In this document: positions 1 to 64,000 of the stretch, one piece after another
How the letters are laid out: each line of letters opens with the position of its first letter
Numbering within the stretch: position 1 is the stretch's first letter
The notes under the pieces: model-generated
Told to the model about the DNA's origin: nothing
The model's input: the letters and a program-made list of their open reading frames with translations, nothing else
Database searches by the model: none
Translations under genes and position numbers: made by a program
Source: Anaerolineae bacterium
GTDB taxonomy: Bacteria > Chloroflexota > Anaerolineae > B4-G1 > DUEL01
Direction of reading: 5' to 3'
Length of the DNA stretch: 64,000 nt
Assembly (NCBI GenBank): GCA_041082215.1
Contig: JBDOIF010000152.1
Coordinates: 1,235-65,234, forward strand

Positions 1-130
1 CCTCATGCCCGAAACGGCGGATGGCATCCAGGATGGGGCAGAGCTGCCCGCCAGGAATGCCGAATATGAAACGGACCTTTTCCTGGATCAGACATTTGAC
101 CAGGAGATCAGCGCCCATGGTTGTGCTCAT
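1..130 (-). CDS. Thiamine-pyrophosphate-dependent enzyme (acetolactate-synthase-large-subunit-like), N-terminal fragment running off the window start
   Basis: Minus-strand translation from ATG at 130..128 gives MSTTMGADLLVKCLIQEKVRFIFGIPGGQLCPILDAIRRFGHE, a typical TPP-enzyme N-terminal domain; GGAGGAGG RBS at 140..131. The plus-strand ORF 5..274 is rejected in its favour. Confidence 0.5.
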   Translation of the reverse strand, partial: MSTTMGADLLVKCLIQEKVRFIFGIPGGQLCPILDAIRRFGHE

Positions 131-405
131 TTCCTCCTCCTTTGGACTCTGAGAGAAGCGTCGAGTGGCTGGTTTTGTAATTATATCTTACACCCGGCGC
201 AAAGGGAAGTAGGGGCGACCGATCGGGCGCATTTCAGTTTGGTGGCGAGTTACACCTTAATTTTGCCCACCTGATGGTGGTTTGATCCCTCACTCCTCCC
301 CCTAGGGGTGGGATGAGGGCCAGGTAGAGTAATTAGCCTCCAGCGCAGGCAGCTACCACATCTTCCAAAAAACTGAAATGCGCCCGACCGATCCGGCCGC
401 ACCTA

Positions 406-433
406 CTTGCTATTCCCTGGCTTCGCCGTATAA
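406..433 (+). promoter_or_regulatory. Sigma-70-like promoter candidate (TTGCTA-N16-TATAAT) for the hybrid kinase gene
   Basis: TTGCTA at 406..411 and TATAAT at 428..433, about 47 nt upstream of the ATG at 480. Confidence 0.35.
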
Positions 434-479
434 TGAAATTGTCCATCCTGAACCCTGTAAAAAGAGACGGCCCCTGAAG

Positions 480-1772
480 ATGAGCAGAGAGAAGCCGGCG
501 GAGGGAAAACCGAGGCGGACGGTCCTGATCGCGGAGGATGAGCGATCGCTGGCAGCCGCCATTGCCGCGACGCTGGACCTGGAGGGGCTGGAGACGGTGG
601 TGACCCACGATGGGGAGCAGGCTCTGGCCCTGGCCCGCGCACTGCAGCCCGACCTGGTCCTTCTGGATGTGATGATGCCAGGCCGGTCGGGCATCGAGGT
701 ATGCGCGACCCTGAAGACCGATCCTGCCACCGCATCGATCCCCGTCATCCTTGTCACGGCCAAGACGGAAAAGGCCGACCGGCTGGTGGGGCTTGCAGCA
801 GGGGCCGACGAGTACCTCACCAAACCCTTCAGCCCGACCGAGCTGATTGATCTGGTCAAAGAGGCCCTTTCCGGCCATCCTCTCCAGTTCCGCGCCCATC
901 AGCCCGACCCCTCCTCTATGCCCGCCGATCAGCTGGTGGTCTATGCCCGGGAACTACGGGAGCTGTTCGAGCGGGAACGGCAGGAGCGACAGGCGCTGGA
1001 ACAGGCGCGCCGCCGTCTGGAGGAGCTGGACCGGCTGAAGGCTTCGTTTCTCAGCGCGGTGACCCACGAATTGCTCACCCCCTTCGCGGCTATCGGCCTG
1101 GCCTTGCAGGTCCTCCAGCGGACCAGCGAGGGGTTCACGCAGCTCCAGCAGGAGGCCCTGGATGACCTGATGACGGAGATCGCAGGCCTCCACCGTATGA
1201 TCACCGGCGTGGTCAAGTTCGCCGAACTGGTCACCAAGCGGCGCGAACCCCAGCCTGGCTATATCCGTCTGGACCGGGTGATCCCGTGGGCAGTACACCC
1301 GGCCGCTGTGCTGGCCCAGGCGCGGGGGGTGGACTTCCGGGTCTTCGTGCCGGAGGACCTCCCACCGGTCCACGCCGACCCCGAGCTTCTCGGCGAGGCG
1401 GCCTTCCAGATGGCCCACAACGCGGTGAAGTTCAACCTGCCGGGAGGAAAGGCCCGGGTGCGCGTCTTCCTTTCCGATCCGTGGGTTGTGATCGAGGTAT
1501 CGGATACAGGGGTGGGGCTGACGCCAGACCGGCTGGAGGTCCTCGGGCAGCCCTTTGAGCAGAGCGCCGACTCCCTGAGACGGGGACGCGCAGGGCTGGG
1601 GATCGGCTGGGCTTTCGTATGCTACGTGGCGGAGGTCCACGGCGGCTGGACCCGCGTTGAGAGTCCAGGCCCTGGTCAGGGCAGCACATTCTCCCTGGGC
1701 ATACCGGCGGGCGAGGAAGCCCGTCTGCCGGAGGAAGAGGGGGACAGCCATTCGGAGCTTCACCCTGAATAG
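480..1772 (+). CDS. Hybrid response-regulator receiver / histidine kinase (REC-HisKA-HATPase)
   Basis: The N-terminus (TVLIAEDERSLAAAIA...LVLLDVMMPGRSG...EYLTKPF) is a CheY-like REC domain; LKASFLSAVTHELLTPF is an H-box; the C-terminus has G-box motifs (GVGLTPDRL, GLGIGWAFV). Start moved to the internal ATG at 480 (MSREK), in frame with ORF 378..1772. Confidence 0.8.
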   Translation: MSREKPAEGKPRRTVLIAEDERSLAAAIAATLDLEGLETVVTHDGEQALALARALQPDLVLLDVMMPGRSGIEVCATLKTDPATASIPVILVTAKTEKADRLVGLAAGADEYLTKPFSPTELIDLVKEALSGHPLQFRAHQPDPSSMPADQLVVYARELRELFERERQERQALEQARRRLEELDRLKASFLSAVTHELLTPFAAIGLALQVLQRTSEGFTQLQQEALDDLMTEIAGLHRMITGVVKFAELVTKRREPQPGYIRLDRVIPWAVHPAAVLAQARGVDFRVFVPEDLPPVHADPELLGEAAFQMAHNAVKFNLPGGKARVRVFLSDPWVVIEVSDTGVGLTPDRLEVLGQPFEQSADSLRRGRAGLGIGWAFVCYVAEVHGGWTRVESPGPGQGSTFSLGIPAGEEARLPEEEGDSHSELHPE

Positions 1773-2827
1773 GAGGGCAAATTGGCCCTTCGCCAGCGAG
1801 GGCCTTCCGGCGTGTCTTCCACCGTATAGCCAAGGCGGGCGATCTCTTCCCGCAACCTGTCCGCCCTGACCCAATCCCGCGCCCGGCGGGCTGCTTCCCG
1901 CTCCTCGATAAGGGCCGCTACCTCCAGTGGCAGCTCCTCTTTTACTTGCTCTGCCGCCAGTGCCGCCTCTACCACCCGGGCAGGCAGCCCCTCCTCCAGG
2001 GCAGGCAGCCGCACCTCCCCCAGCAGCCCCAGCGGGAAGGTGGACCCGCCGGAGAAGATCCGCTCTTCCCCGCTCCGCCGGACCGTCGCGCCGGACCGAC
2101 CCACGACCTGCGCCATCCCTTTGGCGAAGTCCAGCACCACGGCCGTGTGCTCGTCAATCCCCAGAATCGTGGCCGTCGGCGGAAGCATCTCCTCCAGCCG
2201 GGCCATCCGTTCCACCCCCATAAAGGCGCAGCGGGTATCCAGATTCTCCCCTCCCTCCGTGTTGTCCCAGTGGGTGACGACGGCCAGCTCCAGTCCGTAG
2301 GGCCGGAAGAGGTCCAGCCCCTCCTCCCAATAGGGATCGGCGCCTGCCTTGTAGATTTCGTAGACCGGCAGGGCATACGCTCCCGAAGCGATGGCCGCCG
2401 CGCTGGCCAGGGCCAGCGCTGCCCCTCGCCGCTGTCGGGCGACGATCGTATGCCAGGCCCACGTGCCCCTGAGGTGGCGGACGGCATAGGTGGGGCTGCC
2501 CGGCCCCATAAAGATATAGTTGGCCTTCAGAAGCGGGGCGGTCAGCTCCGGGTCGTCGGTGCTGTAGGGGCCGTCCCTCCGGCGCGCCGGCACCACCGTC
2601 ACCTGGGGGCGGAAGTTCTGCAACCGCTCCTCGATGAACCCGGCCAGCCGGCCGGCAACCCAGACGGAGTTGGGCTGGAACCCCGCCGGGGTCTCCAGAA
2701 CCGCGACCCGGATCGGCGGTTCGAGCCGACGAAACAGCATCTCATGCACCCGTCGCCCGGCAGGCGCGATCTCTCCAGAGCCGAAAAGGGCGATCGGACC
2801 GGGCTGAATGCCCATCTCTTTCACCAC
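1760..2827 (-). CDS. Peptidase S51 (cyanophycinase/PepE)-like protein with a basic C-terminal helical tail
   Basis: FMGPGSPTYAV and a LASAAAIASGAYAL Ser-nucleophile-like motif resemble S51 peptidases; the C-terminal EEREAARRARDWVRADRLREEIARLGYTVEDTPEGPRW resembles the C-terminal helix of class-I aaRS such as CysRS. Function uncertain. Confidence 0.35.
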   Translation of the reverse strand: MVKEMGIQPGPIALFGSGEIAPAGRRVHEMLFRRLEPPIRVAVLETPAGFQPNSVWVAGRLAGFIEERLQNFRPQVTVVPARRRDGPYSTDDPELTAPLLKANYIFMGPGSPTYAVRHLRGTWAWHTIVARQRRGAALALASAAAIASGAYALPVYEIYKAGADPYWEEGLDLFRPYGLELAVVTHWDNTEGGENLDTRCAFMGVERMARLEEMLPPTATILGIDEHTAVVLDFAKGMAQVVGRSGATVRRSGEERIFSGGSTFPLGLLGEVRLPALEEGLPARVVEAALAAEQVKEELPLEVAALIEEREAARRARDWVRADRLREEIARLGYTVEDTPEGPRWRRANLPSYSG

Positions 2828-2852
2828 GGTTGCTTCCCTTCCCCTTTCACAG

Positions 2853-2858
2853 TATAAT
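2853..2858 (+). promoter_or_regulatory. TATAAT -10 box upstream of the MNT/HEPN pair
   Basis: cacagTATAATcag at 2853..2858, then GGAGGG RBS (2867..2872) and ATG at 2875. Confidence 0.35.
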
Positions 2859-2874
2859 CAGTTACGGAGGGAAA

Positions 2875-3195
2875 ATGCTGGCAGACGCAGATAGAGAAAT
2901 CGCGCGCGAACTCTTGCGCCGTCTGGTGACCATTGTGCCGGTGCTTGACCTGCGTGTGTTCGGTTCTCGGGCCAGGGGTGATGCTGTGCCCGATTCAGAC
3001 CTTGACGTGTTCATCGAGTTGGAGACATGCACCCCCCAGTTGCGCCAGCGTATCAGCGAGATTGCCTGGGAAGTAGGTTTTGAAAAGGAGCGGGTGATCA
3101 CCACAGTGGTCGTTACCCGTGCCGAATTGGAGCACGGCGCGATGGGAGCCAGCCCCCTGGTCCTGAACGTCGAGCGGGAAGGTATCCGGCCTTGA
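2875..3195 (+). CDS. Nucleotidyltransferase-domain protein (MNT-type antitoxin)
   Basis: The FGSRARGDAVPDSDLDVFIEL motif (GS...D.D) is typical of a minimal nucleotidyltransferase; 4-bp ATGA overlap with the downstream HEPN gene. Confidence 0.75.
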   Translation: MLADADREIARELLRRLVTIVPVLDLRVFGSRARGDAVPDSDLDVFIELETCTPQLRQRISEIAWEVGFEKERVITTVVVTRAELEHGAMGASPLVLNVEREGIRP

Positions 3196-3599
3196 AGCCC
3201 GATCAATTGAAGGCACTGCTCTGTTACCGGATGGAGCAGGCCCGTGAATCCCTGCGCGAAGCGGAAATTCTTATGAGGGAATCCGCTCTGCGCGGCGCGA
3301 TTAACCGGGCCTACTATGCAATGTTTTACGCGCTCCTGGCCCTCCTGGCTACCAGGCAATTAGGTACCTCCAAGCACAGCGGCGCACTGGCTCTCTTCGA
3401 CCGCGAGTTCGTGAGAACCAGCGTATTCCCCCGCGAGTTCTCTCGCTCCCTTCACCTGGCTTTTGACCGCCGTCAGACCCACGATTACGGCGAGATGGTC
3501 CCAGTAACCCGTGAGATTGCCGAGGAATCCCTGGCAGATGCCCGCAAATTTGTGGATGCTGTTGAAACATACCTGATCTCCGTCGGTCACTTAGACTAG
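3192..3599 (+). CDS. HEPN-domain protein (toxin partner of the MNT)
   Basis: HEPN-like helices ending in FDRRQTHDYG (R-x4-6-H motif); translationally coupled to the MNT gene. Confidence 0.75.
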   Translation: MKPDQLKALLCYRMEQARESLREAEILMRESALRGAINRAYYAMFYALLALLATRQLGTSKHSGALALFDREFVRTSVFPREFSRSLHLAFDRRQTHDYGEMVPVTREIAEESLADARKFVDAVETYLISVGHLD

Positions 3600-3613
3600 A
3601 CTACCGTTTCTCC

Positions 3614-4396
3614 TCACCCCCGCACCGTCACCAGGTTGCCGGATTCGTACCGCCGCAGCCCCCAGGCGAAGACCCCCCGCGCCGCCAGGACGATGCCTGC
3701 GGTGAAGGCGACCAGCACCGCCAGCCGCCCCCAGTCGAAATCGCTCAACAGCGACGCCGGCATCGAGCCGACAAAGGCCGCCGGAATCAGGGTGTAGAGC
3801 AGCACCCGCACCACGCCAGGAAAGATCTCCACTGGATAAAGGCCGAAGGTGATCAGGGCGTTGATCGCCTGCATCGCCAGGTTGTCGGCGTTGCCCACCC
3901 AGAAGGCCAGCGACCCCACCAGCGTGCCGAAAGCGACCATGATCAGGCCCGCCAGAAGGCCCACCAGCAGGAAGAGCAGCACCCCATCCCACCGCACCGG
4001 CCCGGCGATCAGGAAGACGACCAGGCCGAAGAGGATATCCCCCCAGGCGGAGATGGACATCCGTGAGACCAGCAGATGGACCAGCGGGTCGGCCGGGAGC
4101 GCCAGGTAGTAGTCCAGTTCGCCGCCCGTGATGGCCTGCGCGACGCGGAAACTGTTGCCGCAGACGACGTTGGCCAGCCCGAAGCCGAAGGCGACGACCC
4201 CGTAAATGGTCATCACGCCGGAGAGGTCCCACCCCTGCAGCGTCGGCAGCCGGTTGAAGAGGACCCACCAGAAGAAGAGGAGCATCACGTCGTTGAGCAC
4301 CATGCCGAAGACCTGGAGGAGGAAAGCCCCCCGGTAGGCCATCGCCGACATCAGGTTGTGGCGGACATAGCCCCAGACCAGCCGCGCCGTCTTCAT
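3614..4396 (-). CDS. ABC-2 family transporter permease
   Basis: Six-TM hydrophobic protein, last gene of a three-gene minus-strand operon with an ABC ATPase. Confidence 0.7.
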   Translation of the reverse strand: MKTARLVWGYVRHNLMSAMAYRGAFLLQVFGMVLNDVMLLFFWWVLFNRLPTLQGWDLSGVMTIYGVVAFGFGLANVVCGNSFRVAQAITGGELDYYLALPADPLVHLLVSRMSISAWGDILFGLVVFLIAGPVRWDGVLLFLLVGLLAGLIMVAFGTLVGSLAFWVGNADNLAMQAINALITFGLYPVEIFPGVVRVLLYTLIPAAFVGSMPASLLSDFDWGRLAVLVAFTAGIVLAARGVFAWGLRRYESGNLVTVRG

Positions 4397-4397
4397 C

Positions 4398-5186
4398 TTA
4401 TCCCCCGTGCACCACCATCCGCCGCTGCGCCAGCCGCCACACCAGCGTCACCGCCGCCGCCGTCAGCCCGATGTAGGCCGCCTGCCCTGCCGCCGCCCGC
4501 AACACCTCCCCCGGCGCGAAGGCGACGAAGGCGCGGGCAGGGGCATAGGTGATGAACTGGAAAGGGAGCCACTCCGCCAGCCGCCGCAGACCTGCCGGGA
4601 ACATCTCCAGGGGGAGAAACAGCCCGCCCACGGTGAAAAGAAGCTTCTGGTAGATCCAGAAGACCGGGCTGATCTCCTCGATCCAGAAGGCCAGAAGGCC
4701 GATGAGGACGGCGATAAGCGCGTCCAGCACCAGCGCCAGCGCGGCCATCCCCAGGAAGGCCGCAAATCCTGGCAGGCTTCCCGCCACCCGTCCCGTCCCC
4801 AGCCCCACCACCGCCGACGCTGTCAGCAGATTCATCATGAAGCGGGGAACGGAGTTACCCAGAGAGTAGGCCACCTGATAGAAGGGGTAGCTCATCGGGC
4901 GGGCCAGCGTGTAGGCCAGGTCGCCGGAGCGGACTGCCTGACCGATCTCCATAAAGACCCGCGATGTCGAAAGGGTCACCGTCTCCGTCATCGCCAGATA
5001 CCAGACCATCGCCGGGAGCGAGTAGCCCGCCAGCTCCGCCCGCCCGCTGACGCCGAAGGCCGTGCTCCAGAGGGCCAGGAAGACCCCCATAAAGAGCGCC
5101 ATCTGCGCCGCCCGCATCGCCATCTCGGCGCGGTAGGTCCACTGCTGCCGGGCGGCGGTCCATAAAACGAACCCGTACCGCGTCAT
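4398..5186 (-). CDS. ABC-2 family transporter permease
   Basis: Polytopic membrane protein; start overlaps the stop of the ATPase gene (5183..5186). Confidence 0.7.
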   Translation of the reverse strand: MTRYGFVLWTAARQQWTYRAEMAMRAAQMALFMGVFLALWSTAFGVSGRAELAGYSLPAMVWYLAMTETVTLSTSRVFMEIGQAVRSGDLAYTLARPMSYPFYQVAYSLGNSVPRFMMNLLTASAVVGLGTGRVAGSLPGFAAFLGMAALALVLDALIAVLIGLLAFWIEEISPVFWIYQKLLFTVGGLFLPLEMFPAGLRRLAEWLPFQFITYAPARAFVAFAPGEVLRAAAGQAAYIGLTAAAVTLVWRLAQRRMVVHGG

Positions 5187-6196
5187 CCCCCCGTCTCCGC
5201 GTCCTTCCCTCCCTGCGTCTCCGTGTCCCCGTAGATCCGCGCGATGATCTCCTCCATCGGCGGGTTATCCACGTTGATATCCGCCACGGCGTACCGACTC
5301 AGCAGCCGGGCCACCACCTCCTCGATGGGCACGATGCCCGTATCCACCTGCAACTTGACGCCGTATCCCTTGTGCTTCAGCACCTCCACGCCAGGCAGCT
5401 CAAGCCCCTGCCACGGTTCCCCCAGCTTCAGGGAGATGGTCTTGGTGTGGATGTACTCCCGCTTGAGGGTGGAGACCCGACCGTCGAAGATCACCTCTCC
5501 GTGGTTGATGACCATGGCCCGCTGGCAGAGCACCTCCACATCGCCAGCGTCGTGGGAGGTGAGAAAGATAGTGACCCCCTCCTGCTGGTTGAGTTCCAGG
5601 ATGAGGTCGCGAATGCGCTGCTTGACGACCACATCCAGCCCGATGGTCGGCTCGTCCAGGAAGAGGATGCGGGGGCGGTGGAGGAGGGAGGCGGCGATCT
5701 CACACCGCATCCGCTCCCCCAGGGAGAGTTTCCGCACCGGAACCTGGAGGTAATCGCCGATCTCGAAGAGGTCCACCAGGTAGGCCAGCCGCTGCCGGTA
5801 GGCCCGCCCGTCCAGCTCGTAGATGCGGGCCAGGAGGTCGAAGGAGTCGCTGGGCGGCAGGTGGTACCAGAGCTGGGATTTCTGGCCGAAGACGGCGCCG
5901 ATCTGGTAGGCCAGGCGGGCGCGCTCCCGCCAGGGGACCATCCCCAGCACCTGTGCCTGGCCGGAGGTGGGGTAGAGGATGCCCACCAGCATCTTGATCG
6001 TGGTGGACTTGCCCGCTCCGTTGGGGCCGATGAAGGCCACCCGCTCGCCCGGTTCCACAGCAAAGGAGATCCCCCTCACCGCCCGCACCTCCCGGCGGAC
6101 GGGCCGGAAGAGGGCGCGCAGGCTCCCCGAAAGCCCGGGCTGCTTCTCGCGGGCGAGAAAGGTTTTGGTCAGTTGGCGGGTTTCGATGATCGGCAA
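5183..6196 (-). CDS. ABC transporter ATP-binding protein
   Basis: Walker A GPNGAGKST, signature LSLGERMR, Walker B ILFLDEPTIGLD. Confidence 0.9.
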   Translation of the reverse strand: MPIIETRQLTKTFLAREKQPGLSGSLRALFRPVRREVRAVRGISFAVEPGERVAFIGPNGAGKSTTIKMLVGILYPTSGQAQVLGMVPWRERARLAYQIGAVFGQKSQLWYHLPPSDSFDLLARIYELDGRAYRQRLAYLVDLFEIGDYLQVPVRKLSLGERMRCEIAASLLHRPRILFLDEPTIGLDVVVKQRIRDLILELNQQEGVTIFLTSHDAGDVEVLCQRAMVINHGEVIFDGRVSTLKREYIHTKTISLKLGEPWQGLELPGVEVLKHKGYGVKLQVDTGIVPIEEVVARLLSRYAVADINVDNPPMEEIIARIYGDTETQGGKDAETGG

Positions 6197-6211
6197 AGAG
6201 ACCCCCCTCTC

Positions 6212-7315
6212 TTAGAAATAGGCTTCGTATCCCCCAATCCCCAGCTCGTCCCGCATCACCTGCAGTTCCCGGCGCAGGTTGGGGTTGATGGGGATGCCCT
6301 GCTGGCGGACTTCCTGCTCCTTTTCGTACTCCTTCTCCCCGGCGACGTAGATGCGGTCGTGGCCGGGGGCCTTGCGGGCGTTCTGGAGCGCGCGGAGGAT
6401 CGCCCCGGCGATGCGACGGAACTCCTCCAGCGGAATGAAGTGTTCGATATCCATCGCGAGGAAGAAGTGGCCCAGCATGTAGGGCCGGCGGGAGCCGTCG
6501 GGGGCGACGCCCAGCAGGTCCTTCATAAACGGCCCGCCGGAGAGGGCCGAGGAGAGGATCTCCACCATCACCCCCAGGCCGTACCCCTTGTGGCCGCCCA
6601 TCTCCTCCCCCGCCCCGCCCAGCGGCAGGAAGGCCGCCTTCGCTGTTCCCAGGTCCTCCAGGATACGGGCCGGGTCGGTGAGCGGGTTGCCGTGCTCGTC
6701 AATCACCCAGCCCTCCGGCACCGGCTTCTCGGCGCGGGCCAGCACCTCGATCTTGCCCCGCTGGGTGATGGGCGTGGCGGCGTCGAAGCAGAAGGGGTAC
6801 GGCAGGTCAGTTGGGGCAGCGAAAGCGATGGGGTTGGTCCCCAGCATCGGGTCGGTGCTGAAGGTCGGGGCGACGGACGGCCGGGTGTTGGTCACCGTCA
6901 GGCCAATCATCCCTTCGGCGGCGGCCATCAGGGGGTAGTAGCCGGCGATGCCGAAGTGGGTCGAGTTGCGCACCGCCACCGCCCCCAGTCCGTACCGCCG
7001 GGCCTTCTCCATCGCCAGCCGCATCGAGCGGTAAGCAATGACCTGGCCCATCCCGTGGTGACCGTCCGCCAGCGCCGTCGTCTCGGTCTCTTTGACTACC
7101 TCGAAGTGGGTTTGGGTGAACTGTACCCCCGCCTTGATCCGGTCGTAATAGTACTTCAGCCGACCGATGCCGTGGGAGTCAATCCCCCGCAGGTCGGAGG
7201 TGATGAGGACGTCGGCGCAGATACGGGCGTCCTCCTCTGGCACGCCCAGGGCACGGAAGACGTCGAGCATGAAGCGCTCGGCCACTTCGACTGGCAAGCA
7301 GATCATTTCTGTCAT
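6212..7315 (-). CDS. Ldh_2-family (malate / L-sulfolactate / ureidoglycolate dehydrogenase-type) oxidoreductase
   Basis: MTEMICLPVEVAERFMLDVFRALGVPEEDARICADVLITSDLRGIDSHGIGRL is a typical Ldh_2 N-terminus; the tracked ORF start at 7378 is repeat-derived, so the start is placed at MTEM (7315). Confidence 0.7.
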   Translation of the reverse strand: MTEMICLPVEVAERFMLDVFRALGVPEEDARICADVLITSDLRGIDSHGIGRLKYYYDRIKAGVQFTQTHFEVVKETETTALADGHHGMGQVIAYRSMRLAMEKARRYGLGAVAVRNSTHFGIAGYYPLMAAAEGMIGLTVTNTRPSVAPTFSTDPMLGTNPIAFAAPTDLPYPFCFDAATPITQRGKIEVLARAEKPVPEGWVIDEHGNPLTDPARILEDLGTAKAAFLPLGGAGEEMGGHKGYGLGVMVEILSSALSGGPFMKDLLGVAPDGSRRPYMLGHFFLAMDIEHFIPLEEFRRIAGAILRALQNARKAPGHDRIYVAGEKEYEKEQEVRQQGIPINPNLRRELQVMRDELGIGGYEAYF

Positions 7316-7351
7316 CTTGCTTTCTCCGCCTTTCCCGAGGAACTGTACGCT

Positions 7352-7404
7352 GTGGGCAAGCTGAAGCTTACCTCTCATATTCGGGCAAGCTGAAGCTTGC
7401 CCTG
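7352..7404. repeat. Two tandem copies of a palindromic AAGCTGAAGCTT-core hairpin element
   Basis: gtGGGCAAGCTGAAGCTTaCC (7352..7372, imperfect) and cGGGCAAGCTGAAGCTTGCCCtg (perfect 20-bp palindrome at 7383..7402). Confidence 0.6.
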
Positions 7405-7518
7405 CAAAAGATTATAGGCGGGGGGGAGCATCTCCGCAAGCTGCGGGTTGCGTCCTCCGCGTCCTCTGTGGTAAAATCGGCCCCGGTCCAGAACCCACTT
7501 TCTACAGGAGAAAGCCCG

Positions 7519-8388
7519 ATGGAGACCATTTTGAAGAGCGCTCGGAAAACCGTCGTCATCGGCCCGGAGAGGCCCACGGTGCTCATTGGGGAGCGGATCA
7601 ACCCCACCGGCAAGAAGCGGCTGGCCGCGGCGCTGGCCGAGGGCGACCTGGAGATCGTGCGTCAGGAGGCGGTTGCCCAGGTCGAGGCGGGAGCCGACGT
7701 GCTGGATGTCAACGTTGGCGCAGCGGGGGTGGACGAGGTGAAGATGCTCCCCCGCGCCATCCGCACGGTGATGGAGGTGGTGGATGTGCCGGTGTGTATA
7801 GACACGGCCAACGTCGGTGCGTTGCGGGCCGCCCTGGAACTCCACCGGGAGCTGGCCCCGGAGGGGAAGCCGCTGGTCAATTCGGTCAACGGCGAGGAGG
7901 CCCGGCTGGAGGGGGTGCTGCCGCTGGTGGCGGAATACGGCGCGGCCGTGATCGGCCTGACGATGGACGATGAGGGGATCCCGCAGGTCCCCGAGCGGCG
8001 GCTGGAGATCGCGCGCAAGATCGTCGAGCGGGCGGAGGGGATGGGGATCCCCCGTGCAGATGTGCTGATAGACTGCCTGGCGTTGACCGTCGGCGCCGAC
8101 TCCCGCGCCGGCCGGGTTACGCTCGACGCCATCCGGCTGGTGCGACAGGAGCTGGGGGTCAATATGACCATCGGGGCGAGCAACATCTCCTTCGGCCTGC
8201 CGGAGCGGGAGGTGATCAACCAGGTCTTCCTGAGCATGGCGATCCTGGAGGGGGTCAACTGCCCCATTGTGGATGCGGCCAGGATGCGGCCGGCGATCCT
8301 GGCGGCGGACCTGGTCCTGGGTCGGGACGACTACGGGATGCGGTACATCCGCGCCTACAAGAAACGCCGGCAGGCGGGGGTGGGCTAA
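7519..8388 (+). CDS. Pterin-binding methyltransferase (methyltetrahydrofolate:corrinoid methyltransferase / MtrH / AcsE-like)
   Basis: VIGERINPTGKKRL, DVLDVNVG, VCIDTANVGAL and NSVNGEE match the pterin-binding (DHPS-like TIM barrel) family of methyl-H4folate methyltransferases. Start set at METILK (7519). Confidence 0.65.
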   Translation: METILKSARKTVVIGPERPTVLIGERINPTGKKRLAAALAEGDLEIVRQEAVAQVEAGADVLDVNVGAAGVDEVKMLPRAIRTVMEVVDVPVCIDTANVGALRAALELHRELAPEGKPLVNSVNGEEARLEGVLPLVAEYGAAVIGLTMDDEGIPQVPERRLEIARKIVERAEGMGIPRADVLIDCLALTVGADSRAGRVTLDAIRLVRQELGVNMTIGASNISFGLPEREVINQVFLSMAILEGVNCPIVDAARMRPAILAADLVLGRDDYGMRYIRAYKKRRQAGVG

Positions 8389-8391
8389 ATT

Positions 8392-8421
8392 TGTAGGACA
8401 AGCTTCAGCTTGTCCTACAAC
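8392..8421. repeat. Perfect 30-bp palindrome (TTGTAGGACAAGCTTCAGCTTGTCCTACAA), same AAGCTT-core family as 7352..7404
   Basis: Lies between the convergent methyltransferase (+) and etfA (-) genes and probably acts as a bidirectional terminator. Confidence 0.6.
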
Positions 8422-8474
8422 AAAACGCCGCGCCAACCGGGAGGTCAGCGCGGCGTTCTGTGTCCTCACATCCC

Positions 8475-9461
8475 CTATGAACCCAGCCGCTCCTTCAGCA
8501 CGGCGGTCAGCGCCGGGACCACCTTGAAGAGGTCGCCGACGATGCCGTAGTGGGCCAACTGGAAGATCGGCGCTTCCGGGTCCTTGTTGATGGCAACGAT
8601 GACCTTGCTGGTGCGCATCCCGGCCTGGTGCTGGATCGCGCCGGAGATGCCGCAGGCGATATAGAGGTCGGGGCTGACCGTCTTCCCTGTCTGGCCGACC
8701 TGGTGCTCGTAGGGGATCCAGCCCGCGTCAACGGCGGCGCGGGAGGCGCCGACGGCCGCGTTGAGCACGCTGGCCAGCTCCCGGATCGGCCCGAAGCCCT
8801 CCGGCCCACCCACGCCCCGTCCTCCTGAGACGATGATGGCGGCGTCCGCCAGGCTCACTCCGCCCTCCGTCGTCCGGAAGTCGGTCACTTTGCAGGGGAT
8901 CTCTTCTTCCTTCAAAACCGGTTCCACCCGCACCACCTCTCCGGTCCGTGAAGGATCGGGGTCAGGCTTGGGGAACGCCCGCGTGCGGGTGGTGAAGATG
9001 GCCGGCCGCCGCTCCGGCACCGTGCAGGTGGAAAGGAGCTTGCCGGCATAGATAGGTCGGGTCGCCACCAGCTTCCCGTCCTCGAACTCCAGCGCGGTGC
9101 AGTCGGCGACGCATCCGGTCTCCAGGTCCACCGCCACCGCCGGCCCCAGGTCCCGCCCGCGGAAGGTGGCGCCGAGCAGAATGACCTCCGGTTTCTGTTC
9201 CTGCGCCAGCCGGGTCAGGAGGGCTGCATACGGCTCCAGGCGGAAATCGGCCAGGGTAGGATCGTCGGCCAGGAAGACCTTGTCGGCCCCGTAGGCGATG
9301 GCTTCCTGAGCCAGCCCTTCCACGCCGTGTCCGAAGAGGCAGGCACAGACCTGCCCACCCAGCTTCTGGCTCAGCCTGCGAGCGACGCCGATGGCCTCCC
9401 AGGAAGCCGGGGCCACCTCGCCGCGGAACTGCTCAACCCAGACGAAAACGTCCTTGCCCAT
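8475..9461 (-). CDS. etfA: Electron transfer flavoprotein alpha subunit
   Basis: EtfA N-terminus [12 protein letters not shown] and the C-terminal FAD-binding region; directly follows etfB. Confidence 0.85.
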
Positions 9462-9471
9462 CGCTCACCCC

Positions 9472-10275
9472 CTAGATGACCTTCTCGGCCAGCAGCTTTT
9501 CGACCAGGATGCGGGCTGCCTCGTCAACCGTCTCGGCTGCGATGATCTCCGCTGCTCCCTCCCGGGCCGGCGGCGGGAAGATCCGCTCCCACCGAACGCC
9601 CGACCCCGCTGCCCCGGCCCTGTCCGGCTCCGCGCCGATGTCGGCCGCCTTCCAGACCGGATACTCGGCGCGGGTGGCCTTCCGGATGCCCATAAAGGAC
9701 GGATAACGCGGCTCGTTGATCCCCTTCACCGTACCGACGACGGCCGGGAGCGGGGCCTTCACCACCTGCCGCCCCTGCTCCAGGAGCCGCTCCACGGTGA
9801 TGGAGCGCCCCTCCGGGTCCAGTTCGGCGATCTTGATGACGTAAGTCAGCGGAGCGAAGCCCAGCCGCCGGGCCAGTTCGATCGCCACCTGCCCGGTCTG
9901 GCTGTCAATCGCCGACTTGCCGAAGAGGACCAGGTCCACATCCCCCATCTTCTCGATGGCCTTTGCCAGCACATAGGAGGTCGCCAGCGTGTCCGACCCA
10001 TGAAAGGAGTCGTCCCAGATGCGGATCGCCTCGTCGCATCCCATAGCGATGGCGTGCTTGAGGGCCTCCAGTGCCGCCTCCGGCCCCATCGAGATGACGG
10101 TGACCTTTGGTGCTCCCCCGAACCGCTCCTTGATCAGCAGCGCTTCCTCGACCGCGTACTCGTCCCATGGGTTGATAATGATGGGCGAGTCCCCCCACGA
10201 TACGTTGCCCGCCTCGTCAACGGTCAGTTTGGCTGCCGAGTCGGGCGTCTGTTTGGTGCAGACGACGATGTGCAC
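9472..10275 (-). CDS. etfB: Electron transfer flavoprotein beta subunit
   Basis: MHIVVCTKQTPDSAAKLTVDEAG...WDEYAVEEALLIKE is a canonical EtfB N-terminus. Confidence 0.85.
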   Translation of the reverse strand: MHIVVCTKQTPDSAAKLTVDEAGNVSWGDSPIIINPWDEYAVEEALLIKERFGGAPKVTVISMGPEAALEALKHAIAMGCDEAIRIWDDSFHGSDTLATSYVLAKAIEKMGDVDLVLFGKSAIDSQTGQVAIELARRLGFAPLTYVIKIAELDPEGRSITVERLLEQGRQVVKAPLPAVVGTVKGINEPRYPSFMGIRKATRAEYPVWKAADIGAEPDRAGAAGSGVRWERIFPPPAREGAAEIIAAETVDEAARILVEKLLAEKVI

Positions 10276-10322
10276 AGCTCACCTCCTCTGAACGTGAAAC
10301 CTGGAACCTTAACCGGGGTTAT

Positions 10323-10357
10323 CAGACGTCAAACGTCAGACGTCATATGTCGAACGA
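10323..10357. repeat. Tandem heptanucleotide repeat (CAGACGT/CAAACGT, about 5 units), same family as 59150..59238
   Basis: cagacgtcaaacgtcagacgtcatatgtcgaacga, in the etfB / LysM-gene intergenic space. Confidence 0.6.
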
Positions 10358-10430
10358 TAACTGACCGACAGTCATTATATCCGCGAATGGAAAAGGCGCA
10401 AGTCCCTTCTCTTCTCCTGAGCGGGACCGG

Positions 10431-11456
10431 CTACGGATTCACGATAAGGATCTGTCCCACCTCGATTGTAGCATCCGCCCCTATGCCGTTGAGCGACGCC
10501 AGCGTGTCCACGCTCATCCCGAAGCGGCGGGCGATGGAGTAGAGCGTGTCGTGCGGCTGGACATAATAACCACAGGTCCCCCGCGGCGGCGGGACCGGGA
10601 TCAGGATCATCGCCCCGGCCTGGACCTGCTCCGGGTCGCTGATCTGGCTGGCGGCGGCGATGGCCTGAGCGGTGGTGCCGAACTTCAGCCCGATGCGGAA
10701 GAGGTTCTCCCCCGGCTGGACGACGTAATAGATGCCTCTTCTGCTTGCCTGAGGGGAGGGTTGAGGAGAAGCAGCGGCAGTCGGCTGGGCCGTCGGCACG
10801 GCCGTTGGCTGGGCCGTCGGCCCGGCGGTCGGCTGGGGCGCTTCCCCTTCTCCCCCCTCTCCCACAACGCTGACCAGCCCGGCGGAGAGGGGGGCGATCT
10901 CCAGAGGGTCTCCCTCAGCGTCGAGCGCCGCAACCTGCTCAAAGCGGAGAGCGGAGCTTCCCGCAGCCAATCCGCGCAGGATGAAGGAGGCCACCACCCC
11001 GTTTCCATCCACCCCGGTTCCAGGAGCCATCGCTACCTGGTAGAGGATGCGTCCGCCCTCCTGATCCACCCGGTTTTCCATCACCTGCCCCGGCGGTGGC
11101 ATCCGCCCCGGCGCGATCTGCACCCCCTCCGCCCCGGGGTCGGCATCCTCCACACCGACCAGGGTGGGGGCAAAGCTCAGCTCCACCAGGATGCCGTTCA
11201 ACTGTCGGGCACCGTCCACCCAGATGTTGACGGTGGCCGTTTCCCCTACCCCCAGCTCGACGACCGCCGGCTCCAGATAAAGGCTGGGGGGAAGCCCCTC
11301 CGCCGTCGCAACCGGACTGAGTTCAAAGGGGACGATCGGGGTGGGGACCGTCGGCGCGGTCGTCGGTGTGGTCGGCGTCTCCTCATAGACAGGCTCCACG
11401 CAGCCGGATAGAAGCAACGTCAGGCCGATCCCCAGCATCCATTTCCAAACACGCAT
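10431..11456 (-). CDS. Secreted lipoprotein with two C-terminal LysM domains
   Basis: Lipobox LLLSGC near the N-terminus (start set at MRVWKW); a Pro/Thr/Ala linker; two LysM motifs (YYVVQPGENLFRIGLKFG and YYVQPHDTLYSIARRFG). Confidence 0.75.
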   Translation of the reverse strand: MRVWKWMLGIGLTLLLSGCVEPVYEETPTTPTTAPTVPTPIVPFELSPVATAEGLPPSLYLEPAVVELGVGETATVNIWVDGARQLNGILVELSFAPTLVGVEDADPGAEGVQIAPGRMPPPGQVMENRVDQEGGRILYQVAMAPGTGVDGNGVVASFILRGLAAGSSALRFEQVAALDAEGDPLEIAPLSAGLVSVVGEGGEGEAPQPTAGPTAQPTAVPTAQPTAAASPQPSPQASRRGIYYVVQPGENLFRIGLKFGTTAQAIAAASQISDPEQVQAGAMILIPVPPPRGTCGYYVQPHDTLYSIARRFGMSVDTLASLNGIGADATIEVGQILIVNP

Positions 11457-11556
11457 CGCTACCTCCTCGAGGGGGAAAACTGGATTTCCGCTTGTCATTA
11501 TATCATTATATATGGAGGCACAGAGAACGCGGGGTTTCTCCGTGCCCTCCGCCGCA

Positions 11557-12393
11557 TCAGGTTTCGGGTTTCAGGCGGTAGAGGACCTCCGCCAACCGGG
11601 CCCAATCCTCCAGGCGGAGCCGTTCTGCCCGCTGACGGGGGTCGAGACCGGCCGCCAGCAATGCCCCGGCAACCTGCTGCGGGTCCAGCCCCAATCCCGC
11701 TGCCAGGCTGTTGCGCAACTGCTTGCGCGGCTGGGAGAAACCGGCCCGCACGATATGGAAAAAGGCCGCCACGTCCCCTACCGCCACAGGGGGAAAAGGG
11801 TAGGGATCGATCTGCACCACCGCCGACTCCACCTCCGGCCGGGGGTCGAAAGCGCCGGGCTTCAGGCGGAAGAGCACCCGGGGCCGACCGTAGAACTGAA
11901 CGCTTACCGCCAGCAAGCTCATCCGTCCGCCCCGGGCCTCGATCCGTTCCGCCACCTCCCGCTGGACCGTGACCACCAGGCGACGGGGCGGATGGGAGCT
12001 TTCCAGCAGGTGGCGAAGGACAGCGGAGGTGATGCCATAAGGGAGGTTGGCGACCACCCGGTACGGATGTCCCTCCATCAGGTCCGCCGGGTCGAGCGCC
12101 AGGATGTCCCCCTGAACGATCTGGACGTTGCGGCAGTCAGCCAGCTCCGCTTCAAGGACCGGGATCAGCCGCCGGTCCAGCTCCACCGCCACAACCCGCT
12201 CTGCCCGCTCCGCCAGCGCCCGGGTGAGCGTGCCCAGACCCGCCCCCACCTCCAGCGCCCATTCTCCTGCTTCCAGCTCCGCCGCGTCCGCGATCCGCTC
12301 CAGCGCCCCCCGGTCCACCAGAAAATGCTGCCCCAGCTCCTTCCGGGGCTCCAGCTCGTAGCGGCGCAGGATTTCTCGGATCGAACGATTCAT
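11557..12393 (-). CDS. rsmA: 16S rRNA (adenine1518/1519-N6)-dimethyltransferase
   Basis: LGQHFLVD, LEVGAGLGTLTRAL and NLPYGITS are KsgA/RsmA signature motifs. Confidence 0.9.
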   Translation of the reverse strand: MNRSIREILRRYELEPRKELGQHFLVDRGALERIADAAELEAGEWALEVGAGLGTLTRALAERAERVVAVELDRRLIPVLEAELADCRNVQIVQGDILALDPADLMEGHPYRVVANLPYGITSAVLRHLLESSHPPRRLVVTVQREVAERIEARGGRMSLLAVSVQFYGRPRVLFRLKPGAFDPRPEVESAVVQIDPYPFPPVAVGDVAAFFHIVRAGFSQPRKQLRNSLAAGLGLDPQQVAGALLAAGLDPRQRAERLRLEDWARLAEVLYRLKPET

Positions 12394-12651
12394 TGAAACT
12401 CAGCCGCCGGACAGTTTTATAGATCCCGAATACCACGAATCAGGCAAATGACACGAATTGTGCGAAACAGGCCCAAATAGGACCAGAACTGCCCGCAAGT
12501 ATTCGTGAGATTCGGTCTGTTCGCGCCATTCGCGATAAGGCTCCTGGGCTCCGACAAAGGTGTCAGGTGGTTAAATTGAAACCGCAGATTCAACCACGGA
12601 GACGCAGAGGACACCGAGAAGCCGTGAAGTGCCTTCCGCCCCTTCGTGGTC

Positions 12652-14034
12652 TCATTGCCCGATGATGTAGTTGATCTGATCCGGCGGAGGGACGGGGGTG
12701 AGGAGATAGACGTCCACCCACCGGTACCACAGCACCAGGTTGTCGTCGTCGTATCCCAGGTCAATCCGGCGGCCCTTGATCGCCCCGCCCGTATCCCCGG
12801 CCACGCCGATCCCATAGCCGGGCACGTAGACCTGGCTGCGCAGAGGAATGATGCGGGGGTCCACCGCGACGATGCCATACCCCATCGGCCAGCCCAGCCG
12901 TGTGCGGCCATAGTAAGGGCTGGACCGGGGGGTGCCGGCAGTGGCGGCGCTGTAGGAGGTGGCCAGCATCCGGACCACCCGCCAGTACTCCACCGTCCCC
13001 TCTGGCGTCTCCAGTTGACGGACCACGATCTGGGTCCCGTAGCCGATGATCTTGGTGGTCGGCGGGACGGCGACGTACTCGTTCTCCAGCGTGCGGGAGA
13101 CCTCCTGTCCATTCTCATAACGGACCCGCAGCCGTCGCTCCAGCACGCCGGGGGCGCCTTCCTGGATCAGCCGCTGATGGTCCAGCTCCAGTTCGGGGTC
13201 GGGTTGCCACACCACATCGAAGGGGATCGGCTCCTGCTGGATGAGGAACCGCTCGGAGACGCGCACCACCTCGACGGTCGTCTCCTCATCCAGGGAGGCG
13301 TCCGCGGGGGGAAGGGAGTAATCCTGTCCGGTGAGGACGATCCCCAGGTCGGCCAGAACCTGTCCGACCCGGTCCCGATGGGTGCGGGTGCGGATCGTCC
13401 GCCCGTCTACCCGCACCGTCACCGGGCGGGACCGCTCGATGTAGACATGGGCACCGGCGGTCAGCGGCGTCCCCAGGTCTGGCTCCACCCGGTCCGCCAG
13501 GTAGAGAGTAAGCCCTGTCTCCCACAGCGCGCCGCCCACGGTCCTGGCGGTGGTGTAGAAGGTGAACGAGCGCCCGTCCTCGTGGATCGTGACCGGCACG
13601 GCCCGCTCCACCCGAATGGTCTGCGGGCTGTTCTCCACGACGATCCGGTCGTGGGGCGTCAGGGAGACCCCCGCCTCGGCGAGGACCTGTCGGGGGTCGG
13701 TGGCGTGGGTGCGGACGGGCCAGGCTTCCCCGTCCGCCTCAACCCAGACCGGGCGGGCCCGCACCACGCGGACGGTCATCCCCGGCTCCAGGGGGTGGTC
13801 GGGCTCCGGCTCAACCCAATCCTCCGGGCAGACCTCCAGCCCGACGTCCAGCAGGAGTGCGCCCACCGTCGCCTGATGGGTGCGGACGGGCCGGGACTCC
13901 CCGTCCACGACCAGGGTGACAGCCTTCAGCGTGGATTGATACCCGGCAGCCAGCCCTCCGATGAGGAGCAACGCTGCCAGGATCGTCAAACCCCGCCGGA
14001 GGGACGGCGATAAATCCGGTGATTTGTGCCTCAC
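12652..14034 (-). CDS. YabE-like cell-wall protein (DUF348 / G5 / 3D domains)
   Basis: N-terminal TM anchor, repeated G5-like segments, and a C-terminal 3D (MltA-like) domain SYSAATAGTPRSSPYYGRTRLGWPMGYGIVAVDPRIIPL... Confidence 0.65.
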   Translation of the reverse strand: MRHKSPDLSPSLRRGLTILAALLLIGGLAAGYQSTLKAVTLVVDGESRPVRTHQATVGALLLDVGLEVCPEDWVEPEPDHPLEPGMTVRVVRARPVWVEADGEAWPVRTHATDPRQVLAEAGVSLTPHDRIVVENSPQTIRVERAVPVTIHEDGRSFTFYTTARTVGGALWETGLTLYLADRVEPDLGTPLTAGAHVYIERSRPVTVRVDGRTIRTRTHRDRVGQVLADLGIVLTGQDYSLPPADASLDEETTVEVVRVSERFLIQQEPIPFDVVWQPDPELELDHQRLIQEGAPGVLERRLRVRYENGQEVSRTLENEYVAVPPTTKIIGYGTQIVVRQLETPEGTVEYWRVVRMLATSYSAATAGTPRSSPYYGRTRLGWPMGYGIVAVDPRIIPLRSQVYVPGYGIGVAGDTGGAIKGRRIDLGYDDDNLVLWYRWVDVYLLTPVPPPDQINYIIGQ

Positions 14035-14090
14035 AAACCCTCTCTTAATGATAGGGCTTACTCAGTTCGACCTTTTCTCACCACGGAGAG

Positions 14091-14115
14091 AGGGGCGAAG
14101 CCTGGCTTCGCCCCT
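14091..14115 (-). terminator. GC-rich hairpin downstream of the SRP RNA 3' end
   Basis: aGGGGCGAAGCCtGGCTTCGCCCCt is a perfect 10-bp stem lying right after the predicted SRP RNA 3' end on the minus strand. Confidence 0.4.
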
Positions 14116-14119
14116 GTCC

Positions 14120-14400
14120 TGGCCGTGCACCCCCCTTCGAACCGCACTGCCCGGCTTGTCGTTGCCGTCCGGCTCCGGGCCGGCACCCCTGCGGCACCCG
14201 GGAGGGACTCTTTACCGTTGCTTCCTTCCGGACCTGGCGGGGTTCGGAGGCTCCCGCCGCGCAGGACCAGCCCCTCAACGCCTTCCGACACCGGCAGTCC
14301 CGTTCAGGCAAGCCCTCGGGGGGGAATTCGACCCCGCTATGGCGGATTGCGGGTACAGGGCACCGCCAGCTCCCCGTCTAGCACGGCCAGAGCTCATCTT
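14120..14400 (-). ncRNA. ffs: Signal recognition particle RNA, long (Bacillus-type) form with Alu domain
   Basis: The minus strand carries the domain-IV motif CAGGTCCGGAAGGAAGCAAC (complement of 14221..14240). The 5' part GGCCGTGCTAGACGGGGAGCTGGCGGTGCCCTGTACCCGCAATCCGCCATAGCGGGGTCGAATTCCC is near-identical in pattern to the B. subtilis scRNA Alu domain, and the 3' GAAGGGGGGTGCACGGCC matches the scRNA 3' end. Ends are approximate. Confidence 0.75.
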
Positions 14401-14439
14401 ACTCCAGGCAGGGGGTTTTGTCAAACCGGTTGCTGGTTG

Positions 14440-16680
14440 CTAGTCGGTTTCGCCGCCGATGACGCGGCGGGGCCGACCGGCAGCCTCCTGTGGCCCGACC
14501 AGCCCCATCTCCTCCAGTTGCTCCATCAGCCGGGCAGCGCGGGGGTAGCCGATACGTAGCTGCCGCTGCAGGTAGGAGGCGGAGATCGTCTTCCGTCTCC
14601 GCACCAGCTCGACGGCCTGCTCTAACAGCCCGTCATCCTCATCCGCACTGCCGAGGTCTGTTCCCTCTTCATGTCGCATCATAGGCTCCCAGGGGGCCTC
14701 CGCTGGCCATCCCGGCACCTGACTCCGCCAGAAATCCACCACCCGCTGAACTTCCTCCTCCCCCACGTAGCAACCCTGCACCCGCACCGGCCGTCCGGCG
14801 TCGGCGGCCAGATAGAGCATGTCGCCCCGTCCCAGGAGCGTTTCCGCCCCCGGCATGTCCAGAATCACCCGCGAATCCACCTGGCTGGCGGTGGCGAAGG
14901 AGATGCGGGCCGGAAAGTTGGCTTTGATGAGGCCGGTGACCACGTCGGTGCTGGGCCGCTGCGTGGCGACGACCAGGTGGATGCCGGTCGCCCGGGCCAT
15001 CTGCGCGATGCGGCAGATGGTCCGCTCCGTCTCCTCGGGGGCAAGCATCATCAGATCGGCCAGCTCGTCAATGAGGACGACGATGCGGGGAAGCCGCTCC
15101 TCCGGATTCCGACGCCCCACCTTCTCATTGTAGTCGTCCAGATGACGGGCACCGGCAGCGGCGAACTGCTTATACCGCCGATCCATCTCGTGCGCCACCC
15201 ACCGCAGCACCCGCGCGATGCGGTCCAGCTCCACTTCGGCATGGCCCAGCAGGTGGGGCAGGCCGTTGAAACGGACCAGCTCCACCATCTTGGGGTCAAT
15301 CATCACCATCCTCAGTTCGTCGGGACGGTTGATCATCGCCAGGCAGACGGCCATCGCCTTGATGCAGACCGATTTGCCGGAGCCGGTGGTGCCGGCGATG
15401 AGCAGATGGGGCATCACCCCCAGGTCGGCGACCACGGCGCTCCCGGCCACGTCCTCCCCCAGCGCGATGGCCAGGGGGGAGTCCAGCGCCTGGAACTCCT
15501 CGCTCTCCATCACTGAGCGGAGGGTGACCAGGCCGATCTCCTCGTTTGGGACCTCGATGCCGACCACGGAGCGGCCCGGCACCGGGGCCTCTACCCGCAG
15601 GGAAGGGGCAGCCAGCGCCAGCGCCAGGTCGTCGGTCAGGGCGGCGATCTGGCTCACCCGCACCTTATGGGCCCGCTGCTGCCCGTTGGGTCCGGCCCGC
15701 TGGGTAAAGCCAGGGGCGACGCCGAACTGGGTCACCGTGGGGCCGCGACGCACTTCCACGACCTCCACCGGCAAGCCAAACTGGGCAAGGGTCTCTTCAA
15801 TGATGCGGCTCTTCAGCCGTACCTCCTCATCGGAGAGGCCGGGTTGCTCCCCTTCCTCCAGAAGGTCGAGGGGAGGGAGCATCAGCTCCCCTGGTGGAGG
15901 AGCCGCGGCGGAGAGAGGGACGGGTTTCGGCTTCAGCGGAGGCTCCCGGACGGCGGCGGGGGCGGTGGTGGGCCGCTCCACCGGTGGAGGCGACGGGGCT
16001 GGCGCAGGAGGTTCCCGGACGGCGGATCGGCGTGCCGGAGCTGCTCCTGTCCGCGGGGCCGCACCGGTGCGACGGGAGGGCGCAGCGGTGGGCTGCGGAC
16101 GACGCTGGACCGGACGGGTCCTCCGCACCCTCTCCCACACATCCCGCAACGTTACGTCGAACGCAAGCCCCAGGCCGATCAGGAGGAGCAGGAAAAAGAG
16201 GATCCCGGCGACCAGCACACCCATATAGAGGCTCAAGACGTGGGCCAGCGCCCACCCCACCAGCCCTCCGCCCCATCCGCTCTCGACCAGCGCCCAGGGG
16301 TTGGCGCGGCCAGCCACCAGGTGGGTCAGAGCCAGGAGGGCGAAGAAAACCAGCTCCAGGCCCACGGCCGGCCGCCACCGCCAGACGATGGGGCGGTCCA
16401 GATGGTGCTGGAGGATCAGCACCCCCGCCCCTCCTATCGCCACGGTGACCGGCACGATACCCCAGCCGAAAAGGAACCGCAGCAGGCTGACCCAGGCGTC
16501 GGTCCAGCGGCCGGAGGTCACTCCCAGCAGCGCCAGAAAGGTCAGCAGGGCCAGCACAATCAGACCGACCGCCATCGTCTGCTGGACCAGAGGGCTGGTA
16601 AGCCAGGCCAGCCAGTAGGAGAACTCTCCTGGTCGCCCTTTTTGCGGGCTGCCCTTCCGATCGGCCTCCCGACGTGTCAT
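14440..16680 (-). CDS. ftsK: DNA translocase FtsK/SpoIIIE
   Basis: N-terminal TM segments, a Pro/Ala-rich linker, Walker A GTTGSGKS, and a C-terminal winged-helix gamma domain. Confidence 0.9.
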   Translation of the reverse strand: MTRREADRKGSPQKGRPGEFSYWLAWLTSPLVQQTMAVGLIVLALLTFLALLGVTSGRWTDAWVSLLRFLFGWGIVPVTVAIGGAGVLILQHHLDRPIVWRWRPAVGLELVFFALLALTHLVAGRANPWALVESGWGGGLVGWALAHVLSLYMGVLVAGILFFLLLLIGLGLAFDVTLRDVWERVRRTRPVQRRPQPTAAPSRRTGAAPRTGAAPARRSAVREPPAPAPSPPPVERPTTAPAAVREPPLKPKPVPLSAAAPPPGELMLPPLDLLEEGEQPGLSDEEVRLKSRIIEETLAQFGLPVEVVEVRRGPTVTQFGVAPGFTQRAGPNGQQRAHKVRVSQIAALTDDLALALAAPSLRVEAPVPGRSVVGIEVPNEEIGLVTLRSVMESEEFQALDSPLAIALGEDVAGSAVVADLGVMPHLLIAGTTGSGKSVCIKAMAVCLAMINRPDELRMVMIDPKMVELVRFNGLPHLLGHAEVELDRIARVLRWVAHEMDRRYKQFAAAGARHLDDYNEKVGRRNPEERLPRIVVLIDELADLMMLAPEETERTICRIAQMARATGIHLVVATQRPSTDVVTGLIKANFPARISFATASQVDSRVILDMPGAETLLGRGDMLYLAADAGRPVRVQGCYVGEEEVQRVVDFWRSQVPGWPAEAPWEPMMRHEEGTDLGSADEDDGLLEQAVELVRRRKTISASYLQRQLRIGYPRAARLMEQLEEMGLVGPQEAAGRPRRVIGGETD

Positions 16681-16687
16681 CCGAGCC

Positions 16688-17689
16688 CTACCCGTCCGCC
16701 TGCGCTACCGGCCCCTGGCCATCCGCCTCCTCCAGCTGGCGCAGGCTGAGGCCGAGGCGACGGCGAGCGCCGTCCACACTGACCACCCGCAAACGTACCC
16801 ATTGCCCTTCCTGAACCACCTTGCGAGGGTGCAAATTCTCCCCTTCTTTCAATTCAGAGGCGTGGATCAGCCCCTCCAGCCCCTCTTCGACCCTGACAAA
16901 AGCGCCGAAGTCCACCACGTTGGTGATCACCCCCTCCACCACCTGTCCCACGTGGTACCGCTGTTCAACCGTATCCCAGGGGTTGGTCTGGGCCCGTTTG
17001 AGGCTCAACCCCACCCGCCCCCGTTCCCGGTCCACATTGAGGACGTAAACCTGCACCTCCTGCCCGGGGCGGAGGACATCGGAGGGGTGCTCGATGCGGC
17101 TCCAGGAGATTTCAGAGATATGGATCAGCCCCTCCAGCCCTCCCAGGTCAATGAAGGCGCCGAATGAGCAGAGGTTCGTCACGCGCCCCCTGCGGATATC
17201 CCCCGGCTCCAGGCTCTCCAGCAACGCCAGTCGGCGGGCCTCGTCGGAGCGGCTGGCCCGCTCAGAGAGCACCAGTCGGCTTCGCTCCTCATCCACCTCG
17301 ATGACCCGGAGGCGGAGCACCCGACCGAGCCGGGCTCGCAGCTCCCGCTCCCGCTCCCCCTCGTCCAGGTAGGGCGGAAAGTCGGCCAGGTGGGAGACAG
17401 GGACAAAACCCTGGTGGCCGTTCCATTCGACCAGAAGGCCGCCCCGATTGTAACCGGTGGCCTGCAATTCCAGCACCGTCCCCTCATCCATCGCCTGTCT
17501 GGCCGCCCGCCACCTCCCATCCGAGGGGGGCGGAGAGCTTGCGGGCCTCTCCACAGCAATTCCCAGCATGCGCCAGACCATCTCCGTTTCCACCGGAGGG
17601 GCCGGTAGCTGGCTATGCTCGCCCTCTTCCACCAGAGCCCGCCAGTACGATTCGTCACAAGGCGCATTCCCAGGCAAGAACTCCACCAT
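16688..17689 (-). CDS. S1 RNA-binding domain protein (multi-S1 repeat)
   Basis: Repeated S1 motifs (GRVTNLCSFGAFIDLGGLEGLIHISE..., GVITNVVDFGAFVRVEEGLEGLIHASE...). Confidence 0.75.
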   Translation of the reverse strand: MVEFLPGNAPCDESYWRALVEEGEHSQLPAPPVETEMVWRMLGIAVERPASSPPPSDGRWRAARQAMDEGTVLELQATGYNRGGLLVEWNGHQGFVPVSHLADFPPYLDEGERERELRARLGRVLRLRVIEVDEERSRLVLSERASRSDEARRLALLESLEPGDIRRGRVTNLCSFGAFIDLGGLEGLIHISEISWSRIEHPSDVLRPGQEVQVYVLNVDRERGRVGLSLKRAQTNPWDTVEQRYHVGQVVEGVITNVVDFGAFVRVEEGLEGLIHASELKEGENLHPRKVVQEGQWVRLRVVSVDGARRRLGLSLRQLEEADGQGPVAQADG

Positions 17690-17754
17690 CTTACCTCCCT
17701 ACTGAAGAGACAGACGTACGGATTGATCGGACACGAATTCAAACGAGTTCCAGT

Positions 17755-19683
17755 TCAGCCCCTGCTTCCTTCTTCTCTGTCTGTTTGCTCCTCCCGTTCC
17801 ATCTGTGCCAGCACACGCGCCACTTCCTCGATGGCGATCCGCTGCTTCCGATACAGGTCAGATTCGCTCATCGCCAGCCGCATCGCCACATCCCGTACCC
17901 GGAGCCCCTTAATGAATTTTAGCTCCAGGATGTTGTAGAGCAACCACTCCGCTGCCGTCATGCTCCGGTTCCCCTGAGGTCGAAGCCGTTCGATCGCATC
18001 GCGCAGGACGGCCCGGAGGGCATTGACGGAGCTGCCGTATCGCTCCGATGCCCGCCTGACCACCCGAAGGCCGAGCAGGGGGCTGTGGGTCAGTTCGGGG
18101 CCGCCCCAGTAGTCGGAAAGGGCGCCCCGCACCCATCGGGTGAATTCGGCGTTCACGGCCGGGTCGGCCAGGTCGGTGAGGGCCGTCGGCCCCTCGTACC
18201 GCAACACCCCCCGCCGTCGCTGGATCTCCTCGATCTGGGGGATCATCTGCTCCAGCGCGCCGAAGAGGCCCTGCTGGATCAGCCGGTCCTCCAGCGCTGC
18301 CTCCACCTGCCCGACGAGGGTCAACAGCCCCTCCTCCTCCTCCGGCGATAGATCAGGCTCCGGCACCCGGGCGGCGAGCCCCAGAATGCCGATCACCGTC
18401 TCGCCCGAGCGGGTGTGCAGGGGCAGAAGCCAGTAGCCGTCCCAGACGAAGAATCGGCCGTAGGGGCGCAGGCTCCGTTCCCCACCTTCCTTTGCAACGG
18501 CCGTCACCGCTTCAGGGGGCAACGCTTCGGTGGAAAGGCCAAGGGAGCCACAGATCACCTCCAGGCGGGCCTGCCCTCCATCCACAACAGCAATGAAGGC
18601 GGCGGAGGTGCGCAGCAGATCGCAGAGGGCGGTCAGGACGTTCTCCAGAAACTGACGGAGGTCGGTCGTGGTCAGCAACCGATTGCTCAACCCCTGCAGC
18701 CACTCAATCTCCTCCCGATCCCGCCGGTACAGCAACCGGTCAATCAGCGGCTTGGAGAGCTCCACTCCCAGTTGGATCAGGAGGATGGTGATCACCACAC
18801 CGAAGAGGGTCAGGCGGAGGGCGGGAAGCCCCAGGAAGCCGTCAGCGCGGGAGGCGGCGATGACGACCATCACCACTGCCGTCGCCTGCACCGGCCCCCG
18901 GAGGAGATAGCGGACGAAGCGATGCTTCACCACGCGGTCAGGGGTCAGCGCGCCGAAGAAGGCCACGGTATAGGCCATCACCAGCAACATCAGGCCAACG
19001 GCCAGGTTGCCGAAGATCAGCACCACCCACAAAAGCGCGCCAGGGAGCTGCTGTGGCCAGCCGGTGATGAGCAGGTAGGGGAAGACCCCCGCCGCAGGCG
19101 CGGCGAAGGAGAACGCCAGGTAGGTCATACGGCGACGGGAGGTGGAGGTAAGGCAGCGGGTCCACGCCTTGACGACGTTCCGCCCTCCCCATCCCACGGC
19201 CACGGTGAAATACATGAAGAAGGCCCAGAAATGGGGGCCGGCTTTGAGATGGAAGGCGCCAGCTTCCTGGGTTCCGTCCTTCACCAGAATATCGGTGAGG
19301 GCGGCTATGGCGAGCATCAACCCTCCGAGTCCGTAGGCCACCCGGACGGCGAGGGAACGGGAACGGCTGCGGTCGTTGGTTGTCTGGAGAAGGGCGTCGC
19401 TGAAGTGGAGATAGGCGGCGGGGGTGAAGGCAATCCCCAACCATTGCAGCCGCAACCAGCGGAGGGCCGCCTCCAGCGTGGCCCCCGCCACAGCCAGGTC
19501 AACAAAATAGACGATGAGAACGCAGGCCAGAAGGGCGCAGAAGGCCCGGGCCACATTGTTGCGGAAGTTATAGATGAGAATATAGACCAGAAGGGCAAAG
19601 GAGAGAATGACGATCCCCGAAGTGAAGACCGCGTTGATCAGCGAGAGCAAGCCCACCCAGTCCACAGAAGATATCCCCACCAT
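17755..19683 (-). CDS. Polytopic membrane sensor with cytoplasmic GAF-like domain and C-terminal sigma-70-region-4/LuxR-like HTH
   Basis: About 10 predicted TM helices over the first ~300 aa; a GAF-like region; the C-terminal RSMTAAEWLLYNILELKFIKGLRVRDVAMRLAMSESDLYRKQRIAIEEV is a region-4-type HTH. Confidence 0.5.
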   Translation of the reverse strand: MVGISSVDWVGLLSLINAVFTSGIVILSFALLVYILIYNFRNNVARAFCALLACVLIVYFVDLAVAGATLEAALRWLRLQWLGIAFTPAAYLHFSDALLQTTNDRSRSRSLAVRVAYGLGGLMLAIAALTDILVKDGTQEAGAFHLKAGPHFWAFFMYFTVAVGWGGRNVVKAWTRCLTSTSRRRMTYLAFSFAAPAAGVFPYLLITGWPQQLPGALLWVVLIFGNLAVGLMLLVMAYTVAFFGALTPDRVVKHRFVRYLLRGPVQATAVVMVVIAASRADGFLGLPALRLTLFGVVITILLIQLGVELSKPLIDRLLYRRDREEIEWLQGLSNRLLTTTDLRQFLENVLTALCDLLRTSAAFIAVVDGGQARLEVICGSLGLSTEALPPEAVTAVAKEGGERSLRPYGRFFVWDGYWLLPLHTRSGETVIGILGLAARVPEPDLSPEEEEGLLTLVGQVEAALEDRLIQQGLFGALEQMIPQIEEIQRRRGVLRYEGPTALTDLADPAVNAEFTRWVRGALSDYWGGPELTHSPLLGLRVVRRASERYGSSVNALRAVLRDAIERLRPQGNRSMTAAEWLLYNILELKFIKGLRVRDVAMRLAMSESDLYRKQRIAIEEVARVLAQMEREEQTDREEGSRG

Positions 19684-19713
19684 ACCCGGCTTCGTTTCAC
19701 AAACGCTTTCAAC

Positions 19714-20253
19714 TCAAATCCGTCTGCGCAGGGCCAGTCCGAACAGCAGGGCGATATCCTGCGAGCGCCAGTGCTGGTCGTGGTAGCCGCAGAAGGAAAG
19801 GCCCAGCGACCGGCAGAAGCGGACCCCCGGATCGTTTCGCGTCTGTACTTCCACCACAAGCCGCCGCAGGTCCTGGCTCACTGCCCAGGCAGCGGCCTCG
19901 TGAAGGAGCTGACTGCCAACGCCCTGTCGCCGCCGGGCCGGCTCCACGACCAGGTCCTGCACCCAGACTATCCCGTGCCCCAGGAGGGTCCGCGCTGCCA
20001 GGTAGCCCCAGATTTTCCCCTCGTCGGTCGCCACCAGGAAGAGATCGCACCCCTTCCAGCCGTCCACCAGCTCTTCCCCCTGGCGGGGGTAGGGGAGGCG
20101 GACCTGACGGGGCAGGCGCACGGGCTGAAAGGCGATGGTGACCGCCCCCTCGTGCTCCTGCTCCTCCATCCGCCAGGCGTACTCGGTGAGGATGGAGTGG
20201 TCCAGACGAAAACAGGCCTCCAGGTCCGCAGGACGGGCCTCGCGGATGCGCAC
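19714..20253 (-). CDS. GNAT-family N-acetyltransferase
   Basis: Acetyl-CoA binding motif RRQGVGSQLL and overall GNAT topology. Confidence 0.75.
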   Translation of the reverse strand: MRIREARPADLEACFRLDHSILTEYAWRMEEQEHEGAVTIAFQPVRLPRQVRLPYPRQGEELVDGWKGCDLFLVATDEGKIWGYLAARTLLGHGIVWVQDLVVEPARRRQGVGSQLLHEAAAWAVSQDLRRLVVEVQTRNDPGVRFCRSLGLSFCGYHDQHWRSQDIALLFGLALRRRI

Positions 20254-20336
20254 GATGCTCCCTCCAGCTCAGGTGGGTTTATTCTACCATCGGAAACTGG
20301 AGGGGACAAGTGGGGTGGAGGGGAGGGAATTGATGG

Positions 20337-20365
20337 TTGCATCTCCCCTTCAAGTCTGCTATAAT
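20337..20365 (+). promoter_or_regulatory. Near-consensus extended -10 promoter (TTGCAT-N17-TGcTATAAT)
   Basis: TTGCAT at 20337..20342, TGc at 20357..20359 and TATAAT at 20360..20365; GGGAGGG RBS and ATG at 20404 follow. Confidence 0.5.
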
Positions 20366-20403
20366 GTGTAAAATCGTATTGCGCACAGAGCGCGGGAGGG
20401 AAG

Positions 20404-21000
20404 ATGCAGATCGTGCAGGCATTCCTCAGTCTCTCTACGGCCTTCGGCCTCTCCGCGTCCGCCGGGCTGAATGCCTACATCCCTCTGCTGACCATCGCAC
20501 TGGTGGACCGGTTGACTGATGGCCTCATAGACCTGCAGGGGCCGTGGGTCTGGCTGAGCAGTTGGTGGACCATTGGGGTGCTGGCAGTGCTGCTGACGGT
20601 CGAGCTGCTGGTGGATAAGGTCCCCGCCCTGGACACCGTCAACGACATCATCCAGACAGTGGTCCGCCCCGCAGCAGGGGCGATCCTCTTTGCAGCTTCC
20701 ACCCGCGCCATCGGCCTTCACCCCGTTCTGGCCGCCATCTGCGGCGTGATCCTGGCGGGCGGTGTGCACACGGTCAAGGCGGGGGGGCGGCCCGTGGTGA
20801 CGGCCACCACCGGGGGCACAGCCAACCCCATCGTCAGCACCATAGAGGACATCGTCGCCGCGATCGGCTCTGTCATCGCCGTTGTCTACCCTTATCTGGT
20901 GGTCGTTTTCTTCCTGCTGCTGGTCCTGCTGATCGTCCTGCTGGTGGTCTGGCGGCGGCGGCGTGCGGCGGCGGGACACACTCACGCGAAAGGGAGCTGA
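20404..21000 (+). CDS. DUF4126-family membrane protein
   Basis: Four hydrophobic helices with the pattern LVDKVPALDTVNDIIQTVVRPAAGA typical of DUF4126. Confidence 0.5.
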   Translation: MQIVQAFLSLSTAFGLSASAGLNAYIPLLTIALVDRLTDGLIDLQGPWVWLSSWWTIGVLAVLLTVELLVDKVPALDTVNDIIQTVVRPAAGAILFAASTRAIGLHPVLAAICGVILAGGVHTVKAGGRPVVTATTGGTANPIVSTIEDIVAAIGSVIAVVYPYLVVVFFLLLVLLIVLLVVWRRRRAAAGHTHAKGS

Positions 21001-21003
21001 GAA

Positions 21004-21327
21004 ATGGAACAACAACCCTACGGTTACGGCTACACGCCAGCTCCGCCGACCAGTGGGCTGGCCATCGTCTCCCTGATCTCCAGCATCCTCGGGCTGACCT
21101 TCCTCCCCGTCGTCGGGAGCATTGTCGGCCTGATCCTGGGCTATATGGCCAGGCGGCAGATTCAGGAGAGCGCCGGCGCTCAGGGCGGTGAAGGGCTGGC
21201 CAAAGCGGGGATCATCGTCGGCTGGGTAGGCATCGGCCTGTTTGTCCTGGGTATCTGCATCGCGCTTGCGATCATCGCTATGAGCGGTGGCCTGGCCGCC
21301 TGCGCAGCGTTGGGGAACTTCCAGTAA
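21004..21327 (+). CDS. DUF4190-family small membrane protein
   Basis: Two-TM protein in which the GLILGYMARRQI pattern lies between the helices. Confidence 0.5.
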   Translation: MEQQPYGYGYTPAPPTSGLAIVSLISSILGLTFLPVVGSIVGLILGYMARRQIQESAGAQGGEGLAKAGIIVGWVGIGLFVLGICIALAIIAMSGGLAACAALGNFQ

Positions 21328-21329
21328 CT

Positions 21330-21602
21330 TTGCCTGTCCCCCGTTCCCCTTACCCGTCCTTCCTTGCCCTGGGGATCGGCGTGGTGAGCCTGGGCCTGCT
21401 GCCCTTCATCCCCATCCTTCCAGGGCTGGGGAGCCTGCTGGCCCTGACGCTGGGCCTGCTGGCCTACCGCCGTCTGCCCGCAGGGCGGAGAGGGAGGGCG
21501 GTCGTAACTATAGCCATCGGAGGAATGGGGGCCATGCTGGCGTTGACCCAGCTACTGGCCGCTCTCCTTGCTGTGCTCGCCGCTCCCGGCGCCGAAAGAT
21601 AG
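21330..21602 (+). CDS. Small membrane protein, DUF4190-like paralog
   Basis: Hydrophobic two-helix protein immediately after the previous gene; start uncertain. Confidence 0.4.
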   Translation: MPVPRSPYPSFLALGIGVVSLGLLPFIPILPGLGSLLALTLGLLAYRRLPAGRRGRAVVTIAIGGMGAMLALTQLLAALLAVLAAPGAER

Positions 21603-21680
21603 GTTGGGGGGTGGCAAGGGCTGGCCGCGCTCCTCTTGTCCAGACGTTTTTCCAGTTCATCCTCATTCAGGAGAGAAACG

Positions 21681-21884
21681 ATGGGAGAACAGGGTTACGA
21701 GACATTCGAAGCTCCAGTCCAGAAGAAGAGCAACAGAGGGCTTATCATCGCCATCATCGTTATCGCTGTCCTGCTCTGTTGCTGCTGCGTGGCGCTCCTG
21801 GCCTTCGGCTGGTTCTACGGGGACCAGATCCTGGAAGCCCTGAAGCAGATGGGCCGGGTGATGCCCGCGCTGCCGATCGGTTAG
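21681..21884 (+). CDS. Small single-TM membrane protein
   Basis: MGEQGYETFEAPVQKK, then a TM helix with a CCCC run; start set at the internal ATG. Confidence 0.35.
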   Translation: MGEQGYETFEAPVQKKSNRGLIIAIIVIAVLLCCCCVALLAFGWFYGDQILEALKQMGRVMPALPIG

Positions 21885-21918
21885 TACCTTCTCCACAATC
21901 CTGCCGGTCTCACCATAA

Positions 21919-21976
21919 GGACACGGAGAACACGGAGCCCCTCACGGGTCCTCCGTGTCCTCCGTGTCTCCGTGGT
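21919..21976. repeat. Inverted arrangement of CACGGAGA nonamer/heptamer repeats forming a hairpin
   Basis: ggACACGGAGAACACGGAG...gtCCTCCGTGTCCTCCGTGTCTCCGTGg, between the small membrane gene and uvrC; same family as 28336..28364. Confidence 0.55.
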
Positions 21977-22026
21977 TTCTGATACGATGTTCTTTCCCGG
22001 CCGGATGGTCGGGCGGCCTGTACGGG

Positions 22027-23889
22027 ATGATGAGAGCCGGTATTCCAGAAGCTGTCCTGCAGGTCCTGCAAAACCTGCCTGCCCGCCCCGGCGTCTATCT
22101 GATGCACGACGCCAGGGGACAGGTGATCTACGTGGGCAAGGCGGTCAACCTCCGCAATCGGGTTCGTTCCTACTTCACCTCCTCCGCCCAGGAGAGCGCC
22201 AAAATCCGACGGCTGGTGGCAGAGGTGACGGAGCTGGAATTTATCGTCACCGATACGGAGCTGGAAGCTCTCATCCTCGAGGCCAACCTCATCAAGAGCC
22301 ACCGCCCCCGCTTCAATGTGCGGCTTCGGGACGACAAGCGGTACCCCTATATCAAGATCACCTGGGCGGACCCCTTTCCCCGGGTCCTGATCACGAGGCG
22401 GATGGAACGGGACGGCAGCCGGTACTTCGGCCCGTATACCTCCGCTTCGGCGGTCCGGGAGACGCTGGAGATGCTCCGGCGGACCTTCCCCTACCTCACC
22501 TGCGATCGGGAGATCACGGGGAAGGACGAGCGGGCCTGCCTCTACCACGACATCAGGCTCTGTCTGGCTCCATGCATCGGTGCGGTGAGCCAGGAGGAGT
22601 ACCGGGCGATGATCCGGGGGCTGATCCGCTTCCTGGAGGGGCGCGGCGAGGAGGTGCTGGACGACCTGGAGGCACGGATGCGGGCGGCTGCCGACGGGCT
22701 GGACTTCGAGCGGGCGGCGCTCCTGCGGGATCAGCTCCAGGCGGCGCGACGGGTGGTGGAGCGACAGAAAATCGTCGCCACGGCCGGCAGCGACCAGGAC
22801 GTGATCGCCTTCGCCCGGGACGACGGCAACGCCTGCGCGCAGGTCTTCTTCATCCGCGGCGGCAAGCTCCTGGGACGGGAATATTTCCTGCTGGAAGGGG
22901 CCGAGGCGGAAGAGGACCGGGAGGTGATGGCCGCCTTCCTCAAGCAGTTCTACGAGGAGGCAGCCTATGTTCCGCCGGAGGTCATCCTGCCAGAGGACGT
23001 GGACGAGGCCCTTGTGATCGAGGAGTGGCTGCGCTCCAAGCGGGGGGCGAAGGTGGCCCTCCGGGTCCCCCGTCGGGGGCGGAAGCGGGAGCTGGTGCAG
23101 ATGGCGGCGGAGAACGCAGCCCAGATGCTGGCCGTGGTCCGTGCCCAGTGGGAGACGGACGCCCACAAGCAGGAACAGGCACTGGACGAGCTGCAGGAGG
23201 CGCTGGGGCTGCCCAATCGCCCTGCCCGCATCGAATGCTACGACATCTCCACCACCCAGGGGGCCCAGCCAACGGGGAGCCTGGTGGTCTTCGAACAGGG
23301 GGTGCCCCGTAAGTCCCACTACCGCCGCTTCACGGTCCGCACCGTGGAGGGGCCGGACGACTACGCCTGTATGCGGGAGGTGCTGACCCGCCGGTTCGAG
23401 CGGTGGCAGGCTGCCACGTCGGAGGAGCTGAAGGGAGCGCGGGAGATCAAGGCGTGGGCGCTTCTGCCGGACCTCCTGATCGTGGACGGGGGAAAGGGGC
23501 AGTTGGCTGTGGCAGTGGAGGTGCTGGAGCGTTTCGGTCTACGGGATCGGGTGCCGGCGGCGGCGCTGGCTAAAAGGGAGGAGGAGCTTTTCCTGCCGGG
23601 GCTGCCCCAACCAGTGCGGCTGCCAGAGGGGTCCCAGGGGCTTTTTCTCCTCCAGCGCATTCGGGATGAGGCCCACCGCTTCGCCATCGCCCACCACCGG
23701 CTGCGACGGGGGCGGGCAGGGCTGGCTTCCGAGCTGGACGGGATCCCGGGCGTCGGGCCGGCCCGGAGACGGGCGCTGCTGCGGGCCTTCGGCTCGGTGG
23801 AGCGGATCCGGGCCGCCAGCGTGGAGGAGTTGACCGCCGTGCCGGGCATCTCCCGCAGGGTGGCAGAGGCGATTAAGGAACATCTCTAG
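22027..23889 (+). CDS. uvrC: Excinuclease ABC subunit C
   Basis: GIY-YIG N-terminus (GVYLMHDARGQVIYVGKAVNLRNRVRSYF), UvrC central domain, C-terminal RNaseH-like and HhH regions. Start set at MMRAG. Confidence 0.9.
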   Translation: MMRAGIPEAVLQVLQNLPARPGVYLMHDARGQVIYVGKAVNLRNRVRSYFTSSAQESAKIRRLVAEVTELEFIVTDTELEALILEANLIKSHRPRFNVRLRDDKRYPYIKITWADPFPRVLITRRMERDGSRYFGPYTSASAVRETLEMLRRTFPYLTCDREITGKDERACLYHDIRLCLAPCIGAVSQEEYRAMIRGLIRFLEGRGEEVLDDLEARMRAAADGLDFERAALLRDQLQAARRVVERQKIVATAGSDQDVIAFARDDGNACAQVFFIRGGKLLGREYFLLEGAEAEEDREVMAAFLKQFYEEAAYVPPEVILPEDVDEALVIEEWLRSKRGAKVALRVPRRGRKRELVQMAAENAAQMLAVVRAQWETDAHKQEQALDELQEALGLPNRPARIECYDISTTQGAQPTGSLVVFEQGVPRKSHYRRFTVRTVEGPDDYACMREVLTRRFERWQAATSEELKGAREIKAWALLPDLLIVDGGKGQLAVAVEVLERFGLRDRVPAAALAKREEELFLPGLPQPVRLPEGSQGLFLLQRIRDEAHRFAIAHHRLRRGRAGLASELDGIPGVGPARRRALLRAFGSVERIRAASVEELTAVPGISRRVAEAIKEHL

Positions 23890-23903
23890 GGGACGCGGAG
23901 ACG

Positions 23904-24905
23904 ATGAGGGCAATGCTTCTGCCCAGGCCCCGGCCAGCGGAGGAACGGCCGCTCGAGCTTGCCGACCTTCCCCTTCCCCAACCCGGCCCCGGCCAGGTCC
24001 GCATCCGGGTGCGGGCCTGCGGGGTCTGCCATACCGACCTCCACACGGTGGAAGGGGACCTCGCCCTGCCGAAGCTCCCCCTTGTCCCCGGCCACCAGAT
24101 CGTGGGGGTGGTGGAGGAAAGGGGAGAGGGGGCGGACCGGTTCGAGGTCGGGCAGCGGGTAGGGGTGCCCTGGCTCTACCATACCTGCGGCGCATGCGAG
24201 TTCTGCCGGCGGGGGCTGGAAAACCTCTGCACCGAGGCCCGCTTTACCGGCCTCCACGCCGACGGCGGCTACGCCGAGGCGATGGTGGCCCATCAGGACT
24301 TTGCCTATCCCCTCCCCGAAGGTTTCCCGGATGTGGCAGCGGCGCCTCTCCTCTGCGCGGGGATCATCGGCTACCGGGCGCTCAGGCTGAGCGGGGTGGA
24401 GCCAGGGCAGCGGCTGGGGATGTACGGCTTCGGCGGCTCGGCTCACATCACCATCCAGGTGGCCCGCCACTGGGGCTGCGAGGTCTACGTCTTCACCCGC
24501 AGCGAAAGCCACCGACGGCACGCCCTGGAGCTGGGGGCGGCCTGGGTGGGGGGCGCGGAAGAGGATCCCGGGGTCCGGCTGCACGGGAGCATCATTTTCG
24601 CTCCGGCAGGAAAGCTGGTGCCGGAGGCGCTTCGGGTGCTGGAGCGGGGCGGCACGCTGGCGCTGGCCGGAGTGACGATGACCCCCATCCCGGAGCTGGA
24701 TTACGACCGGCTGCTCTACTGGGAACGGTCGGTCAGAAGCGTGGCCAACTTCACCCGGCAGGATGCGGAAGAGCTGCTGGCGCTGGCCGCCGAGATCCCC
24801 ATCCGCACCACTGTGCAGACCTTTCCCCTGGAAGCGGCCAACGAGGCGCTGCTGGCCCTCAAGCGGAGCCAGATCGAAGGGACGGGGGTGCTGGTCATCG
24901 GATAG
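23904..24905 (+). CDS. Zinc-binding alcohol dehydrogenase (MDR family)
   Basis: GVCHTDLH zinc motif and Rossmann glycine motif GFGGSAH. Confidence 0.85.
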   Translation: MRAMLLPRPRPAEERPLELADLPLPQPGPGQVRIRVRACGVCHTDLHTVEGDLALPKLPLVPGHQIVGVVEERGEGADRFEVGQRVGVPWLYHTCGACEFCRRGLENLCTEARFTGLHADGGYAEAMVAHQDFAYPLPEGFPDVAAAPLLCAGIIGYRALRLSGVEPGQRLGMYGFGGSAHITIQVARHWGCEVYVFTRSESHRRHALELGAAWVGGAEEDPGVRLHGSIIFAPAGKLVPEALRVLERGGTLALAGVTMTPIPELDYDRLLYWERSVRSVANFTRQDAEELLALAAEIPIRTTVQTFPLEAANEALLALKRSQIEGTGVLVIG

Positions 24906-27900
24906 CGGCCGGCAACCGCGCCCGGAGCGGGGCCGGGAGGAGCGGCGCCAGCATTTCCCATTCCTGCGGGGTGATCGCCCGCAACCCAACCAGCGCCACC
25001 AGGTAGACCCCCAGCCCTGCCAGCCCTGCCAGCGGACGGTTCAGGAGAGCCACCCCTCCGGTCACCACACCCATCGCCAGCCCGGCCAGGGCCAGCCGCC
25101 CGATCGTCTGCCGCCAGCCCACCGGCCCCAACTGGCGGCGCAGGTCCAGGTAGAACAGCCCCGCCAGCAGCAGTTCTCCCCCCACGATGATCCACGCCGA
25201 GGCAATGTAGCTGAAAGCCGGCACGAAGAGGAGGTTTGCCACCACGGCGAAGACCACCCGCGCCCCTGAGGCCAGGAGGACGTACCGCTGGCGGTTGAGG
25301 GCGATCAGCACATAGTTGGTCAGGCTGTTGAGCCAGCCGAAGAGGATGGACCAGATCAGCAGCCGCAGCGCCGTCGCGCCATGGGGGAGGAACCGGCTGC
25401 CGCTGAGCAGCCCGACCAGCCCCGTCGCCGCCAGCGCGACCACCACCGCTACCGGCAACGCCACCGCCGTCAGCAGCTTGACGGAGAGCTGATAGGAGCG
25501 GCGGAGGCCGGCCCGGTCCTGGGCTGCCTGCTGGGACATCACCGGAAAGACGGCGAGGGTGAAGAAGGAGGGGATGATGTTCAGGGCGTCCACCCACTTG
25601 CGGGCGGCGTCATACCAGCCGACGGCGGCATCCCCCTGGAGGTTCTGGAGCAACAGCACGTTGACGCCCGGGAAGAGGGCCTGCAGCAGGATGGAGGCCA
25701 TCAGGGGCCAGCTCTCGGAGAGCATCAGCCGTTGCAGGGGCCAGGCCACCTGTTCGCGGGTGGGCGGAAGGCGGGACCAGACCAGCCGGTGGGCCAGTAC
25801 CGCCAGTACCGCCAGGGTCGCCAGGTTGGTCAGGACCGCCGCTCCGGCCAGCCCCACGATCCCCATCCCGGCCACCAGCACCAGCACCCCCAGCGTGACC
25901 CGCACCACCGTGGTCACCGTCTGGATGGCGGCGGGGATTTCGTGCTTTTCGAAGCCGCGAAAGAGGGCGGCAAACCCGTAGGCCACGCTCCCCGGCAGCA
26001 GGCCGACGTAGAGCAGCGCCGTCGCCCAGACCGTCTCCTCCGCCAGTGCCCCACCCAGCCCCTGCCATCCGGCCAGAAACCCCCCCAGCATGGGGGCCAC
26101 CGCGGCGTAGAGAAGTAGCCGGAGGACGGTGGTGTTGAGGAAAATCCTGCGCGCCTGATCCCGCTGACGGGCCACCTCCCGCATCATGTACATGTCCAGG
26201 CCGAAGTTGGCCAGCGTGTCAAACCAGAGGTAAATGTTGACCGCCGTCGCGTACTGGCCGTTCCCCACCGGTCCCAGGATGCGGGCCATCAGCGCGGCGA
26301 AGGCGAACTCGATGGCCCGGTTGAAGAGGTTGAGGACAATGGGGGCCAGAGAGTTCTTCGCCACCCGCCGGACGGTGCTGACCTCGTCCTCCTCCCGGTA
26401 AAAGAACCGCCAGAGGTAGAGGCCGACGAGGAAGAGCACCATCATCCCGGCGATGAAGGTGATGAAGGCGCCGACCTTCACGCTGTTGGGGCTGTATTTG
26501 AAGCGGACGGTCCAGGCCCCCGGCTCCAGGAATACTCCCCGGAAGTTCCCGTCCACCCGGGCCACTGCCACCTCCTGTTCTGCCTCTTCTCCCGCCCCCT
26601 GAGGCCGCACGAAGGCCCGCCAGCCGGGGAAGTAGGAGTCGGTCAGCACCAGCCAGCTCGGCTCGGAGACGCTGACATCAATAAAGACCTCGTTGAGGGT
26701 GTAGCTGGTGACTCGTTGCTGGTTGCTGATTGCTGGTTGCTCGCTGCCAGCAACCAGCGACCAGTGACCAGTTTCGAGTATTACGTAGCGGTGGGGGTCA
26801 TAGGTCCGCAGGGCCTGAGCGACGTCGTCGGCCACGACGGCGGCGGTGGCGGGGAGGGTAAAGGCGCGGGGGAGCGCCGAGAGGTTTTCGTACACTCGCA
26901 CCGCCTCGTCCTGATAGACCAACCGGTATTTGGCCGGGTTGGGGATTTCCACCTCGGTGACGATGTATTTGACGTTGAGCAGGTCGAGGAGGGGGCTATC
27001 GAGGCTGGACCACTGCCGGAGGGGGGCAATCCGATTGTACTGGAGCTGGTCCTGTGGCTCGATCAGCTCCATATAAGCGGCGTACTGCTGGGGAAAGATA
27101 GAGTCGTACCCATCCACTGCCTGGAGTCCGTAGAACATCCCCACATTGGCGTTCATTGTCTTGGTAGTGCCGGGCGGGGTGAAGGCGGCGTACCGCCAGA
27201 GGGAGCCGTCCTGCCGCAGGAACGCCACCACCGGCGGGGTGTAGTCCAGAAGCGCCGGGTCCACTGCCGGATGGAACCCCGCGCCGAAGGAGACCAGGTC
27301 CACCACCAGCACTGTCACGGCCAGGAACTCCCACACCGGCCGGCGGCGGAGGAAGATGGGGCAGCGGCTCACCCGCAGGGCGATGCCGGTGGCAGCAAGC
27401 AGCAGTCCGAAGAGGGCAACCCACCTGAACTCGTAGGAGTAGAAGGCCCGATGGTCGGGAAAGGCGCTGGAGGCCAGGGCCAGATTCCAGAAGGCCTGCT
27501 CCACCAGCGGCTCGATCTGTCCGAAGAAGGCCCGGCTGAGGACCAGCCCGACCAGGGTCACCACCCCTCCCCAGAAAGCCATCGCGGCCAGCAGGCTCAC
27601 CAGCGACGGAGCGGCGTCCAGGAGGAGAAACCTGCCCACTCCCCGCTTTCCCCCTCCTGTCCCCTCTTCCCTGCTTCGCCTCACCTCATCCACCCCGAAC
27701 CCTGCCAGCACCGCTACCGACAGGGTGAGGGGGAAGACCCAGCGGAAGGGAGAGTGGGACTGGTGGAGGTAGGGCAGGGCGTAGACGAGGGCGTAGAGGG
27801 GGGTTCCGAAGATGCAGCCGAAGGAGAAGAAGGCGAGAAGGGTAAAAAAGGCACCGATCGCAGGGCGCATAGCGCAGGGCAGCCTGCGGAATACGCAATA

Positions 27901-29124
27901 CGCCATACGGAATACAGCCACTGCGGCCAGGAAAAGCGGCAGAAGCCCCACATAGGCCCCACCCTCGACGTAGTTCTTGATCCCCCAGTCGTGGCTGAGG
28001 ATCGGCTCCCCGTGGGCGTTGACGGAGGCGGGGACCGTGCGCCACTGGAAAAGGTCAAAATAGCTGTGGTGAGCCGGGTTGCCGAAGAAATTGGGGATGG
28101 CGAAGGCGATAATGCGGCGCGGCGGGTATGCCCAGCCGAGCACCTGCTGGAGTGTCGGTGCCGCCTGTGCGCTGCGGAAGCCGGTGGTGGCCACCTCGTA
28201 GAGGGGGACGAACTGCACCGCCCCCAGCGCCAGCCCCAGCAGGACCATCAGGACCAGCCATGCCGCCGTTCTTAACCGCAAAGGGCACAAAGTCTTCTTT
28301 AAGGAAACCACGGAGGGAGCCCTGAAAACTCTGCGAAACTCTGTGTTCTCCGTGTCTCCGTGGTTAGAACCTGATGGAACTGCATAAGTCCTGCCAATCA
28401 ACCGCCAGACGGCGTAGGCTCCGGTCACCAGGAGCACGAAGTAGGTGTTCTCAGCGTGGCCCGCCAGCATCTGGCAGCCCAGCCCCATCCCTCCCAGGAG
28501 CACCCAGGGAAGGCTGGATGGGCGGCTACCCAGTGCCGGCCGCTGCTGGATCACCCGCTCCACCATCGCCAGGATGAAGGGAAGCCAGGAAGAGCCTGCG
28601 ATGATCATCGGGTGGACCACGGAGACCAGCATAAAACCGCTGAACTGGAAGGTGATCCCGGCGATGAGCCCCCCCAGCCGGCTGGCCCCCAGCGTACGGG
28701 CGAGGAGGTAAGCCCACCAGCCAGCCAGCCCCAGTTGGAGCCAGGTAAAGACCCCGTAGGCCCGCCACAGTGGGAGGACATAGAAGACAAGGCTCAGGGG
28801 GTAGAGGACCGAATGCTGCCCGTTGGCGAAGAAGGGATGGCCGGCGAAGACATAGGGGTCCCAGAGAGGCAGCTCCCGCGCCTGGATTGCTTCCACCAGA
28901 AGCCGCTTCCAGGCATAGTTTTCCAGGATCAGGTCGGCCAGCAGGTGGTTTTGGGGGACCCCCACTCCCAGCTCCTCTGCTGCTGCCCGATAGGGCTGGT
29001 GCAGAAAGAGAGCGTCGGCAGGGAGGAGGGTGCGGTCGTCCAGGACGACGGGGGCGAAGAGGATCAGCGGCAGAAAGAGGAGGATGGAGGCCGCAGCCAG
29101 GGTGGAAAGCCTGCAACGGATCAT
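24895..29124 (-). CDS. Giant fusion protein: N-terminal YfhO-family membrane glycosyltransferase-like domain (about 900 aa) fused to a C-terminal Wzx/MATE-like polysaccharide flippase domain (about 500 aa)
   Basis: The N-terminus ([12 protein letters not shown]...[22 protein letters not shown]...) is typical of YfhO. From [37 protein letters not shown] onward it is a canonical Wzx-family flippase. Start set at MIRCRL (29124), overlapping the upstream GT2 stop by 4 bp. Confidence 0.6.
26713..26775. repeat. Palindromic TTGCTGG-type heptamer array embedded in frame in the YfhO-Wzx CDS
   Basis: gttgctggttgctgattgctggttgctcg / ctgccagcaaccagcgaccagtgaccag are reverse complements of each other; translated as [14 protein letters not shown]. 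Confidence 0.55.
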
Positions 29125-29858
29125 GCGCCTGCCCGGAGGGACCGCAGGTGCCGGTGTCGCCAGCGGACCTCCCACACCCGCAGTGCCGCCTCGATCTTGA
29201 CCGGCATCGTCATCTTGGAGCGACCGATGCGCCGGTCCTCGAAGTAGATGGGGACTTCTAAGACGCGGTAGCCGAGCCGTTCGCAGACGTAGGCCATCTC
29301 CACCTGGAAGACGTAGCCCTGGGAGCGGATGGCACTCAGGTCAATGCCCTCCAGGGCCTCCCGCTTCCAGGCCTTGAATCCGGCGGTGATATCTCGCACC
29401 CGGCAGCCGAGGATGATGCGGGCGTAGAGGTTGGCCCACCAGGAAAGGATCACCCGCCCCAGGCCCCACTTCTCATCGGTGCGGCCCCCCTTTACATAGC
29501 GGGATCCCACCACGACATCGTATTGGGGGATATGGGCCAGGAGCCGGGGGACGTCGGAGGGAGCGTGGGAGAAGTCGCAGTCCATCTGCACGATTGCCTC
29601 CGCTCCGTGGGCCAGCGCCCACCGGAAGCCGTCCACATAGGCCCGTCCCAGCCCCCGTAGTCCGGTCCGATGGAGGACGTAGAGCCTGCCGGGGTTTTCC
29701 TCCGCCAGCCGGTCAGCGATCGCTCCGGTGCCGTCGGGCGATTCGTCGTCCACGATCAGGATGTCCAGGTCGGGGACCCCCAGCTCCCACAGCGCCCTTG
29801 CCATGGGGGTCACGTTTTCCGCCTCGTTATACGTTGGTATCACAACGGTTGTTTTCAT
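29121..29858 (-). CDS. GT2 polyprenyl-phosphate mannose/glucose synthase (Dpm1-like)
   Basis: [12 protein letters not shown]...[13 protein letters not shown]...QMDCDFSH are GT2 / DPM-synthase motifs. Confidence 0.8.
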
Positions 29859-29939
29859 CCGGGCCTTTCTTTCAAAGCAAAAGGGCGCGGCTGGGTGGAA
29901 GCAAGCCGCAGCCCGGCGTTTGGAGCAGACCGATGGGGG

Positions 29940-30806
29940 TTACGAGGAGGCCAGCGAACCCCGGATCGCCTCCCGCAACCCATTCAGGTCCGAAAAAGCC
30001 CCGGGGCCGGTGAGCGTGCCCAGCCGGACCGACAGATGGGGGAGGGGGGAACCATCCCGGCTGCGGCCGGTTTCCCAGTCAACGCGGGGGTAGAAGAAGA
30101 TCAGCGTTTCCCGCAGGCGGGTGCTCAGCCGTTCCCGCGCCCGCAGGACATTTTCGGGGTGGAGGGGGAGGAAGAACACCGTGTCGTCCAGGTGGCCGAC
30201 GAAGGCATCCACTCCCTCTTCCTCTCGGGCGATGCGCTGGATCATCAGTGCCACGGCGCGGAGTACGTCGTCGCGGGCCACGAAGCCGTAGACATCGGCA
30301 AACCTTTCCAGGCCATCCAGCGCCACAGTCACAACGGCCCAGGGGTCCTTTGTTGTCAGGAGCTCCCTGAGCCGTGCTTCGGCGAGGGCGGCGAAGGGAA
30401 TGCCGGTCACCGGGTGGGTGACCGGCTCTGTGCTGGCCCGCCGCAGGACGTTGCGGACCCGCAGCTTGAGTTCCTGGACGTCGAAGGGCTTGGTGATGTA
30501 GTCTACCGCTCCCAGCTCCAGCCCGGCCAGTCGGTCAATCCGCTCCCGCCTTTCGGTGAGGAAGATGATGGGGATATGGGCGGTCCGCCTGTGGCTGCGC
30601 AGTCGTCGGCAGATCTCGTAGCCGTCTATATCCGGCAGGCGGATGTCCAGCACGATCAGATCGGGTGGGTTCTTTTTTGCGAGGGCCAGAGCTTCGTTCC
30701 CCCAGCCTACAGCCGTGACCGCGTACCCCTGTGCCTCGAAGTACGAGGTCAGCATCTCGGCCGTGTTTGGCTCATCTTCGACAATTAGGATATGCCGCGG
30801 CTCCAT
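29940..30806 (-). CDS. Response regulator with C-terminal degenerate GGDEF-like domain
   Basis: REC domain (ILIVEDEPNTAEML...DLIVLDIRLPDIDG...DYITKPF); the C-terminal GGDEF fold carries GHLDD in place of GG(D/E)EF. Confidence 0.65.
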   Translation of the reverse strand: MEPRHILIVEDEPNTAEMLTSYFEAQGYAVTAVGWGNEALALAKKNPPDLIVLDIRLPDIDGYEICRRLRSHRRTAHIPIIFLTERRERIDRLAGLELGAVDYITKPFDVQELKLRVRNVLRRASTEPVTHPVTGIPFAALAEARLRELLTTKDPWAVVTVALDGLERFADVYGFVARDDVLRAVALMIQRIAREEEGVDAFVGHLDDTVFFLPLHPENVLRARERLSTRLRETLIFFYPRVDWETGRSRDGSPLPHLSVRLGTLTGPGAFSDLNGLREAIRGSLASS

Positions 30807-30827
30807 CGCCGCCCCCGATGGTCCTGA

Positions 30828-31460
30828 CTAGCCGATAGGTTCTTTATAAATCGCATAGGTGCAGACCTTGCCGCCGGCGGCTGCGCATTCGATCTCGTCT
30901 ATACGGAACTTTTTGCCGCCGCTGACCCAGTGAAGCCCTTCTTCGATGACCCCCATCCCGGCGAAACAGATGGGCCGGTCCGCATGGCGACCCCAGCAGA
31001 CCGGGCAGGGGTGCATTGTGTAGGTGTAGTATTCTCCCTTGTCCTCCACTTCGCTGACCTGGTCGCTGAACTGGGTGAAGATTTTGGCCAGCGCCGGTAG
31101 CCCGGCCTTCAATTTGGCGGGAAGGGGTAGCACTTTAAAGGCGAGGTCTCCCACACCAGCCAGAGGGCCAAACCCTGGCAGCCCCAGGGCGAAGGCTGCC
31201 CGACCGGCCCGCAACTGAAGCCCCCGCCCTCCGCGCGGGCCGTACATCTCCTCCAGCGCCCAGTTCAGGGCCGAAAAATCGGCAAAGTCGAATTCTTTGT
31301 CGAAGTTGTCCGGGGGATAATTGTCGATCAGATGGGAGAGGCCGGCCAGGTTGAGGATCGCGTTGAGGCCGTTTTTCCCCATCACCTCCTCGATGGCCTG
31401 GATGTAGATCCGGGCCAGCTTGTTGGGGTAGAAGTAACCGCTGGGCTCGATCCGTCTCAC
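30828..31460 (-). CDS. V4R (4-vinyl reductase) domain protein
   Basis: C-terminal HPCPVCWG...CFAGMGVIEEGLHW Cys motif and overall V4R-like sequence. Confidence 0.5.
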   Translation of the reverse strand: MRRIEPSGYFYPNKLARIYIQAIEEVMGKNGLNAILNLAGLSHLIDNYPPDNFDKEFDFADFSALNWALEEMYGPRGGRGLQLRAGRAAFALGLPGFGPLAGVGDLAFKVLPLPAKLKAGLPALAKIFTQFSDQVSEVEDKGEYYTYTMHPCPVCWGRHADRPICFAGMGVIEEGLHWVSGGKKFRIDEIECAAAGGKVCTYAIYKEPIG

Positions 31461-31484
31461 GTCTAGCCTCCTGTGCCGCCTCTG

Positions 31485-31874
31485 CTACAAAATATCTGCC
31501 AGCTCTTCGGCCGCGCGACGCATCTCCAGGAAAACCAGCCCCAGCTTGGCGCCTGCCCGGGCCAGGACGGTCAGGACGGCCTCTTCACCGACTGCGGTCA
31601 GGATGACATAGCCGCCCTCACCCTTCACGTACACCTCGTCCAGCGTCCCCCGGCCCAGCTCGCTGGCGATCCGTTCGCCCAGCGAGAGCATCGCCGCAGA
31701 CATCGCCGAGACCCGGTCCTCCTCCACCCCCGCCGGCAGGGATGAAGCCATCGTCAGCCCGTCTACACTCACCACAGCGGAGGCCTCGATGTCGGGGGTG
31801 CTCATCTGGAGTTCACGCAGGCGTTCTACCAGCCGCTCGGTGCGGGACCTTTCTACCATTCCGTGCTCCTTCAA
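31485..31874 (-). CDS. Roadblock/LC7 (MglB-like) domain protein
   Basis: ASAVVSVDGLTMASSL...GGYVILTAVGEEAVLTVLA is a typical Roadblock/LC7 fold signature. Confidence 0.65.
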   Translation of the reverse strand: MKEHGMVERSRTERLVERLRELQMSTPDIEASAVVSVDGLTMASSLPAGVEEDRVSAMSAAMLSLGERIASELGRGTLDEVYVKGEGGYVILTAVGEEAVLTVLARAGAKLGLVFLEMRRAAEELADIL

Positions 31875-32029
31875 GGTGGGGTTGCCCTTCCAATAAACTT
31901 CCCACTGCCGGAGCTCCCGGCGGGAGGAATAACGAAATAAAGGTTACCATAGGTAGCGAAGCTTGTCAAGTTCTCTTGTTTGAAGGTCGGACGTGAGTTC
32001 AGACACAAACGCTCATCGGCCGCTTCTGA

Positions 32030-32110
32030 CCTCACCCCATCCCCCTCACCCCACCCCCTGGCTCCCTGCCGCGCGGGAGAGGGGAGGGGGTAGGGGGAAG
32101 GGTGAGGGTC
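32030..32110. repeat. About 80-nt C-rich / G-rich imperfect hairpin (G-quadruplex-capable arm)
   Basis: gacctcaccccatccccctcaccccaccccctggctccctgccgcgcgggagaggggagggggtagggggaagggtgagggtc; the arms are reverse complements, and the G-arm has four or more G3-5 runs. Downstream of comEA. Confidence 0.5.
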
Positions 32111-32153
32111 GCTTTCCCACCATGTCCGAAGCCCGGCTCCTGAAAGCAACCGC

Positions 32154-32765
32154 TCAGTCCACCGTGATCCGACCCCGGATCTCCTCGAAGACCGCCGGGC
32201 CAATGCCAGGGACCTCCATCAGCTCTTCCACGCTCTTGAAGGGGCCGTATGTCTCCCGGTATTCGACGATCCGCTGGGCTGTGGAAGGGCCGATGTGGGG
32301 GAGCATTTCCAGCTCCTCAACGGTGGCGATGTTGATGTTTACTATCCCCCCGCTGGCGGAAGCAACCCCGCCGGAAAGAACAGGGATAGGGGGCTCCTCC
32401 CCCACGCGCGGCACGTAGACCTGTTGCTGGTCTCTCAGCTCCTGCGCCAGGTTGATGCGCTCGAGATCGGCTTCGGGCGCCGGACCCCCGGCTGCGCGCA
32501 CGGCGTCTTCCACCAGGCTGCCGGGGGGAAGACGGTAGACCGCGGGCTGCTGCACCGCCCCACAGACGTAAACTCGCAGAGGGAGGGGGGTGGGAGTGGG
32601 GAGGGGGGTGGCCGTGGGGTCAGGGGTGCTGACCTCGATGGGAGGGGCCTGGGGATGGGGGGTGAAGAAGCCCAGCAGGCCGCCTGCGATCAGGCTCAGC
32701 ACAGAGCAGAGGACCAGAAGGCTGCGGTGACGCGCGACGCCGCTCCCCAAATCCGTGTTTTCCAT
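32154..32765 (-). CDS. comEA: ComEA-like DNA-binding protein (tandem helix-hairpin-helix)
   Basis: N-terminal TM; C-terminal VNINIATVEELEMLPHIGPSTAQRIVEYRETYGPFKSVEELMEVPGIGPAVFEEI has HhH motifs. Confidence 0.75.
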   Translation of the reverse strand: MENTDLGSGVARHRSLLVLCSVLSLIAGGLLGFFTPHPQAPPIEVSTPDPTATPLPTPTPLPLRVYVCGAVQQPAVYRLPPGSLVEDAVRAAGGPAPEADLERINLAQELRDQQQVYVPRVGEEPPIPVLSGGVASASGGIVNINIATVEELEMLPHIGPSTAQRIVEYRETYGPFKSVEELMEVPGIGPAVFEEIRGRITVD

Positions 32766-32898
32766 GTGCTTTTCTCCGTTGTAAGCTGCGTTTGTGCCTG
32801 ATTATACTCCGGGAGGCAAAAGAGACAAGTCCACCTTCTCCCCTTGTCCACTCCTCCCTTTCATGCTACAATCTTCCAGGCCTGGGAGTGCGGAAAGC

Positions 32899-33795
32899 AT
32901 GCTCGATGTGGGGATTGTGATCGTTAACTACAACACGCGCGACCTGTTGCGCACCTGCCTGCAAACCGTCTATGCCAGCCGGGGGCAGCTCTCCTTCGAG
33001 GTATGTGTGGTGGACAACGGCTCCGCCGACGGCAGCGCCGATATGGTCGCAGCCGAGTTCCACCAGGTCCGCCTGATCGCCAACGCCGACAACCACGGCT
33101 ACCCGGCAGCCAACAACCAGGGGTTACGGGCCTTCGGCTACCCCGACGGGGCCGACGCTCCCCGTTTCGCCCTGCTCCTGAACCCCGACACCGAGCTTCC
33201 GGAAGACGCGCTGACAGAGATGCTGGCCTTTATGACAGCGAGGCCCGACGCTGGCGTGGCTGGCCCCAAACTGGTCCGGCCGGACGGCTCGCTGGACCTG
33301 GCCTGTCGTCGTTCCTTCCCGTCCCCTGCTGTCTCCTTTTACCGGCTTGTCGGCCTTTCCCGCCTCTTCCCCCGCAGCCGCCGCTTCGGCCGCTATAACC
33401 TGACCTACCTCGACCCCGACCAGACGGCCGAGGTGGACGCCGTCGTGGGGGCCTTCATGCTCGTCCGCCGGGAGGCGATCCGGGACGCCGGGCTGCTGGA
33501 TGAGACTTTTTTTATGTATGGGGAGGACCTGGACTGGTGTTACCGCATCAAAGCGGCAGGGTGGAAGGTGTACTATAACCCGGCCGTCACGGTCCTCCAC
33601 GTGAAACGGGCGTCCAGCCAGCACAGCCCCCGCGCGCGGGTGGAGTTCTGGCGGGCGATGGAGCTTTTCTATACCAAGCACTATGCTTCCCATACCCCCC
33701 GTCCCCTCCACACGCTCATCCTCGGCACCCTGCGCGCGCGGACCGATCTGGAGCGGCTGAGGCAGAAGCTCACGGCCGGGCCGGAGGTGGTTTGA
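32899..33795 (+). CDS. Family-2 glycosyltransferase
   Basis: VIVNYNTRDLL...VVDNGSADGS...NHGYPAANN motifs; start at MLDVGIV is uncertain (an alternative ATG lies at 32863). Confidence 0.75.
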   Translation: MLDVGIVIVNYNTRDLLRTCLQTVYASRGQLSFEVCVVDNGSADGSADMVAAEFHQVRLIANADNHGYPAANNQGLRAFGYPDGADAPRFALLLNPDTELPEDALTEMLAFMTARPDAGVAGPKLVRPDGSLDLACRRSFPSPAVSFYRLVGLSRLFPRSRRFGRYNLTYLDPDQTAEVDAVVGAFMLVRREAIRDAGLLDETFFMYGEDLDWCYRIKAAGWKVYYNPAVTVLHVKRASSQHSPRARVEFWRAMELFYTKHYASHTPRPLHTLILGTLRARTDLERLRQKLTAGPEVV

Positions 33796-35219
33796 TGAGA
33801 GCCTTGATGAAAAAGCAAAGGGCTCACATCTTTTTTGTCGTTACCCTCGCCTTCACCGACGTGGTGATGAGTGGTGCGGCCTTCTACGCCGCCTACTGGC
33901 TGCGCCGCTATCTCCCTCTGCCAACCCCGGCCATTGATATGGGCCGGCCCGCCCGGTACATCCTGCTAATGTTCACCCATGTCCTCTCCGTCCTTATCGT
34001 GCTCCTCTACAGCCGTATGTACCGGCTGGTCCGAAGCCCTTCCCGGGTGGACGAGTTCTACCAGATTTTCGGCGCGGGGACGGTGGGGACGGTGACCGGC
34101 GTCGCTCTATCGTACCTCTTTTTCAAGAACACCCCGCTTGAGGTGGATTACCCGCGGGGGATGATCGGATATACCTGGCTGCTGACCATCGCCCTGATCA
34201 CGGTGGGACGGCTGGCCCACGGCCGACTCCGCGCCGCCCTCCAGGCCCGGGGCTGGGGGCGGGACCGGGTGCTGGTGGTCGGCACCGGGGATGTCGCCCG
34301 GATGATCCTTCAGAAGATCCTGGGCAACCCCTCTCTGGGCTACGAGGTGGTGGGCGCGGTGGCGGTCAACGGCCATCCGGAGGCTGCCCTGCCTGCTCCC
34401 ATCCTCGGCCACGCTGGCAACCTGGCCGAGATGATCGAACAGCACCAGGTGGACGAGGTGATCATCGCCCTGCCAGAGGCCTCCCATCAGGACATCCTGC
34501 TGCTGATCTCGGAATGCGAGCGGGGTAAGGCGACCATCAAGGTGTTCCCTGACCTCTTCCAGATTATGGCCGGTCAGATGAGCATCGGCGATCTGGGAGG
34601 ACTCCCCCTGCTGACCGTGCGGGACATCGCCCTGCGGGGCTGGCGGCGGGCAGCCAAACGGGCTATGGACATCGTTGGAGCCACCGTCGGGCTGGTCCTT
34701 CTCTCCCCGCTGATGCTCTTAACCGCTATTCTGATCAAGCTGGACTCCCCCGGCCCGGTCTTCTACGTCCAGGAGCGGATGGGGCTGGATGCCCGTCCCT
34801 TTCCCATGTTGAAGTTCCGCTCGATGCGTCAGGACGCGGAACGGACAGGACCGGGGTGGACCCGCCCCAACGACCCCCGTGTTACCCGGCTGGGTAGCTT
34901 CCTGCGCCGCCTCAACGTGGATGAGCTGCCCCAGTTGATCAATGTGCTGCTGGGTGAGATGAGCCTGGTCGGGCCGCGGCCGGAGCGCCCTGTTTATGTC
35001 TCCCAGTTCCGCCGCTCCATCCCCCGCTACATGGAGCGCCACCGGGAAAAGGCGGGGATGACGGGCTGGGCCCAGATCAACGGGCTGCGTGGCGATACCT
35101 CCATCGCCGAACGGACAAAATACGACCTCTGGTATATCGAGAACTGGTCGCTCCTCCTGGATATCAAGATCCTCATCCGCACCCTTTTCAACGTCTTTCG
35201 TGCCCCCAACGCCTACTGA
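33792..35219 (+). CDS. Polyprenyl-phosphate glycosyl-1-phosphate transferase (bacterial sugar transferase, WcaJ/PssY-like)
   Basis: N-terminal TM block and a C-terminal bacterial sugar transferase domain ([11 protein letters not shown]...[16 protein letters not shown]...[16 protein letters not shown]). Confidence 0.85.
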
Positions 35220-35294
35220 TTGGCTCCCGGCCCGTTCCGATTTGGTCAATCGCACGGGAGTGTGGTATACTCAGAAGAGCAGAGAGGGCGGGGT

Positions 35295-35996
35295 ATGGAC
35301 GAGATCCGGATCATCATTGTGGACGATCACCCCTTTTTCCGCGAGGGGCTGCGGAATGTGCTCGCCTCCGAACAGGACATCCGGGTTGTGGGCGAGGCAG
35401 GAGACGGAGAGGAGGCCGTGGAAAAGGCTGCCGAGCTCCAGCCCGACGTCATCCTGATGGACGTCAATCTGCCCCGGATGAACGGACTGGAGGCGATGCG
35501 GCGCATTAAAGAAGCCCGCCCCGAAACCAACTTCGTCATCCTCACCGCCTACGACGACGAGGAGCAGGTCTACCACGCCGTGCGGGCCGGCGCCTCCGCC
35601 TACCACGCCAAAGATGTGGACCCCAGGAGGCTCGTGACGACGATCCGGGAGGTCAACGCTGGCCGATATGTGGTGGGCGGTGCGACGCTGACGGAGACGG
35701 AGATCGGCCAGTGGCTCCTGGAAAAGTTCCGCCTCTTCGGCGGGGAGATGTTCGAAGAAGGCCGCTACCTCTCCCCCCTGTCGGCGCGGGAGATGGAGAT
35801 CCTCCGCATGGTTGTGGCCGGGATGAGCAACAAGGAAATCGCCTACCGCCTGGGCATCAGCCATCAGACAGTGAAGAACCACATCACGGCCATCCTGAAC
35901 AAGCTCGGCGTGGCCGACCGGACCCAGGCCGCTGTCTATGCGCTCCGCCGGGGCTGGGTGCCGCTCCGGTCGGCCTCCGGGGGGGAGTCCTCGTAG
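35295..35996 (+). CDS. NarL/FixJ-family response regulator (REC + LuxR HTH)
   Basis: IIVDDHPFFREGL...VILMDVNLPRMNG; C-terminal LSAREMEILRMVVAGMSNKEIAYRLGISHQTVKNH. Confidence 0.85.
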   Translation: MDEIRIIIVDDHPFFREGLRNVLASEQDIRVVGEAGDGEEAVEKAAELQPDVILMDVNLPRMNGLEAMRRIKEARPETNFVILTAYDDEEQVYHAVRAGASAYHAKDVDPRRLVTTIREVNAGRYVVGGATLTETEIGQWLLEKFRLFGGEMFEEGRYLSPLSAREMEILRMVVAGMSNKEIAYRLGISHQTVKNHITAILNKLGVADRTQAAVYALRRGWVPLRSASGGESS

Positions 35997-36006
35997 GGGG
36001 GCAACT

Positions 36007-37056
36007 ATGGTCGTGCAGGGTCAGTCCGATTCCTCGTTCCAGCAGTTCGTGGAAGAGTGCCGCAAAGAGTACGAGCAGATCCAGACCGAGCTGAAGGAGG
36101 TGGACCTGCTGATCCAGCAGACGGTGGGAGAGGTGGATCGGCTCTCCCAGCGCAGTGCCCAGGTTGCCAACCGGCTGCGGCAGGTCGAATCGCTCTTCGA
36201 CACCATCCCCCGGGAGGACATCCGTGAGGCATATACCGCTGTGCTGGAGACCCAGCAGCGCCTCTTCACGATGCGCGGCCAGCTGGAGAAGCTCCAGTCC
36301 GACCAGCGGAATATGGATCGGCTGGCCCGCCTCCTGCGGCGTGTCCTGGAGTTTTCCCAGGTGGACGTATCTTTACAGGGCCAGGTAGCAGAGGAGGAGG
36401 AAGGGGAAACCATGCCCCTGGTCATCCGCATCATCGAGGCCCAGGAGCGGGAACGAAAGGACATGGCCCGTCAGATCCACGACGGGCCTGCCCAGGCCCT
36501 GACCAACCTGGTCCTCCAGGCAGAGATCTGCGAGCGGCTATTTGATTCCAACCCCGAAAGAGCACGGGCGGAGCTGGCCAACCTGAAGACGGCAGTAGCC
36601 GCCACGTTCCAGAAGGTCCGTGGCTTCATCAGCGACCTGCGGCCCATGATGCTGGACGACCTGGGGCTGGTGCCCACTCTGAAGCGACACATCGAGGGGT
36701 TCAATGAGACCAACGAGATGCAGGTTAGCCTCCTGGTCACTGGCCGGGATAGAAGGTTTGCCCCTTACAAGGAAGTGACCGCCTTCCGCGTGATCCAGAC
36801 ACTGCTCATCAACGCCCGCGACCTCTCCCACGCCTCCAACGTTCAGGTCTCCCTCGACGTGGGGGAGAACTCCCTCCACGCGGCCGTAGAGGATGACGGC
36901 AGCGGGTTCGAGATGGAAGAGCTGGCCAGCGGGCCGATCGCCGAGCAGATGGGCCTGCGGGCGTTGCGGGAACGGGTGGAGATGGTGGGGGGGGAGTTCT
37001 GGGTGGAAAGCAGCCCCGGTCGGGGCACCAGGGTCAGCTTTGACATCCCCCTGTGA
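36007..37056 (+). CDS. Sensor histidine kinase, HisKA_3 (NarX/DegS-type), probably cytoplasmic
   Basis: H-box ERERKDMARQIHDGPAQALTNL and an HATPase region with ...DDGSGF...; no clear TM segment, a coiled N-terminus. Confidence 0.8.
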   Translation: MVVQGQSDSSFQQFVEECRKEYEQIQTELKEVDLLIQQTVGEVDRLSQRSAQVANRLRQVESLFDTIPREDIREAYTAVLETQQRLFTMRGQLEKLQSDQRNMDRLARLLRRVLEFSQVDVSLQGQVAEEEEGETMPLVIRIIEAQERERKDMARQIHDGPAQALTNLVLQAEICERLFDSNPERARAELANLKTAVAATFQKVRGFISDLRPMMLDDLGLVPTLKRHIEGFNETNEMQVSLLVTGRDRRFAPYKEVTAFRVIQTLLINARDLSHASNVQVSLDVGENSLHAAVEDDGSGFEMEELASGPIAEQMGLRALRERVEMVGGEFWVESSPGRGTRVSFDIPL

Positions 37057-37097
37057 CGCTCCGGGCCGACCCGGTCCGCTATAGTACTCACTTCCTA

Positions 37098-37128
37098 TTG
37101 ACCCCTCAGTGCTTTTGTGGCATCATAT
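37098..37128 (+). promoter_or_regulatory. Promoter candidate upstream of the flp pilin (TTGACC ... CATCATAT)
   Basis: TTGACC at 37098..37103 and an AT-rich -10-like catcatat at about 37121..37128; GGAGGTG RBS at 37191..37197. Confidence 0.3.
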
Positions 37129-37198
37129 GCATAGACGTTGAGGGGGATTGCCTCCCCGCAGGGTTATTCTCACACAGAGAGGAGGTGAATGAACATGT

Positions 37199-37351
37199 TG
37201 TATCTGCCGCGCGAAGAGGGCCAGGGCCTGGTCGAGTATGCTTTGATCCTCGTTCTGGTGGCCATCGTCGTGATCGTCATTCTGGCGCTGCTGGGCCCGG
37301 CCATTGGGAACATCTTCTCCAACATCGTCAGCGCGATCTAGTGTCCCTAGC
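37199..37351 (+). CDS. flp: Flp/Fap-family type IVb pilin (50 aa), missing from the ORF track
   Basis: MNMLYLPREEGQGLVEYALILVLVAIVVIVILALLGPAIGNIFSNIVSAI; the G/xxxxEY processing motif (GQGLVEYALI) plus a hydrophobic helix; strong RBS. Confidence 0.7.
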
Positions 37352-37384
37352 CCCCCATCTCTATTCCAGCATAAGCTGAGCCCC

Positions 37385-37421
37385 GCTCTCCGGCGGGGCT
37401 CAGCGTCTTTCAACTCCCTGA
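37385..37421 (+). terminator. Rho-independent terminator after flp
   Basis: GCTGAGCCCCGCtctccGGCGGGGCTCAGC hairpin followed by GTCTTTC. Confidence 0.6.
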
Positions 37422-37445
37422 CCGATTTAACCGTCTCTCCACCTT

Positions 37446-38243
37446 TCACGCTTGCGGCCCTGTCCTCCCCAATCGCTGCTCCAGGGCTTCCATTACTTCG
37501 GAGACCGCCTCTTCAATATTGGGATAGGCCAGCCAGACCGTCGCCAGGCCAAACAGGGCGCCTGTCACAACGCGCCGCAGAGGGGTGCTCTCCAGCGAGG
37601 GGACCGGCAGGGCGGGGTAAAGAAGACGAAGGGCATGGGAGAAAAGCTGGAGGCCTCCGTCCAGCCCGACGGGCAGGACGCCGAAAAGGAGATAGGCCCA
37701 AAACGGCAGCGGGCGCAGCCGTCGGCGGACCAGCCCGTAAGCCAGCCCGCCAAGGAGCACAGAACCGTAAATGGCCGTGTCCCGCTGACAGAGGGCCACC
37801 TTGAACCCCAGCACCGCGTCGCCGATGTAGCCATGGGGAACGAGGGCCTCTGGACCGACCCGCTGGCTCAGCTCCTCCATCGTATAGGCTGGCCGCAGGC
37901 CGAAGAGATACCAGGAGCGGTAGGGCAACTGATGGCAGAGGGGGCGGTACATCGCATAGATGACCTGTGCCGGCCCCTCCACCCCCCAATGCATCAGGAC
38001 CGGGGCCAGAAAGGGGAGGCCAACGTAGAGAAAGGCCACCAGGTTGAACAGGGCCAGCCAGCGGCGCATCAGCCAGTAGATCAACCGGTCCGCCGCCAGG
38101 ACCAGGCGGCGCTCCCCCGGGGAAAGGGGCCGGTCCAGGCCAGCGCGGGCCGTCCGCCGCCTTTCAACCTCCGCCAGGACCTCCTCCGTCGTCGGTTCCG
38201 GCGCGGCTGCAGGGCATCCTCCGTTCGACGTTTCCCGGTCCAC
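37446..38243 (-). CDS. DUF2085-family membrane protein
   Basis: CHQLPYRSWYLFG...CQRDTAIYG motifs and four TM helices. Confidence 0.5.
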   Translation of the reverse strand: MDRETSNGGCPAAAPEPTTEEVLAEVERRRTARAGLDRPLSPGERRLVLAADRLIYWLMRRWLALFNLVAFLYVGLPFLAPVLMHWGVEGPAQVIYAMYRPLCHQLPYRSWYLFGLRPAYTMEELSQRVGPEALVPHGYIGDAVLGFKVALCQRDTAIYGSVLLGGLAYGLVRRRLRPLPFWAYLLFGVLPVGLDGGLQLFSHALRLLYPALPVPSLESTPLRRVVTGALFGLATVWLAYPNIEEAVSEVMEALEQRLGRTGPQA

Positions 38244-38256
38244 GTTCCGTGTCCCC

Positions 38257-39213
38257 TCACCGCAGATAGACCAGCGGGTCTACCGGCTGCCCCTGATGGC
38301 GCAGCTCAAAGTGGAGGTGGGGGCCGGTGGAGTAGCCGGTGGACCCCGCCGCGCCGATGACCTCCCCCTGCGCCACCTCCTGCCCCGTCACCACAGAAAT
38401 GTAGGAAAGATGGGCATACCAGGTCTGCCACCCGTCTGCATGGTCAATCAGCACCAGATTGCCGTACCCCCCGGACGGCCCGGCAAAGGAAACGGTGCCG
38501 GCGGCGGCAGCGACGATGGGATCGTATAATGCGGCGGCGATGTCGAGCCCGTTGTGGGAAGGATTCTCCGGGTCGTGGAAGTACCAGCCAGAAATGGCCC
38601 TTCGCGGGCTGGGCCAGATAAAGCCCCACCCTCTGGAGGCCTGTCCCTCCTCGCCCGGGGGTAGCCCGTCCAGCGAAAGGGTGCCGGTATAGATTTCGGG
38701 CCGGGTGAGCAGCCGCTCTTCGGAGAGGGTGACCAGCAGGGTGTATCGTCCCGGCCGGCCGGAGCGGGCCGTCAGCCGCAGAAGATAGGAGCCGGTCTGA
38801 TCCAGCTCCTGCTCGACAATGTAGGGGGGCAGGGTGACCGTGCCGGCCTCCTGGATCAGCGTCACCCCTTCAGGCCCCAGGAGCGTCGCCTCCACCTCCG
38901 CCTCCGGCCCCGAAGCGGTGGCGGGGCGGAACCAGACCTCCACCGTCGCCAGGTGCCCGGCGGTGGTGGCGAAGACCCAGCGGTCGGTTTCTCCTACCTC
39001 CAGCTCCCCTTCCGCCATCTCGCCGACCACCAGCAGCTCCTGGGGGGGCGGCGTGCTGTTAGGAAGGGGAAGAGCGTCCCCCGCCGGGCGGCCGTCCCCA
39101 GGGGGTGGGGAACCGCACGCCACCCCGGCCGCCAGCAACAGAGCGGCCGGAAGGAAAAGCCAGATGGGCCAGCGCGTCCTCACCCTTCCTCCACCCCGGA
39201 CCCTCGCTGCCAT
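38257..39213 (-). CDS. Secreted M23-family metallopeptidase
   Basis: Signal peptide; C-terminal HNGLDIAA...GNLVLIDHADGWQTWYAHL...GSTGYSTGPHLHFE (HxxxD / HxH motifs). Confidence 0.85.
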   Translation of the reverse strand: MAARVRGGGRVRTRWPIWLFLPAALLLAAGVACGSPPPGDGRPAGDALPLPNSTPPPQELLVVGEMAEGELEVGETDRWVFATTAGHLATVEVWFRPATASGPEAEVEATLLGPEGVTLIQEAGTVTLPPYIVEQELDQTGSYLLRLTARSGRPGRYTLLVTLSEERLLTRPEIYTGTLSLDGLPPGEEGQASRGWGFIWPSPRRAISGWYFHDPENPSHNGLDIAAALYDPIVAAAAGTVSFAGPSGGYGNLVLIDHADGWQTWYAHLSYISVVTGQEVAQGEVIGAAGSTGYSTGPHLHFELRHQGQPVDPLVYLR

Positions 39214-39833
39214 ACGTGAAGCACCCTCACCGACGGATCGGCGCAGATGGCCTCCAGGAGGGCCTCCCGCTCCACCCCCTCCACCCGCAGGGTCAGGTTC
39301 ATCCTTTCCCCCCCACCCGGACGGTGGGAGACGATGGAGCAGATGTTCCCTCCGATCGCGGCGATCCGACCGGCCATCTTGGCCAGCTCCCCCGGCCGGT
39401 CTGGCACCTGGACAGTGATCCGCAGCGAGGGGGTGTCGGCCCCCAGCGCCTCAGCAAACTGGGCGAAGATGTCGGAACGGGTGATGATCCCAACCAGCCG
39501 CCCGCCTTCTTCCACAACCGGCAACCCACCGATGTCGTGCTCGATCATGAGACGGGCGGCCTCCTCCAGGGGGTAGTCGGGCGGGACGGTGACGACAGGG
39601 GAGCGCATCACCTGCTCCACCCGGTGCTGGCGCTGCATCACGCCGGGGGAAGGGGCGGTGGAAAGAAAGAGCCGCAGGTCGTTTTCGGTGACGATCCCCA
39701 CCACCCGCCCCTCCTCATCCACGACCGGCAGACGACAGAAGCCTCCGCTCTTGCAAAGGGCCACCCCCGCCAGTGGATCGCTGCCCGGGCGAAGGGTGAC
39801 CGGGTTAGGTGTCATTCGATCCCGTACCAGCAT
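39180..39833 (-). CDS. CBS-pair + ACT domain protein (AcuB-like)
   Basis: Two CBS motifs (VTLRPGSDPLAGVALCKSGGFCRLPVVDEEGRVVGIVTENDL; VTVPPDYPLEEAARLMIEHDIGGLPVVEEGGRLVGIITRSDI) and a C-terminal ACT-like region. Start set at MLVRDRM. Confidence 0.7.
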   Translation of the reverse strand: MLVRDRMTPNPVTLRPGSDPLAGVALCKSGGFCRLPVVDEEGRVVGIVTENDLRLFLSTAPSPGVMQRQHRVEQVMRSPVVTVPPDYPLEEAARLMIEHDIGGLPVVEEGGRLVGIITRSDIFAQFAEALGADTPSLRITVQVPDRPGELAKMAGRIAAIGGNICSIVSHRPGGGERMNLTLRVEGVEREALLEAICADPSVRVLHVWQRGSGVEEG

Positions 39834-40035
39834 CGCGGTCCTCCCTGCAAAGATTATACCTCCCGGGAGGGGAAGCGCAACCTGGCGGTTCGTCATTTTA
39901 CCCCAAACAGGATATAATTATCCTGTCCCTAATACCCTGAACACCGCTCCCCTGGTAGGGCCTTCCGAAAACCACAAAGGACACGAAGGACGCAAAGGGC
40001 ACAAAAGTTTAAAATGTGTTTTTAAATATTTCCTT

Positions 40036-41577
40036 ATGCAACCAACAACCCGAAAAGCAGAGCATACCTATCTTTACCTCACCGTCTTCACGGGCGGGCT
40101 GGTCTCCCTGGGTGTGGAACTTTCCGCCTCCCGACTGCTGGCCCCCTATTTCGGCGACTCCCACCCTGTCTGGGCGGCCATCATCGGCCTGATCCTCCTC
40201 TACCTCACCGTGGGCTACTTCCTCGGCGGCCGTTGGGCCGACCGCTCCCCCCGCCCCGCCACCCTCTATCAGATCGTCGTCTGGGCTGCCCTGATGGTGG
40301 GGCTGGTCCCCTTCGTCTCCCGGCCCATCCTGCTCATGGCCGTGCGCGGCTTTGCCCGCTACGACCTGGCCCTCCTGGTGGGGCCGTTCCTGGCGGTCCT
40401 CCTCCTCTTCTCCTTCCCTGTCACGCTGATGGGTTGTGTCTCCCCCTTCGTCATCCGGCTGCTGATGGAGCAGCCGGAGCGGGCCGGGGATGTGGCAGGG
40501 CGGACCTACGCCATTTCCACGGCGGGCAGCCTGCTGGGAACCCTTTTGCCGGTCTTTCTCCTCATCCCTGCCCTGGGCACTCGCAACACCTTTGTCCTTC
40601 TCTCCCTGCTCCTGATGGGGGTGGGACTGGTGGGGCTGGCCCGCGTCGCCCCCCGACGTGCCCTGATCTATATCTGGATGCCTCTGGCGGTGCTCCTCCC
40701 TGCCTTCCTCCTCCACCGGCAGCCCCTCAAGCCCGGGGAAGGGGCCATTTACGAGGCCGAGTCCGCCTATAATTACATCCAGGTGGTGGAAAAGGGCAGC
40801 TGGCGCCAGCTTTACCTGAACGAGGGGCAGGGCATCCACTCCGTCTACCGGCCCGGGCAGCGAAGGGTAGGGGGGACGTGGGATTATTTTCTCATCGCGC
40901 CCTTCTTCAACCCGCCTCCCTTTCCGCCCGGCCGGGTTGAGAGCCTGGCGATGGTCGGCCTGGCCGCCGGCACGATCCCCAAAGAGTACACCGCCTTCTT
41001 CGGCCCCATCCCCATTGACGGGGTGGAGCTGGACCCGGAGATTGTACAGGTGGGGCGGGCGTTCTTTGCGATGGACGAGCCTAACCTGAACGTCGTCGTC
41101 GGCGACGGACGGGCCTTCCTGGCCCGCTCCGCCCGGAGCTATACAGTGGTAGGGGTGGATGCCTACCGGCTCCCCTATATCCCCTGGCACCTGACCACGG
41201 TGGAGTTCTTCCGGGAGGTGAGGGACCACCTCACCGATGACGGCGTCGCGGTGGTCAACGTGGGGCGGACACCGGAGGATGACCGGCTGGTGCGGTCCCT
41301 CGCCGCCACCCTCCTCCAGGTCTTTCCCACCGTCCATCGGATAGATGTGCCAGCTTCCTTCAACACCATCCTGGTAGCGACGGTCCGGCCGACGGTGCCG
41401 GAGAACCTGCTGGCCAACCGGTCCCTGCTGACCGATCCGGTCCTTCAGGAGATCGCCGACGAGGCGTGGGCCAGCCTCCGGCCCCTCGAACCCGGCCCCC
41501 CTGTCCTCACCGACGACCGGGCCCCCGTGGAGATGCTCACCCACGCGGTGGTGCTGAGCTATCTTTTGGGAGAATAG
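40036..41577 (+). CDS. Membrane-anchored spermidine-synthase-family protein (N-terminal polytopic domain + C-terminal aminopropyltransferase fold)
   Basis: About 7 TM helices, then YNYIQVVEKGSW..LYLNEG..HS...VGLAAGTIPKE...GVELDPEIV..VVGDGRAFL...YTVVGVDAY; start at ATG 40036, the upstream part of tracked ORF 39589 is spurious. Confidence 0.7.
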   Translation: MQPTTRKAEHTYLYLTVFTGGLVSLGVELSASRLLAPYFGDSHPVWAAIIGLILLYLTVGYFLGGRWADRSPRPATLYQIVVWAALMVGLVPFVSRPILLMAVRGFARYDLALLVGPFLAVLLLFSFPVTLMGCVSPFVIRLLMEQPERAGDVAGRTYAISTAGSLLGTLLPVFLLIPALGTRNTFVLLSLLLMGVGLVGLARVAPRRALIYIWMPLAVLLPAFLLHRQPLKPGEGAIYEAESAYNYIQVVEKGSWRQLYLNEGQGIHSVYRPGQRRVGGTWDYFLIAPFFNPPPFPPGRVESLAMVGLAAGTIPKEYTAFFGPIPIDGVELDPEIVQVGRAFFAMDEPNLNVVVGDGRAFLARSARSYTVVGVDAYRLPYIPWHLTTVEFFREVRDHLTDDGVAVVNVGRTPEDDRLVRSLAATLLQVFPTVHRIDVPASFNTILVATVRPTVPENLLANRSLLTDPVLQEIADEAWASLRPLEPGPPVLTDDRAPVEMLTHAVVLSYLLGE

Positions 41578-41579
41578 GG

Positions 41580-42269
41580 ATGAATCGCTTCTGGTCTCGG
41601 CTGTTCCATACCCTGATCGTCCTGGCCCTGCCAGTGGTGTTCCTCTCGGCAAGCCTGCGGGCCGTGACTGCCCACTGGCTGGTCCGCTGGGAGTACGGGA
41701 AGGCTGGCTTCCCCCCCGACCCTTTCGGGCTGACGACGGAGGAACGCATCCGGCTGGCGGGGACCTGCGTGGACTATCTGGCGACGGGTGCGGGGATCGA
41801 GCTCCTGGCCGACCTGCGGCTCCCCGATGGGAGGCCCGCTTTCAACCAGCGGGAGCTGGACCATATGGTGGACGTGAAGCGGGTGTTTGGGGGGATCCTC
41901 TGGGCGGGGCTGGTCGCCGGGGTGGTAGCCGTGGGGGGAACGGCGGCCCTTGCCGCCCGCCCGGCGACCCGGTCCCGTGCCCCGGCTGCGCTGATGGGCG
42001 GCTCTCTCCTCACCTTCGGCCTGCTCGTCCTGATAGGGGGGCTGATGCTGGCCCGGTGGGAGGTCTTCTTCACCGGCTTCCACGAGCTGCTATTCCCGCC
42101 GGGTACGTGGACCTTTCCCACCTCCGACACCCTCATCCGCCTCTATCCGGAGCGGTTCTGGATGGACGTAGGGGCGACGGTGGTGGGACTGATCGTCGTT
42201 CAGATGGCCGTCGCTGGCGGGGGGGCCTTTTTCTGGCAGAGGCTGGGAAGACGCGAATGGAACGAATGA
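41580..42269 (+). CDS. TIGR01906/DUF1461-like integral membrane protein
   Basis: MNRFWSRLFHTLIVLALPVVFLSASLRAVTAHWLVRWEYGKAGFPPDPFGLTTEERIRLA matches this family pattern; begins 3 nt after the previous gene. Confidence 0.5.
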   Translation: MNRFWSRLFHTLIVLALPVVFLSASLRAVTAHWLVRWEYGKAGFPPDPFGLTTEERIRLAGTCVDYLATGAGIELLADLRLPDGRPAFNQRELDHMVDVKRVFGGILWAGLVAGVVAVGGTAALAARPATRSRAPAALMGGSLLTFGLLVLIGGLMLARWEVFFTGFHELLFPPGTWTFPTSDTLIRLYPERFWMDVGATVVGLIVVQMAVAGGGAFFWQRLGRREWNE

Positions 42270-42330
42270 GAGCGAATGAAACGAATTCGCCTGATTCAGG
42301 AGATTCGCGATCCGCGGACGCACAAGGAGA

Positions 42331-42942
42331 TCACCTGTCCTGAAGTCGAAAAGCGGCCTGCGCTGCCTGCCACTCCTGGGGCGTGTTGATATTGCGGAAG
42401 GAGCGCAGGTCGGGATCGAGCCGGGCGACCTCCTCTTCCGTCACATACCGCACGCGGACGTGGGGAAAGAAGGAGATGATGCGACGGTGGCCGGCGCGGA
42501 TGGCAGCCTCCATTGCCGGAAGACAGGTACGGCGGTAGGCGGCGTGAAGGGTCTCTACCTGCTCCCCCTGCCGGAGCGCAGCCACGTCGAACCCTTCCGC
42601 CCAGGCGACGAAGGCCCGCAGGAGAACCGGATTCAGGAACGGCATGTCGCAGCCGACGGCCAGGATCAGGTCGTATCCGGCCGCCTGAAGCCCTGCATGC
42701 AGTCCGCCCAGCACGCCAACGCCGGGAAATCGGTCCGGGACGACAGGCACACCCAGCCCGGCATACCGCTGGACGTCGTTTGCCACAATCAGCACCTCGG
42801 CGCAGACCCCGGCCATTCGGTCCAGGACGTGGGCGATGAGCGGCCGGCCCCCCAGGTCCAGAAACGCTTTATCCCGTCCCATCCTCCGGCTGGCCCCGCC
42901 GGCCAGCACCACACCCGTCACCGACAGACGCTCCACCATTTC
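42331..42942 (-). CDS. mobA: Molybdenum cofactor guanylyltransferase
   Basis: GVVLAGGASRRMGRDKAFL...DRFPGVGVLGGLHAGL; start set at MVERL. Confidence 0.8.
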   Translation of the reverse strand, partial: EMVERLSVTGVVLAGGASRRMGRDKAFLDLGGRPLIAHVLDRMAGVCAEVLIVANDVQRYAGLGVPVVPDRFPGVGVLGGLHAGLQAAGYDLILAVGCDMPFLNPVLLRAFVAWAEGFDVAALRQGEQVETLHAAYRRTCLPAMEAAIRAGHRRIISFFPHVRVRYVTEEEVARLDPDLRSFRNINTPQEWQAAQAAFRLQDR

Positions 42943-42977
42943 GTTCCCTGTAAATACAGGCGAGGCACGCCTCGCCC

Positions 42978-43319
42978 CTACTCTACCTCTATGCTTTCCA
43001 CCAGCAATTCCTTGCCCCCCACGGCGATCGGCTGGAGCAGGCCGCACTGAGGGCAGGTCCAATCCGCTCCATCCGGCTCATACTCCGCCCCGCAGTTCAG
43101 ACAACGGAAGCGGGCGGGCACGTGTCGGAAGGCCAGCTCTGCCCCTGCTGCCATCGTATCCCGGCTGAGGAAATCGAAGTAGAACTGAACCGATTCGCCG
43201 ACGATGCCGGAGAGCTCCCCCACGGCCAGGTGGATGCGAAGGATACGATTCGCCCCGGCCTGTTTGGCGTGGGCCAGGGCGATGTCCAGAATGGATTGGG
43301 TTACGGAGAGTTCATGCAT
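42978..43319 (-). CDS. hypA: Hydrogenase/metalloenzyme nickel-insertion protein HypA
   Basis: MHELSVTQSILDIALAHA, C-terminal CLNCG...CPQCG zinc motif. Confidence 0.85.
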   Translation of the reverse strand: MHELSVTQSILDIALAHAKQAGANRILRIHLAVGELSGIVGESVQFYFDFLSRDTMAAGAELAFRHVPARFRCLNCGAEYEPDGADWTCPQCGLLQPIAVGGKELLVESIEVE

Positions 43320-43334
43320 ACGGAATACGGAGCA

Positions 43335-43364
43335 CGGAGTACGTATTGCGTGTTGCGTACTCCG
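43335..43364 (-). terminator. Repeat-derived hairpin (CGGAGTACG / CGTACTCCG) immediately 3' of fdhA
   Basis: cggagtacgTATTGCGTGTTGcgtactccg lies 2 nt after the fdhA stop; TACGGAA/TATTGCG repeat family. Confidence 0.45.
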
Positions 43365-43365
43365 T

Positions 43366-45471
43366 TTACGAAACCGGCTCCACCCGCACCGCGCAGACCT
43401 TGTACTCCGGGATTTTGGCGAGGGGGTCCAGCGCGGCGTGGGTGAGCGCGTTCGCCGCCGCCTCCGCGTAGTGGAAGGGGATGAAGACGACGCCGGGCCG
43501 GATGCGCTTCGTCAGCCGCACCGCAACCTCGATCTCCCCTCGGCGACTCATCACCCGCACCCGCCGAGCGCCGTCCAGGCCGATGCGGGCCGCGTCGTCC
43601 GGATGCATCTCCACATACGGCTCCGGCGCCTCCTGCTCCAGTTTGGGCGACCGGCGGGTCATGGTGCCGGTGTGGAACTGGAACATGGTGCGGCCCGTGG
43701 TCAGGATGAACGGGTACTCCTCATCGGGCAGTTCCGCCGCCTCCTGGAACTCTATCGCGTGGAAGCGGCCCAGGCCTCGGGTGAACTTCTCCTTGTGCAG
43801 GTACGGGGTGCCGGGGTGTTCGGCCGACGGGACGGGCCACTGCAGGGAGCCCTCCCGGTCCAGCCGCTCGTAGGTGACGCCGCCGTAGGAGGGCGCGACG
43901 CGGGCGATTTCAGACATGATTTCGGCGGGGGAGGAGTAGTCCCATTGCGTATTGCGTATTGCGTATTGCGTATCGCGTGCTGCGTGTTGCGTAAGGCGCT
44001 TGGCCAGTTCACAGAGGATTTCCCAGTCGGCCTTGGCCTGGCCCGGCGGGTCCACGGCCTTCCGCACCCGCTGGATGCGCCGGTCGGTGGCGGTGAAGGT
44101 GCCGTCTTTCTCGGCAAACGATGCGCCCGGCAGAACCACGTGCGCCAGTTGTGCCGTCTCCGTCAGGAAGATGTCCTGAACGACCAGGAAGTCCAGTTTC
44201 TCCAGGCACTCCCGCGCGTGGTGGATGTCGGGGTCGGAGAGAAGGGGGTTCTCGCCCATCACGAAGAGGCCCCGCAGGCGCCCCTCCCCTGCCGCGTGGA
44301 CCATCTCCACGACGGTCATGCCAACCTTGTCGGACAACCCCTCCATGCCCCAGGCGGCCTCAAATCTGGCCTTCGCCTCCGGCGAGGTGACGGGCTGGTA
44401 GGCCGGGTAGACGTTGGGGAGGCCGCCCATGTCGCAGGCGCCCTGGACGTTGTTCTGGCCCCGCAGGGGGTTGACCCCGCCGCCAGGGACGCCCAGATTG
44501 CCGGTGAGCATGGCCAGGTTGGCTACGCTCTTGACGTTGTCGGTGCCGGTGGTGTGCTGGGTGATCCCCATTGCATAGAGAATGGCGGCAGGCTTGTTCT
44601 GGGCGTACATCCGCGCCGCGGCGCGCAGGTCCTCCGCTGGGATGCCGGTAATCTCCTCCACCCGCTCCGGCGGGTACTGCTGGACCACCTGCCACATTTC
44701 CTCAAAGCCCTCGGTCCGCTGCCGGATAAACTCCTGGTCGGCCAGTTCCTCGGTGATGATGACGTACATCAGGCCGTTGAGCCAGGCGACATCGGTGCCG
44801 GGGCGGGGGCGCAGGTAGAGGTCGGCCATCCGGCCGATCTGGACCTCGCGCGGGTCGATGACGACAATTTTCGCCCCCCGCTCCTTTGCTTTGAGGACAT
44901 GGCTGGCGATGAGGGGGTGGCCCTCGGTGGTGTTGGAGCCGGTGATCAGGAAGCAGCGGGTGTATTCGCTGAACTCCGGGATGGAGTTAGTCATCGCGCC
45001 ACTGCCGAATGCGGCGGCCAGACCGGCCACCGTGGGGGCGTGTCAGAGACGGGCGCAGTGGTCCACGTTGTTGGTCCTGAAGACGGCGCGGGCCAGTTTC
45101 TGGGCCAGGTAGTTCTCCTCGTTGGTGCACTTGGCGGAGACCAGGAAGCCCAGGGCGTCGGGGCCGTATGTGTCGCGGATGTGGAGCAGCCGATCCGCGA
45201 CCAGGCCCAGCGCCTCGTCCCAGGACGCCTCCCGGAACCCCCCCTGTGTCCCCCCCGCATGCAGGGGGGAGCGGATGAGGGGGGTCGTCAGCCGGTCCGG
45301 GTGGCGGACGAAGGCGGTGGCGTTCCAGCCCTTGATGCAGAGTTTCCCCCCGCTGACGGGGTGCTCCTTCGCCGGCAACACCCCGACGATTTCGCCGTCC
45401 AGCACCTGGATGTAGAGGCCGCATCCGGTGCCGCAGTAGGGGCAGGTAGTGAAGATGTTTCGGTAGTCCAT
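43366..45471 (-). CDS. fdhA: Formate dehydrogenase catalytic subunit (FdhF/FdhA-type), selenocysteine-containing; in-frame TGA at 45043..45045 read as Sec
   Basis: Tracked ORFs 45043..45513 and 43366..45030 are in the same frame and together align with FdhF: CPYCGTGCG...NNVDHCARL-[TGA]-HAPTVAGL (E. coli: CARV-U-HGPSVAGL). Downstream MGITQHTTG, RGQNNVQGACDMG and a C-terminal KVCAVRVEP are molybdopterin-enzyme motifs. N-terminus placed at MDY (45471); the tracked upstream 14 aa are repeat-derived. Confidence 0.85.
43944..43995. repeat. TTGCGTA heptanucleotide tandem array (about 7 units) in frame inside fdhA
   Basis: attgcgtattgcgtattgcgtattgcgtatcgcgtgctgcgtgttgcgtaag, translated as ...[12 protein letters not shown]..., an insertion relative to the E. 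coli FdhF alignment. Confidence 0.7.
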
Positions 45472-45513
45472 AGGGTACTCCGTGTTACGTATTCCGTATT
45501 GCGTGTCCTGCAT

Positions 45514-47193
45514 TCACGCATCCAGACTCTTGAGAAAATCATTCGCTGCTTTTGCCAGTAATCGCGCTCTTTCCTTGAGAAACTGCTCGTAGTGCTCAAT
45601 GCTCCATTGCCCTTCTAACTGGGCCTTATTTCCAACAGCTTGCGCAAATGAATCGGGGATCAAGTGCTCAAGAAGTAACTGTTCGGAAATGTTGAATTGG
45701 GCCAGGTATTTTGCAGGTGGTTTTCCAGACAACCGGTTCACGTTTGTGCTTTCGTTCAGTACCGTGATGTTTGCCAGAGCATGAATCCGGTCATCAGGGA
45801 CACCGGCACTTCTCAGCACGCTGCGAGGATAAACGTGGTGCCACTGGGGTTCAAACCCACTCACGATTAAAGCACCTGTCCTATCATAGCCAATACGGGT
45901 TTGGTCTACCCAATCCCGCGCTTCTCGGTGAAACACCACCAGATAAAGCATCAGACGCAAGAAACGGCTACCAGCGCAGTCATACCGGCTCAGAAACTCT
46001 TCGGGGGTAATTTCGGAAGGCGCGTGTAAGCGCCCGTATAGGTTCTTTAAAGCCTGATCAAAGTCCTGCGCTTCAGTAATTGCGCGCACGTCCTCGTTCA
46101 AACTGGTAATCGCTGAACCGCTGTAACGGCCATCCCAGTTTGCCAGAAGAAACCAGCGAACAGCCTTGCTAAATCGGTAATTTTTCGTATCTTTCCAGCG
46201 GTGATGTAGCACGAAGAGAGGGATCAGACTGTTAACCGAGGGGAGCAACTTTACTGACATAATCCCGACCTCGGCCAGCCGTTTTCGAACTTCCACGATT
46301 ACTTCTCTGGTTTGTTGCCAAACAACGCTCAGGTTTTGAGGATTCCAAAAGTCTTTAGGGACTTCCTTCAGTCGGGCTCGCCCTTTACCAATGCCAGTCA
46401 TTGTGCGGACGAAGATGCCGGCATCCAGTCCCCATCCTATATCCTCCAACTCGCCGCAAAAGGGAAGATATTCCTCTCGCACCCAGCCTGGATTCCGTAC
46501 AGCGGCCAGCGCCAGAACAACATCGGCTTCCTTCACTCGCGTCCCTTCTTGATTCAACCGAGCGAAAATCTCGGCCACGTCTTCCACTTCATGGTTGATC
46601 CGAATTATGGGAATATCTCGCTCACGGATTTGCCACAAGCGCTGTAAGCGAGCATGGACTTTTGCAAACAGGTCCATCATCTGGGCAGGCTCAGGCTGAA
46701 TGGATGCCACAATCTCTTGAGCCAGTAGAGTTAGTGTCTCAACGTTCTCTGTGCTCAGTACACGGCGCAGGCTAATCCAGTGTGGATCGCGGCGACGGAT
46801 AGGGTTCGGCAGAGCAAACTCCAGATGGTCTTCGTCAGGGAGAAGATTTACCATCACATCATACCGCTCCAGGGCCCTGTTCCATTCCTGTGCGCTATCC
46901 CACCAGTATGGCTTTTGCCCTAAAAGCAGGCAAAGAGCAACCGTCCGTTGTTGCCCATCTACAATCCAAAGCGAAGCCTGCGTACCCTGGGCCGTTTTGG
47001 ACTCCTGGTACGAATACGAAGAGGAGTCCCAGAGCAAAAACGAACCGATCGGATAATCGCGATAGAGTGACTCCGCCAGTTTCTTGACCTGCTCCGGATC
47101 CCAAACGAATTCTCGCTGAAATTCAGGAATATCCACGCTCTTGTTGACCGCCTGTTTGACAATCTCCCGAACTTTCTGTTGCTCAAGTGCCAT
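45514..47193 (-). CDS. GmrSD-family type IV restriction endonuclease (DUF262 ParB-like + DUF1524 HNH-like)
   Basis: DUF262 N-terminus (IPEFQREFVW...DGQQR) and DUF1524 C-terminus (His/Asn motifs); markedly AT-richer than its surroundings. Confidence 0.75.
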   Translation of the reverse strand: MALEQQKVREIVKQAVNKSVDIPEFQREFVWDPEQVKKLAESLYRDYPIGSFLLWDSSSYSYQESKTAQGTQASLWIVDGQQRTVALCLLLGQKPYWWDSAQEWNRALERYDVMVNLLPDEDHLEFALPNPIRRRDPHWISLRRVLSTENVETLTLLAQEIVASIQPEPAQMMDLFAKVHARLQRLWQIRERDIPIIRINHEVEDVAEIFARLNQEGTRVKEADVVLALAAVRNPGWVREEYLPFCGELEDIGWGLDAGIFVRTMTGIGKGRARLKEVPKDFWNPQNLSVVWQQTREVIVEVRKRLAEVGIMSVKLLPSVNSLIPLFVLHHRWKDTKNYRFSKAVRWFLLANWDGRYSGSAITSLNEDVRAITEAQDFDQALKNLYGRLHAPSEITPEEFLSRYDCAGSRFLRLMLYLVVFHREARDWVDQTRIGYDRTGALIVSGFEPQWHHVYPRSVLRSAGVPDDRIHALANITVLNESTNVNRLSGKPPAKYLAQFNISEQLLLEHLIPDSFAQAVGNKAQLEGQWSIEHYEQFLKERARLLAKAANDFLKSLDA

Positions 47194-47233
47194 AGATGTT
47201 TCTCCTTCCGTAAGTTGGCATCCAGCAGAAGCC

Positions 47234-47428
47234 TCATTCCTGCTCCGTTCGCCACGCCAGAATCTGGTGCTGAAGTTCCACAGAGGTATAGCGAGAACCC
47301 AGGTCCCTTAAGGCACCGGCCCATTCAAACCCTGGATGAGCCCGGACCTTCTTTTCACGCTTTGCCAGCAGAAACTCAATAAAATCCCGCACTTCCTGCC
47401 GGATGTCCGCAGGAAGCATCCGATGCAT
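47234..47428 (-). CDS. DUF2281-like small protein (antitoxin-like)
   Basis: 64 aa with QEVRDFIEFLLAKREKK, the DUF2281 pattern. Confidence 0.45.
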   Translation of the reverse strand: MHRMLPADIRQEVRDFIEFLLAKREKKVRAHPGFEWAGALRDLGSRYTSVELQHQILAWRTEQE

Positions 47429-47447
47429 TATCTCACCTCCGCTATCT

Positions 47448-47520
47448 GCCCCTCCGCCAGCGTCAGCGACAGCGGCGGGGCGGCGAAGAGGTCGGCGCCG
47501 GGTGCGTAGCCCAACAAATC
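47448..47520. repeat. 73-bp direct repeat, copy A (about 88% identical to 48104..48176)
   Basis: cccctccgccagcgtcagcgacagcggcggggcggcg...cccaacaa; the first 38 nt are identical to copy B. Confidence 0.8.
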
Positions 47521-47523
47521 GGC

Positions 47524-47772
47524 CTATGCTGGAGAGAGAGCGACTTCCAGGGTTCTCATCCGGCGGTCAACCTCCTCCAGCATATCCTGAATCGCTCTGA
47601 TCGCCTCCTCGTCAAAAAGCACTTCTCCGCACTGGTCACATACCCAGGCCGGGACAGCATCCACAATGAGATGATACCCCTTGCGCGTGACCGTATAACT
47701 GACCGGTTTTCGGACCAGCGTCCCTTTACAATAGAAGCATTCCATGACAATCACCTCTTTCGGGTGCGCCAA
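47524..47772 (-). CDS. YgiT-type (MqsA-like) zinc-finger antitoxin
   Basis: MECFYCKG...VCDQCGEVLFDEEA is the YgiT-type zinc-finger motif. Confidence 0.7.
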   Translation of the reverse strand: MAHPKEVIVMECFYCKGTLVRKPVSYTVTRKGYHLIVDAVPAWVCDQCGEVLFDEEAIRAIQDMLEEVDRRMRTLEVALSPA

Positions 47773-48083
47773 TCAGGTTCCCAGTAGTCCTCGCTGGGCA
47801 GGTAAGCAGTGATGATTGCCAGATAATCCTTCTTCGGCGCACAGACTACGTGCACCGGACGACCCATATGCCCCCAACCCAGCATCAGGCAACTATGCCC
47901 CCGGGCATCCTCCGGATAGTCTTCTATCACTTCGCCGTAGAGAACCACCGCGCGAACTTCATCCGGAGAAATCATCCGGTCAGGAGCATTCATCTGATGT
48001 AAGGCGTGCGGCAGGTAAAGAATCCGCTTCGCAGCAGCTTCTCTAACCTTCTCCAGAATGCTCCTATGGCTCTCGGGTCTCAT
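47751..48083 (-). CDS. DUF4258-family toxin-like protein
   Basis: MRPESHRSILEKVREAAAKRILYLPHALHQMNAPDRMISPDEV...; its ATG (48083..48081) overlaps the TGA of the upstream fdhB-like gene by 1 nt. Confidence 0.6.
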   Translation of the reverse strand: MRPESHRSILEKVREAAAKRILYLPHALHQMNAPDRMISPDEVRAVVLYGEVIEDYPEDARGHSCLMLGWGHMGRPVHVVCAPKKDYLAIITAYLPSEDYWEPDWRTRKR

Positions 48084-48913
48084 CACTCCATACCTACCAT
48101 CGGCCCCTCCGCCAGCGTCAGCGACAGCGGCGGGGCGGCGGCGAGGTCCGCTCCTGGCTCGTACCCCAACAACTCCCCCACATCGCGCCGGATCAGGTCG
48201 TAGAGGACGGTCAGCGGGATGTGGGCCGGGCAGGTCAGTTCGCACTGGCGGCAGCCGACGCAGCGGGCCGCCATGTGCATGGCCCGGATAAGGTGGAAGG
48301 ACGGGAAGGGCGGGGCCAGCACCCCCGGCTCCACCCAGAGCGGGTCCTCCAGCGCGCAGGCCTCGCAGAAGCACTCCGGGCAGATGTTGCGGCAGCCGTA
48401 GCACTTGATGCATTTGGCGAACTGCTCCCGCCAGAAGGCCCAGCGCTCCGCCCAATCCATACTCTCGTACCGGGCGATGATGGGGTTGGGCGAGCCAGCG
48501 AGAGCTGGCGTCCCCAGCGCCACGGCTTGAGGCCAGCCCTCCGTCTTCGGGAAGGGGGCATCGCAGTGGCACGCCTCCGCCTCCTCCGCGGTGCAGGCCA
48601 CCCCCAGGATGTACAGGCGCTCGGGGTCTATCTGATTCCGCTTGGCCATCTCCACCAGCGCGCGCAGATCGCAGGCACGGGCGACAATGCCGAAGCGGGC
48701 CTGCGGGTAGCGCTTCTGGAGCAGGGAGACGACGGACGCCAGAGGGTAGCGAGGGGAGAGAACCAGTTCGGAGAGGTCATCTCCCTGGCGGAAGAGATAC
48801 GGCGCGGTGCCCACAGCCGTCCGCCGCAGGCCGACAACGCCGTCCAGTTCAGGAAGTTTCTCCGCCACGTGGGCGCGCAGGGTGTCCAAAAGGTCGTTAT
48901 CGGTCATCGGCAA
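48083..48913 (-). CDS. FrhB/FdhB-family iron-sulfur protein (putative formate dehydrogenase beta / electron-transfer subunit)
   Basis: An FrhB_FdhB-like core (FGIVARACDLRALVEMAKRNQIDPERLYILGVAC) and two C-terminal Cys clusters (CIKCYGCRNICPECFCEAC; CVGCRQCELTCP). Its last ~25 codons are encoded by repeat copy B. Confidence 0.5.
   Translation of the reverse strand: MPMTDNDLLDTLRAHVAEKLPELDGVVGLRRTAVGTAPYLFRQGDDLSELVLSPRYPLASVVSLLQKRYPQARFGIVARACDLRALVEMAKRNQIDPERLYILGVACTAEEAEACHCDAPFPKTEGWPQAVALGTPALAGSPNPIIARYESMDWAERWAFWREQFAKCIKCYGCRNICPECFCEACALEDPLWVEPGVLAPPFPSFHLIRAMHMAARCVGCRQCELTCPAHIPLTVLYDLIRRDVGELLGYEPGADLAAAPPLSLTLAEGPMVGME
48104..48176. repeat. 73-bp direct repeat, copy B, forming the 3' end of the fdhB-like gene
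   Basis: See copy A; together they bracket the YgiT/DUF4258 cassette. Confidence 0.8.
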
Positions 48914-48929
48914 ATACTCCCCATAGAGA

Positions 48930-49316
48930 TTATCGGAGTCCCAGCAATCGGCGGGCGAACCGCCGTACCTTTCCGGCTATTTGCACGGCTATCCTTGCTT
49001 CTTCCGGAAGGGGTTCTTCGCCGGGATAGCGTACTTCTACAGCATAAGCAGAGAGCCGATCCAGGTCATCCGGATGAATGGGTACGATGATCCCTGCCTG
49101 TTCACACAAAGTACCCAGCGCTGCCAGGTCGTGTGTCTTCGGGAAATCCTGCCCATGGAAAACCAGCAGGGCTTTCAGATATTTCTCAGCGCATTGTTGT
49201 GCATGAAAGCAGGCGCCATACAATAATGGCCTTTTGCGACGTATAGCAGATTGGGCCAGCCAGTAGTCCTCCTCGGCCCGGGTTGCCCACGAGGCAGGGT
49301 CAAGAATGGCGCTCAT
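48930..49316 (-). CDS. HEPN-domain protein
   Basis: HEPN helices with the ...EVRYPGEE motif; paired with the upstream nucleotidyltransferase. Confidence 0.65.
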   Translation of the reverse strand: MSAILDPASWATRAEEDYWLAQSAIRRKRPLLYGACFHAQQCAEKYLKALLVFHGQDFPKTHDLAALGTLCEQAGIIVPIHPDDLDRLSAYAVEVRYPGEEPLPEEARIAVQIAGKVRRFARRLLGLR

Positions 49317-49677
49317 ACAGGGTCAAGCCCTTTTCCAGAATTTCTCTAATGAAGAAATCGCCTTCCGCCAGAGCCTGCTGGATTTCCGCGGGCGTTCTGA
49401 CCAGAATATCCACCGGAAAGGGGCGGGGGCGCAGCAGGCGGGAGACCTTCAGGTACCGCTCGACGGGGGGGGCCACGCTCTCCATCACCACCAGCAGGTC
49501 CACATCGCTATCAGTTGTGGCTCCACCCCGAGCATAGGAACCAAAGAGGACGATTTTCTCTGGCTGCAGCGCATCGGCCAGCCGCCGGATCAGCGCGTGA
49601 AAGGCTCGGGCGTCCACTTCTGGAAACCCCCGGGCCCGAATCGGGGTGGGAAGATCTACAGCCGCTCGTTCAGCCAT
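49300..49677 (-). CDS. Nucleotidyltransferase (MNT) antitoxin
   Basis: LFGSYARGGATTDSDVDLLVV; start uncertain (set at MAERAAV). Confidence 0.65.
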   Translation of the reverse strand: MAERAAVDLPTPIRARGFPEVDARAFHALIRRLADALQPEKIVLFGSYARGGATTDSDVDLLVVMESVAPPVERYLKVSRLLRPRPFPVDILVRTPAEIQQALAEGDFFIREILEKGLTLYERHS

Positions 49678-50063
49678 TCCGAGTGCTCCCCCAGCCAGCG
49701 CCGGTAAGCCGAAGCGACCGCCTCCAGGTCGGTCAGGCGCTGGCTGCAAATCTCGTACAATTCCTCGGGACTCACCTCGTGGTAAAAGTGAACCAGCCGG
49801 TTTCTGTAGCCAGCCAGTATGCGCAACAGAGCCGCTTCTTCGGGAGAAAGAACAGCCTGCTCTTCCAGCCGAATAGCGATCTCCCAGTATTCGCTTACAC
49901 CGGTCCCGAAGCCCTTCGCCAGAATATACCGGCCCAGGTCCAGCAGGGCCTCCAGCGCCCGGTGCAGGCAGGATTCCGCTGTCCAGAGATTGCGCCGATC
50001 GGCGAAAAAAGCATCCCGGTCGGTCAGGGGCAGAGAGCGGATTTCCCCGATCATCCGCTCCAC
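49656..50063 (-). CDS. hepT: HepT-like (DUF86) HEPN toxin
   Basis: RNLWTAESCLHRALEALLDLGRYILAK...YRNRLVHFY; R-x4-HxY motif. Confidence 0.75.
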   Translation of the reverse strand: MERMIGEIRSLPLTDRDAFFADRRNLWTAESCLHRALEALLDLGRYILAKGFGTGVSEYWEIAIRLEEQAVLSPEEAALLRILAGYRNRLVHFYHEVSPEELYEICSQRLTDLEAVASAYRRWLGEHSEWLNERL

Positions 50064-50109
50064 CCAGGCCAGACGATCCGCACTACACGCCGGGAAAGGG
50101 TGCCAGGAG

Positions 50110-50538
50110 TCATACCGGTTTTCCCAGGATCAACGCGATGCGCTCCCGCTCCAGCGGGGCGAGATCCCCCGCACGGCGCAGGACGTAGAGGTCGTACTCG
50201 TCGGCGTCGTCCTCGTCGCGGGCGTGGAGGCGCTCACCCCGGATAATCTCCGCTGCCAGGAAGGGGTCCGCGTCGTCCAGCGAGACCAGGTCCACCCTAT
50301 GGACGCCGAAGAGGTCCTCCAGGGCAATCGCCAGCCGGACCTTGTCGTGGACGGAGAGCCGGAGTCCCCGCGCGGGCTTCACCCCGATGTCCAGGTCGGA
50401 CGGGCCCGGGGTCAGAGCCGGGAGTCCCCCCTCCAGCCACGCCCGGGCCTCCCCGGCCCGGCTGCCGAAGGCATAGAGGATGTCCACGCCGAAGGATTCG
50501 CAGAGTTGCCGGAGCCGCACGCTCCGGTCCTCGTTCAT
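50110..50538 (-). CDS. mntA: MntA-like nucleotidyltransferase antitoxin
   Basis: ILYAFGSRAG...SDLDIGV. Confidence 0.75.
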   Translation of the reverse strand: MNEDRSVRLRQLCESFGVDILYAFGSRAGEARAWLEGGLPALTPGPSDLDIGVKPARGLRLSVHDKVRLAIALEDLFGVHRVDLVSLDDADPFLAAEIIRGERLHARDEDDADEYDLYVLRRAGDLAPLERERIALILGKPV

Positions 50539-50552
50539 TTCTCCATCTCCTC

Positions 50553-50762
50553 CTACTTCCGGTGACGGGTGGCCTCAAGTTCCTCTGGACTCCAGCTCGC
50601 CTCCGGCGGTCGCCTACCCACCACTGTTTCCCGTACCGGCACAATCATCACCACCGGCAGACCGTCCCGCTCCACGATGAAGGTCTCGCCGTCCCGATAC
50701 ACCCGCCGGATCACCTCCCCAAACCGGTTCTTCGCCTCCGTCGCCGAAATGACCGTGGGCAT
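50553..50762 (-). CDS. Phd/YefM-family antitoxin (apparent orphan)
   Basis: MPTVISATEAKNRFGEVIRRVYRDGETFIVERDGLPVVMIVPV. Confidence 0.7.
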   Translation of the reverse strand: MPTVISATEAKNRFGEVIRRVYRDGETFIVERDGLPVVMIVPVRETVVGRRPPEASWSPEELEATRHRK

Positions 50763-50855
50763 CGCTTCGCCTCCTTCCAGATTGGCTAACACAATCCAAT
50801 TATAGCCGACGTTGCCCAATCTGGTAAGCGCGCGTAGCGCGAGATTTATCTTGCG

Positions 50856-51275
50856 CTACAGGCCCAGTTCCTGCTCGATCGGCCCCAGGGCGCGGATGGT
50901 CTCCACGAACTCGGCGGTCACCTGGGCAAACTTGGGGGCCTCCGCCGAGGAGACCCAGTCCAGTCGCAGCCGCTGGGGGTTGATGCCCACGTAGGAAAGC
51001 AGGTTACGCAGCAGGGGCATCCGTTTGGCGGTGCGGTGATTACCGTTGATGTAATGGCAGTCGCCGATGTGGCAGCCCAGCACCAGCACCCCGTCGGCGC
51101 CAGCGCGAAAGGCCCGCAGCACCATTTCCGGCGACACCCGCCCGGAGCACATCACCCGGATGGGCAGGACGTTGGGCGGCGACTTCATCCGCGCGATGCC
51201 CGCGTTATCGGCTCCGGCGTAGGAGCACCAGTTGCACAGAAAAGCGACAATGCGAGGTTGAAAAACTTCGCTCAT
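50856..51275 (-). CDS. mvhD: MvhD/FlxD-type hydrogenase iron-sulfur subunit (HdrA-associated)
   Basis: IVAFLCNWCSYAGAD...VMCSGRVSPEMVLRAF..GADGVLVLGCHIGDCHY. Confidence 0.85.
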   Translation of the reverse strand: MSEVFQPRIVAFLCNWCSYAGADNAGIARMKSPPNVLPIRVMCSGRVSPEMVLRAFRAGADGVLVLGCHIGDCHYINGNHRTAKRMPLLRNLLSYVGINPQRLRLDWVSSAEAPKFAQVTAEFVETIRALGPIEQELGL

Positions 51276-51301
51276 AGCGTACTCCGTATTGCGTATTCCG
51301 T

Positions 51302-51802
51302 TTATGACATGGGCACTTCGCTCAGGAGTTCAGAAAGTTCGGCATCAGGGTCGGTGGTAGAGTAGAGATAGGGCGCGCTACTTTCACACAGTTGTACGAT
51401 ACCGGTGGTTTCCCGCTCCTCAGGAATAATAGAGAGGAGCAGGCGGACAATCTGGGTCAGCAGGTGGAGCCGATGAGCCAGGACAGCCTCTTTCAGGCCA
51501 TGGCGCCCCTCGTAGTACCAGGTTCGGGCCTCGCGGGCGGAGCCCAGGGCGTACTCGTAGAATCGGGCCCGCTCCTTCCCGGACCGGCGGCTGTACCCTT
51601 CGGCGATGTTGGCGGCGATAGAACCCAGGGCCCGATATAACTGGTCGGCCAGGCCGCGCATCCGGGCATCCTCAGCCAGCACCGAAACATCGTGCCAGCC
51701 CAGGTCGGCAGCGAAGAGGGCCAGCCGGTACACCCGCATCTGCCAGAGCGGATCCGCCGTAATCTCCGACGGCACGCTCTGCAACCACTCCTCGTGCGTC
51801 AT
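51302..51802 (-). CDS. Four-helix-bundle protein (TIGR02436 / 23S-rRNA-IVS-protein family)
   Basis: MTHEEWLQS...YRLALFAADL...LGSIAANIAEGYSRRSGKERARFYEYALGSAREARTWYYEG is characteristic of this family; the tracked N-terminal 24 aa are repeat-derived. Confidence 0.7.
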   Translation of the reverse strand: MTHEEWLQSVPSEITADPLWQMRVYRLALFAADLGWHDVSVLAEDARMRGLADQLYRALGSIAANIAEGYSRRSGKERARFYEYALGSAREARTWYYEGRHGLKEAVLAHRLHLLTQIVRLLLSIIPEERETTGIVQLCESSAPYLYSTTDPDAELSELLSEVPMS

Positions 51803-51825
51803 CGCCCACCTCCAACGGAACATGG

Positions 51826-51870
51826 AGTACGGAATACGTGCTGCGTACTGCGTATTCCGTATTCCGTGCT
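51826..51870. repeat. TACGGAA-family palindromic repeat hairpin between the 4HB gene and hdrA
   Basis: ggagtacggaatacgTGCTGCGTACTGcgtattccgtattccgtgctcc. Confidence 0.6.
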
Positions 51871-51877
51871 CCACGCG

Positions 51878-53833
51878 CTACACCCAGACGCCCGCTAAGA
51901 GGCCCTCTATCTGCGCCACAATCTGCTCGTCGGTAAAGTGAAGGCCGGTGATGGCATGGGATGGGCAGGTGGCGACGCAGGTGCCACATCCCTGACACAG
52001 CGCCGGGTTTACCTGCGCTTTCCCTTCCACGCGGGAGATCGCGGAGTAAGGGCAGGCCAGGATGCACTCACCGCACCCCACGCAGGCCTCCCGATCCACC
52101 ACGGCGACGGTGGGCGATATGGTGACCTCGCCCTGGTTGAACAACCGCACCACCTCCAGCGCCGCCGCCCCGGCATGGGCCACCGTGTCGGGGATGTCCC
52201 GTGGCCCCTGGGCACAGCCGGCCAGGAAGACCCCCGCCGTGGCCGTCTCCACCGGCCGCAGTTTGGGGTGCGCTTCGGCAAACCAGCCGTCGGGTGTGCG
52301 GCCCAGGCCGAACAACGGGGCGATGCGGTCCACATCGGGCTGCGGCTCGATGGCCGACTCCAGGATCACCAGGTCCACGTCCACAAACACCAGCCGTCCC
52401 AGGTTGGCATCCTCTCCCTTCACGCGGAGTTTGCCATCCGGCATGACTTCCACCTCGGCTCCCTTGCCCCGGACGAAGACGACTCCCTCCTCCTGCACCC
52501 GCTCGTAGAACTCCTCATAGGCCTTGCCGAAGGCCCGCATATCCATATAGAAATCGTACACCTCGGCTCCGGTCTTATCCCGCACCTGGTGGGCGTGCTT
52601 GAGGGCGTACATGCAACAGATGCGGGAGCAGTAAGGGTGAGCGTTCTCGTCGCGGCTGCCGACGCAATGGATGATGGCCACCCGCTGGGGCTTCTTCCCC
52701 TCGGCGGTGACGATCTCCCCCCCGGTGGGGCCGGTGGCGCTGGTGAGCCGCTCAAACTGTAGCCCGGTGATGATATTGGGCGAGAGGCCGTAGGAATACT
52801 GCGGAAGTTTCGCGGGGTCCCACATCGCAAACCCGGTCGCCACGATGATGGCGCCGACCTGAACTTCGAGCAGTTGATCCTCCTGGGTGTAATCAATCGC
52901 CCCGGTGGGGCAGAACTTCTCGCAGACCTTACACTTGCCCTGGGTAAAGAACCGGCAGTTCTCCCGGTCAATCACCGGGATGTTCGGGATGGCCTGGGCG
53001 AAGGGGCGGTAGATGGCCTTCCGCTTCCCCATCCCCGCCTCGAAGGCTGTATCCACCACTTTGGTGGGGCACTTCTCCTGGCAGAGGCCACAGCCGGTGC
53101 ACTTCTCCTCATCCACCGACCGCGCCCGTTTGCGGATGCGGGCGGTGAAATGGCCCACATAGCCGGAGACCTCTTCAACTTCACTGTAGGTCAGGAGGGT
53201 GATGTTGGGATGCCGACCGGCATCCATCATCTTGGGGCCCAGGATTCAGGTACTACAGTCCAGCGTGGGGAAAGTCTTATCCAACTGGGCCATATGGCCG
53301 CCGATGGATGGCTCCCGTTCCACCAGATAGACCGGGTAGCCCGCGTCAGCGATGGAGAGGGCGGCCTGGATGCCGGCGATGCCGCCGCCCACCACCAGCG
53401 CCGCTTTTGTCACCGGCTCCCGCCGGGGCTCCAGCGGGGCCTGGTATGCCACCCGGAAAACCGCCGACCGCACCAGCCGCTTCGCCTTCTCCGTGGCTGC
53501 CTCTTTATCATCGGTGATCCAGGAGACATGCTCGCGGATGTTGGCCATCTGGAAGAAATAGGGGTTGAGCCCGGCGGCCCCCAGGGCTCGCTGGAAGGTC
53601 GTCTCGTGCATCCGGGGGGTGCAGGACGCCACCACGACCCGGTTCAGGCCCAGGTTGCGGATGTCCTCCTGGATCATCAACTGGCCCGGCTCGGAGCACA
53701 TGTACTTGTACACCCGGGCGACGGCGACGCCAGGCAGTTTAGAAGCCATCTCTGCGACCGCCTCCACATCCACCGTGGCCGAGATATTGATGCCGCATTC
53801 ACAGATGTAGACGCCGATTCGGGGTTGCTCCAT
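51878..53833 (-). CDS. hdrA: Heterodisulfide reductase subunit A, selenocysteine-containing paralog 1; in-frame TGA at 53246..53248
   Basis: Tracked ORFs 53246..53971 and 51878..53230 are in one frame: ...GGGIAGIQAAL...KTFPTLDCST-[TGA]-ILGPKMMDAGRHPNITLLTYSEV..., which aligns with the HdrA consensus KTFPTLDCS-x-C-ILxPKMVEVxRHPNI with TGA at the Cys position. Also an FAD Rossmann motif, four or more ferredoxin Cys clusters, and an N-terminal YICECG. Start set at MEQPRIGVY. Confidence 0.85.
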
Positions 53834-53865
53834 AGCGAGCGCTCCTTCCATTTCGGTCTCAGACA

Positions 53866-55065
53866 TCAGGACTCTGCAGCCTGAATAGACTGCCAGAGCA
53901 GTTCCATTACATCCATTGCCCGCACGCGGATGCGGTTCTGCCGCGCTCCTTCCTGGAGGGTGCGCTTGCACTGCTGGCAGGCGGACGCCAGGATGCTGGC
54001 TCCTGTCGCCTGGATCTGGGCCAGCCGTTTTGCCGCGACGCCCATTGTGACAGCAGGGTCAGCCATCTCTACATCTCCGCCGCCGCCACAGCACAGCGCG
54101 CTCTGGCGAGACATAGACATCTCTCTCAATTCCAGCCCCGGAATGCGGGTCAGTATTTCCCGGGGTGGATCATATACGCCGCTCTTGCGCCCCAGGTCAC
54201 AGGGGTCGTGATAGGTCACCACGCCTTCCACTGGTCCCAATGGCGGGGCGGATTGTGCCATTCGTTCTGCCAGGAACTCGGTAGCATGCTGGAAATGGAG
54301 CCCTCGCACATCCGCCATCTCCGGATACAGGTGGGACCAGGCGTAGTAACAGGACGGACAGGTGAAGACCACCCTTTCCGCGCCCACCCTGCGCACCTGT
54401 TCCAGGTTGTGTCGGGCGATTTCCGCCATCTGATCCCGCAGTCCCGCGACATAGAGCGGGTATCCGCAACACCACTCGTCTCCGCCCAGGGTGGTAAACT
54501 CCACCTCTGCCCGCTCCAGCACTTTGACCGTTGCCTGAGGGATGGAGTACGCGCGCGGGTAGAACGACCCCACGCATCCCACAAAATAAACGACCTCCGC
54601 CGTTCGCCGCAGGGGTTGCACGCCCACCGGTGGGTCGGGCATATTCTGGCTCCATACCAGACGGTTGGCGTTCTCGTCGCCGGAGATGTTGTACTGGCTG
54701 GTGACGGTCTGGCTGACTCGCAGCAGCAGTTGGGGGACTTCCAGGCCCTGGCGCTGGACGTACTCCCGAAGGGCCACCATCGTATCCGTGATCTGGATGC
54801 CCCGGGGGCAACGGACCTGGCAGGACTTACAAACCGTGCAGAGCCAGAAGGTGCGGCTGGTCAATACCTCCGCCGTTAGTCCCAGCTGCACCATTCGCCA
54901 CAACTGACGCGGGGTATAATCCATCGCGTAGGAGGTGGGACAGGAAGCGGAGCATGTGCCGCACTGGATGCAGGAGAGAATCTTTTCCCAGCGGCCGGGG
55001 GTCACCTGCTGAGCAAACGTCCGGTCCGCCTGGGCGAGGTCCAGGATTTCAGGGGGGTTGGTCAT
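53866..55065 (-). CDS. HdrC-HdrB fusion protein (HdrD/GlpC-like; 2x[4Fe-4S] + two CCG domains)
   Basis: N-terminal CIQCGTCSASCP...CTVCKSCQVRCP; C-terminal CCG motifs (DEWCCGYP..., LCCGGGG). Confidence 0.8.
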   Translation of the reverse strand: MTNPPEILDLAQADRTFAQQVTPGRWEKILSCIQCGTCSASCPTSYAMDYTPRQLWRMVQLGLTAEVLTSRTFWLCTVCKSCQVRCPRGIQITDTMVALREYVQRQGLEVPQLLLRVSQTVTSQYNISGDENANRLVWSQNMPDPPVGVQPLRRTAEVVYFVGCVGSFYPRAYSIPQATVKVLERAEVEFTTLGGDEWCCGYPLYVAGLRDQMAEIARHNLEQVRRVGAERVVFTCPSCYYAWSHLYPEMADVRGLHFQHATEFLAERMAQSAPPLGPVEGVVTYHDPCDLGRKSGVYDPPREILTRIPGLELREMSMSRQSALCCGGGGDVEMADPAVTMGVAAKRLAQIQATGASILASACQQCKRTLQEGARQNRIRVRAMDVMELLWQSIQAAES

Positions 55066-55196
55066 CTACAGCCTCCCGGTTTGGGATTCAGAAGCAGCGG
55101 GGGATGTTGTATCACATAAACTATATCCTGTCAAGAGAAATACCTGAAGGATACAGCAGGCATCGTGTCGGGTAACCTGGCAAACCCTTATTGAAA

Positions 55197-55238
55197 GAAG
55201 CGTTTTGCGATGGCAAAGTCATCGCAAAACGCTTCTAT
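55197..55238. terminator. Perfect 16-bp-stem hairpin (GAAGCGTTTTGCGATG gcaaagt CATCGCAAAACGCTTC) downstream of the FNT-REC gene
   Basis: Unusually AT-rich palindrome in the 190-bp gap between the FNT-REC gene and the hdrCB gene. Confidence 0.45.
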
Positions 55239-55256
55239 GTAGTAGTAAACCGGCCC

Positions 55257-56522
55257 TTATCCGCCCGCCTGGGGCAAAAAGCGGCGAACGGTGTGCAGAA
55301 GATGGTCCGGGTCTATCGGTTTGCTGATCCAGGCGTCTATCGGGATGTGCAGGGTATCGGGCAGAAGGCCAGCGTACTGGCTGCTATCAATGCTGGAGAC
55401 CATCACCACCGGGATAGGCCGCAGGGCCGGGTCCGCCGCGATTTCCTGGGCGACACCCGCGCCTTCCAGCGGCGTCGCCATCATCACGTCCAGCATGACC
55501 AGGTCCGGCTTCTCCTCCCGCATCATCTTCAACGCCTGCTGCCCGTTGCTGGCGGTCGCGACCTGATACCCCGCTTTGCTGAGAATCCGCCGGGAGAGGT
55601 CCACGAAGTCCGGGTCATCGTCCACCACCAGAATCCTCAGCGCCACTCCTGGCTTGACCTCCACCTTCTTCTTCGGTCGCAGATAGATGAACCAGTAGGC
55701 CAGGCCGACAAAGCCTGCGCCGCCGATGATGTTCCCGATGGTCACCGGCAGCAGATTTCTCAGGAAGAAGCCCCCCCAGGTAAGCGCGGCGAAGTCGGCG
55801 GGCGTCTTGCCGATGGCTTCCCAGAAAGCCGCTGGTGCCCATGACTTGATGAAAAGGCCGATCGGGATGAGGTACATATTGGCGATACTGTGCTCAAACC
55901 CGGCGGCGACAAAGGCAGTAATGGGGAAGATGATGGAGAGGATTTTATCCGTTGTGGACCGGGCCGACGCGCAGAGCCACACCGCCAGGCAGACCAGCGC
56001 ATTACACATAATGCCCAGCGCGGTGGCCTGAAGGAATCCCAGGCTGCATTTCGCGTTGGCGATAGAGAGTGCGTTCAATCCCAGCGCGCCCGAGGCAAAG
56101 GTGTACTGGCTGGTAAGAAACATCACCAGCGCGGTGAAGATAGAACCGATGAAGTTGCCCGCGTAGACAATGGCCCAGTTGCGCAGGAGTTGGACAGTGG
56201 TGACCCGGCGGCTGGCGTAGGCCATCACAATGAGATTGTTGCCGGTGAACAGTTCTGCCCCAGCGACCACGACCGCGATCAGGCCGAGGCAGAAGACCAG
56301 GCCGCCTGCCAGCCGGATCAGTCCATACGGCACACCAGCCGCGCTCAAGCCGGTCGTCACGGTGGTCAGGAAGATACCACCCGTTCCGATAAACGCGCCG
56401 GCCAGAACGGCAAGAGCGAACATCGTCCAGAAATCCAGGTTCGCTTTGGTGACCCCCACCTCTTCCATACGGCTGGCCATTTTCGCCGGTGGGAAGGCAT
56501 CAATTTGCAATTCACTGCTCAT
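55257..56522 (-). CDS. Formate/nitrite transporter (FocA/FNT) fused to a C-terminal response-regulator receiver domain
   Basis: An FNT core (FLTTVTTGLSAAG...LFTGNN...AAGFEHSIANMY) followed by RILVVDDDPDFVDLSRRILSKAGYQVATASNGQQALKMMREEKPDLVMLDVMM..., i.e. a CheY-like REC with the phospho-acceptor Asp context. Confidence 0.75.
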   Translation of the reverse strand: MSSELQIDAFPPAKMASRMEEVGVTKANLDFWTMFALAVLAGAFIGTGGIFLTTVTTGLSAAGVPYGLIRLAGGLVFCLGLIAVVVAGAELFTGNNLIVMAYASRRVTTVQLLRNWAIVYAGNFIGSIFTALVMFLTSQYTFASGALGLNALSIANAKCSLGFLQATALGIMCNALVCLAVWLCASARSTTDKILSIIFPITAFVAAGFEHSIANMYLIPIGLFIKSWAPAAFWEAIGKTPADFAALTWGGFFLRNLLPVTIGNIIGGAGFVGLAYWFIYLRPKKKVEVKPGVALRILVVDDDPDFVDLSRRILSKAGYQVATASNGQQALKMMREEKPDLVMLDVMMATPLEGAGVAQEIAADPALRPIPVVMVSSIDSSQYAGLLPDTLHIPIDAWISKPIDPDHLLHTVRRFLPQAGG

Positions 56523-56590
56523 CGGTCTCCTCCTGTGGAAGCGGGATGGATTAGAACGGTTCCTGCAGTGTGCAACTGCATCCGGCTATG

Positions 56591-56779
56591 TTATTGTGCC
56601 ACCAGTTCCACCACGTCCATCACCCGGATACGGAGTTTCTCGTGCCGGGCTGCGCCCGCCAGGGTCCGCTTGCACTGATGGCAGTTGGAGAGCAGGATTT
56701 TCGCGCCTGTGACCTGTACCTCACCGATGCGCCGCTGGGGGACCGCTGCGACCAGTTCTTTGCGCCTCTGCGGTGGGTT
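56591..56779 (-). pseudogene. In-frame HdrB C-terminal remnant following the hdrC TGA (deletion scar, or part of a recoded read-through)
   Basis: After the TGA at 56780..56782 the same frame continues NPPQRRKELVAAVPQRRIGEVQVTGAKILLSNCHQCKRTLAGAARHEKLRIRVMDVVELVAQ*, homologous to the C-terminus of the HdrCB fusion (ILASACQQCKRTLQEGARQNRIRVRAMDVMELLWQ). Confidence 0.45.
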
Positions 56780-57160
56780 TCATCCTGTGGCCTTTCCCAG
56801 GACCGCCCGCACCCGCCCGGGTGGGGCCAGCTCCACCGGTTCCAATCCCCACAGCGCGCGCCCTTCATTGACCTCCGGGCCCACACACAGGGCATAGCCA
56901 CAGGCCAGGACATTCTCAAAGGCCTGTCGGTACCCCTCCGGCGCCGACCTTCGGCGGCGTGCTTCCATCATCAACTCGTGGATGTCCACCCCGGCGGGGC
57001 AGGCCTCCTGGCAGCGCCAGCAGGAGGTGCAGAGCCACACATCGTAAACAGGATCACCGGCCAGGAAGGAGACGATGGCGTGCCCTCCCACCGTCTCCAC
57101 CGGGCAGACGGTGACACAGAGGCCACAGCCCAAACACTCGTCCGGTCGGTTCACTGCCAT
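56780..57160 (-). CDS. hdrC: Heterodisulfide reductase subunit C-like ferredoxin
   Basis: CLGCGLCVTVCP...CTSCWRCQEACP. Confidence 0.75.
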   Translation of the reverse strand: MAVNRPDECLGCGLCVTVCPVETVGGHAIVSFLAGDPVYDVWLCTSCWRCQEACPAGVDIHELMMEARRRRSAPEGYRQAFENVLACGYALCVGPEVNEGRALWGLEPVELAPPGRVRAVLGKATG

Positions 57161-58005
57161 TCCTCCTTCCGCAGCCCCAGCCGCTCCGCCGGAAGCCCCA
57201 TTGCCAGCCCGATCAACTGTGGCAGAAGGAGCGCTCGCCTGCGCAGGGCTTCGTCATTGCCCGCAATCTTGCGCTGAAAGCGACGGAGGAGCAAATGGCA
57301 GTTCCCGCAAGCATAGAGCAGCAGGTCGGCCTCTTGCACCGCCTCGAGTCTCCGCCGCCCGGCCCTCAGGGCCAGTTCTGGATCGGCCAGATAGACCGTC
57401 GCCCCGCAGCACTCGTCCTCCCCGCCATACTCCAGGACCTCCGCGCCGGTCAGCTCCACCAGGCGGCGAAGGCTCTGTGGTTCCACCGGGTCGTCGAAGC
57501 CCATCACCTCGCCGGGGCGAAAGGCCTGGCAGGGGTTGATGAACGCCACCCGGAAGGGTAGCGGGCGGACGATCCGCGCCCGCACTCCCTCCTCCCGCTC
57601 GGCCAGCAACCGGATCAGGTGGATCGGCTCCACCTCCCCCGCGACCGAAAGCCCCATTGGCTCCAGCCGCCGGTTCGCCTCGGTCCGCACCCTGGGATCG
57701 GCCCGGAGCGCGCGAGCGGCGCGGGCCAGGGTGTTGGTGCAACCCCCGCACACTGTGACCACCTGCCGGTGGCCCATCCGCTCCACCAGCGCCAGGTTGT
57801 AGGCTGCCAGGTAAACCCAATCAGCGGTGAAGGATTCGACGACGGGCGAGCCACAACAGGCGGCCTGCTGGACCAGCTCCAGTTCCATTCCCAGCGCCTC
57901 CAGCACCGCCCGGGTGGCCGCCTCGTATTCGGGCATGCGCTGGAGGACCAGGCAGCCGGGGTAGAAGGCAAATTGCAGGTTACAGGTTGCAGACTGCAGA
58001 GCCAA
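57151..58005 (-). CDS. hdrB: Heterodisulfide reductase subunit B-like (two CCG domains)
   Basis: FYPGC...CCGSP and INPCQ...CCGAT motifs; the N-terminal ~10 aa overlap a CAGGTTR repeat (57975..58002), so the start is uncertain. Confidence 0.75.
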   Translation of the reverse strand: MALQSATCNLQFAFYPGCLVLQRMPEYEAATRAVLEALGMELELVQQAACCGSPVVESFTADWVYLAAYNLALVERMGHRQVVTVCGGCTNTLARAARALRADPRVRTEANRRLEPMGLSVAGEVEPIHLIRLLAEREEGVRARIVRPLPFRVAFINPCQAFRPGEVMGFDDPVEPQSLRRLVELTGAEVLEYGGEDECCGATVYLADPELALRAGRRRLEAVQEADLLLYACGNCHLLLRRFQRKIAGNDEALRRRALLLPQLIGLAMGLPAERLGLRKEEWQ

Positions 58006-58087
58006 AAGCCGGCGTCCCTATAATATGCTGCGATCCCGTGTATAACAAGTGCAGGTCGGCACGCAGAAGGGATGACATCCGTCGCTC

Positions 58088-59128
58088 TTACAGCGCCACC
58101 ACCCGGGCGAAGTCCGCCGGGGTCACGCCGGGGGTCTCGATATGGTACTCGGCATAGAAGCGGGAGATGATCGGCTCCACTTCCTCCAGCCTTGCCCCTA
58201 TCAGTGCGCTTTCCAGATCTGTCAGCCGCTCCGCTGGATAGAAGAAGAAGTCGCCAGAGAGGGAGACACTCTCGATCACTCCTTCTCGCACCTCGGCCGT
58301 GGCGCGGATGAGGCCGCCGGGGGCTTTGTAGGCCCGCTGAACCACCTGGACGCCGGAGCGGATGGTGACGGCACGGCCTTCCTGGGGCCGGCCGTGGCGG
58401 AACAGCCACTCGTCGGTGAGCATCCTCTGCGCCAGCCGGTCCGCCTCCGCCCGCCATTCGGCATCCACCTCCGTCACCACCTCCATCGGCCCCAGCACAT
58501 CGGCGAACCTCTCCGCCAGCAGGTCCCACAGTTCCTCGCGCGGCGGCGCTGTGCCCAGCTCCCTCCGGATAGTGGAGAGATTATCCTGCAGGGTCTTGTA
58601 GACTTTATCGCGGAACTTCTCGTCGGGCACCCGCAGCACCCGTACCATCGTCTCGTAGTCAAAATCCACAATCAGGTTGCCGACGAAGACGATGTAGTCG
58701 CCGATCTCGGCCACGCCGTTGCCGGAAATCTTGCGGCCGTTGGCGATGATGTCGTTGACCGGCTTGTACTCGGCGGGGATGCCCAGAGCCCGGTAGGCGG
58801 CGATGGGGGCCTGGAGAAACTTCTGGTAGAACGCTGCCTTGTCCTTCGGGACCAGCGGGTTATCCTTGTGGATGATTAACTGGTAGAAGAGTTGTTCGCC
58901 ATCCAGATAGACGGCGCCCCCTCCCACCTCTCGCCGGAAGACCGGAATGCCGCGCTCCCGGCAGTAGTCCAGGTCCACCTCCTGCGCGGCGTCCTGGAAG
59001 TAGCCGATGCAGACGTAGGGGGATGCAGGGGAAAGCAGATTCAGCCCCTCCCGCCCGATGCGAGGAAGGGCATGGTAGAGAATTTGGGAGTCCTGCCAGG
59101 GTACGGTCTCGAGGCGGTAGAGTTTCAT
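58088..59128 (-). CDS. lplA: Lipoate-protein ligase A-like (LplA/LipB/BirA catalytic fold + LplA C-terminal domain)
   Basis: MKLYRLETVPWQDSQILYHAL...RREVGGGAVYLDGEQL...K(I)SGNG lysine motif; AGGAGG RBS before the ATG at 59128. The tracked N-terminal 11 aa are rejected. Confidence 0.7.
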   Translation of the reverse strand: MKLYRLETVPWQDSQILYHALPRIGREGLNLLSPASPYVCIGYFQDAAQEVDLDYCRERGIPVFRREVGGGAVYLDGEQLFYQLIIHKDNPLVPKDKAAFYQKFLQAPIAAYRALGIPAEYKPVNDIIANGRKISGNGVAEIGDYIVFVGNLIVDFDYETMVRVLRVPDEKFRDKVYKTLQDNLSTIRRELGTAPPREELWDLLAERFADVLGPMEVVTEVDAEWRAEADRLAQRMLTDEWLFRHGRPQEGRAVTIRSGVQVVQRAYKAPGGLIRATAEVREGVIESVSLSGDFFFYPAERLTDLESALIGARLEEVEPIISRFYAEYHIETPGVTPADFARVVAL

Positions 59129-59149
59129 GAATTCCTCCTGTTTTTGGGT

Positions 59150-59238
59150 GTCGGGCGTCAAACGTCAGGCGTCAAACGTCAAACGTCAAACGTCAGGCGT
59201 CAAACGTCAAACGTCAAACGTCAAACGTCAGGCATCAA
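59150..59238. repeat. Tandem array of about 13 GTCAAAC / GTCAGGC heptamers
   Basis: gtcgggcgtcaaacgtcaggcgtcaaacgtcaaacgtcaaacgtcaggc...gtcaggcatcaacc, between mvhD2 and lplA. Confidence 0.85.
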
Positions 59239-59656
59239 CCGCTGCTCGCATCTCCAGCGGGCCCAGCCGGCGCACCTTTTCGGTGAACTCCCGCACCGTC
59301 TGGGCAAACAGCTCCCCCTCCGAGGAAGAGACCCACTTGACCAGGAATCGCTCCGGCTCGATGCCGGTGAACGCCAGCAGGGCCTTGAGGACCGGCATTC
59401 GGCGGGCGGTGCGGTGGTTGCCGGTGGCGTAGTGGCAGTCGCCGATATGGCAACCCAGCACCATTACCCCATCGGCTCCCTCTTTGAAAGCGCGGATCAC
59501 CAGCTCCGGCGCGACCCGTCCCGAGCAGGGGACGCGGATGATCTTGAGGTTGGGAGGGTACTTCAGCCGGGTCGCCCCGGCCAGGTCCGCTCCGGCATAA
59601 CTGCACCAGTTGCAGAGGAAACCGATGATCTTCGGCTCGTAAGCCTGCTCGCTCAT
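59228..59656 (-). CDS. mvhD: MvhD/FlxD-type iron-sulfur subunit, paralog 2
   Basis: IIGFLCNWCSYAGADLAG...VPCSGRVAPELVIRAF..GADGVMVLGCHIGDCHY. Confidence 0.85.
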   Translation of the reverse strand: MSEQAYEPKIIGFLCNWCSYAGADLAGATRLKYPPNLKIIRVPCSGRVAPELVIRAFKEGADGVMVLGCHIGDCHYATGNHRTARRMPVLKALLAFTGIEPERFLVKWVSSSEGELFAQTVREFTEKVRRLGPLEMRAAVDA

Positions 59657-59665
59657 CCCAGCCTC

Positions 59666-59715
59666 CTACGGAATACGCAGTACGTACTACGTATTGCGTG
59701 TCGCGTATTGCGCCC
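59666..59715. repeat. TACGGAA/TATTGCG-family repeat overlapping the hdrA2 3' end
   Basis: ctacggaatacgcagtacgtactacgtattgcgtgtcgcgtattgcgc; it encodes the last residues (AMRAQYATRNT) of the tracked HdrA2 ORF. Confidence 0.6.
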
Positions 59716-61678
59716 GCATCGCGAAGATCGCCCCCATCATCTCCGAAACCAGTTGCCGGTCGGTGAAGTGACGGAGGGTGATCGCTTTGGAAGGGCAGGC
59801 TCCGGCGCAGGTGCCGCACCCCTTGCAGAGCGCATCGATCACATGGGCGACCCTGCGCTCTTTCAGGTATTCGATGGCCGCGTACGGACAGGACTGGATA
59901 CACTGCCCGCAGCCGGTGCACATCAGCTCGTCCACGAGGGCGGTGGCCGACTCTACCTTCACCTCTCCCTGGCCGATGAGGGAAAGGACCCGCGCCGCCG
60001 CCGCCGAGCCCTGGGCCACCGAGTCCGGGATGTCCTTCGGCCCCTGAGCGCACCCGGCGACGAGCACCCCGTCGGTCATCGTCGCCACCGGGTCCAGCTT
60101 GGGGTGCTTTTCCCTGAACCACCCGTCGGCGTCGGTGCTGATGCCGAAGAGACGGGCCACTTCCCGGCTGTCGTGGCGCGGTTCCAGGCCGATCGCCAGC
60201 ACCACCATATCCACCGGCAGCCGTCGCTGCCGCCCCACCAGGGAATCGTCGAACTGGACGACCAGTTTTCCCTCCTCCTCCGGCCCGCGTGCAGCGTCCG
60301 TCACCTGGGCCACCTTCCCGCGGATGAAGTGGATCCCCTCATCCAGCATCCGGTGGTAGAACTCCTCATATAGCTTGCCGGGGGCGCGAATGTCAATATA
60401 GAAGTTATATACCTCGGCGTGGGTCTTATGGCGGATCAGGTGGGCCAGCTTCAGGGAGTACATACAGCAGACCCGGGAGCAGTATTCGTGGTACTTCTTG
60501 TCCCGGCTGCCCACGCAGTGGATGATGGCCACCTGTCGGGGGACCGTTTCCCCATCCCGCAGGACCACCTTGCCGCCGGTAGGACCAGCCCCGCTGAGCA
60601 TCCGCTCCATCTCCAGGCTGGTGAAGACGTTGGGGAAACGGCCGTAGCCGTACTGGGGAATCCGTCGGGCGTCGAAGGGATCGAAGCCGGTGGCGAGGAT
60701 GATGTTGCCCACCTGGACCTCCAGGATGGTGTCCTGCTGGTTGTAGTCTATGGCGCCGGTGGGGCAGACCTTTTCACAGAGGCGGCAACGGCCTTTGGTA
60801 AACCAGAGGCAGTTGTCGCGGTCAATGACGGGGACGGGGGGCACTGCCTGGGCGAAGGGGCGGTAGACCGCCTTCCGATACCCCAGCCCCGCCTCGTAGG
60901 CGGCGTCAACGACTTTCGTGGGGCACTTTTCCTCACACGTACCGCATCCGGTGCACTTCTCTGCATCCACCGACCGGGCCCGAACGCGGATGCGGACCAC
61001 AAAGTTGCCCACATAGCCGGAGACGCTTTCCACCTCGCTGTAGGTCAGGAGATTGATGTTGGGATGCCGACCGGCATCCATCATTTTGGGCCCGAGAATT
61101 CAGGCACTACAGTCGAGCGTGGGGAAGGTCTCATCCAGTTGAGCCATCCGGCCGCCGATGGAAGGCTCCCGTTCCACCAGATAGACCGGGTAGCCGGCGT
61201 TGGCCAGCTCCAGGGCCGCCTGGATGCCGGTGATCCCCCCGCCGACGACCAGCGTGGCCGGGTTGATGCGCACCCGGTTTTCCTCCAGGGGCTGGTGGTG
61301 GCGCACCCTTAGGACCGCCGCCTCGACCAGGGCTTTTGCCTTCCCGGTGGCGATCTCGGGGTCATCGTGGACCCAGGAACACTGTTCGCGGATGTTGGCC
61401 ATCTCGAAGAAGTAGGGGTTGAGACCTGCCTCTGCCACAGCTCGCTGGAAGGTCGGCTCGTGCATCCGCGGGGTGCAGGAAGCCACCACCACCCGGTCCA
61501 GTCCCAGCTCCTGAATGTCCTTTTTGATCAGCTCCTGGCCCAGGCTGGAACACATGAAGCGGTAGTCGCGGGCCACGGCCACCCCCGGCAGGTCGGCGGC
61601 CCAGCGGGCCACCTCCGCCACGTCTACCACACCGGCGATGTTGGAACCACAGTGGCAGATGTAGACGCCGATCTTCAT
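59687..61678 (-). CDS. hdrA: Heterodisulfide reductase subunit A, selenocysteine-containing paralog 2; in-frame TGA at 61100..61102
   Basis: Tracked ORFs 61100..61708 and 59687..61084 share a frame: ...ETFPTLDCSA-[TGA]-ILGPKMMDAGRHPNINLLTYSEV...; the same architecture as paralog 1 (about 75% identity by eye). Start set at MKIGVY. Confidence 0.85.
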
Positions 61679-61753
61679 CGAGCACCCCCATTTGTAGTTG
61701 TGCGGCACTTCGCTACGCTTCGTGCCTCAATACGAACACCCAACCGTTTGTAG

Positions 61754-62740
61754 TCAGCGACGGAGCGAAGCGGAGTCGCGCTGTACGGCCGCCAGCGGTT
61801 CGGGCATCGGCAGGCCGGTCCGCTCCCGGCGCGGTTTGCGTTCCGCTGTCTCCTCTTCGGGTGGCGGGTTGCGGAACTTCTCCAGCACCCGTTCCGCCGA
61901 CACGATCTCCTGCCCAAAGCCCAGTTTCTCCGGCTCCAATCCGAAGGCCAGGCCCATCATCTGGGTGAAGTAGAGGACCGGGATGTGGAAATCGGTGCCG
62001 AAGTGGGAGTTGACCTGTCCCTGGTAGGCGTCCAGGTTGAGCTGGCACATCGGGCAGGCAGTGACGAGGGCGTCCACCTCCAGCTTGGCCGCGTTGTAGA
62101 GCAGGTAGTGGATCATCCTGTAGGCGGTCTCGGCGTCCAACTGGGTCATATGGCCGCCGCAGCAGTTGGCCCGCAGGGTGTAATCCACCACCTCCGCCCC
62201 CAGCGTCTCCAGCAGCCGCTCCATCCGCGAGGGGTATTCGAAGTTGTCGCGCCCCTCTGGGCGGACAGTGACACAGCCGTAGTAGGCGGCCAGCCGCAGC
62301 CCCCGCAGCGGCGCCTTCACGTGGGCTCCGATCTCCTCCAGGCTGAAATCCTCCACAACCACCTCCAGCGCGTGGCGGGAGTGGACCCGGCCCGGATCAT
62401 AGTGGAGCTTCCCCGCCGCCAGCGCCTCGTTCACCGCCGCTGCCAGCTTGGGATGGGCAAGCATATTCTTGTCGGTCTTCAGCATATTGTAGTAACAGGC
62501 GGAGCAGGGGGCCACCACCTCCTTCAGGTCGGGGGGCACCAGCGCCAGGTTGCGGGCCACCAGCGCGTAAGCGGGGAGCAGGTCGAGGGAAAAGTACTCC
62601 GTTGCCCCGCAGCAGTTCCAATCGGGGATCTCCACCAGCTCGATCCCCAGAACCTCTGCCACGGCGCGGAAAGACTCGTCGTAGGCCGCAGCGTTCCGTT
62701 CCAGCGAACAACCGGGGTAGTAGGCGTACCGTCTCACCAT
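61754..62740 (-). CDS. hdrB: Heterodisulfide reductase subunit B-like, paralog 3
   Basis: MVRRYAYYPGC...NCCGATE and GCV...NCCGGH CCG motifs; start set at the ATG 62740 (GGGAGGTG RBS), and the long tracked upstream extension is rejected. Confidence 0.8.
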   Translation of the reverse strand: MVRRYAYYPGCSLERNAAAYDESFRAVAEVLGIELVEIPDWNCCGATEYFSLDLLPAYALVARNLALVPPDLKEVVAPCSACYYNMLKTDKNMLAHPKLAAAVNEALAAGKLHYDPGRVHSRHALEVVVEDFSLEEIGAHVKAPLRGLRLAAYYGCVTVRPEGRDNFEYPSRMERLLETLGAEVVDYTLRANCCGGHMTQLDAETAYRMIHYLLYNAAKLEVDALVTACPMCQLNLDAYQGQVNSHFGTDFHIPVLYFTQMMGLAFGLEPEKLGFGQEIVSAERVLEKFRNPPPEEETAERKPRRERTGLPMPEPLAAVQRDSASLRR

Positions 62741-63279
62741 GCACCTCCCAGTTCTTTGGCCCTGCGGAGGATAGCGCGCAGTTGGCGGATGCCCTGGATC
62801 CGTTTGGGCGTGAAGGACATCCGGCCCCGGGTCACCATGCCCAGCATCAGGGGGGACATGCGGATGCTCTGGAGGGGATGGTGGCGAAGGTAGTGCCCGG
62901 TCGCCAGACCCAGTTCGAAACTGCGCCCGTAAGTCTCCACCTGCCCCACGAAGGTCTCGGAGAAGCCGGTGATGGAAGCAGTGTAGTAGCCAGCCTGGAT
63001 GGCCAGCCGCTTGAGCTGGTACATAATGTCTGTGATCGGGATCTCCTGGGGGCAGCGGATGGTGCAGTAGTAGCAGGAGACGCAGAACCAGAAGGTGTTG
63101 CTTTTGAGGACCTCCTCCCGCATTCCGGCCAGGATCATTGCGAAGATCTCCCGCGGCGTGTAGTCCATAGCCGGGCCGGAAGGGCACGACCCGCCACAGG
63201 AACCGCACTGAATACAGGCCCTCAGCCGCTCCCCGCCGGGGATCGCCATCACCTCTTCTAGGAAGCTCTTTTCTGCCAT
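62734..63279 (-). CDS. hdrC: Heterodisulfide reductase subunit C-like, paralog 3
   Basis: CIQCGSCGGSCP...CVSCYYCTIRCP; start set at MAEKSF (could be MARRRD at 63324). Confidence 0.75.
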   Translation of the reverse strand: MAEKSFLEEVMAIPGGERLRACIQCGSCGGSCPSGPAMDYTPREIFAMILAGMREEVLKSNTFWFCVSCYYCTIRCPQEIPITDIMYQLKRLAIQAGYYTASITGFSETFVGQVETYGRSFELGLATGHYLRHHPLQSIRMSPLMLGMVTRGRMSFTPKRIQGIRQLRAILRRAKELGGAW

Positions 63280-63304
63280 ACTCTCCTCCTGATCCGACCG
63301 GCTC

Positions 63305-64000
63305 TTATCCCGCCTCCGTGCCAAAGAGCAGCCTCTCCACTTCCCGTAGCCGCTCCAGTCCTTTCACCTCGAAAGGGAGCAGAGGGAGCTTGACCAGCGT
63401 GATCCGGTCGCCGTACTCCTCCTCCAGCATCTGGAGGTAGGGACGCTGCATCTGTGCCCGTTGCCGCAGGAAATCCCCGTTCGCGTTCAATACCAGGTCG
63501 TTGACGATCATGTACCGGACCTCAAGCCCATACCGGGCCAGGTCCCGGATCACCCGGCGGCTCTGGTAGACCCCCAGAGCTTCGGGGATGGTGACCAGGA
63601 TGAACTCGACATTGGCCGGATCGGTGAAGAAGCGAATCGTCTGCTCCGAGAGGGCCTTCCAGCTCTCGATGATCTCCAGAAAGGGGGTCCTGGAGAGTTT
63701 AAAGGTGTCCCGCACCTCCAGATAGACCTTGGGCGCTACCCGCAGATGTTCCAGGAACCGCTGCGGCAGGCCCAGGAGGCGGAGCGTATCGCCAGCCGGC
63801 GCCGTATCCCAGACGATCATGTCGTAGCGCCGATCCCGTACCCGTTCCAGGATGTAATCCAGCAGAAACTCCTCCTGGATGCCGGGGGCCATAGCCACAT
63901 AATCTACCACCTCGTCATAGGGCAGGTCAATCAACGCCGACGCCGCCTCATACACTTCCGGCCCGAACTTCTCCTTCCAGCGGCGCATCACCTCGTCGGG
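63305..64000 (-). CDS. ArsA/GET3-family ATPase-like protein, C-terminal part (N-terminus beyond window end)
   Basis: MIVWDTAPAGDTLRLLGLP...FILVTIPEALGVYQSRRVIRDLARYGLEVRYMIVNDL resembles the ArsA-type anion-transporting ATPase distal region; the frame is open to the window edge. Confidence 0.5.
   Translation of the reverse strand, partial: PDEVMRRWKEKFGPEVYEAASALIDLPYDEVVDYVAMAPGIQEEFLLDYILERVRDRRYDMIVWDTAPAGDTLRLLGLPQRFLEHLRVAPKVYLEVRDTFKLSRTPFLEIIESWKALSEQTIRFFTDPANVEFILVTIPEALGVYQSRRVIRDLARYGLEVRYMIVNDLVLNANGDFLRQRAQMQRPYLQMLEEEYGDRITLVKLPLLPFEVKGLERLREVERLLFGTEAG

Follow-up and report, generated by a model that had tools for sequence, protein, structure and literature searches.

A seven-nucleotide repeat array in frame within fdhA of an Anaerolineae bacterium is probably one copy of a lineage-wide repeat process

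The gene for a selenocysteine-containing formate dehydrogenase carries, inside its coding sequence, a tandem array of heptanucleotide units. Since seven is not a multiple of three, a change of one unit shifts the reading frame, which raises the question of whether the array is a switch, as the initial annotation proposed when it described the behaviour of this locus as that of a contingency locus, or whether it has another origin. We examined it within the window, i.e. the whole 64,000-nucleotide stretch of DNA that was analysed, whose host is Anaerolineae/Thermoflexales-like, and in its relatives.

The coding sequence of fdhA probably starts with the ATG at 45471 (MDYRNIF), preceded by GGAG; the start and the Shine-Dalgarno sequence are conserved in relatives. 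An in-frame TGA (45043-45045) encodes the selenocysteine of the motif CARL-U-HAP, and homologs are found in the PDB (9t1s_L, 7qv7_S, 1aa6_A). The protein is a cytoplasmic redox enzyme encoded within an fdh-hdr-mvhD operon. On the coding strand the array reads TTACGCA ACACGCA GCACGCG and then four perfect ATACGCA units (28 nt), and it encodes 16 residues in frame; Tandem Repeats Finder describes it with a period of 7, 7.1 copies, 86% matches and the consensus ATTGCGT. The in-frame array that had been reported in fdhA is thus real.

It also corresponds, as had been noted, to an insertion relative to orthologs: the loop has 17 residues in the window versus five (GAxGF) in most orthologs, a difference of 12, the short loop being present in about 55 of 60 species-representative orthologs and in 86 of 103 database proteins. 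The insert is flanked by two helices, and the solved homologs have nothing equivalent there; the AlphaFold2 model of a 554-residue FdhA fragment (45-sequence alignment) is poor, with a mean pLDDT of 52. The RNA of the array, a pure direct array with no fold, is unstructured (z +1.35). We infer that the insert is a tolerated loop extension, neutral or nearly neutral and putatively located at the surface.

Table 1. Features of the window, with positions in the 64,000-nucleotide stretch (all on the minus strand)
Position	Strand	Feature	Context or evidence
10322..10351	-	Short array of CGTCARA units, as in the second family	Intergenic, 5'-UTR-like position
24895..29124	-	YfhO-Wzx fusion CDS, 1409 aa	Pfam; exact database copy P0003; 120 orthologs
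26708..26775	-	In-frame direct and inverted array in YfhO-Wzx, third unit family CTGGTYR / AACCAGC	17 residues
27887..27917	-	In-frame array in YfhO-Wzx, four units GTATTCC GTATGGC GTATTGC GTATTCC	10 residues
43320..43365	-	Direct and inverted (palindromic) array	Entire 46-nt fdhA-hypA spacer; hairpin -24 kcal/mol, z -3.0
43366..45471	-	fdhA CDS, formate dehydrogenase alpha subunit, selenocysteine	Pfam Molybdop_Fe4S4, Molybdopterin, Molydop_binding
43944..43993	-	In-frame heptanucleotide array in fdhA, 7 units	Direct reading and Tandem Repeats Finder
45472..45512	-	Direct array ACGCAAU ACGGAAU ACGUAAC ACGGAGU	Whole spacer, from GmrSD gene stop to fdhA start
51277..51303	-	Direct array	Just upstream of MvhD/FlpD-like gene (start 51275); unstructured RNA, z +1.44
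51826..51872	-	Direct and inverted array	From HdrA-like gene stop (51878) to next gene; hairpin -30 kcal/mol, z -3.4
57973..58000	-	Array of four TTGCAGG-like units, a fourth type	Intergenic, 5'-UTR-like
59156..59238	-	Second unit family CGTCAAA (GACGUUU on mRNA), about 11 units	MvhD-like/LplA-like spacer
59666..59712	-	Direct and inverted array	Over last codons and stop (59687-59689) of second HdrA-like gene

The fdhA array is not isolated (Table 1). Ten period-7 arrays are observed in the window versus 0.03 expected, the mean of 30 second-order Markov simulations; this approximately 300-fold excess excludes a chance origin and has no comparable equivalent at other periods. About 13 arrays of at least four unit types can be recognized in the 64 kb, of which about nine are in intergenic or operon spacers and three lie wholly within coding sequences; they contain 3 to 11 units, and unit sequence and architecture differ between loci. 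The TACGSAA-type family is present at at least seven sites, and the other sites that the initial annotation had listed all exist, with small shifts in coordinates (27887-27917, 43320-43365, 45472-45512, 51277-51303, 51826-51872 and 59666-59712); its description of a dispersed heptanucleotide family resembling the cyanobacterial short tandemly repeated repetitive (STRR) sequences is supported. Around fdhA, arrays of this type are restricted to the window and its close relatives (L002, L006, L008, L015, L017, L021, L050 and L056) and absent from the flanks of about 65 more distant fdhA loci. The unit ACGCAAT is free of stop codons in all six frames and, 7 and 3 being coprime, an array of this unit always encodes the seven-residue peptide TQYAIRN, circularly permuted.

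The spacers of the operon illustrate how freely such arrays change. The array directly upstream of fdhA, whose RNA is unstructured (z -0.9), has from 0 to 5 units among relatives; its final unit holds the Shine-Dalgarno GGAG, which keeps a constant distance to the fdhA start codon, and the array resembles tandem copies of the resident Shine-Dalgarno heptamer ACGGAGU. The last unit of the 51277..51303 array, ACGGAGU, is likewise a Shine-Dalgarno site. On the other side of fdhA, the fdhA-hypA spacer is only 6-14 nt long in L003, L004 and L007, and it is occupied by a 48-nt GCGTGAA array in L002; the spacers of L004 and L007 hold the corresponding seed (..gagcgtga / ..gtgaaacgta). Hairpin arrays syntenic with that at 51826..51872 occur in L002, L015, L017 and L021. 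The array at 59666..59712 gives its gene the tail ..AQYATRNT before the stop, is followed by a second MvhD-like gene, and folds weakly better than shuffled sequences (z -1.2), while that at 59156..59238 has a self-pairing fold (z -3.4). In short operon spacers, the appearance and the changes in length of arrays are thus rapid, with any number of units gained or lost, and growth often begins from a local seed that may include the Shine-Dalgarno heptamer. The Shine-Dalgarno sequence is not the origin of all of them, since the arrays in coding sequences and those of the CGTCAAA, CTGGTYR and TTGCAGG families contain no GGAG.

Inverted arrays form stable hairpins (z -3.0 to -5.1) and direct arrays are unstructured (z -0.9 to +1.4): stable hairpins are predicted at 43320-43365, 51826-51872 and 26708-26775, and neither in the fdhA array nor in the two direct leader arrays. 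In the fdh-hdr-mvhD operon, the intergenic hairpins and leaders may influence how stable the mRNA is or how well it is translated.

The second gene of the window with arrays wholly inside its coding sequence encodes a YfhO-Wzx fusion which is conserved at about 1400 residues in many Anaerolineae. Three loops of this protein are hypervariable and contain in-frame arrays in many species; the loops of the orthologs consist of peptides with a seven-residue periodicity, and in the corresponding DNA heptamers are repeated in tandem, about 12 times at most. In the window, one of these loops is encoded by the 27887..27917 array, whose units belong to the TACGSAA-type family in the opposite orientation, and another by the 26708..26775 array, which is predicted to form a hairpin of -38.9 kcal/mol (z -5.1).

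Comparison of the fdhA alleles shows how the coding array has changed. About 20 relatives have arrays of 4-7 units in the same loop, and at one codon position the allele series comprises 4, 4, 4, about 5, about 6 and 7 units, those of the relatives being mostly imperfect. The initial annotation had pointed out that only multiples of three units keep the frame, and the alleles bear this out: the window (7 units) and its closest array-bearing relative, L002 (4 units), differ by a clean 21 nt, and loops of 43 and 50 residues, separated by a seven-residue step, recur in three sequence backgrounds. Not all differences are whole three-unit steps, since loops of 41, 45, 48 and 53 residues are also present, which shows that other indels and junction changes contribute too. 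Units of other families occupy the same loop elsewhere: in L138 it is encoded by (GTTTCAG)x4 followed by (CTGAAAC)x3, and L137, L139 and L149 have a CAAGAGG-type array. We note that simple neutral slippage would not lead one to expect so repeated an occupation of one FdhA loop by different unit families; either targeted insertion or selection for a long loop could explain it.

The loop allele of the window is a mosaic. The gene is of clade A except for a patch, no longer than about 40 codons, in which it corresponds to a clade with some 20% divergence; the stretch concerned runs from CELAKRL to SEIA (codons ~339-376 of the 554-residue fragment): outside the patch, FdhA is 96% and 94% identical to the clade-A protein P0124 versus 78% and 83% to the clade-B protein P0155, while within the patch the 21 residues that flank the array match P0155 at 21 positions out of 21 and P0124 at 16 of 21. 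The nucleotide comparison agrees with this pattern. The window and L002 are probably not sisters which inherited the array from a common ancestor, because their overall nucleotide identity (0.90) is not above that of the window to relatives without the insert (0.88-0.91), and because P0124, which is 92-94% identical to the window, has no insert; the mosaic patch is a better fit. A single ancestral insertion followed by repeated precise losses was also rejected, since the alleles without insert share GAxGF-DF with distant outgroups and the array carriers are scattered over the tree. From these sequence comparisons, it appears that homologous recombination over short patches has carried the array-bearing loop allele from one lineage to another. 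In principle, the patch could also be the result of convergent co-adaptation of the flanking residues.

In our view, the array of fdhA is one product among others of a repeat process that operates on units of seven nucleotides across this lineage of Anaerolineae, and it is an STRR-like simple-sequence repeat; we estimate the probability of this explanation at roughly 70%. The process would create, expand and contract tandem repeats of a seven-nucleotide unit, and the allele comparison suggests that the changes in length result from replication slippage. In spacers the arrays would be free to adopt any number of units, whereas in coding sequences they would be filtered to three-unit steps: since other changes would truncate the enzyme, purifying selection probably removes from fdhA those that are not multiples of three units. 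The arrays also sit in permissive, hypervariable protein loops (one in FdhA, three in YfhO-Wzx), and the loop allele would have been passed between lineages by short-patch recombination.

Could the arrays instead be copies of a mobile element, either a miniature transposable element or a palindrome of the REP/RAYT or RPE type, which would invade spacers and, in frame, genes as well, rather than growing in situ? The dispersion of the TACGSAA family in the window would be explained, as would the hairpins formed by the many copies that are both direct and inverted, the occupation of the same FdhA loop in several lineages and the apparent lateral transfer of the array-bearing fdhA patch; foreign genes (the GmrSD island, a PF05635 gene) also adjoin arrays. 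However, the arrays lack a consensus of fixed length, and neither conserved ends nor target-site duplications are present; they range from 3 to 11 units, the units themselves differ between loci, no transposase was seen among the selected ORFs of the window that were compared with Pfam, and the syntenic spacers described above (the seeds of L004 and L007, the GCGTGAA array of L002, the Shine-Dalgarno copies upstream of fdhA) indicate that arrays are built from local sequence. We therefore think that a mobile element is unlikely.

A selected functional module, in which the repeats of FdhA and YfhO would be adaptive loop extensions and the intergenic copies would be RNA- or DNA-binding platforms with a seven-nucleotide register, ribosome standby sites, or hairpins that stabilise or terminate mRNA, seems to us quite improbable. 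It would account for the presence of arrays at the same operon junctions in several species, for the fixed position of the GGAG of the last unit, for the strong folding of inverted arrays and for that of direct ones, which is weaker than in shuffled sequences, and for the persistence in many lineages of the long-loop FdhA allele, which seems to have been spread by recombination. On the contrary, at syntenic sites the units vary freely in sequence, in number and even in family, and a five-residue loop and spacers of 6-14 nt suffice for close relatives; no Rfam match was found at the arrays and no candidate binding protein was identified.

The proposal of a contingency locus, according to which the arrays of fdhA and yfhO-wzx are switches similar to neuO and toggle the genes by slippage of one unit, has several features in its favor. 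The fdhA array lies within a coding sequence and includes four perfect units, and in simulations the gain or loss of one or two units truncates FdhA ahead of the Molydop_binding domain; YfhO-Wzx is an envelope glycosylation protein, a class typical of phase variation. In neuO, which encodes the phase-variable O-acetyltransferase of E. coli K1, the tract counts 3-53 units and the gene is phase-OFF in 65.6% of genomes (PMC13001214); full-length translation requires a number of units that is a multiple of three, and an array in frame gives a seven-residue repeat (PMC13001214; PMC2651432). On the contrary, the frame is kept across the loop in all of the 160 fdhA loci examined at the DNA level, and none of the approximately 15 alleles which bear an array is out of frame; these are assembled consensus sequences, in which minority OFF variants would be hidden, so that switching at a low level may occur. 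Besides, most of the arrays are short (4-7 units) and degenerate, FdhA is a cytoplasmic redox enzyme, and the arrays of YfhO in the window have four imperfect units or are palindromic. The contingency behaviour proposed by the initial annotation is therefore not borne out and we hold it to be very unlikely; the fdhA array is best read as a loop insert that slowly changes in length, not as an on/off switch.

An artefact of collapsed or chimeric assembly, or a conserved non-repetitive linker, is effectively refuted, although the window comes from a metagenome-type assembly and no independent contig was retrieved over the fdhA array itself (the C-terminal fragment of fdhA, with two alternative starts, and hypA were looked up), since the same type of array is present at the same fdhA codon in independent MAGs, JGI metagenomes and database proteins, independent Logan contigs of SRR28530377 reproduce the window with 100% identity over the YfhO arrays (L082 for 27887..27917) and the 45472-45512 array (L001), and most orthologs lack the insert, whose DNA is repetitive where it is present, unlike the conserved non-repetitive linkers that would have refuted the initial annotation. 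As to direct searches for this allele, an exact 24-nt anchor (the flank and the first two fdhA units) had no match in JGI metagenome contigs, and a word-indexed protein search with a 95-residue query centred on the insert returned only two irrelevant fragments.

A bolder version of the lineage-wide process, which is speculative and which we regard as unlikely, is that heptamer-specific repeats are actively written, beyond generic slippage, by a property of replication or repair or by a dedicated enzyme that would repeatedly seed the same permissive sites. The arrays would then have been co-opted as operon punctuation (unstructured Shine-Dalgarno leaders, mRNA hairpins) and as evolvable loops whose seven-residue modules come and go three units at a time and are exchanged by short-patch recombination under selection.

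Whatever its cause, the same process is visible here without frame constraint (in spacers, with any number of units) and with it (in protein loops, by three-unit steps), which gives this clade unusual value as a natural experiment. A single loop of a conserved selenoenzyme is colonised by different unit families, with evidence that the loop allele moved between lineages, and repeats whose unit is not a triplet can extend essential enzymes by modular segments of peptide without working as switches. Annotation calls for caution, since such arrays give rise to N-terminal extensions that are false (for example MQDTQYGIRNTEY ahead of the true start of fdhA) and to C-terminal tails encoded by repeats.

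Among known systems, the nearest are neuO, the heptamers of Xanthomonas and the STRR families of heterocystous cyanobacteria, with units such as CCCCAGT, TTGGTCA and CAACAGT. Like STRR, the GGGGAYT repeats of Nostoc and the GGGAATC repeats of Xanthomonas, the arrays consist of tandem seven-nucleotide units of several families per genome (here in the 64 kb examined), and they are dispersed, mostly in short intergenic regions including spacers within operons, as direct arrays and inverted stem-loop pairs. The differences are the phylum, Chloroflexota, and the units (TACGSAA, CGTCAAA, CTGGTYR, TTGCAGG), many of which have an ACG core and which are neither G-rich nor quadruplex-forming; moreover, a sizeable fraction of the arrays is in frame in conserved genes, and the same loops are occupied repeatedly in many lineages. 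Judging by sequence, the arrays of the window work like STRR but are not members of the cyanobacterial sequence families. The statement that such repeats are classically cyanobacterial and unexpected here was overstated, since an excess of heptameric simple-sequence repeats has been reported for many bacterial genomes, including direct and inverted intergenic arrays of Xanthomonas whose length varies between species (PMC4692102); what stands is that our literature search found no paper describing heptamer repeats in Chloroflexi. The reason for the preference for heptamers among long simple-sequence repeats in many bacteria and the role of STRR are open questions (PMC4692102).

Those of the arrays that are palindromic share with RPE and REP/BIME the property of being short palindromic repeats that populate intergenic spacers. 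The Rickettsia palindromic elements (RPE) are found in spacers, and in-frame copies are also tolerated where conserved proteins are exposed at the surface; a REP hairpin within an operon spacer can make the upstream mRNA more stable, and REP are linked to RAYT transposases. The RPE and REP elements are discrete, with a consensus that is conserved over their full length, unlike the open-ended arrays described here, which have variable copy numbers and locus-specific units, and whose copy in fdhA is direct and does not fold. Last, the fdhA array has in common with neuO, and with the simple-sequence repeats of the hmw and TonB-receptor genes of Haemophilus influenzae, a seven-nucleotide unit within a coding sequence, in which changes in unit number shift the frame. 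The repeats of neuO, however, are near-perfect, occupy the 5' end of a gene for surface modification that is phage-borne, and give mixed unit numbers that can be measured within a culture, whereas here 4-7 largely degenerate units encode an internal loop of a core redox enzyme, and the differences between alleles fit rare three-unit steps.

Seven heptanucleotide units lie in frame inside fdhA, as the initial annotation had claimed; they are detected by Tandem Repeats Finder and confirmed by direct reading of the sequence. On the coding strand, the units are TTACGCA, ACACGCA, GCACGCG and four copies of ATACGCA. The nearest solved structures to the fdhA product are formate dehydrogenases (9t1s_L, 7qv7_S, 7bkb_D and 1aa6_A), and the insert falls between two helices, DWEILCELAKRL and SPAEIMSEIA, where the solved homologs align with a gap; we infer that it is neutral or nearly neutral. 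The longest fdhA ORF would start MQDTQYGIRNTEYP, an extension which is itself a heptamer array; translation almost certainly begins at the conserved MDYRNI instead, downstream of a GGAG.

Features of the window discussed in the text
Feature	Position	Strand	Description
fdhA, host gene of the array	43366-45471	minus	domains Molybdop_Fe4S4, Molybdopterin, Molydop_binding
Array in fdhA	43944-43993		period 7, 7.1 copies, 86% matches, consensus ATTGCGT
N-terminal extension of the longest fdhA ORF	45472-45513		heptamer array
In-frame TGA, fdhA	45043-45045	minus	probable selenocysteine, motif CARL-U-HAP
In-frame TGAs, HdrA-like paralogs	53246-53248; 61100-61102	minus	probable selenocysteines, motif TLDCS[TA]-U-ILGPKMMD
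Insertion between Fe-S gene and fdhA	45514-48082		~2.5 kb
GmrSD/DUF262 restriction gene	45514-47193		low GC (0.54)
Duplicated 3' end of Fe-S gene	47434-47516; about 48083-48168		62-83 nt
PF05635 gene	51305-51802	minus	'23S rRNA intervening sequence protein'
Arrays beside the PF05635 gene	51826-51872; 51277-51303
Array at end of second HdrA-like gene	59687-59712		contains the stop codon
CGTCAAA array	59156-59238		~11 units
CGTCAAA array, second copy	10322-10351
TTGCAGG-like array	57973-58000
YfhO-Wzx ORF	24895-29124		1409 aa
Array in YfhO-Wzx	27887-27917
CTGGTYR array plus its complement	26708-26775		in YfhO-Wzx
Weaker repeat-like patch in YfhO-Wzx	near 28340-28400	minus	imperfect 7-8-nt periodicity
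Bacterial large SRP RNA	14123-14386	minus	RF01854, 172 bits
Low-complexity repeats	32029-32108; 32579-32628		TRF periods 5-18

A period scan of the window found 10 period-7 arrays, against a mean of 0.03 in 30 second-order Markov simulations, and no comparable excess at any other period. This upholds the earlier view that a heptamer family resembling the cyanobacterial short tandemly repeated repetitive (STRR) sequences is present; the other array sites then listed are all there, at slightly shifted coordinates, and CGTCAAA, CTGGTYR and TTGCAGG-like units form additional families. Over 24815-29327 and 45398-47379, arrays included, the window is matched at 100% identity by independent Logan contigs of the sequencing run SRR28530377, and the same fdhA codon carries arrays in other, independent sources (MAGs, JGI metagenomes and database proteins). 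The fdhA array is neither a product of chance nor an artefact. None of the six frames of ACGCAAT or TACGGAA contains a stop codon, so that these units can be read through in either orientation, and the reverse strand of CGTCAAA contains TGA. Three copies of any heptamer always make one 7-residue module.

The description of the fdhA array as an insertion relative to orthologs is borne out: at this site, about 55 of 60 full-length species representatives show only five residues (GAxGF), against 17 (TQHA...NTQW) in the window. Of 120 database proteins surveyed, 103 allowed scoring of the DW-to-PSYGG segment, whose length is 38 aa in 86 of them, and 41, 43, 45, 48, 50 or 53 aa in the remaining 17. 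DNA sequences show the long alleles to be heptamer arrays, with 4 units each in the loci of relatives L002, L018 and L030, ~5 in L017, ~6 in L015 (ACGTTTC and ACGCAAT mixed) and 7 in the window. L002 differs from the window by a clean 21-nt block, that is 3 units or 7 residues, and the same step, from 43 to 50 aa, recurs among the database proteins in three sequence backgrounds (TQHA-IRNTQ versus a longer 16-letter form; TQHTTRNTQ or TPHATRNTQ versus TQHATRNTQYATRNTQ; TQYAIRNTQ versus a longer 16-letter form). The further length classes indicate that extra indels happen at the junction. The residue directly after the loop is Trp in all long-loop alleles (Tyr in L061) and Phe in short-loop alleles.

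When one or two units are added or removed in simulation, a stop codon appears 13-62 codons past the end of the array, ahead of the Molydop_binding domain. The loop is in frame in 80/80 genome loci and 80/80 metagenome loci, with no frameshifted or OFF allele among them. Natural variation therefore agrees with the proposed rule of multiples of three units, the 21-nt step included, whereas the contingency-locus behaviour that had been suggested is not upheld, OFF alleles being absent from these 160 loci.

Exactly the same FdhA loop is occupied by unrelated heptamers in different Anaerolineae lineages. In L138 (Ga0209162_1008262), (GTTTCAG)x4 is followed by inverted (CTGAAAC)x3, encoding VSGFRFQVSGEPETLKPET; L111 has a decayed form of this array, and L137, L139 and L149 carry an array of the CAAGAGG/GACGAGG type. 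In the fdhA gene tree, the array carriers are scattered amid insert-free relatives.

For the N-terminal and C-terminal parts outside the loop, identity of the window is 96% and 94% to P0124, an insert-free database protein of its own clade A, and 78% and 83% to P0155, an array-bearing protein of the divergent clade B. Over the 21 residues right beside the array, on the contrary, it matches P0155 at 21/21 and P0124 at 16/21, while farther out, in the adjoining 30 residues of either flank, the counts are 30/30 and 27/30 for P0124, and 20/30 and 19/30 for P0155. The nucleotide comparison gives the same pattern. Judged from these identities, the fdhA loop allele of the window is a mosaic. A convergent co-adaptation of the array flanks could also account for it, but is less parsimonious. 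We favor short-patch homologous recombination (at most ~40 codons), by which a clade-B-like donor would have passed the array-bearing loop to the lineage of the window and L002.

MAGs with the labels Thermoflexales, Anaerolineae or Chloroflexota supply the best relatives of fdhA. In the order of the minus strand, two paralogous HdrA-like plus MvhD/FlpD-like gene sets and an Fe-S protein gene come before fdhA, and hypA comes after it; this is a redox operon of the formate-Hdr-Mvh type, whose short spacers are filled by heptamer arrays. The three in-frame TGAs, which lie in conserved motifs, are probably selenocysteine codons, so that the window would encode three selenoproteins; mechanical ORF calling cuts each of the two TGA-bearing HdrA-like genes into two ORFs.

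An insertion between the Fe-S gene and fdhA sets the window apart from L006, L008 and L021; it adjoins the heptamer spacer upstream of fdhA. Besides the restriction gene, its ORFs comprise a small antitoxin-like one and a pair made up of a toxin-like and a zinc-finger antitoxin-like one, labels which are based on reading the translations, with no family scan. It is flanked by a duplication of the Fe-S gene 3' end, the pattern expected of a defence/TA islet inserted by gene-end duplication. Another gene, between the HdrA-like and MvhD-like genes, belongs to PF05635, a four-helix-bundle family that includes DGR Avd, and has heptamer arrays on both sides. It is present in L002 and absent from L015 and L017, where a hairpin array directly precedes mvhD.

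As to the intergenic copies, the number of units in the spacer before fdhA varies from 0 to ~5 among species; ACGGAGU, the final unit, is the source of the Shine-Dalgarno sequence, for which array-free species have a plain CGGAGC or AGGAGG. Between fdhA and hypA, the spacer of L003, L004 and L007 measures 6-14 nt; that of L002 is a 48-nt GCGTGAA array, apparently amplified from the local sequence that L004 and L007 have, and that of the window a 46-nt TACGSAA palindrome. Arrays thus grow in situ and turn over quickly and, outside genes, are not confined to 3-unit steps. TACGSAA-type arrays occur in the fdhA flanks of close relatives only, and are absent from all of the ~65 more distant fdhA loci. 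In folding calculations, the structure of direct arrays is at or below the level of shuffled controls (z -0.9 to +1.4), and stable hairpins form in the direct plus inverted ones (z -3.0, -3.4 and -5.1); no Rfam match was found at the arrays. Spacer arrays may function as Shine-Dalgarno-bearing leaders or as mRNA hairpins. The second HdrA-like gene ends in a repeat-encoded tail (..AQYATRNT*), and arrays that run into ORF ends, as here and in the spurious N-terminus of fdhA, are a source of annotation errors.

In-frame arrays are not a peculiarity of one gene. YfhO-Wzx is a real fusion, whose length of ~1400 aa is conserved, and its two arrays and a weaker patch coincide with three loops whose length and sequence are hypervariable among 58 aligned orthologs. 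Many orthologs have 7-residue-periodic loop peptides (SRFTPHV-SRFTPHV, SRITNHA... or DTRYAIG..., for instance), and the DNA of three of them contains in-frame heptamer arrays of up to ~12 units, some direct plus inverted; one of these contigs also has the same unit in an intergenic array. Such in-frame arrays are therefore widespread in the class. The third loop, extremely variable in length among orthologs (0 to >70 residues), is encoded in the window by CACGGAGA CACGGAGAA CACAGAG... In L085, a selA gene is close to the YfhO ortholog. Elsewhere in the window, the SRP RNA is the sole Rfam hit at the gathering threshold, and low-complexity repeats, C-rich (CCTCACCCCATCCC) and G-rich (GGGAGGGGG...), lie on either side of an ORF at ~32154-32801.

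Taken together, the excess of 7-nt tandem arrays is strong and lineage-restricted, unit number varies freely in spacers and by clean 3-unit steps in coding alleles, arrays occupy hypervariable loops, and their architecture is either hairpin or unstructured. Their length would change by replication slippage, and purifying selection would purge changes other than multiples of three units. What stands out is that different heptamer families repeatedly colonise a single loop of a conserved selenoenzyme, that YfhO-Wzx loops hold in-frame arrays across the class, and that the fdhA loop allele appears to have been laterally transferred as a short patch.

We found no account of such repeats in Chloroflexi in the open-access literature. 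It was nevertheless an overstatement to call them unexpected outside cyanobacteria, since over-representation of heptameric SSRs is reported in many bacterial genomes (PMC4692102). Detailed descriptions exist for GGGAATC in Xanthomonas (PMC4692102), GGGGAYT in Nostoc and the heptanucleotides of Calothrix, all of them intergenic, in direct and inverted arrays whose length differs between related species. Haemophilus genes also contain heptanucleotide SSRs (PMC2651432), and a true coding-region switch is known in neuO, which has 3-53 units of AAGACTC, is translated only when their number is divisible by three, is OFF in 65.6% of genomes, and shows measurable mixtures of repeat numbers in one culture (PMC13001214). 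The arrays of the window belong to a known kind of repeat: the intergenic copies work like the STRR and Xanthomonas repeats, and the coding copies share the divisible-by-three logic of neuO but do not look like a contingency locus at the population level.

Follow-up and report, generated by a model that had tools for sequence, protein, structure and literature searches.

The direct repeat around a small TA gene pair in the hdrA-mvhD-fdhB-fdhA operon is probably a surplus fdhB gene end, a remnant that would date from the joining of two alternative TA inserts of related bacteria at a recombination hotspot. The operon, from a thermophilic Anaerolineae/Thermoflexales lineage, is itself likely to be such a hotspot: at its three junctions, close relatives differ in the alternative, co-oriented and tightly packed TA/defense cassettes that they carry. 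Throughout, the window (W) is the whole 64-kb stretch of DNA that was analyzed, and L0xx handles denote homologous loci of relatives. Most relatives are represented by short metagenome or unitig contigs, of which L026, L028 and L033 end near their own scars.

Organization of the operon

The gene content given in the preliminary description (GmrSD, DUF2281, YgiT, DUF4258, an fdhB-like gene, HEPN/MNT, HepT/MntA and Phd) was confirmed by Pfam, NCBIfam and PADLOC. In the order hdrA to fdhA, the features are:

51878-53971, minus strand: hdrA, with an in-frame TGA at 53246-53248
51302-51874, minus strand: inserted four-helix-bundle gene between 7-nt repeat arrays
50856-51275, minus strand: mvhD
50553-50819, minus strand: Phd fused to a PIN_3 C-terminal remnant, mvhD-fdhB slot (Pfam, NCBIfam)
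50110-50538, minus strand: MntA, same slot (Pfam, NCBIfam)
49656-50063, minus strand: HepT, same slot (Pfam, NCBIfam)
49300-49749, minus strand: MNT, same slot (Pfam, NCBIfam)
48930-49316, minus strand: HEPN, same slot (Pfam, NCBIfam)
48083-48913, minus strand: fdhB-like 4Fe-4S protein, 276 aa, core operon gene (Pfam Fer4 families)
48083-48178, minus strand: repeat copy B, the functional fdhB end (last 31 codons and TGA)
47751-48083, minus strand: DUF4258 toxin-like gene, 110 aa (PF14076, E=2e-22)
47524-47745, minus strand: YgiT/MqsA-type zinc-finger antitoxin-like gene, 73 aa (TIGR03831, E=1e-14)
47428-47523, minus strand: repeat copy A, a pseudo 3' end of fdhB (31 in-frame codons and TAA)
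47234-47428, minus strand: DUF2281/VapB-like antitoxin gene, 64 aa (PF10047, E=5e-12)
47214-47237, minus strand: PIN/VapC remnant of 8 codons, MRLLLDAN, between DUF2281 and GmrSD (from the ORF text)
45514-47193, minus strand: GmrSD-like DUF262 protein, 559 aa (PF03235, E=1e-27; PADLOC HEC-05, PDC-M55C)
45472-45513, minus strand: conserved fdhA leader with 7-nt repeats (AATACGG-like), the right-hand edge of the variable slot
43366-45471, minus strand: fdhA, molybdopterin formate dehydrogenase, with an in-frame TGA at 45043-45045 (CARL-TGA-HAPT)

The GC content of the inserts is 47-60% (about 50% for the GmrSD-like gene, a candidate type IV restriction or defense gene), as opposed to 64-71% for the core genes. 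The fdhB-like protein has 691 homologues, some of them named 'formate dehydrogenase subunit beta' or 'ferredoxin' in their sources, and about 30 related loci likewise have its gene between mvhD and fdhA. Homologues of the DUF4258 protein (75-95% identity) occupy the same junction in L028, L029, L030, L001, L004 and L011. The YgiT/MqsA-type gene also matches PF15731, under the family cutoff, and the NF050009 TA_VapB match of the DUF2281 gene is weak. The PIN_3 tail of the Phd fusion ('...SPEELEA.RHR') matches the representative of cluster C7. The in-frame TGA of fdhA probably encodes selenocysteine, and in every relative a 15-nt gap lies between the N- and C-terminal parts of the gene; its start is probably at 45471 (MDYRN) rather than at 45513.

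Alternative inserts and the two fdhB ends

Compact junctions of about 10-20 nt in relatives support the earlier proposal that the cassette genes found from mvhD to fdhA were inserted. The distance from the fdhB stop to the fdhA start is 8-19 nt in L005, L013, L014, L017, L019, L020, L023, L024 and L025, and homologues of the fdhA leader are present in the empty-site alleles L005, L013 and L014. Likewise, the mvhD-fdhB slot spans some 10 nt, or gives way to a short overlap of the genes, in L017-L019, L023, L024 and L027 and reaches at most 2.7 kb in L007, and the hdrA-mvhD slot spans 13-80 nt in L002, L008, L022, L023 and L024. Slot content does not follow the fdhB phylogeny: L029, with the composite arrangement of the window, and L013, with an empty site, are sisters in the fdhB tree (100% bootstrap); as far as ...CTGGCGGA they share 94.7% identity, and beyond it their sequences are unrelated.

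Occupied fdhB-fdhA junctions come in two simpler forms. L001, L004, L011 and L030 carry fdhB-DUF4258-YgiT without a second repeat copy, and in L003, L006 and L009 fdhB is directly followed by DUF2281(-PIN), again without the repeat. The full partner of DUF2281 in L006 is a PIN protein (PF01850, E=4e-14). In the window, the MRLLLDAN codons appear to be what remains of this PIN/VapC toxin partner, severed by the GmrSD block; homology to L029 stops at 47214, the edge of the remnant.

A repeat search of the window placed the direct repeat at 47444-47520 and 48099-48175 (77 nt, spacing 655). The preliminary description had put the identity of the copies at about 88%, with the first 38 nt identical, in good agreement with the 87% over 77 nt and the longest identical run of 38 nt found here (P=0.006 for such a run if the 10 differences fall randomly over the 77 sites). 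Exactly two matches to the 37-nt core were found across the 64 kb of the window, against 0 expected even with 3 mismatches allowed (100 shuffles). A dispersed 73-mer had been named as evidence against integration, but the sequence is present only as fdhB 3' ends. Upon translation, both copies are 32-codon in-frame ends of fdhB. Copy B (48083-48178) reads GELLGYEPGADLAAAPPLSLTLAEGPMVGME*, a genuine FdhB-like C-terminus, so the upstream copy does provide the C-terminus of the protein, as claimed; copy A (47428-47523) reads ADLLGYAPGADLFAAPPLSLTLAEGQIAEVR*. The YgiT TAG immediately precedes the start of copy A, and the DUF2281 ATG is overlapped by 1 nt by the copy A TAA, in the same way as the DUF4258 ATG is by the fdhB TGA, an overlap that had also been described correctly. 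The tail of copy A, GGAGGTGAGATAATG, contains a Shine-Dalgarno sequence and the stop/start overlap for DUF2281. Homology to the empty-site alleles ends at 48107, directly past ...CTGGCGGAG (LTLAE).

Origin of the second fdhB end

Copy A shares 93-95% identity with the working 3' ends of fdhB in L009, L003 and L006, and its tail and the 5' region of DUF2281 are collinear with the DUF2281-type alleles; this identity marks copy A as the fdhB end by which DUF2281 is normally preceded. We therefore favor a model with two source alleles, fdhB-DUF4258-YgiT-fdhA and fdhB-DUF2281-PIN-fdhA, which would have been joined by two exchanges: a crossover within operon sequence common to both, and an illegitimate join that connects the YgiT stop codon to a point 93 nt ahead of the fdhB stop. 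The process would have been homology-facilitated illegitimate recombination or a topologically equivalent single-crossover event. Its product would be fdhB(copy B)-DUF4258-YgiT-pseudo-fdhB 3' end(copy A)-DUF2281-PIN, in which copy B is the working C-terminus and copy A a stub carried along with, or left ahead of, DUF2281. The GmrSD-like gene may later have entered beside the fdhA leader, trimming PIN to 8 codons, and the tail of copy A may have come to serve DUF2281 as ribosome-binding site and for stop/start coupling. As TTGTTG is common to both copies and found in no relative, gene conversion has to be assumed in addition; it probably explains the perfect 38-nt tract as well as the shared TTGTTG codons.

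The preliminary description had instead proposed site-specific integration of a small DUF4258/YgiT cassette, with an attP mimicking the fdhB 3' end, into an attB in fdhB, or an integron-like event. A tyrosine/serine recombinase or IntI-like enzyme would act in trans, and copies B and A would represent attL and attR. The module of two genes is indeed precisely enclosed by the direct repeats, whose flanks have diverged around an identical core of 38 nt; the C-terminus of fdhB is reconstituted, empty sites exist in relatives, the GC content of the cassette is below that of the core genes and its edges are sharp. Genomic islands at the 3' end of tRNA or protein genes, where the gene is restored by an island-borne copy, offer a parallel, as here too the insert is flanked by direct repeats of a gene 3' end and the upstream copy keeps the gene whole. 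Integrons and chromosomal superintegrons carry co-oriented, small, promoterless cassettes, among them many TA pairs, behind an upstream promoter, with older cassettes displaced, and the co-oriented array of small cassettes rich in TA pairs in the window is similar. However, relatives with the same gene content and no repeat, which the preliminary description had itself named as counterevidence, were found in part: L001, L004, L011 and L030 have the same cassette at the same junction without a second copy. Copy A, moreover, pairs with DUF2281, as in L003, L006 and L009, the similarity between A and B extends past the 'core' on both sides as collinear coding sequence with synonymous differences, and scars elsewhere duplicate different sequences. 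In contrast to genomic islands, the insert is only 655 bp, and its repeat is missing from other occupied sites and unconserved where present. The claimed absence of an integrase holds within the 64-kb window, as no integrase, resolvase or transposase domains were found in the 10 operon proteins, 39 large ORFs and 1 small MNT ORF. In contrast to integrons, neither IntI, attI, attC ends nor a common recombination site was found in the window; no attC-like inverted repeat was seen at the cassette ends, where ORF gaps of 0-5 nt leave no room for attC. Terminator-like sites are rarer in the window than in shuffled sequence. Overall, the att-site or integron-like reading found no support and we regard it as very improbable.

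The joint of the YgiT stop and pseudo-fdhB recurs in two independent assemblies, L029 and, in more degenerate form, L028. The copy A joint CCAGCATAGGCCG is also present in L029, and ...CCAGCATAG/GCCG... is identical in the window and in L029, which is a different metagenome-assembled genome. Identity between the DNA of these two is even across the genes (fdhB 85%, DUF4258 80%, YgiT 86%, DUF2281 86%), and therefore points to the composite as a single old event that was subsequently inherited or transferred. An assembly artefact fusing two co-existing strain variants might be considered, given that the window seems metagenome-derived (exact protein matches only to an NCBI contig of 103.5 kb and short Logan contigs) and both allele types occur in related populations. 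Yet it is scarcely credible, because the same joint is present at 80-86% identity in L029 and in the contig of a separate run (L028), and no k-mer is common to the YgiT end and fdhB position -93.

In these same two relatives the second copy is decaying and not conserved: in L029 approximately 50 nt are deleted and the remainder is fused to DUF2281, and in L028 the 5' 50 nt are scrambled. This speaks against integration, as well as against the possibility that the repeat is retained for a function, as a leader peptide, for translational coupling of DUF2281 or as a regulatory RNA element, rather than as a neutral scar. Copy A is in frame over 31 codons, has possible TTG starts and ends in TAATG on the DUF2281 start, with GGAGGTGA 5 nt before that ATG, and the tail ...GCGGAGGTGAGAT.AATG is retained in L029. 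However, the window and L029 have just about the last 20 nt in common, the region of copy A has no match among Rfam families, and a function would account for retention of the tail and not for the origin of the duplication. We consider this explanation improbable.

Somewhat less improbable, though still unlikely, is a RecA-dependent, Campbell-type insertion of a circle carrying the fdhB 3' end with DUF4258-YgiT or DUF2281-PIN, by a single crossover at the fdhB end. Homology duplicated around an insert is exactly the topology observed, crossover or heteroduplex formation could have taken place in the perfect 38-nt tract, and loop-out would yield such circles once direct repeats are present. This model is not distinguished from the favored one by sequence alone, but it requires a pre-existing circle, which itself requires a pre-existing repeat, and it leaves scars inside unrelated genes unexplained. 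In L001, the 3' half of Phd is repeated around a truncated PIN; in L026, fdhB breaks off at codon 134 and a second mvhD 3' end comes next; and in L033, where the duplicated piece is an fdhA 5' end, a block of fdhB end-GmrSD-leader-fdhA codons 1-42 runs into the 3' part of DUF4258. These are independent scars of the same type, with other duplicated pieces at other positions. Under the favored model, random-ended pieces of the homologous operon of relatives would enter by one homologous and one illegitimate crossover, so that newer cassettes stack, older ones become truncated and core-gene stubs persist.

The GmrSD block has a constant right junction (the fdhA leader) and three different left neighbors in W, L032 and L033, and in these three contexts its left edge lies at about the same place, approximately 21 nt before its own ATG. 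Against the favored model, cassette edges are trimmed very cleanly to ORF boundaries. Such edges and the constant left edge of GmrSD would be unexpected under random illegitimate joins, unless selection later trimmed the spacers.

Comparison with known systems

By analogy, the locus appears to be a new example of a known process, comparable to displacement in Rhs, CDI and T6SS systems and to the minimal mobile elements of Neisseria. Homology-facilitated illegitimate recombination combines one homologous anchor with one non-homologous join (de Vries and Wackernagel, 2002, PMC122324; Prudhomme et al., 2002, PMC122325; for E. coli conjugation, PMC3240628). As in the operon, the position of the joint is arbitrary, pieces of the anchor may be duplicated or truncated, and a dedicated recombinase or att site is unnecessary. 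In contrast to those studies, the mechanism, the donor and recipient roles of the alleles and gene conversion are here reconstructed solely by comparing sequences of uncultured thermophilic Chloroflexota; relatives would have donated pieces of their orthologous operon, and events have stacked repeatedly at the three junctions of a single operon.

Sequential displacement has been described for T6SS effector-immunity modules of Vibrio cholerae (PMC5361080), Rhs C-termini (PMC2935791) and orphan cdiA-CT/cdiI modules (PMC3150448). These arrays likewise have a conserved upstream anchor gene, new modules shift older ones downstream to become truncated orphans, and some orphans keep an anchor-homologous stub usable in further recombination. 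Here, however, a metabolic gene (for the FdhB-like ferredoxin subunit) takes the place of the toxin-delivery gene as anchor. Its passengers are TA/restriction-like genes, unrelated and functionally unlinked to it, and apart from the last 6-10 residues of the anchor protein, what varies is not one of that protein's domains.

In Neisseria, strains differ in which whole-gene cassette a given pair of conserved genes encloses, an arrangement known as minimal mobile elements (e.g. PMC3082526, PMC1538595). Here too, no mobility genes are needed, as the cassettes are exchanged through homologous recombination between flanking sequences. The sites of the hdrA-mvhD-fdhB-fdhA operon differ in lying inside an operon with start/stop overlaps, and in having composite alleles with illegitimate joints besides clean allelic replacement. 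The window also encodes, at 32154-32765, a ComEA-like competence protein with SLBB and HHH_3 domains, and DNA uptake is therefore plausible.

Contents of the operon junctions in related loci

Homologs of the FdhB-like protein all come from metagenome-assembled genomes of Anaerolineae, Thermoflexales or other Chloroflexota. We mapped the window proteins onto each of 30 related loci (L-numbers below), in which the three junctions of the operon core hdrA-mvhD-fdhB-fdhA vary in length as follows.

Length of the operon junctions across loci
hdrA-mvhD: 13-1088 nt
mvhD-fdhB: short overlap to 2692 nt
fdhB-fdhA: 8-2614 nt

The operon is compact in L017, L019, L023 and L024, with spacers of approximately 10-20 nt; overall, the window has the heaviest load (605, 1945 and 2614 nt, in the same order). 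Family searches bear out the preliminary description of its gene content, which placed GmrSD-like, DUF2281, YgiT/DUF4258, fdhB-like, HEPN/MNT, HepT/MntA and Phd genes between fdhA and mvhD. The inserts have a GC content of 47-60%, against 64-71% for the core genes. As called, the MNT (49300-49749) and HepT (49656-50063) ORFs overlap by 94 nt (49656-49749), and the true MNT start probably lies further downstream. The fdhB-fdhA junction, on which we focus here, occurs in several allele types.

Alleles of the fdhB/fdhA junction
Empty: fdhA within 8-19 nt of fdhB (nine loci: L005, L013, L014, L017, L019, L020, L023, L024, L025)
T1: DUF4258-YgiT, no repeat (L001, L004, L011, L030; L007 retains YgiT only)
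T2: DUF2281 directly after fdhB (L003, L006, L009; L010 with a remnant)
T3: fdhB-DUF4258-YgiT-pseudo-fdhB-DUF2281 (window, L029)
Other contents: DUF2283, HicB-like, 772-aa membrane protein

In L006 the partner gene of DUF2281 encodes a PIN toxin, and L028 starts in the same way as T3 with a Vut_1 transporter gene cutting DUF2281 after approximately 8 codons. DUF4258 and YgiT are adjacent small genes with a 5-nt spacer (PF14076, E = 2e-22; TIGR03831, E = 1e-14), and their families suggest a candidate type II toxin-antitoxin (TA) pair, YgiT being the MqsA-type zinc finger.

Between hdrA and mvhD, the window carries a four-helix-bundle gene (51302-51874; TIGR02436, the "23S rRNA intervening sequence protein" family), which is also present in L005, L007, L013, L014 and L016 and absent from L002, L008, L022, L023 and L024; this gene may constitute an independent small mobile unit.

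The direct repeat and the proposed site-specific integration

A repeat search of the window identified a 77-nt direct repeat (47444-47520 and 48099-48175; 87% identical, 655 nt apart) and, together with a core scan and translation, confirmed the repeat as it had been described. Its 37-nt core is present in exactly two copies in the window, even with three mismatches allowed (0 expected), and the longest identical run between the copies is 38 nt (P = 0.006 if the 10 differences fall at random over 77 sites). Both copies are 32-codon units in the fdhB frame and in gene orientation, all genes of the region lying on the minus strand:

48083-48178, minus strand: copy B, the true fdhB C-terminus, GELLGYEPGADLAAAPPLSLTLAEGPMVGME and stop; its TGA overlaps the DUF4258 ATG
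47428-47523, minus strand: copy A, ADLLGYAPGADLFAAPPLSLTLAEGQIAEVR and stop, in frame with YgiT, whose TAG directly precedes it; its TAA and the DUF2281 ATG overlap

In the diverged 5' part of the two copies, four of the eight differing codons are synonymous only. Of the two, copy A is the closer to the functional fdhB 3' end of the T2 loci L003, L006 and L009, at 93-95% identity (4-5 mismatches in 75 nt). For copy B, the identity to L009 and L003 is 90% (7 mismatches in 72 nt to L009, L003 and L006). In L003 and L009, the junction between the fdhB tail and DUF2281 runs collinear with the copy A tail and the DUF2281 start of the window, and from this similarity and collinearity copy A corresponds to the fdhB end that DUF2281 normally follows. 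At its 5' edge, copy A meets the YgiT stop without homology. Two TTG leucine codons are common to both copies in the window and found in no relative; together with the 38-nt perfect tract, they suggest gene conversion between copies A and B.

Two independent assemblies, L028 and L029, rule out an assembly artefact as the source of the composite T3 allele. The window and L029, which are separate genomes, have an identical joint where YgiT meets copy A (...CCAGCATAG/GCCG...), and the divergence between the two is about equal across genes (identities of 85% for fdhB, 80% for DUF4258, 86% for YgiT and 86% for DUF2281), indicating that the composite is old and was inherited or transferred as a unit. 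The copy itself is not conserved in the loci that do have it: in L029 approximately 50 nt are deleted and the remainder is fused in frame to DUF2281, and in L028 the copy is degenerate.

The preliminary description had interpreted the repeat as a duplicated att site, formed by site-specific integration of a TA cassette into the fdhB 3' end, or as the mark of an integron-like cassette. The empty site with a single fdhB end that it expected in relatives was found in nine loci, which fit the att model and its rivals equally well. It further held that this reading would fall if relatives carried the same genes without the repeat, or if the repeat were dispersed: the former is the case in four loci (L001, L004, L011 and L030), where the cassette occurs with a single fdhB 3' end and which speak against an att site, and the latter is not, the core having only its two copies in the window.

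Its statement that no integrase is present stands for the 64-kb window: the 10 operon proteins, together with 39 large ORFs and a further small one outside the operon, showed no Phage_integrase or other recombinase domain. DUF4258 and YgiT are the only genes of the 655-bp insert. As criteria for an integron we used an IntI tyrosine recombinase with an adjacent attI, an imperfect palindromic attC of approximately 57-141 nt at the 3' end of each cassette, and the same core everywhere. No IntI/attI, attC or common core site was found within the window, which speaks against the integron-like reading. The repeat search yielded no suitable attC-like inverted repeats at the cassette ends, and the cassette ORFs abut or overlap (gaps of 0-5 nt), leaving no room for attC. 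A core site common to every cassette boundary is absent, the other boundaries sharing nothing. Nor do the sequences bounding the GmrSD block on its left (TTACGG, TTATGA and TTACCC) fit an integron-type core (GTTRRRY). The locus fails the defining tests for integrons and integrase-borne islands.

An exact scan of metagenome contigs with a degenerate 42-mer of the repeat core gave no matches. At gathering thresholds, the only Rfam match in the window was the bacterial large SRP RNA (14123-14386, minus strand; RF01854, 172 bits), with no match at the repeat.

Scars and proposed exchange between lineages

Scars of the same kind with other duplicated sequence are present in other lineages. In L001 (1-571), a 64-nt direct repeat corresponding to the Phd 3' half (97% identical, spacing 357) is found; its second copy lies within a truncated PIN_3 gene and runs on into the distinct C-terminus of a second Phd allele. 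In L026 (2581-3072), fdhB breaks off at codon 134; behind it comes a second mvhD 3' end (the last approximately 30 codons), and there the contig ends. L033 (1-2080; Logan SRR34265293) contains the fdhB 3' end, 27 nt, the GmrSD-like gene, a heptamer leader and fdhA codons 1-42, the last of which is joined directly to DUF4258 codons ~64-110 at the contig end; it is a further composite allele, in which the stub of a core gene is duplicated. The window itself has an 8-codon PIN remnant and a Phd-PIN_3 fusion: the "Phd" ORF at 50553-50819 joins the N-terminal part of Phd (to ...MIVPVRET) to what remains of a PIN_3 toxin, its last residues (...SPEELEATRHRK), indicating that the toxin was deleted and a chimeric orphan left. 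Truncated modules and anchor-gene stubs thus recur independently in the window, L001, L026, L033 and L028.

The slot content does not track the fdhB neighbor-joining tree with bootstrap. L029, a T3 locus, and the empty locus L013 form a sister pair (100% bootstrap); across mvhD and fdhB their identity is 94.7% up to ...CTGGCGGA, beyond which they are unrelated. L030 has a distant fdhB (75% at the amino acid level), yet its cassette is as similar as that of far closer relatives; strict co-divergence of cassette and fdhB was therefore rejected (fdhB 75% and DUF4258 78% for L030, versus 87.5% and 75% for L001). Homologs of the GmrSD-like gene at 68-77% identity occur in many thermophile phyla. 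A ComEA-like protein with SLBB and HHH_3 domains, encoded at 32154-32765 of the window, hints at natural competence.

We consider it probable that the repeat is a recombination scar. Operon fragments of relatives, with arbitrary ends, would integrate by crossing over homologously within a core gene on one side and joining illegitimately on the other, a process known as homology-facilitated illegitimate recombination (PMC3240628; further references are cited in PMC5361080). Clean double crossovers would exchange alleles, empty ones included, and one-sided events would pile up cassettes, truncate older ones and leave core-gene stubs. For the window, this would mean a T1 fragment entering a T2 genome, or the opposite, the three-way comparison of copy A, copy B and relatives giving too few informative sites for the direction. 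One block boundary is homologous (copy A with the fdhB end and DUF2281 of L003/L009) and the other is a non-homologous joint at the YgiT stop. A Campbell-type single crossover would produce the same topology, but leaves the scars of L001, L026 and L033 unexplained.

Purely random joints do not easily account for how cleanly the cassettes are trimmed, or for a left edge of the GmrSD block that is nearly alike in three contexts. On its right, the GmrSD-like gene always joins the fdhA leader (window, L032 and L033); on its left it has three different neighbors, namely the PIN remnant (window), a truncated HicB-like gene (L032) and the fdhB stop (L033).

Under the recombination-scar explanation, DUF2281 would now take its Shine-Dalgarno sequence and its stop/start coupling from the tail of copy A (GGAGGTGAGATAATG), a possible reason for the persistence of that part of the copy. 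The direct repeats could also permit loop-out of the 655-bp TA module. A wider reading, which we regard as rather unlikely, is that the Hdr/Mvh/Fdh operon serves as a landing pad common to an order of thermophilic Chloroflexota, where TA and restriction genes move from lineage to lineage on random-ended operon fragments and stubs such as copy A are kept for their translation-initiation signals and as internal homology for loop-out, reshuffling and re-targeting. If true, this would represent a recombinase-free cassette system inside an energy-metabolism operon. A bolder variant of it, compatible with the 64-kb window, would invoke an unseen recombinase acting in trans and recognizing the ...PPLSLTLAE core of fdhB.

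Known systems and further features of the window

The locus does not reveal a new mechanism, the process being already known. It matches the sequential displacement in T6SS effector-immunity arrays (PMC5361080), and the processes described for Rhs and CDI orphan modules (PMC2935791, PMC3150448) and Neisseria minimal mobile elements (PMC3082526). The setting is uncommon, with a metabolic operon that encodes two probable selenoproteins as the anchor and, as passengers, unrelated TA and restriction-like genes kept in operon orientation. Beyond these examples, the movement of small TA and defense genes without mobility genes of their own is poorly documented, and the locus offers a clear natural series in uncultured hot-spring Chloroflexota, from empty sites to single-cassette and composite alleles and decaying stubs. 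The cassettes accumulate in an essential-looking, selenoprotein-encoding energy operon that is left unbroken. The case also calls for caution, as a direct repeat that restores the 3' end of a gene is, alone, not evidence for an integrase-type att site.

A promoter and terminator scan of 43000-54200 found fewer terminator-like sites than in shuffles and one promoter-like site (50827-50799), thus no sign of inserts breaking the operon and no positive sign of co-transcription.

In-frame TGA codons are present in fdhA (45043-45045, DHCARL-TGA-HAPTVAG), where the break occurs at the same place in all relatives, and in hdrA (53246-53248, LDCST-TGA-ILGPK). Both are probably selenocysteine codons; an Rfam scan of the window at gathering thresholds gave no match to a SECIS model.

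Within fdhA, a 7-nt tandem array (ATTGCGT x7, 43944-43993) adds 12 in-frame codons, encoding 18 residues in place of LGAAGF; the insert is shorter in L007 (5 extra codons) and absent in all other relatives. Period-7 arrays, with units such as AATACGG-like, CGTCAAA and GCTGGTT among others, occupy many intergenic sites (43318-43365, 45475-45504, 51278-51301, 51829-51867, 59156-59230, 59668-59699, 27886-27920, 10322-10356 and 26704-26741), as well as L001 (5539-5601 and 5935-5990). Such arrays lie on either side of the four-helix-bundle gene, and the fdhA leader consists of them as well, including in the empty-slot loci L005, L013 and L014. ACGGAATACG occurs 23 times at up to one mismatch, versus 1.9 expected. 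These arrays resemble the STRR heptamer repeats of cyanobacteria.

In a second, paralogous hdrA-mvhD pair (59228-61708), whose hdrA ORF is likewise split, the junctions are tight and free of TA or defense inserts, and a 10.7-copy CGTCAAA array (59156-59230) lies just downstream. A further MNT gene (PF01909), followed by a probable HEPN partner assigned by eye, is located among housekeeping genes at 2830-3599 on the plus strand, so TA pairs are not confined to the Fdh operon.

What the first reader, a model, noticed from the sequence alone, without database searches (positions are those of the whole stretch)
50856..63279. Formate-linked HdrABC-MvhD supercluster with two Sec-HdrA paralogs, FdhAB, a lipoate ligase and a formate-channel/receiver fusion
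On the minus strand, the window ends with hdrC-hdrB-hdrA(Sec)-mvhD | lplA | hdrB-hdrC | FNT-REC | hdrCB-fusion-hdrA(Sec)-[4HB insertion]-mvhD | [TA insertions] | fdhB-like | [TA/GmrSD insertion] | fdhA(Sec) | hypA | mobA. This amounts to two complete HdrABC/MvhD electron-bifurcation-type modules beside a cytoplasmic FdhF-type formate dehydrogenase and a formate channel. Such FdhAB-HdrABC-MvhD assemblies are established in hydrogenotrophic methanogens and some syntrophs. Here the organisation is duplicated, it combines discrete HdrB/HdrC with an HdrCB fusion, and it carries a lipoate-protein ligase. That ligase is otherwise a hallmark of sulfur-oxidising sHdr-LbpA systems. Together this suggests an undescribed formate- or C1-driven Hdr complex, possibly acting on a lipoate- or thiol-bound substrate rather than CoM-S-S-CoB.
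Basis: partly seen in the sequence, partly recalled or inferred. Interest (0 to 1): 0.8.

Follow-up and report, generated by a model that had tools for sequence, protein, structure and literature searches.

The report
Formate-linked Hdr cluster tied to lipoate
A Chloroflexi (Thermoflexales-like) genome carries a methanogen-style formate-driven heterodisulfide-reductase gene cluster whose conserved neighbours in relatives (a lipoate ligase and a special GcvH-type lipoyl protein) suggest that protein-bound lipoate, not CoM-S-S-CoB, is the disulfide it works on.

Summary
On the minus strand, 42331-64000 encodes hdrC1-hdrB1-hdrA1(Sec)-mvhD1 | lplA | hdrB2-hdrC2 | focA-REC | hdrCB-hdrA2(Sec)-[4HB]-mvhD2 | [TA genes] | truncated fdhB | [TA, GmrSD] | fdhA(Sec) | hypA | mobA. 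All are intact, and all three UGA codons have conserved SECIS-like hairpins.

Both HdrA paralogs are full-length methanogen-type proteins, not sHdr-type. The FdhB-like protein is an FdhB that lacks the FAD/F420 middle part.

The Fdh-MvhD-Hdr module is not new: HdrBCA-MvhD-FdhBA was already described from marine Chloroflexi genomes (PMC5736913). The gene order is widespread in Anaerolineae MAGs.

What looks undescribed is the lipoate link:
- In 26 of 39 LplA-anchored species loci, an Hdr-type gene lies within 10 kb.
- In 17 of 18 GcvH-anchored metagenome loci, a CCG/Hdr-type gene lies within 10 kb, usually next to the carrier gene.
- The carrier is a distinct GcvH clade with the lipoyl-lysine motif ESGKWVGR and without LbpA's cysteines.
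- One relative has GcvH, a lipoate-assembly gene set and HdrB2C2 as its only Hdr genes.

This window has no GcvH. It keeps only lplA, hdrB2C2 and a 55-codon relic.

Best reading: a formate-coupled bifurcating or confurcating Hdr acting on lipoyl-GcvH. This rests on synteny only. It is a new variant of a known kind, of moderately high interest.

The parts
63305..64000 (-). ArsA/GET3-family ATPase gene. Only the 3' part is here; the gene runs off the window end. It precedes hdrC1, as in relatives L004 and L068.
   Evidence: TIGR00345 at 123 bits. tblastn with L004 ArsA gives 76% identity over 226 of 307 aa, reaching base 64000. Same position in L004 and L068.
62734..63279 (-). hdrC1, a 2x[4Fe-4S] HdrC-type subunit of module 1.
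   Evidence: Fer4_8/17/9 matches. TIGR03290 at 93 bits, below its cutoff of 160. GGAGG ribosome-binding site before the ATG.
61754..62740 (-). hdrB1, with two complete CCG domains (10 Cys).
   Evidence: PF02754 matches in 2 stretches. Full-length match to methanogen HdrB chains 9sfi_C and 5odc_B. The Cys motifs were read in the sequence.
59687..61678 (-). hdrA1, a full-length FAD/Fe-S HdrA with selenocysteine (UGA at 61100-61102).
   Evidence: Matches 5odc_A at 731 bits over residues 2-649. The UGA aligns to Cys197 of 5odc_A. NF040770 at 868 bits, below its cutoff of 1100.
61062..61079 (-). SECIS-like hairpin GGAUGCC-GGUC-GGCAUCC, 20 nt downstream of the hdrA1 UGA (stem at nt 24-41 counted from the U).
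   Evidence: Fold. The hairpin is nucleotide-invariant in 19 distinct hdrA sequences, while flanking synonymous sites vary.
59228..59656 (-). mvhD1, a [2Fe-2S] electron-transfer subunit.
   Evidence: PF02662 at 181 bits. Matches the C-terminal MvhD part (643-775) of NF040770.
59156..59230 (.). A (CGTCAAA) x 10.7 tandem array between mvhD1 and lplA. Relatives L004 and L068 carry gcvH plus an HdrD-type gene at this place.
   Evidence: for the array. for the layout in relatives.
58088..59128 (-). lplA, a two-domain lipoate-protein ligase (catalytic domain plus an LplB-like C-terminal domain).
   Evidence: PF21948 at 138 bits and PF10437. NF053749 LplB at 65.9, just above its cutoff of 65; TIGR00545 at 150, below 280. 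The GRKISG motif was read in the sequence.
57151..58005 (-). hdrB2, a second discrete HdrB with two CCG domains.
   Evidence: PF02754 in 2 stretches. Matches 8rvv_B and 5odc_B full-length. 28% identical to HdrB1. Orthologues sit next to lipoate genes in L017, L067 and L068.
56780..57160 (-). hdrC2, a short (126 aa) 2x[4Fe-4S] HdrC-like partner of hdrB2.
   Evidence: Fer4 families. TIGR03290 at 43 bits. The pair is conserved in L017 and L067-L071.
56594..56758 (-). Relic of the last ~55 codons of an HdrCB/HdrD-type gene, in frame after the hdrC2 stop. The gene is intact in L017 and L068.
   Evidence: tblastn gives 67% identity over 55 aa to L004 HdrCB_a. Translation. Intact gene after hdrC2 in L017 and L068.
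55257..56522 (-). focA-REC, a formate channel with a C-terminal response-regulator receiver domain.
   Evidence: TIGR04060 at 302.6, above 290.1. PF01226 and PF00072. At least 120 database clusters above 71% identity all share this architecture.
53866..55065 (-). hdrCB fusion (HdrD-like): an N-terminal 2x[4Fe-4S] part plus two CCG domains. This is the disulfide-reductase subunit of module 2.
   Evidence: CCG at 116 bits plus Fer4_8. The N-terminal part matches HdrC chains and the C-terminal part matches HdrB chains.
51878..53833 (-). hdrA2, a full-length HdrA with selenocysteine (UGA at 53246-53248). It is 61% identical to HdrA1.
   Evidence: NF040770 at 832 bits. In-frame TGA. The TGA is conserved in relatives. 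Identity.
53208..53225 (-). SECIS-like hairpin of hdrA2, with the same sequence as in hdrA1.
51302..51874 (-). Inserted four-helix-bundle gene (23S rRNA intervening-sequence protein family), flanked by heptamer arrays. It splits hdrA2 from mvhD2.
   Evidence: PF05635 and TIGR02436. The same insertion is present in L008 and L021 and absent in L002 and L014. Arrays.
50856..51275 (-). mvhD2.
   Evidence: PF02662 at 181 bits. Matches NF040770 positions 647-777.
48930..50819 (-). Inserted toxin-antitoxin genes: Phd/YefM, NTase+HepT, NTase+HEPN.
   Evidence: Pfam. PADLOC gives PDC-S09-like NTase matches. HepT and HEPN are shared with L008 at the same place.
48083..48913 (-). fdhB', an FdhB relative reduced to its Fe-S parts. 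The ~150-aa FAD/F420 middle part is missing. It is the likely wire from FdhA to MvhD2.
   Evidence: Matches 9t1s_M (1e-32), 7bkb_E and 8rvu_E. Only residues 37-108 and 160-263 align, to FdhB 54-125 and 278-380. No FrhB/FdhB Pfam domain. Conserved before fdhA in relatives.
45514..48083 (-). Inserted defence/toxin-antitoxin island: DUF4258, a YgiT/MqsA-type zinc finger and GmrSD. The region is low in GC.
   Evidence: GC is 0.54 over 46001-48000, against about 0.64 elsewhere. No counterpart in relatives.
43366..45471 (-). fdhA, the cytoplasmic Mo/W-bisPGD formate dehydrogenase catalytic subunit, with selenocysteine (UGA at 45043-45045). The start may extend to 45513.
   Evidence: TIGR01591 at 876, above 666. 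CARL-U-HAP motif. The TGA is conserved in 10 sequences.
45012..45032 (-). SECIS-like hairpin of fdhA, GGUGGCC-GGUCU-GGCCGCC.
   Evidence: Fold. Compensatory pair changes in L018 and L033.
42978..43319 (-). hypA-type metallochaperone gene, conserved after fdhA in relatives.
   Evidence: TIGR00100 at 99.9, above 88.1. Same position in L002, L004, L014, L018 and L052.
42331..42939 (-). mobA, the molybdenum cofactor guanylyltransferase that matures the cofactor for FdhA.
   Evidence: TIGR02665 at 129 bits and NF011056 at 216 bits, both below their cutoffs. Conserved at the cluster end in relatives.

Best explanation
This is the Thermoflexales/Anaerolineae version of a conserved supercluster for formate-coupled, flavin-based electron bifurcation (or the reverse, confurcation).

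Shown by homology:
- FdhA (Sec, Mo/W-bisPGD) interconverts formate and CO2.
- A truncated, Fe-S-only FdhB' and MvhD2 are the likely wire from FdhA to the FAD of a full-length methanogen-type HdrA2 (Sec).
- HdrA2 is paired with an HdrCB fusion that carries both CCG domains of the disulfide-reducing site.
- A second module (HdrC1-HdrB1-HdrA1-MvhD1) and a free HdrB2C2 pair add two more CCG sites.
- FocA-REC is a formate channel. Its cytoplasmic receiver domain has the conserved aspartates and lysine, so it should be gated or regulated by phosphorylation.

Inferred from conserved synteny:
- The disulfide handled by the CCG subunits is the lipoyl group of a dedicated GcvH-type carrier (the ESGKWVGR clade), charged by the LplA encoded here.
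- Reduced lipoyl-GcvH would be re-oxidised in relatives by a membrane NarI-like/HdrD module. That would make a protein-bound analogue of the CoM-S-S-CoB cycle.
- This window has lost gcvH and that membrane module. It keeps lplA, hdrB2C2 and a relic, so the carrier must be encoded elsewhere in the genome.

Further inferences:
- Module 1 is probably fed by NAD(P)H, through an NfnA-like protein encoded just beyond the window as in L004 and L068.
- The direction of the reaction (formate oxidation or formate production) is open.
For: Homology to the methanogen complex:
- HdrA1 aligns full-length to methanogen HdrA structures, including the Fdh-containing complexes 7bkb and 9t1s.
- Its Sec aligns to Cys197 of 5odc_A.
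- HdrB1 and HdrB2 match HdrB full-length. HdrCB matches HdrC followed by HdrB.
- FdhB' matches only the FdhB chains of Fdh-Hdr complexes, and lacks the middle domain.
- FdhA passes TIGR01591. FocA passes TIGR04060.
- Sec decoding is supported by TGA conservation, by an invariant hairpin amid varying synonymous sites in hdrA, and by compensatory changes in the fdhA hairpin.

Lipoate link:
- 26 of 39 GTDB-species loci anchored on this LplA clade carry Hdr/MvhD/CCG genes within 10 kb. This holds across Anaerolineae and Desulfobacterota.
- 17 of 18 metagenome loci anchored on the GcvH clade have a CCG protein within 10 kb, directly adjacent in most. They include compact GcvH-HdrCB-HdrA-LplA operons.
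- L004, L046 and L068 show the full layout: HdrA-MvhD-GcvH-(NarI-like+HdrD)-LplA-...-HdrCB-HdrA-MvhD-FdhB'-FdhA.
- L067 has GcvH-LplA-Lpl(AB)/DUF116-(LipT-like FAD protein)-rSAM-rSAM-HdrB2-HdrC2, with no other Hdr gene.
- The carrier clade keeps the lipoyl lysine in 33 of 33 sequences. Its motif is ESGKW(V/L)G(R/K), where canonical GcvH has ESVKAASD.

Plausibility (inference): the potentials of formate (about -430 mV), ferredoxin (about -500 mV) and lipoyl (-290 to -325 mV; the latter value is cited in PMC8760232) allow bifurcation close to equilibrium. That would fit a regulated formate channel.
Against: - The window itself has no GcvH-type gene, no gcvT/gcvP and no LipS/LipT genes. Its closest relatives (L002, L008, L014) also lack gcvH within 10 kb.
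- LplA-GcvH pairs of the same clade occur with no Hdr gene nearby (L005, L022). The ligase could therefore be a general one.
- HdrB2C2 pairs also occur away from lipoate genes (L069, L070).
- CCG-domain proteins are not always disulfide reductases. GlcF, GlpC, LutA and SdhE are examples (established knowledge). GlcD/GlcF-like genes sit next to the module in Desulfobacterota.
- All Hdr subunits score below the curated CoB-CoM Hdr cutoffs.
- The whole lipoate argument is synteny. Nothing here tests activity, complex formation or direction.
- The driving force with lipoate is much smaller than with CoM-S-S-CoB.
Confidence: 0.5

Rival explanations
1. This is an ordinary bacterial HdrBCA-MvhD-FdhBA formate complex whose disulfide partner is something else: a DsrC-like protein, a low-molecular-weight thiol, or nothing at all. 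lplA is then a general housekeeping ligase that merely sits in the neighbourhood.
For: - The window has no lipoyl carrier.
- The same LplA/GcvH clade occurs without Hdr genes in L005 and L022.
- HdrB2C2 occurs without lipoate genes in L069 and L070.
- HdrBCA-MvhD-FdhBA clusters were described with no mention of lipoate genes (PMC5736913).
Against: - The adjacency of GcvH, LplA and CCG/Hdr genes recurs in different gene orders and in at least two phyla. Hitch-hiking does not easily explain that.
- The carrier clade has a diverged lipoyl-lysine motif.
- No DsrC, thioredoxin or other candidate substrate gene is present in the cluster.
Confidence: 0.3
2. This is an sHdr-LbpA type sulfur-oxidising system, or its reverse. 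Lipoate would carry sulfane sulfur, as in Hyphomicrobium and Thioalkalivibrio.
For: - A lipoate ligase sits inside an hdr cluster with two HdrB/HdrC sets.
- L031, L066 and L067 relatives carry Lpl(AB), a LipT-like gene and radical-SAM genes that resemble the sHdr-associated lipoate assembly set.
Against: - HdrA here is the 650-aa four-domain type with MvhD. The sHdrA structure 6tjr aligns only to residues 322-567.
- No DsrE, TusA or rhodanese genes are in the cluster.
- The associated carriers lack the two cysteines that define LbpA.
- LplA has two domains.
- The cluster is wired to a formate dehydrogenase and a formate channel.
Confidence: 0.03
3. This is an NAD(P)H- or methylene-THF-linked Hdr: Moorella-type HdrCBA-MvhD-MetVF or Desulfovibrio-type Flox-Hdr. 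The formate genes would be merely adjacent.
For: - Module 1 has no donor gene inside the window.
- In L004 its HdrA carries an NfnB-like insertion, and an NfnA-like gene lies upstream.
- A methyl-THF:corrinoid methyltransferase gene is present 35 kb away, at 7468-8388.
Against: - No metF, metV or flxABCD genes are in the cluster or elsewhere in the window.
- Module 2 is followed by mvhD-fdhB'-fdhA in every relative with enough flank.
- FdhB' is homologous to the FdhB that docks onto MvhD in methanogen complexes.
Confidence: 0.1
4. This is a decaying, non-functional cluster, broken up by selfish-element insertions (4HB, toxin-antitoxin genes, GmrSD, heptamer arrays).
For: - Three insertion blocks split hdrA2 from mvhD2, mvhD2 from fdhB', and fdhB' from fdhA.
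- One hdrCB-type gene is reduced to a relic.
- gcvH and the membrane module are missing.
- A 12-codon repeat insertion sits inside fdhA.
Against: - All catalytic genes are intact and in frame. They have ribosome-binding sites and coding-type GC3.
- The Sec codons and SECIS hairpins are preserved.
- The insertions are on the same strand.
- Part of the insertions is shared with L008, whose flanking genes are still 86-93% identical to the window's. The interrupted layout is therefore old and tolerated.
Confidence: 0.05

Closest known systems
Methanogen formate-dependent Hdr complexes, FdhAB-MvhD-HdrABC (structures 7bkb, 8rvu, 9t1s; HdrABC-MvhAGD 5odc)
   Same: - HdrA has the same four-domain architecture, with Sec at the Cys197 position.
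- HdrB has two CCG domains.
- HdrC, MvhD, a Sec-FdhA and an FdhB relative are all present.
   Different: - The host is a bacterium (Chloroflexota).
- FdhB lacks the FAD/F420 part.
- Module 2 fuses HdrC and HdrB.
- All Hdr subunits score below the curated CoB-CoM Hdr cutoffs.
- There is no Fmd/Fwd partner.
- CoM-S-S-CoB is not expected in this phylum (general knowledge, not tested here).
- Lipoate genes are embedded in the cluster.
HdrBCA-MvhD-FdhBA gene cluster of marine Chloroflexi DscP3/Dsc4 and Desulfobacula toluolica Tol2 (Sewell et al. 2017, PMC5736913)
   Same: Same gene set and order for module 2, including the HdrBC fusion, a Sec-FdhA and an Fe-S-only FdhB. It is likewise predicted only from genomes.
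   Different: That description does not mention lplA, gcvH, the NarI-like/HdrD module, FocA-REC or a second Hdr module. The window adds these, together with mobile-element insertions.
Methanosarcina HdrA2B2C2 (HdrA::MvhD fusion; NCBIfam NF040770; Yan et al. 2017, PMC5296606)
   Same: This is the best-scoring curated family for both HdrA paralogs (868 and 832 bits). Both MvhD proteins align to its C-terminal part.
   Different: - HdrA and MvhD are separate proteins here.
- Even the summed scores stay below the cutoff of 1100.
- The donor there is F420H2. Here it is formate, via FdhA and FdhB'.
sHdr-LbpA sulfur-oxidation system and its lipoate assembly genes (Cao et al. 2018, PMC6067878; Tanabe et al. 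2023, PMC10332631)
   Same: - It is an Hdr-like cluster that travels with a GcvH-homologous lipoyl carrier and a dedicated ligase.
- Some relatives (L031, L066, L067) add Lpl(AB), a LipT-like gene and two radical-SAM genes.
   Different: - HdrA here is long and paired with MvhD, and the cluster is linked to Fdh.
- The carrier lacks LbpA's cysteines and has the ESGKWVGR motif.
- No sulfur transferases are present.
- The ligase has two domains.
GcvH inside the Ehe/HdrA2B2C2 cluster of Culexarchaeia (Kohtz et al. 2022, PMC9723716)
   Same: The same idea was raised there as speculation: that GcvH-bound lipoate could be the disulfide for HdrB in an organism without CoM/CoB.
   Different: - That case is archaeal.
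- It is linked to a membrane [NiFe]-hydrogenase, not to Fdh.
- No ligase is involved.
- No comparative test of the association was made.
HdrED / DsrMK / QmoC-type membrane CCG modules
   Same: Relatives pair a NarI-like membrane protein (sometimes with multihaem cytochrome c) with an HdrD-like CCG protein next to gcvH.
   Different: This module is absent from the window, apart from a 55-codon relic of an HdrCB-type gene. The NarI match is weak (22-24 bits).

Membership tests
Methanogen-type Fdh-MvhD-HdrABC electron-bifurcating complex | Full-length HdrA: N-terminal Fe-S domain, FAD/TrxR-like domain, inserted ferredoxin domain and C-terminal ferredoxin domain. | tested here: met
   HdrA1 residues 2-649 align to 5odc_A residues 5-648 at 731 bits. 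HdrA2 covers NF040770 positions 1-640.
Methanogen-type Fdh-MvhD-HdrABC electron-bifurcating complex | Cys or Sec at the HdrA Cys197 position (DCS-x-C/U-IL-x-PKM). | tested here: met
   The UGA codon aligns to Cys197 of 5odc_A. The TGA is conserved in 19 distinct relatives.
Methanogen-type Fdh-MvhD-HdrABC electron-bifurcating complex | HdrB with two CCG domains (for the non-cubane [4Fe-4S] clusters), plus an HdrC dicluster subunit. | tested here: met
   PF02754 matches in two stretches in each of HdrB1, HdrB2 and HdrCB. They match HdrB and HdrC chains. All ten Cys were read in the sequence.
Methanogen-type Fdh-MvhD-HdrABC electron-bifurcating complex | MvhD subunit and a Sec/Cys FdhA. | tested here: met
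   PF02662 at 181 bits for both MvhD proteins. FdhA scores 876 against TIGR01591, above its cutoff of 666.
Methanogen-type Fdh-MvhD-HdrABC electron-bifurcating complex | FdhB with an F420/FAD-binding FrhB-type domain. | tested here: not met
   Only FdhB regions 54-125 and 278-380 are matched. About 150 aa of the middle are absent, and no FrhB_FdhB Pfam domain is found.
Methanogen-type Fdh-MvhD-HdrABC electron-bifurcating complex | Curated equivalog scores for the CoB-CoM heterodisulfide reductase subunits. | tested here: not met
   - HdrC: 93, below 160.
- HdrB: 181 and 155, below 345.
- HdrA: 654 and 623, below 1400. Against NF040770, 868 and 832, below 1100.
Methanogen-type Fdh-MvhD-HdrABC electron-bifurcating complex | CoM-S-S-CoB as the substrate. 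| not testable with these tools
   Only 64 kb of the genome is available. No CoM or CoB genes were seen in the window.
Chloroflexi/Desulfobacula HdrBCA-MvhD-FdhBA cluster (PMC5736913) | Gene set and order: hdrBC(fusion)-hdrA-mvhD-fdhB(Fe-S)-fdhA(Sec). | tested here: met
   Window 43366-55065 has this order once the inserted genes are set aside. The published description was read.
sHdr-LbpA sulfur-oxidising system | Short sHdrA (~350 aa), without ferredoxin domains and without MvhD. | tested here: not met
   6tjr_A aligns only to HdrA1 residues 322-567. Two mvhD genes are present.
sHdr-LbpA sulfur-oxidising system | LbpA lipoyl carrier with two strictly conserved cysteines, encoded in the cluster. 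| tested here: not met
   There is no GcvH/LbpA gene in the window. Of 33 carriers from relatives, 26 have no Cys and none has the conserved pair. The feature is defined in PMC6067878.
sHdr-LbpA sulfur-oxidising system | DsrE/TusA/rhodanese sulfur transferases in the cluster. | tested here: not met
   None was found among the cluster proteins scanned with Pfam and NCBIfam.
sHdr-LbpA sulfur-oxidising system | Dedicated lipoate assembly genes: single-domain sLplA or sLpl(AB), LipS1, LipS2 and LipT. | tested here: not met
   The window's LplA has two domains. tblastn with the L031 Lpl(AB), LipT-like and radical-SAM proteins finds nothing in the window except LplA itself. Such genes do accompany the homologous module in L031, L066 and L067.
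Moorella-type HdrCBA-MvhD-MetVF | metV and metF adjacent to the hdr genes. | tested here: not met
   No MTHFR-family hit among the cluster proteins or the other window ORFs scanned.
FocA formate channel (FNT family) | FocA equivalog score, plus the pore Thr and His. | tested here: met
   TIGR04060 scores 302.6, above 290.1. The ELFT and FEHSIANM motifs were read in the sequence. The extra C-terminal receiver domain (PF00072, 74.5 bits) is not part of the described family.
Lipoate-protein ligase LplA | LplA/B catalytic domain with the catalytic lysine, plus an accessory C-terminal domain. | tested here: met
   PF21948 at 138 bits and PF10437 at 30 bits. GRKISG motif. NF053749 LplB at 65.9, above 65. 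The TIGR00545 equivalog cutoff is not reached (150, below 280).
Canonical glycine-cleavage H protein (carrier seen in relatives only) | GcvH fold with the lipoyl lysine, the equivalog score, and a gcvT/gcvP context. | tested here: inconclusive
   - The L004 carrier passes the subfamily model NF002270 (133.5, above 117).
- It fails the equivalog TIGR00527 (101.9, below 115.85).
- Its lysine aligns to the lipoyl lysine of 1onl.
- The motif ESGKWVGR differs from ESVKAASD.
- No GCV_T or GDC-P Pfam family appears in any Pfam-annotated neighbourhood.

The most novel reading that the evidence does not exclude
Protein-bound lipoate on a dedicated GcvH paralogue (the ESGKWVGR clade) is the physiological 'heterodisulfide' of many bacterial Hdr systems.

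On this reading, soluble HdrA-MvhD-HdrB/C modules reduce or oxidise it with electron bifurcation. Those modules would be fed by formate through FdhA and FdhB', or by NAD(P)H through Nfn-like parts. A membrane NarI-like/HdrD module would couple the carrier to the quinone pool.

That would give Anaerolineae and some Desulfobacterota a protein-based counterpart of the methanogen CoM-S-S-CoB cycle. Formate traffic would be controlled by a phospho-regulated FocA channel.
Probability: 0.35. Interest if true: 0.85.

Novelty: new variant of a known kind. Interest (0 to 1): 0.6.

Why it matters
HdrABC-MvhD homologues are common in non-methanogenic anaerobes, including acetogens, sulfate reducers, syntrophs and Chloroflexi. 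Their second substrate is a long-standing unknown, because these organisms are not known to make CoM or CoB.

The comparative pattern found here names a concrete, testable candidate: lipoylated GcvH of the ESGKWVGR clade, together with a ligase to charge it.

If this is right, three things would follow:
- It would explain how abundant, mostly uncultured Anaerolineae couple formate to ferredoxin and to the membrane.
- It would extend the role of lipoate beyond 2-oxoacid and glycine metabolism and beyond sHdr sulfur oxidation.
- It would give a second, independent example of a lipoyl protein working with CCG-type Fe-S sites.

If it is wrong, the window is still a well-preserved example of an already reported Chloroflexi Fdh-Hdr cluster. 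In that case it has only ordinary interest.

Tried and rejected
- **Reaching beyond the window failed.** The exact LplA (P0001, on a 103.5-kb NCBI contig) is not in the contig index. MvhD1 is found only on a 1.2-kb Logan contig. I therefore could not check for gcvH, an NfnA-like gene, sel genes or tRNA-Sec elsewhere in the genome.
- **RNA searches gave little.** No tRNA gene was found in the window. Rfam at gathering threshold found only SRP RNA: no SECIS family and no Moco riboswitch.
- **Hairpin energies were not significant.** Folding energies for the three post-UGA stretches had z-scores of -0.4 to -1.0. I relied instead on synonymous-site conservation and compensatory changes.
- **sHdr membership was considered and rejected**. 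MetVF-type and Flox-type Hdr were rejected for lack of partner genes.
- **The idea that HdrB2C2 is always tied to lipoate genes was rejected.** L069 and L070/L071 carry the pair alone.
- **The idea that LplA is Hdr-specific was rejected.** The same clade occurs as a GcvH-LplA pair with no Hdr gene nearby (L005, L022).
- **No labelled HdrA phylogeny was built.** Reference sequences with names could not be brought in. Placement rests on PDB and NCBIfam scores only.
- **Literature searches found no description** of the lipoate-Hdr-Fdh link in Anaerolineae or Desulfobacterota. Subscription-only papers, such as reviews of HdrA modules, were not searchable.

Full report
**What is there**

The window is GC-rich (about 0.64). 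It comes from a Chloroflexota genome of the Anaerolineae/Thermoflexales kind. Its LplA is 100% identical to a protein on a 103.5-kb NCBI contig, and 82-87% identical to proteins of Thermoflexales, Thermoflexus and Anaerolineae MAGs.

On the minus strand the order is:
- arsA-like, cut by the window end
- hdrC1, hdrB1, hdrA1, mvhD1
- lplA
- hdrB2, hdrC2
- a 55-codon relic of an hdrCB-type gene
- focA-REC
- the hdrCB fusion, hdrA2
- a four-helix-bundle gene
- mvhD2
- Phd, NTase/HepT and NTase/HEPN genes
- the fdhB-like gene
- DUF4258, a YgiT-type zinc finger and GmrSD
- fdhA, hypA, mobA

Most genes are preceded by GGAGG-type ribosome-binding sites. The finding's coordinates (50856-63279) run from the mvhD2 stop to the hdrC1 start. 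The Fdh part of the described cluster therefore lies outside them, down to 42331.

**Selenocysteine**

hdrA1, hdrA2 and fdhA each contain one in-frame TGA.
- In HdrA the TGA aligns to Cys197 of the Methanothermococcus HdrA structure 5odc_A.
- In FdhA it sits in the CARL-U-HAP active-site motif.
- The TGA is conserved in 19 distinct hdrA sequences and 10 distinct fdhA sequences from relatives.
- Each TGA is followed by a hairpin with a GGUC-type loop.
- The folding energies alone are not significant. However, the hdrA hairpin (ATGGATGCCGGTCGGCATCC) is invariant while neighbouring synonymous sites vary.
- The fdhA hairpin shows compensatory pair changes in L018 and L033.

Sec decoding is therefore well supported. 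No sel genes or tRNA-Sec lie in the window.

**What kind of Hdr**

- HdrA1 aligns over its whole length to methanogen HdrA structures: 5odc_A at 731 bits, and the Fdh-containing complexes 7bkb and 9t1s at 640-653 bits. The sulfur-oxidiser sHdrA (6tjr) covers only residues 322-567.
- The best curated family for both paralogs is Methanosarcina HdrA2, an HdrA::MvhD fusion. Both MvhD proteins match its C-terminal part. All scores stay under the curated cutoffs.
- HdrB1 and HdrB2 are full-length HdrB homologues with both CCG domains.
- The fusion protein is HdrC followed by HdrB.
- The two HdrA paralogs are 61% identical.

The 276-aa 'fdhB-like' protein matches only the FdhB chains of Fdh-Hdr complexes (9t1s_M, 7bkb_E, 8rvu_E). 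It matches them only at FdhB residues 54-125 and 278-380. About 150 residues in the middle are missing, and no FrhB/FdhB Pfam domain is detected. I read it as an Fe-S-only FdhB that commits FdhA electrons to MvhD and HdrA. That reading is an inference.

**Is it new?**

Not the Fdh-Hdr module. Sewell et al. 2017 (PMC5736913) described an HdrBCA-MvhD-FdhBA cluster in marine Chloroflexi single-cell genomes and in Desulfobacula toluolica, with a Sec-FdhA, an HdrBC fusion and an Fe-S FdhB.

The same order is common in Anaerolineae MAGs: L002/L011, L004, L008, L014, L021, L046 and L047. The other half ('already characterised') is not.

**The lipoate link**

I anchored a scan of one genome per GTDB species on the window's LplA. 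Of the 39 loci returned, 26 carry Hdr, MvhD or CCG genes within 10 kb. They include Desulfatiglandales and Desulfobacteraceae loci as well as Anaerolineae.

Many of these loci also carry a GcvH-family gene. Anchoring independently on that GcvH in metagenome contigs gave 18 loci. Of these, 17 have a CCG protein within 10 kb, directly adjacent in most. Either there is an HdrCB fusion followed by HdrA (compact GcvH-HdrCB-HdrA-LplA operons, L056-L060), or there is a NarI-like membrane protein plus an HdrD-like protein.

Three loci show the complete layout:
- L004: NfnA-like, ArsA, HdrC-HdrB-HdrA, MvhD, GcvH, NarI-like + HdrD, LplA, HdrCB-HdrA, MvhD, FdhB', FdhA, HypA, MobA.
- L068: NfnA-like, ArsA, HdrA, MvhD, GcvH, NarI-like::HdrD fusion, LplA, HdrB2-HdrC2, HdrCB, HdrC-HdrB-HdrA, MvhD. 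The contig ends there.
- L046: cytochrome c/NarI-like, HdrD, GcvH, LplA, FocA-REC, HdrCB-HdrA, MvhD, FdhB', FdhA.

L067 is the most telling. It has S20, GcvH, LplA, an Lpl(AB)/DUF116 protein, a LipT-like FAD protein, two radical-SAM proteins, and then HdrB2-HdrC2, with no other Hdr gene.

The carrier is a distinct clade:
- All 33 non-identical sequences keep the lipoyl lysine. In 32 it sits in the motif ESGKW(V/L)G(R/K); the one outlier (L045, Bacillota) has the canonical ESVKAASD.
- The L004 member passes the GcvH subfamily model but not the equivalog.
- The clade lacks the two cysteines that define LbpA of sHdr systems.
- No gcvT or gcvP gene was seen in any Pfam-annotated neighbourhood.

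**Caveats specific to this window**

- The window has no gcvH.
- Where L004 and L068 carry gcvH and the HdrD module, between mvhD1 and lplA, the window has 99 bp filled by a (CGTCAAA) x 10.7 array.
- After hdrC2, only the last 55 codons of the HdrCB-type gene seen in L017 and L068 remain.
- The nearest relatives (L002, L008, L014) also have mvhD1-lplA adjacent with no gcvH nearby.
- GcvH-LplA pairs of the same clade exist without Hdr neighbours (L005, L022).
- HdrB2C2 pairs exist without lipoate genes (L069, L070).
- CCG proteins can also serve reactions that do not involve disulfides.

The lipoyl-substrate model is therefore an inference from synteny. It is strong across the family and indirect for this genome.

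**Proposed mechanism**

1. Formate crosses the membrane through FocA-REC. The pore Thr and His motifs are present. The receiver has its acidic pocket, phospho-acceptor Asp and Lys. In L047 and L048 the gene is flanked by Cache-type histidine kinases.
2. FdhA oxidises formate or reduces CO2.
3. Electrons pass through the FdhB' Fe-S clusters and MvhD2 to the HdrA2 flavin. One branch reaches ferredoxin. The other runs through the HdrC part to the CCG clusters.
4. The CCG clusters reduce the lipoyl disulfide of the GcvH-type carrier that LplA has charged.

With formate at about -430 mV, ferredoxin at about -500 mV and lipoate at -290 to -325 mV (the latter value is quoted in PMC8760232), the reaction would run near equilibrium. 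Both directions are therefore possible: formate oxidation, or formate production by confurcation during fermentation.

Steps 1-3 rest on homology to solved complexes. Step 4 and the direction are inferred. Module 1 has no donor gene in the window. In L004 and L068 an NfnA-like gene precedes arsA, and in L004 the HdrA carries an NfnB-like insertion. That suggests NAD(P)H as its donor.

**Prior literature on the idea**

- Kohtz et al. 2022 (PMC9723716) speculated that a GcvH in an archaeal Hdr/hydrogenase cluster might supply the disulfide for HdrB.
- Öppinger et al. 2021 (PMC8760232) discussed, and dismissed, GcvH/LpdA as partners of MetVF.
- The Dahl and Cronan work covers the LbpA-sHdr sulfur-oxidation case.
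- I found no description of the GcvH-LplA-Hdr-Fdh association in Anaerolineae or Desulfobacterota. Subscription-only papers were not searchable.

**Insertions**

The operon is interrupted by same-strand selfish or defence genes.
- The four-helix-bundle gene between hdrA2 and mvhD2, and the HepT/HEPN genes between mvhD2 and fdhB', are shared with L008 at 82-86% identity. Relics of them are visible in L014 and L021. These insertions are therefore old.
- The GmrSD block is low in GC and has no counterpart in relatives.
- All catalytic genes remain intact.

**Verdict**

The core module is a known kind that has been reported only from genomes. The embedded lipoate system is an apparently undescribed variant, and it offers a testable answer to what bacterial Hdr complexes reduce. 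Interest is 0.6.

Noticed in passing
window 43318-43360, 43944-43993, 45475-45506, 51278-51303, 51842-51867, 59666-59708; also 27891-27911: Short tandem arrays of the heptamer ATACGCA/ATACGGA give 19 matches to a 14-mer where 0.06 are expected. They sit at gene junctions of the cluster. They flank the inserted four-helix-bundle gene on both sides and abut the GmrSD island. Similar arrays lie next to the same insertion in L008.
   Followed up: partly
window 43944-43993 (inside fdhA): A heptamer array forms an in-frame 12-codon insertion (peptide ...[12 protein letters not shown]...) in FdhA. It is absent from all seven orthologues aligned (L002/L011, L004, L014, L021, L018, L033). The annotated N-terminus of FdhA (MQDTQYGIRNTEYP) and the C-terminus of HdrA1 (YATRNT*) are also encoded by such repeats.
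   Followed up: partly
window 59156-59230: A different heptamer array, (CGTCAAA) x 10.7, fills the mvhD1-lplA spacer. Relatives L004 and L068 carry gcvH plus an HdrD-type gene at exactly this place. It may be a deletion scar.
   Followed up: partly
window 55257-56522; L046-L048: The FocA-receiver fusion is a large, conserved Anaerolineae family. At least 120 database clusters above 71% identity all have PF01226+PF00072. In L047 and L048 it is flanked by Cache-HAMP histidine kinases and hybrid kinases. This points to a phospho-regulated formate channel. I found no description of it, but I did not search the literature for it specifically.
   Followed up: partly
window 42978-43319: A hypA-type nickel metallochaperone gene is conserved directly after fdhA in several relatives (L002, L004, L014, L018, L052). 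No hydrogenase gene lies nearby. Its role next to a molybdo/tungsto-enzyme is unexplained.
   Followed up: no
window 63305-64000; L004 805-1728; L068 2635-3525: An ArsA/GET3-family ATPase gene is conserved just upstream of Hdr module 1. In L004 and L068 it is preceded by an NfnA/PyrK-like flavoprotein gene. It may be a maturation or donor module that lies beyond the window end.
   Followed up: no
L004 3351-6728; L024, L025, L056-L060: Some relatives have an HdrA with a roughly 3-kb NfnB/GltD-like insertion (927-aa C-terminal part in L004). It sits in compact GcvH-HdrCB-HdrA-LplA operons, which looks like an NAD(P)H-linked version of the same system.
   Followed up: partly
L031 3597-15768; L033; L040; L065; L066: Desulfobacterota and other phyla carry GlcD-like, GlcF-like, GcvH (ESGKWLGK), HdrD-like and LplA genes. 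Often an Lpl(AB)/DUF116 gene, a LipT-like gene and two radical-SAM genes follow, together with a multihaem cytochrome c fused to a NarI-like membrane domain. This is a wider family of lipoyl-carrier/CCG modules.
   Followed up: partly
window 45514-47193: A GmrSD-type (DUF262) gene with PADLOC HEC-05 and PDC-M55C matches sits in a low-GC (0.54) block inserted directly against the fdhA start. The closest relatives have no counterpart. It is probably a recently acquired defence gene.
   Followed up: partly
window 7468-10275 and 14123-14386: Elsewhere in the window: a methyl-THF:corrinoid/Fe-S protein methyltransferase domain gene (NF005719 at 287, above 259) next to etfAB genes, and a bacterial large SRP RNA (172 bits). 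Neither is part of the cluster.
   Followed up: no
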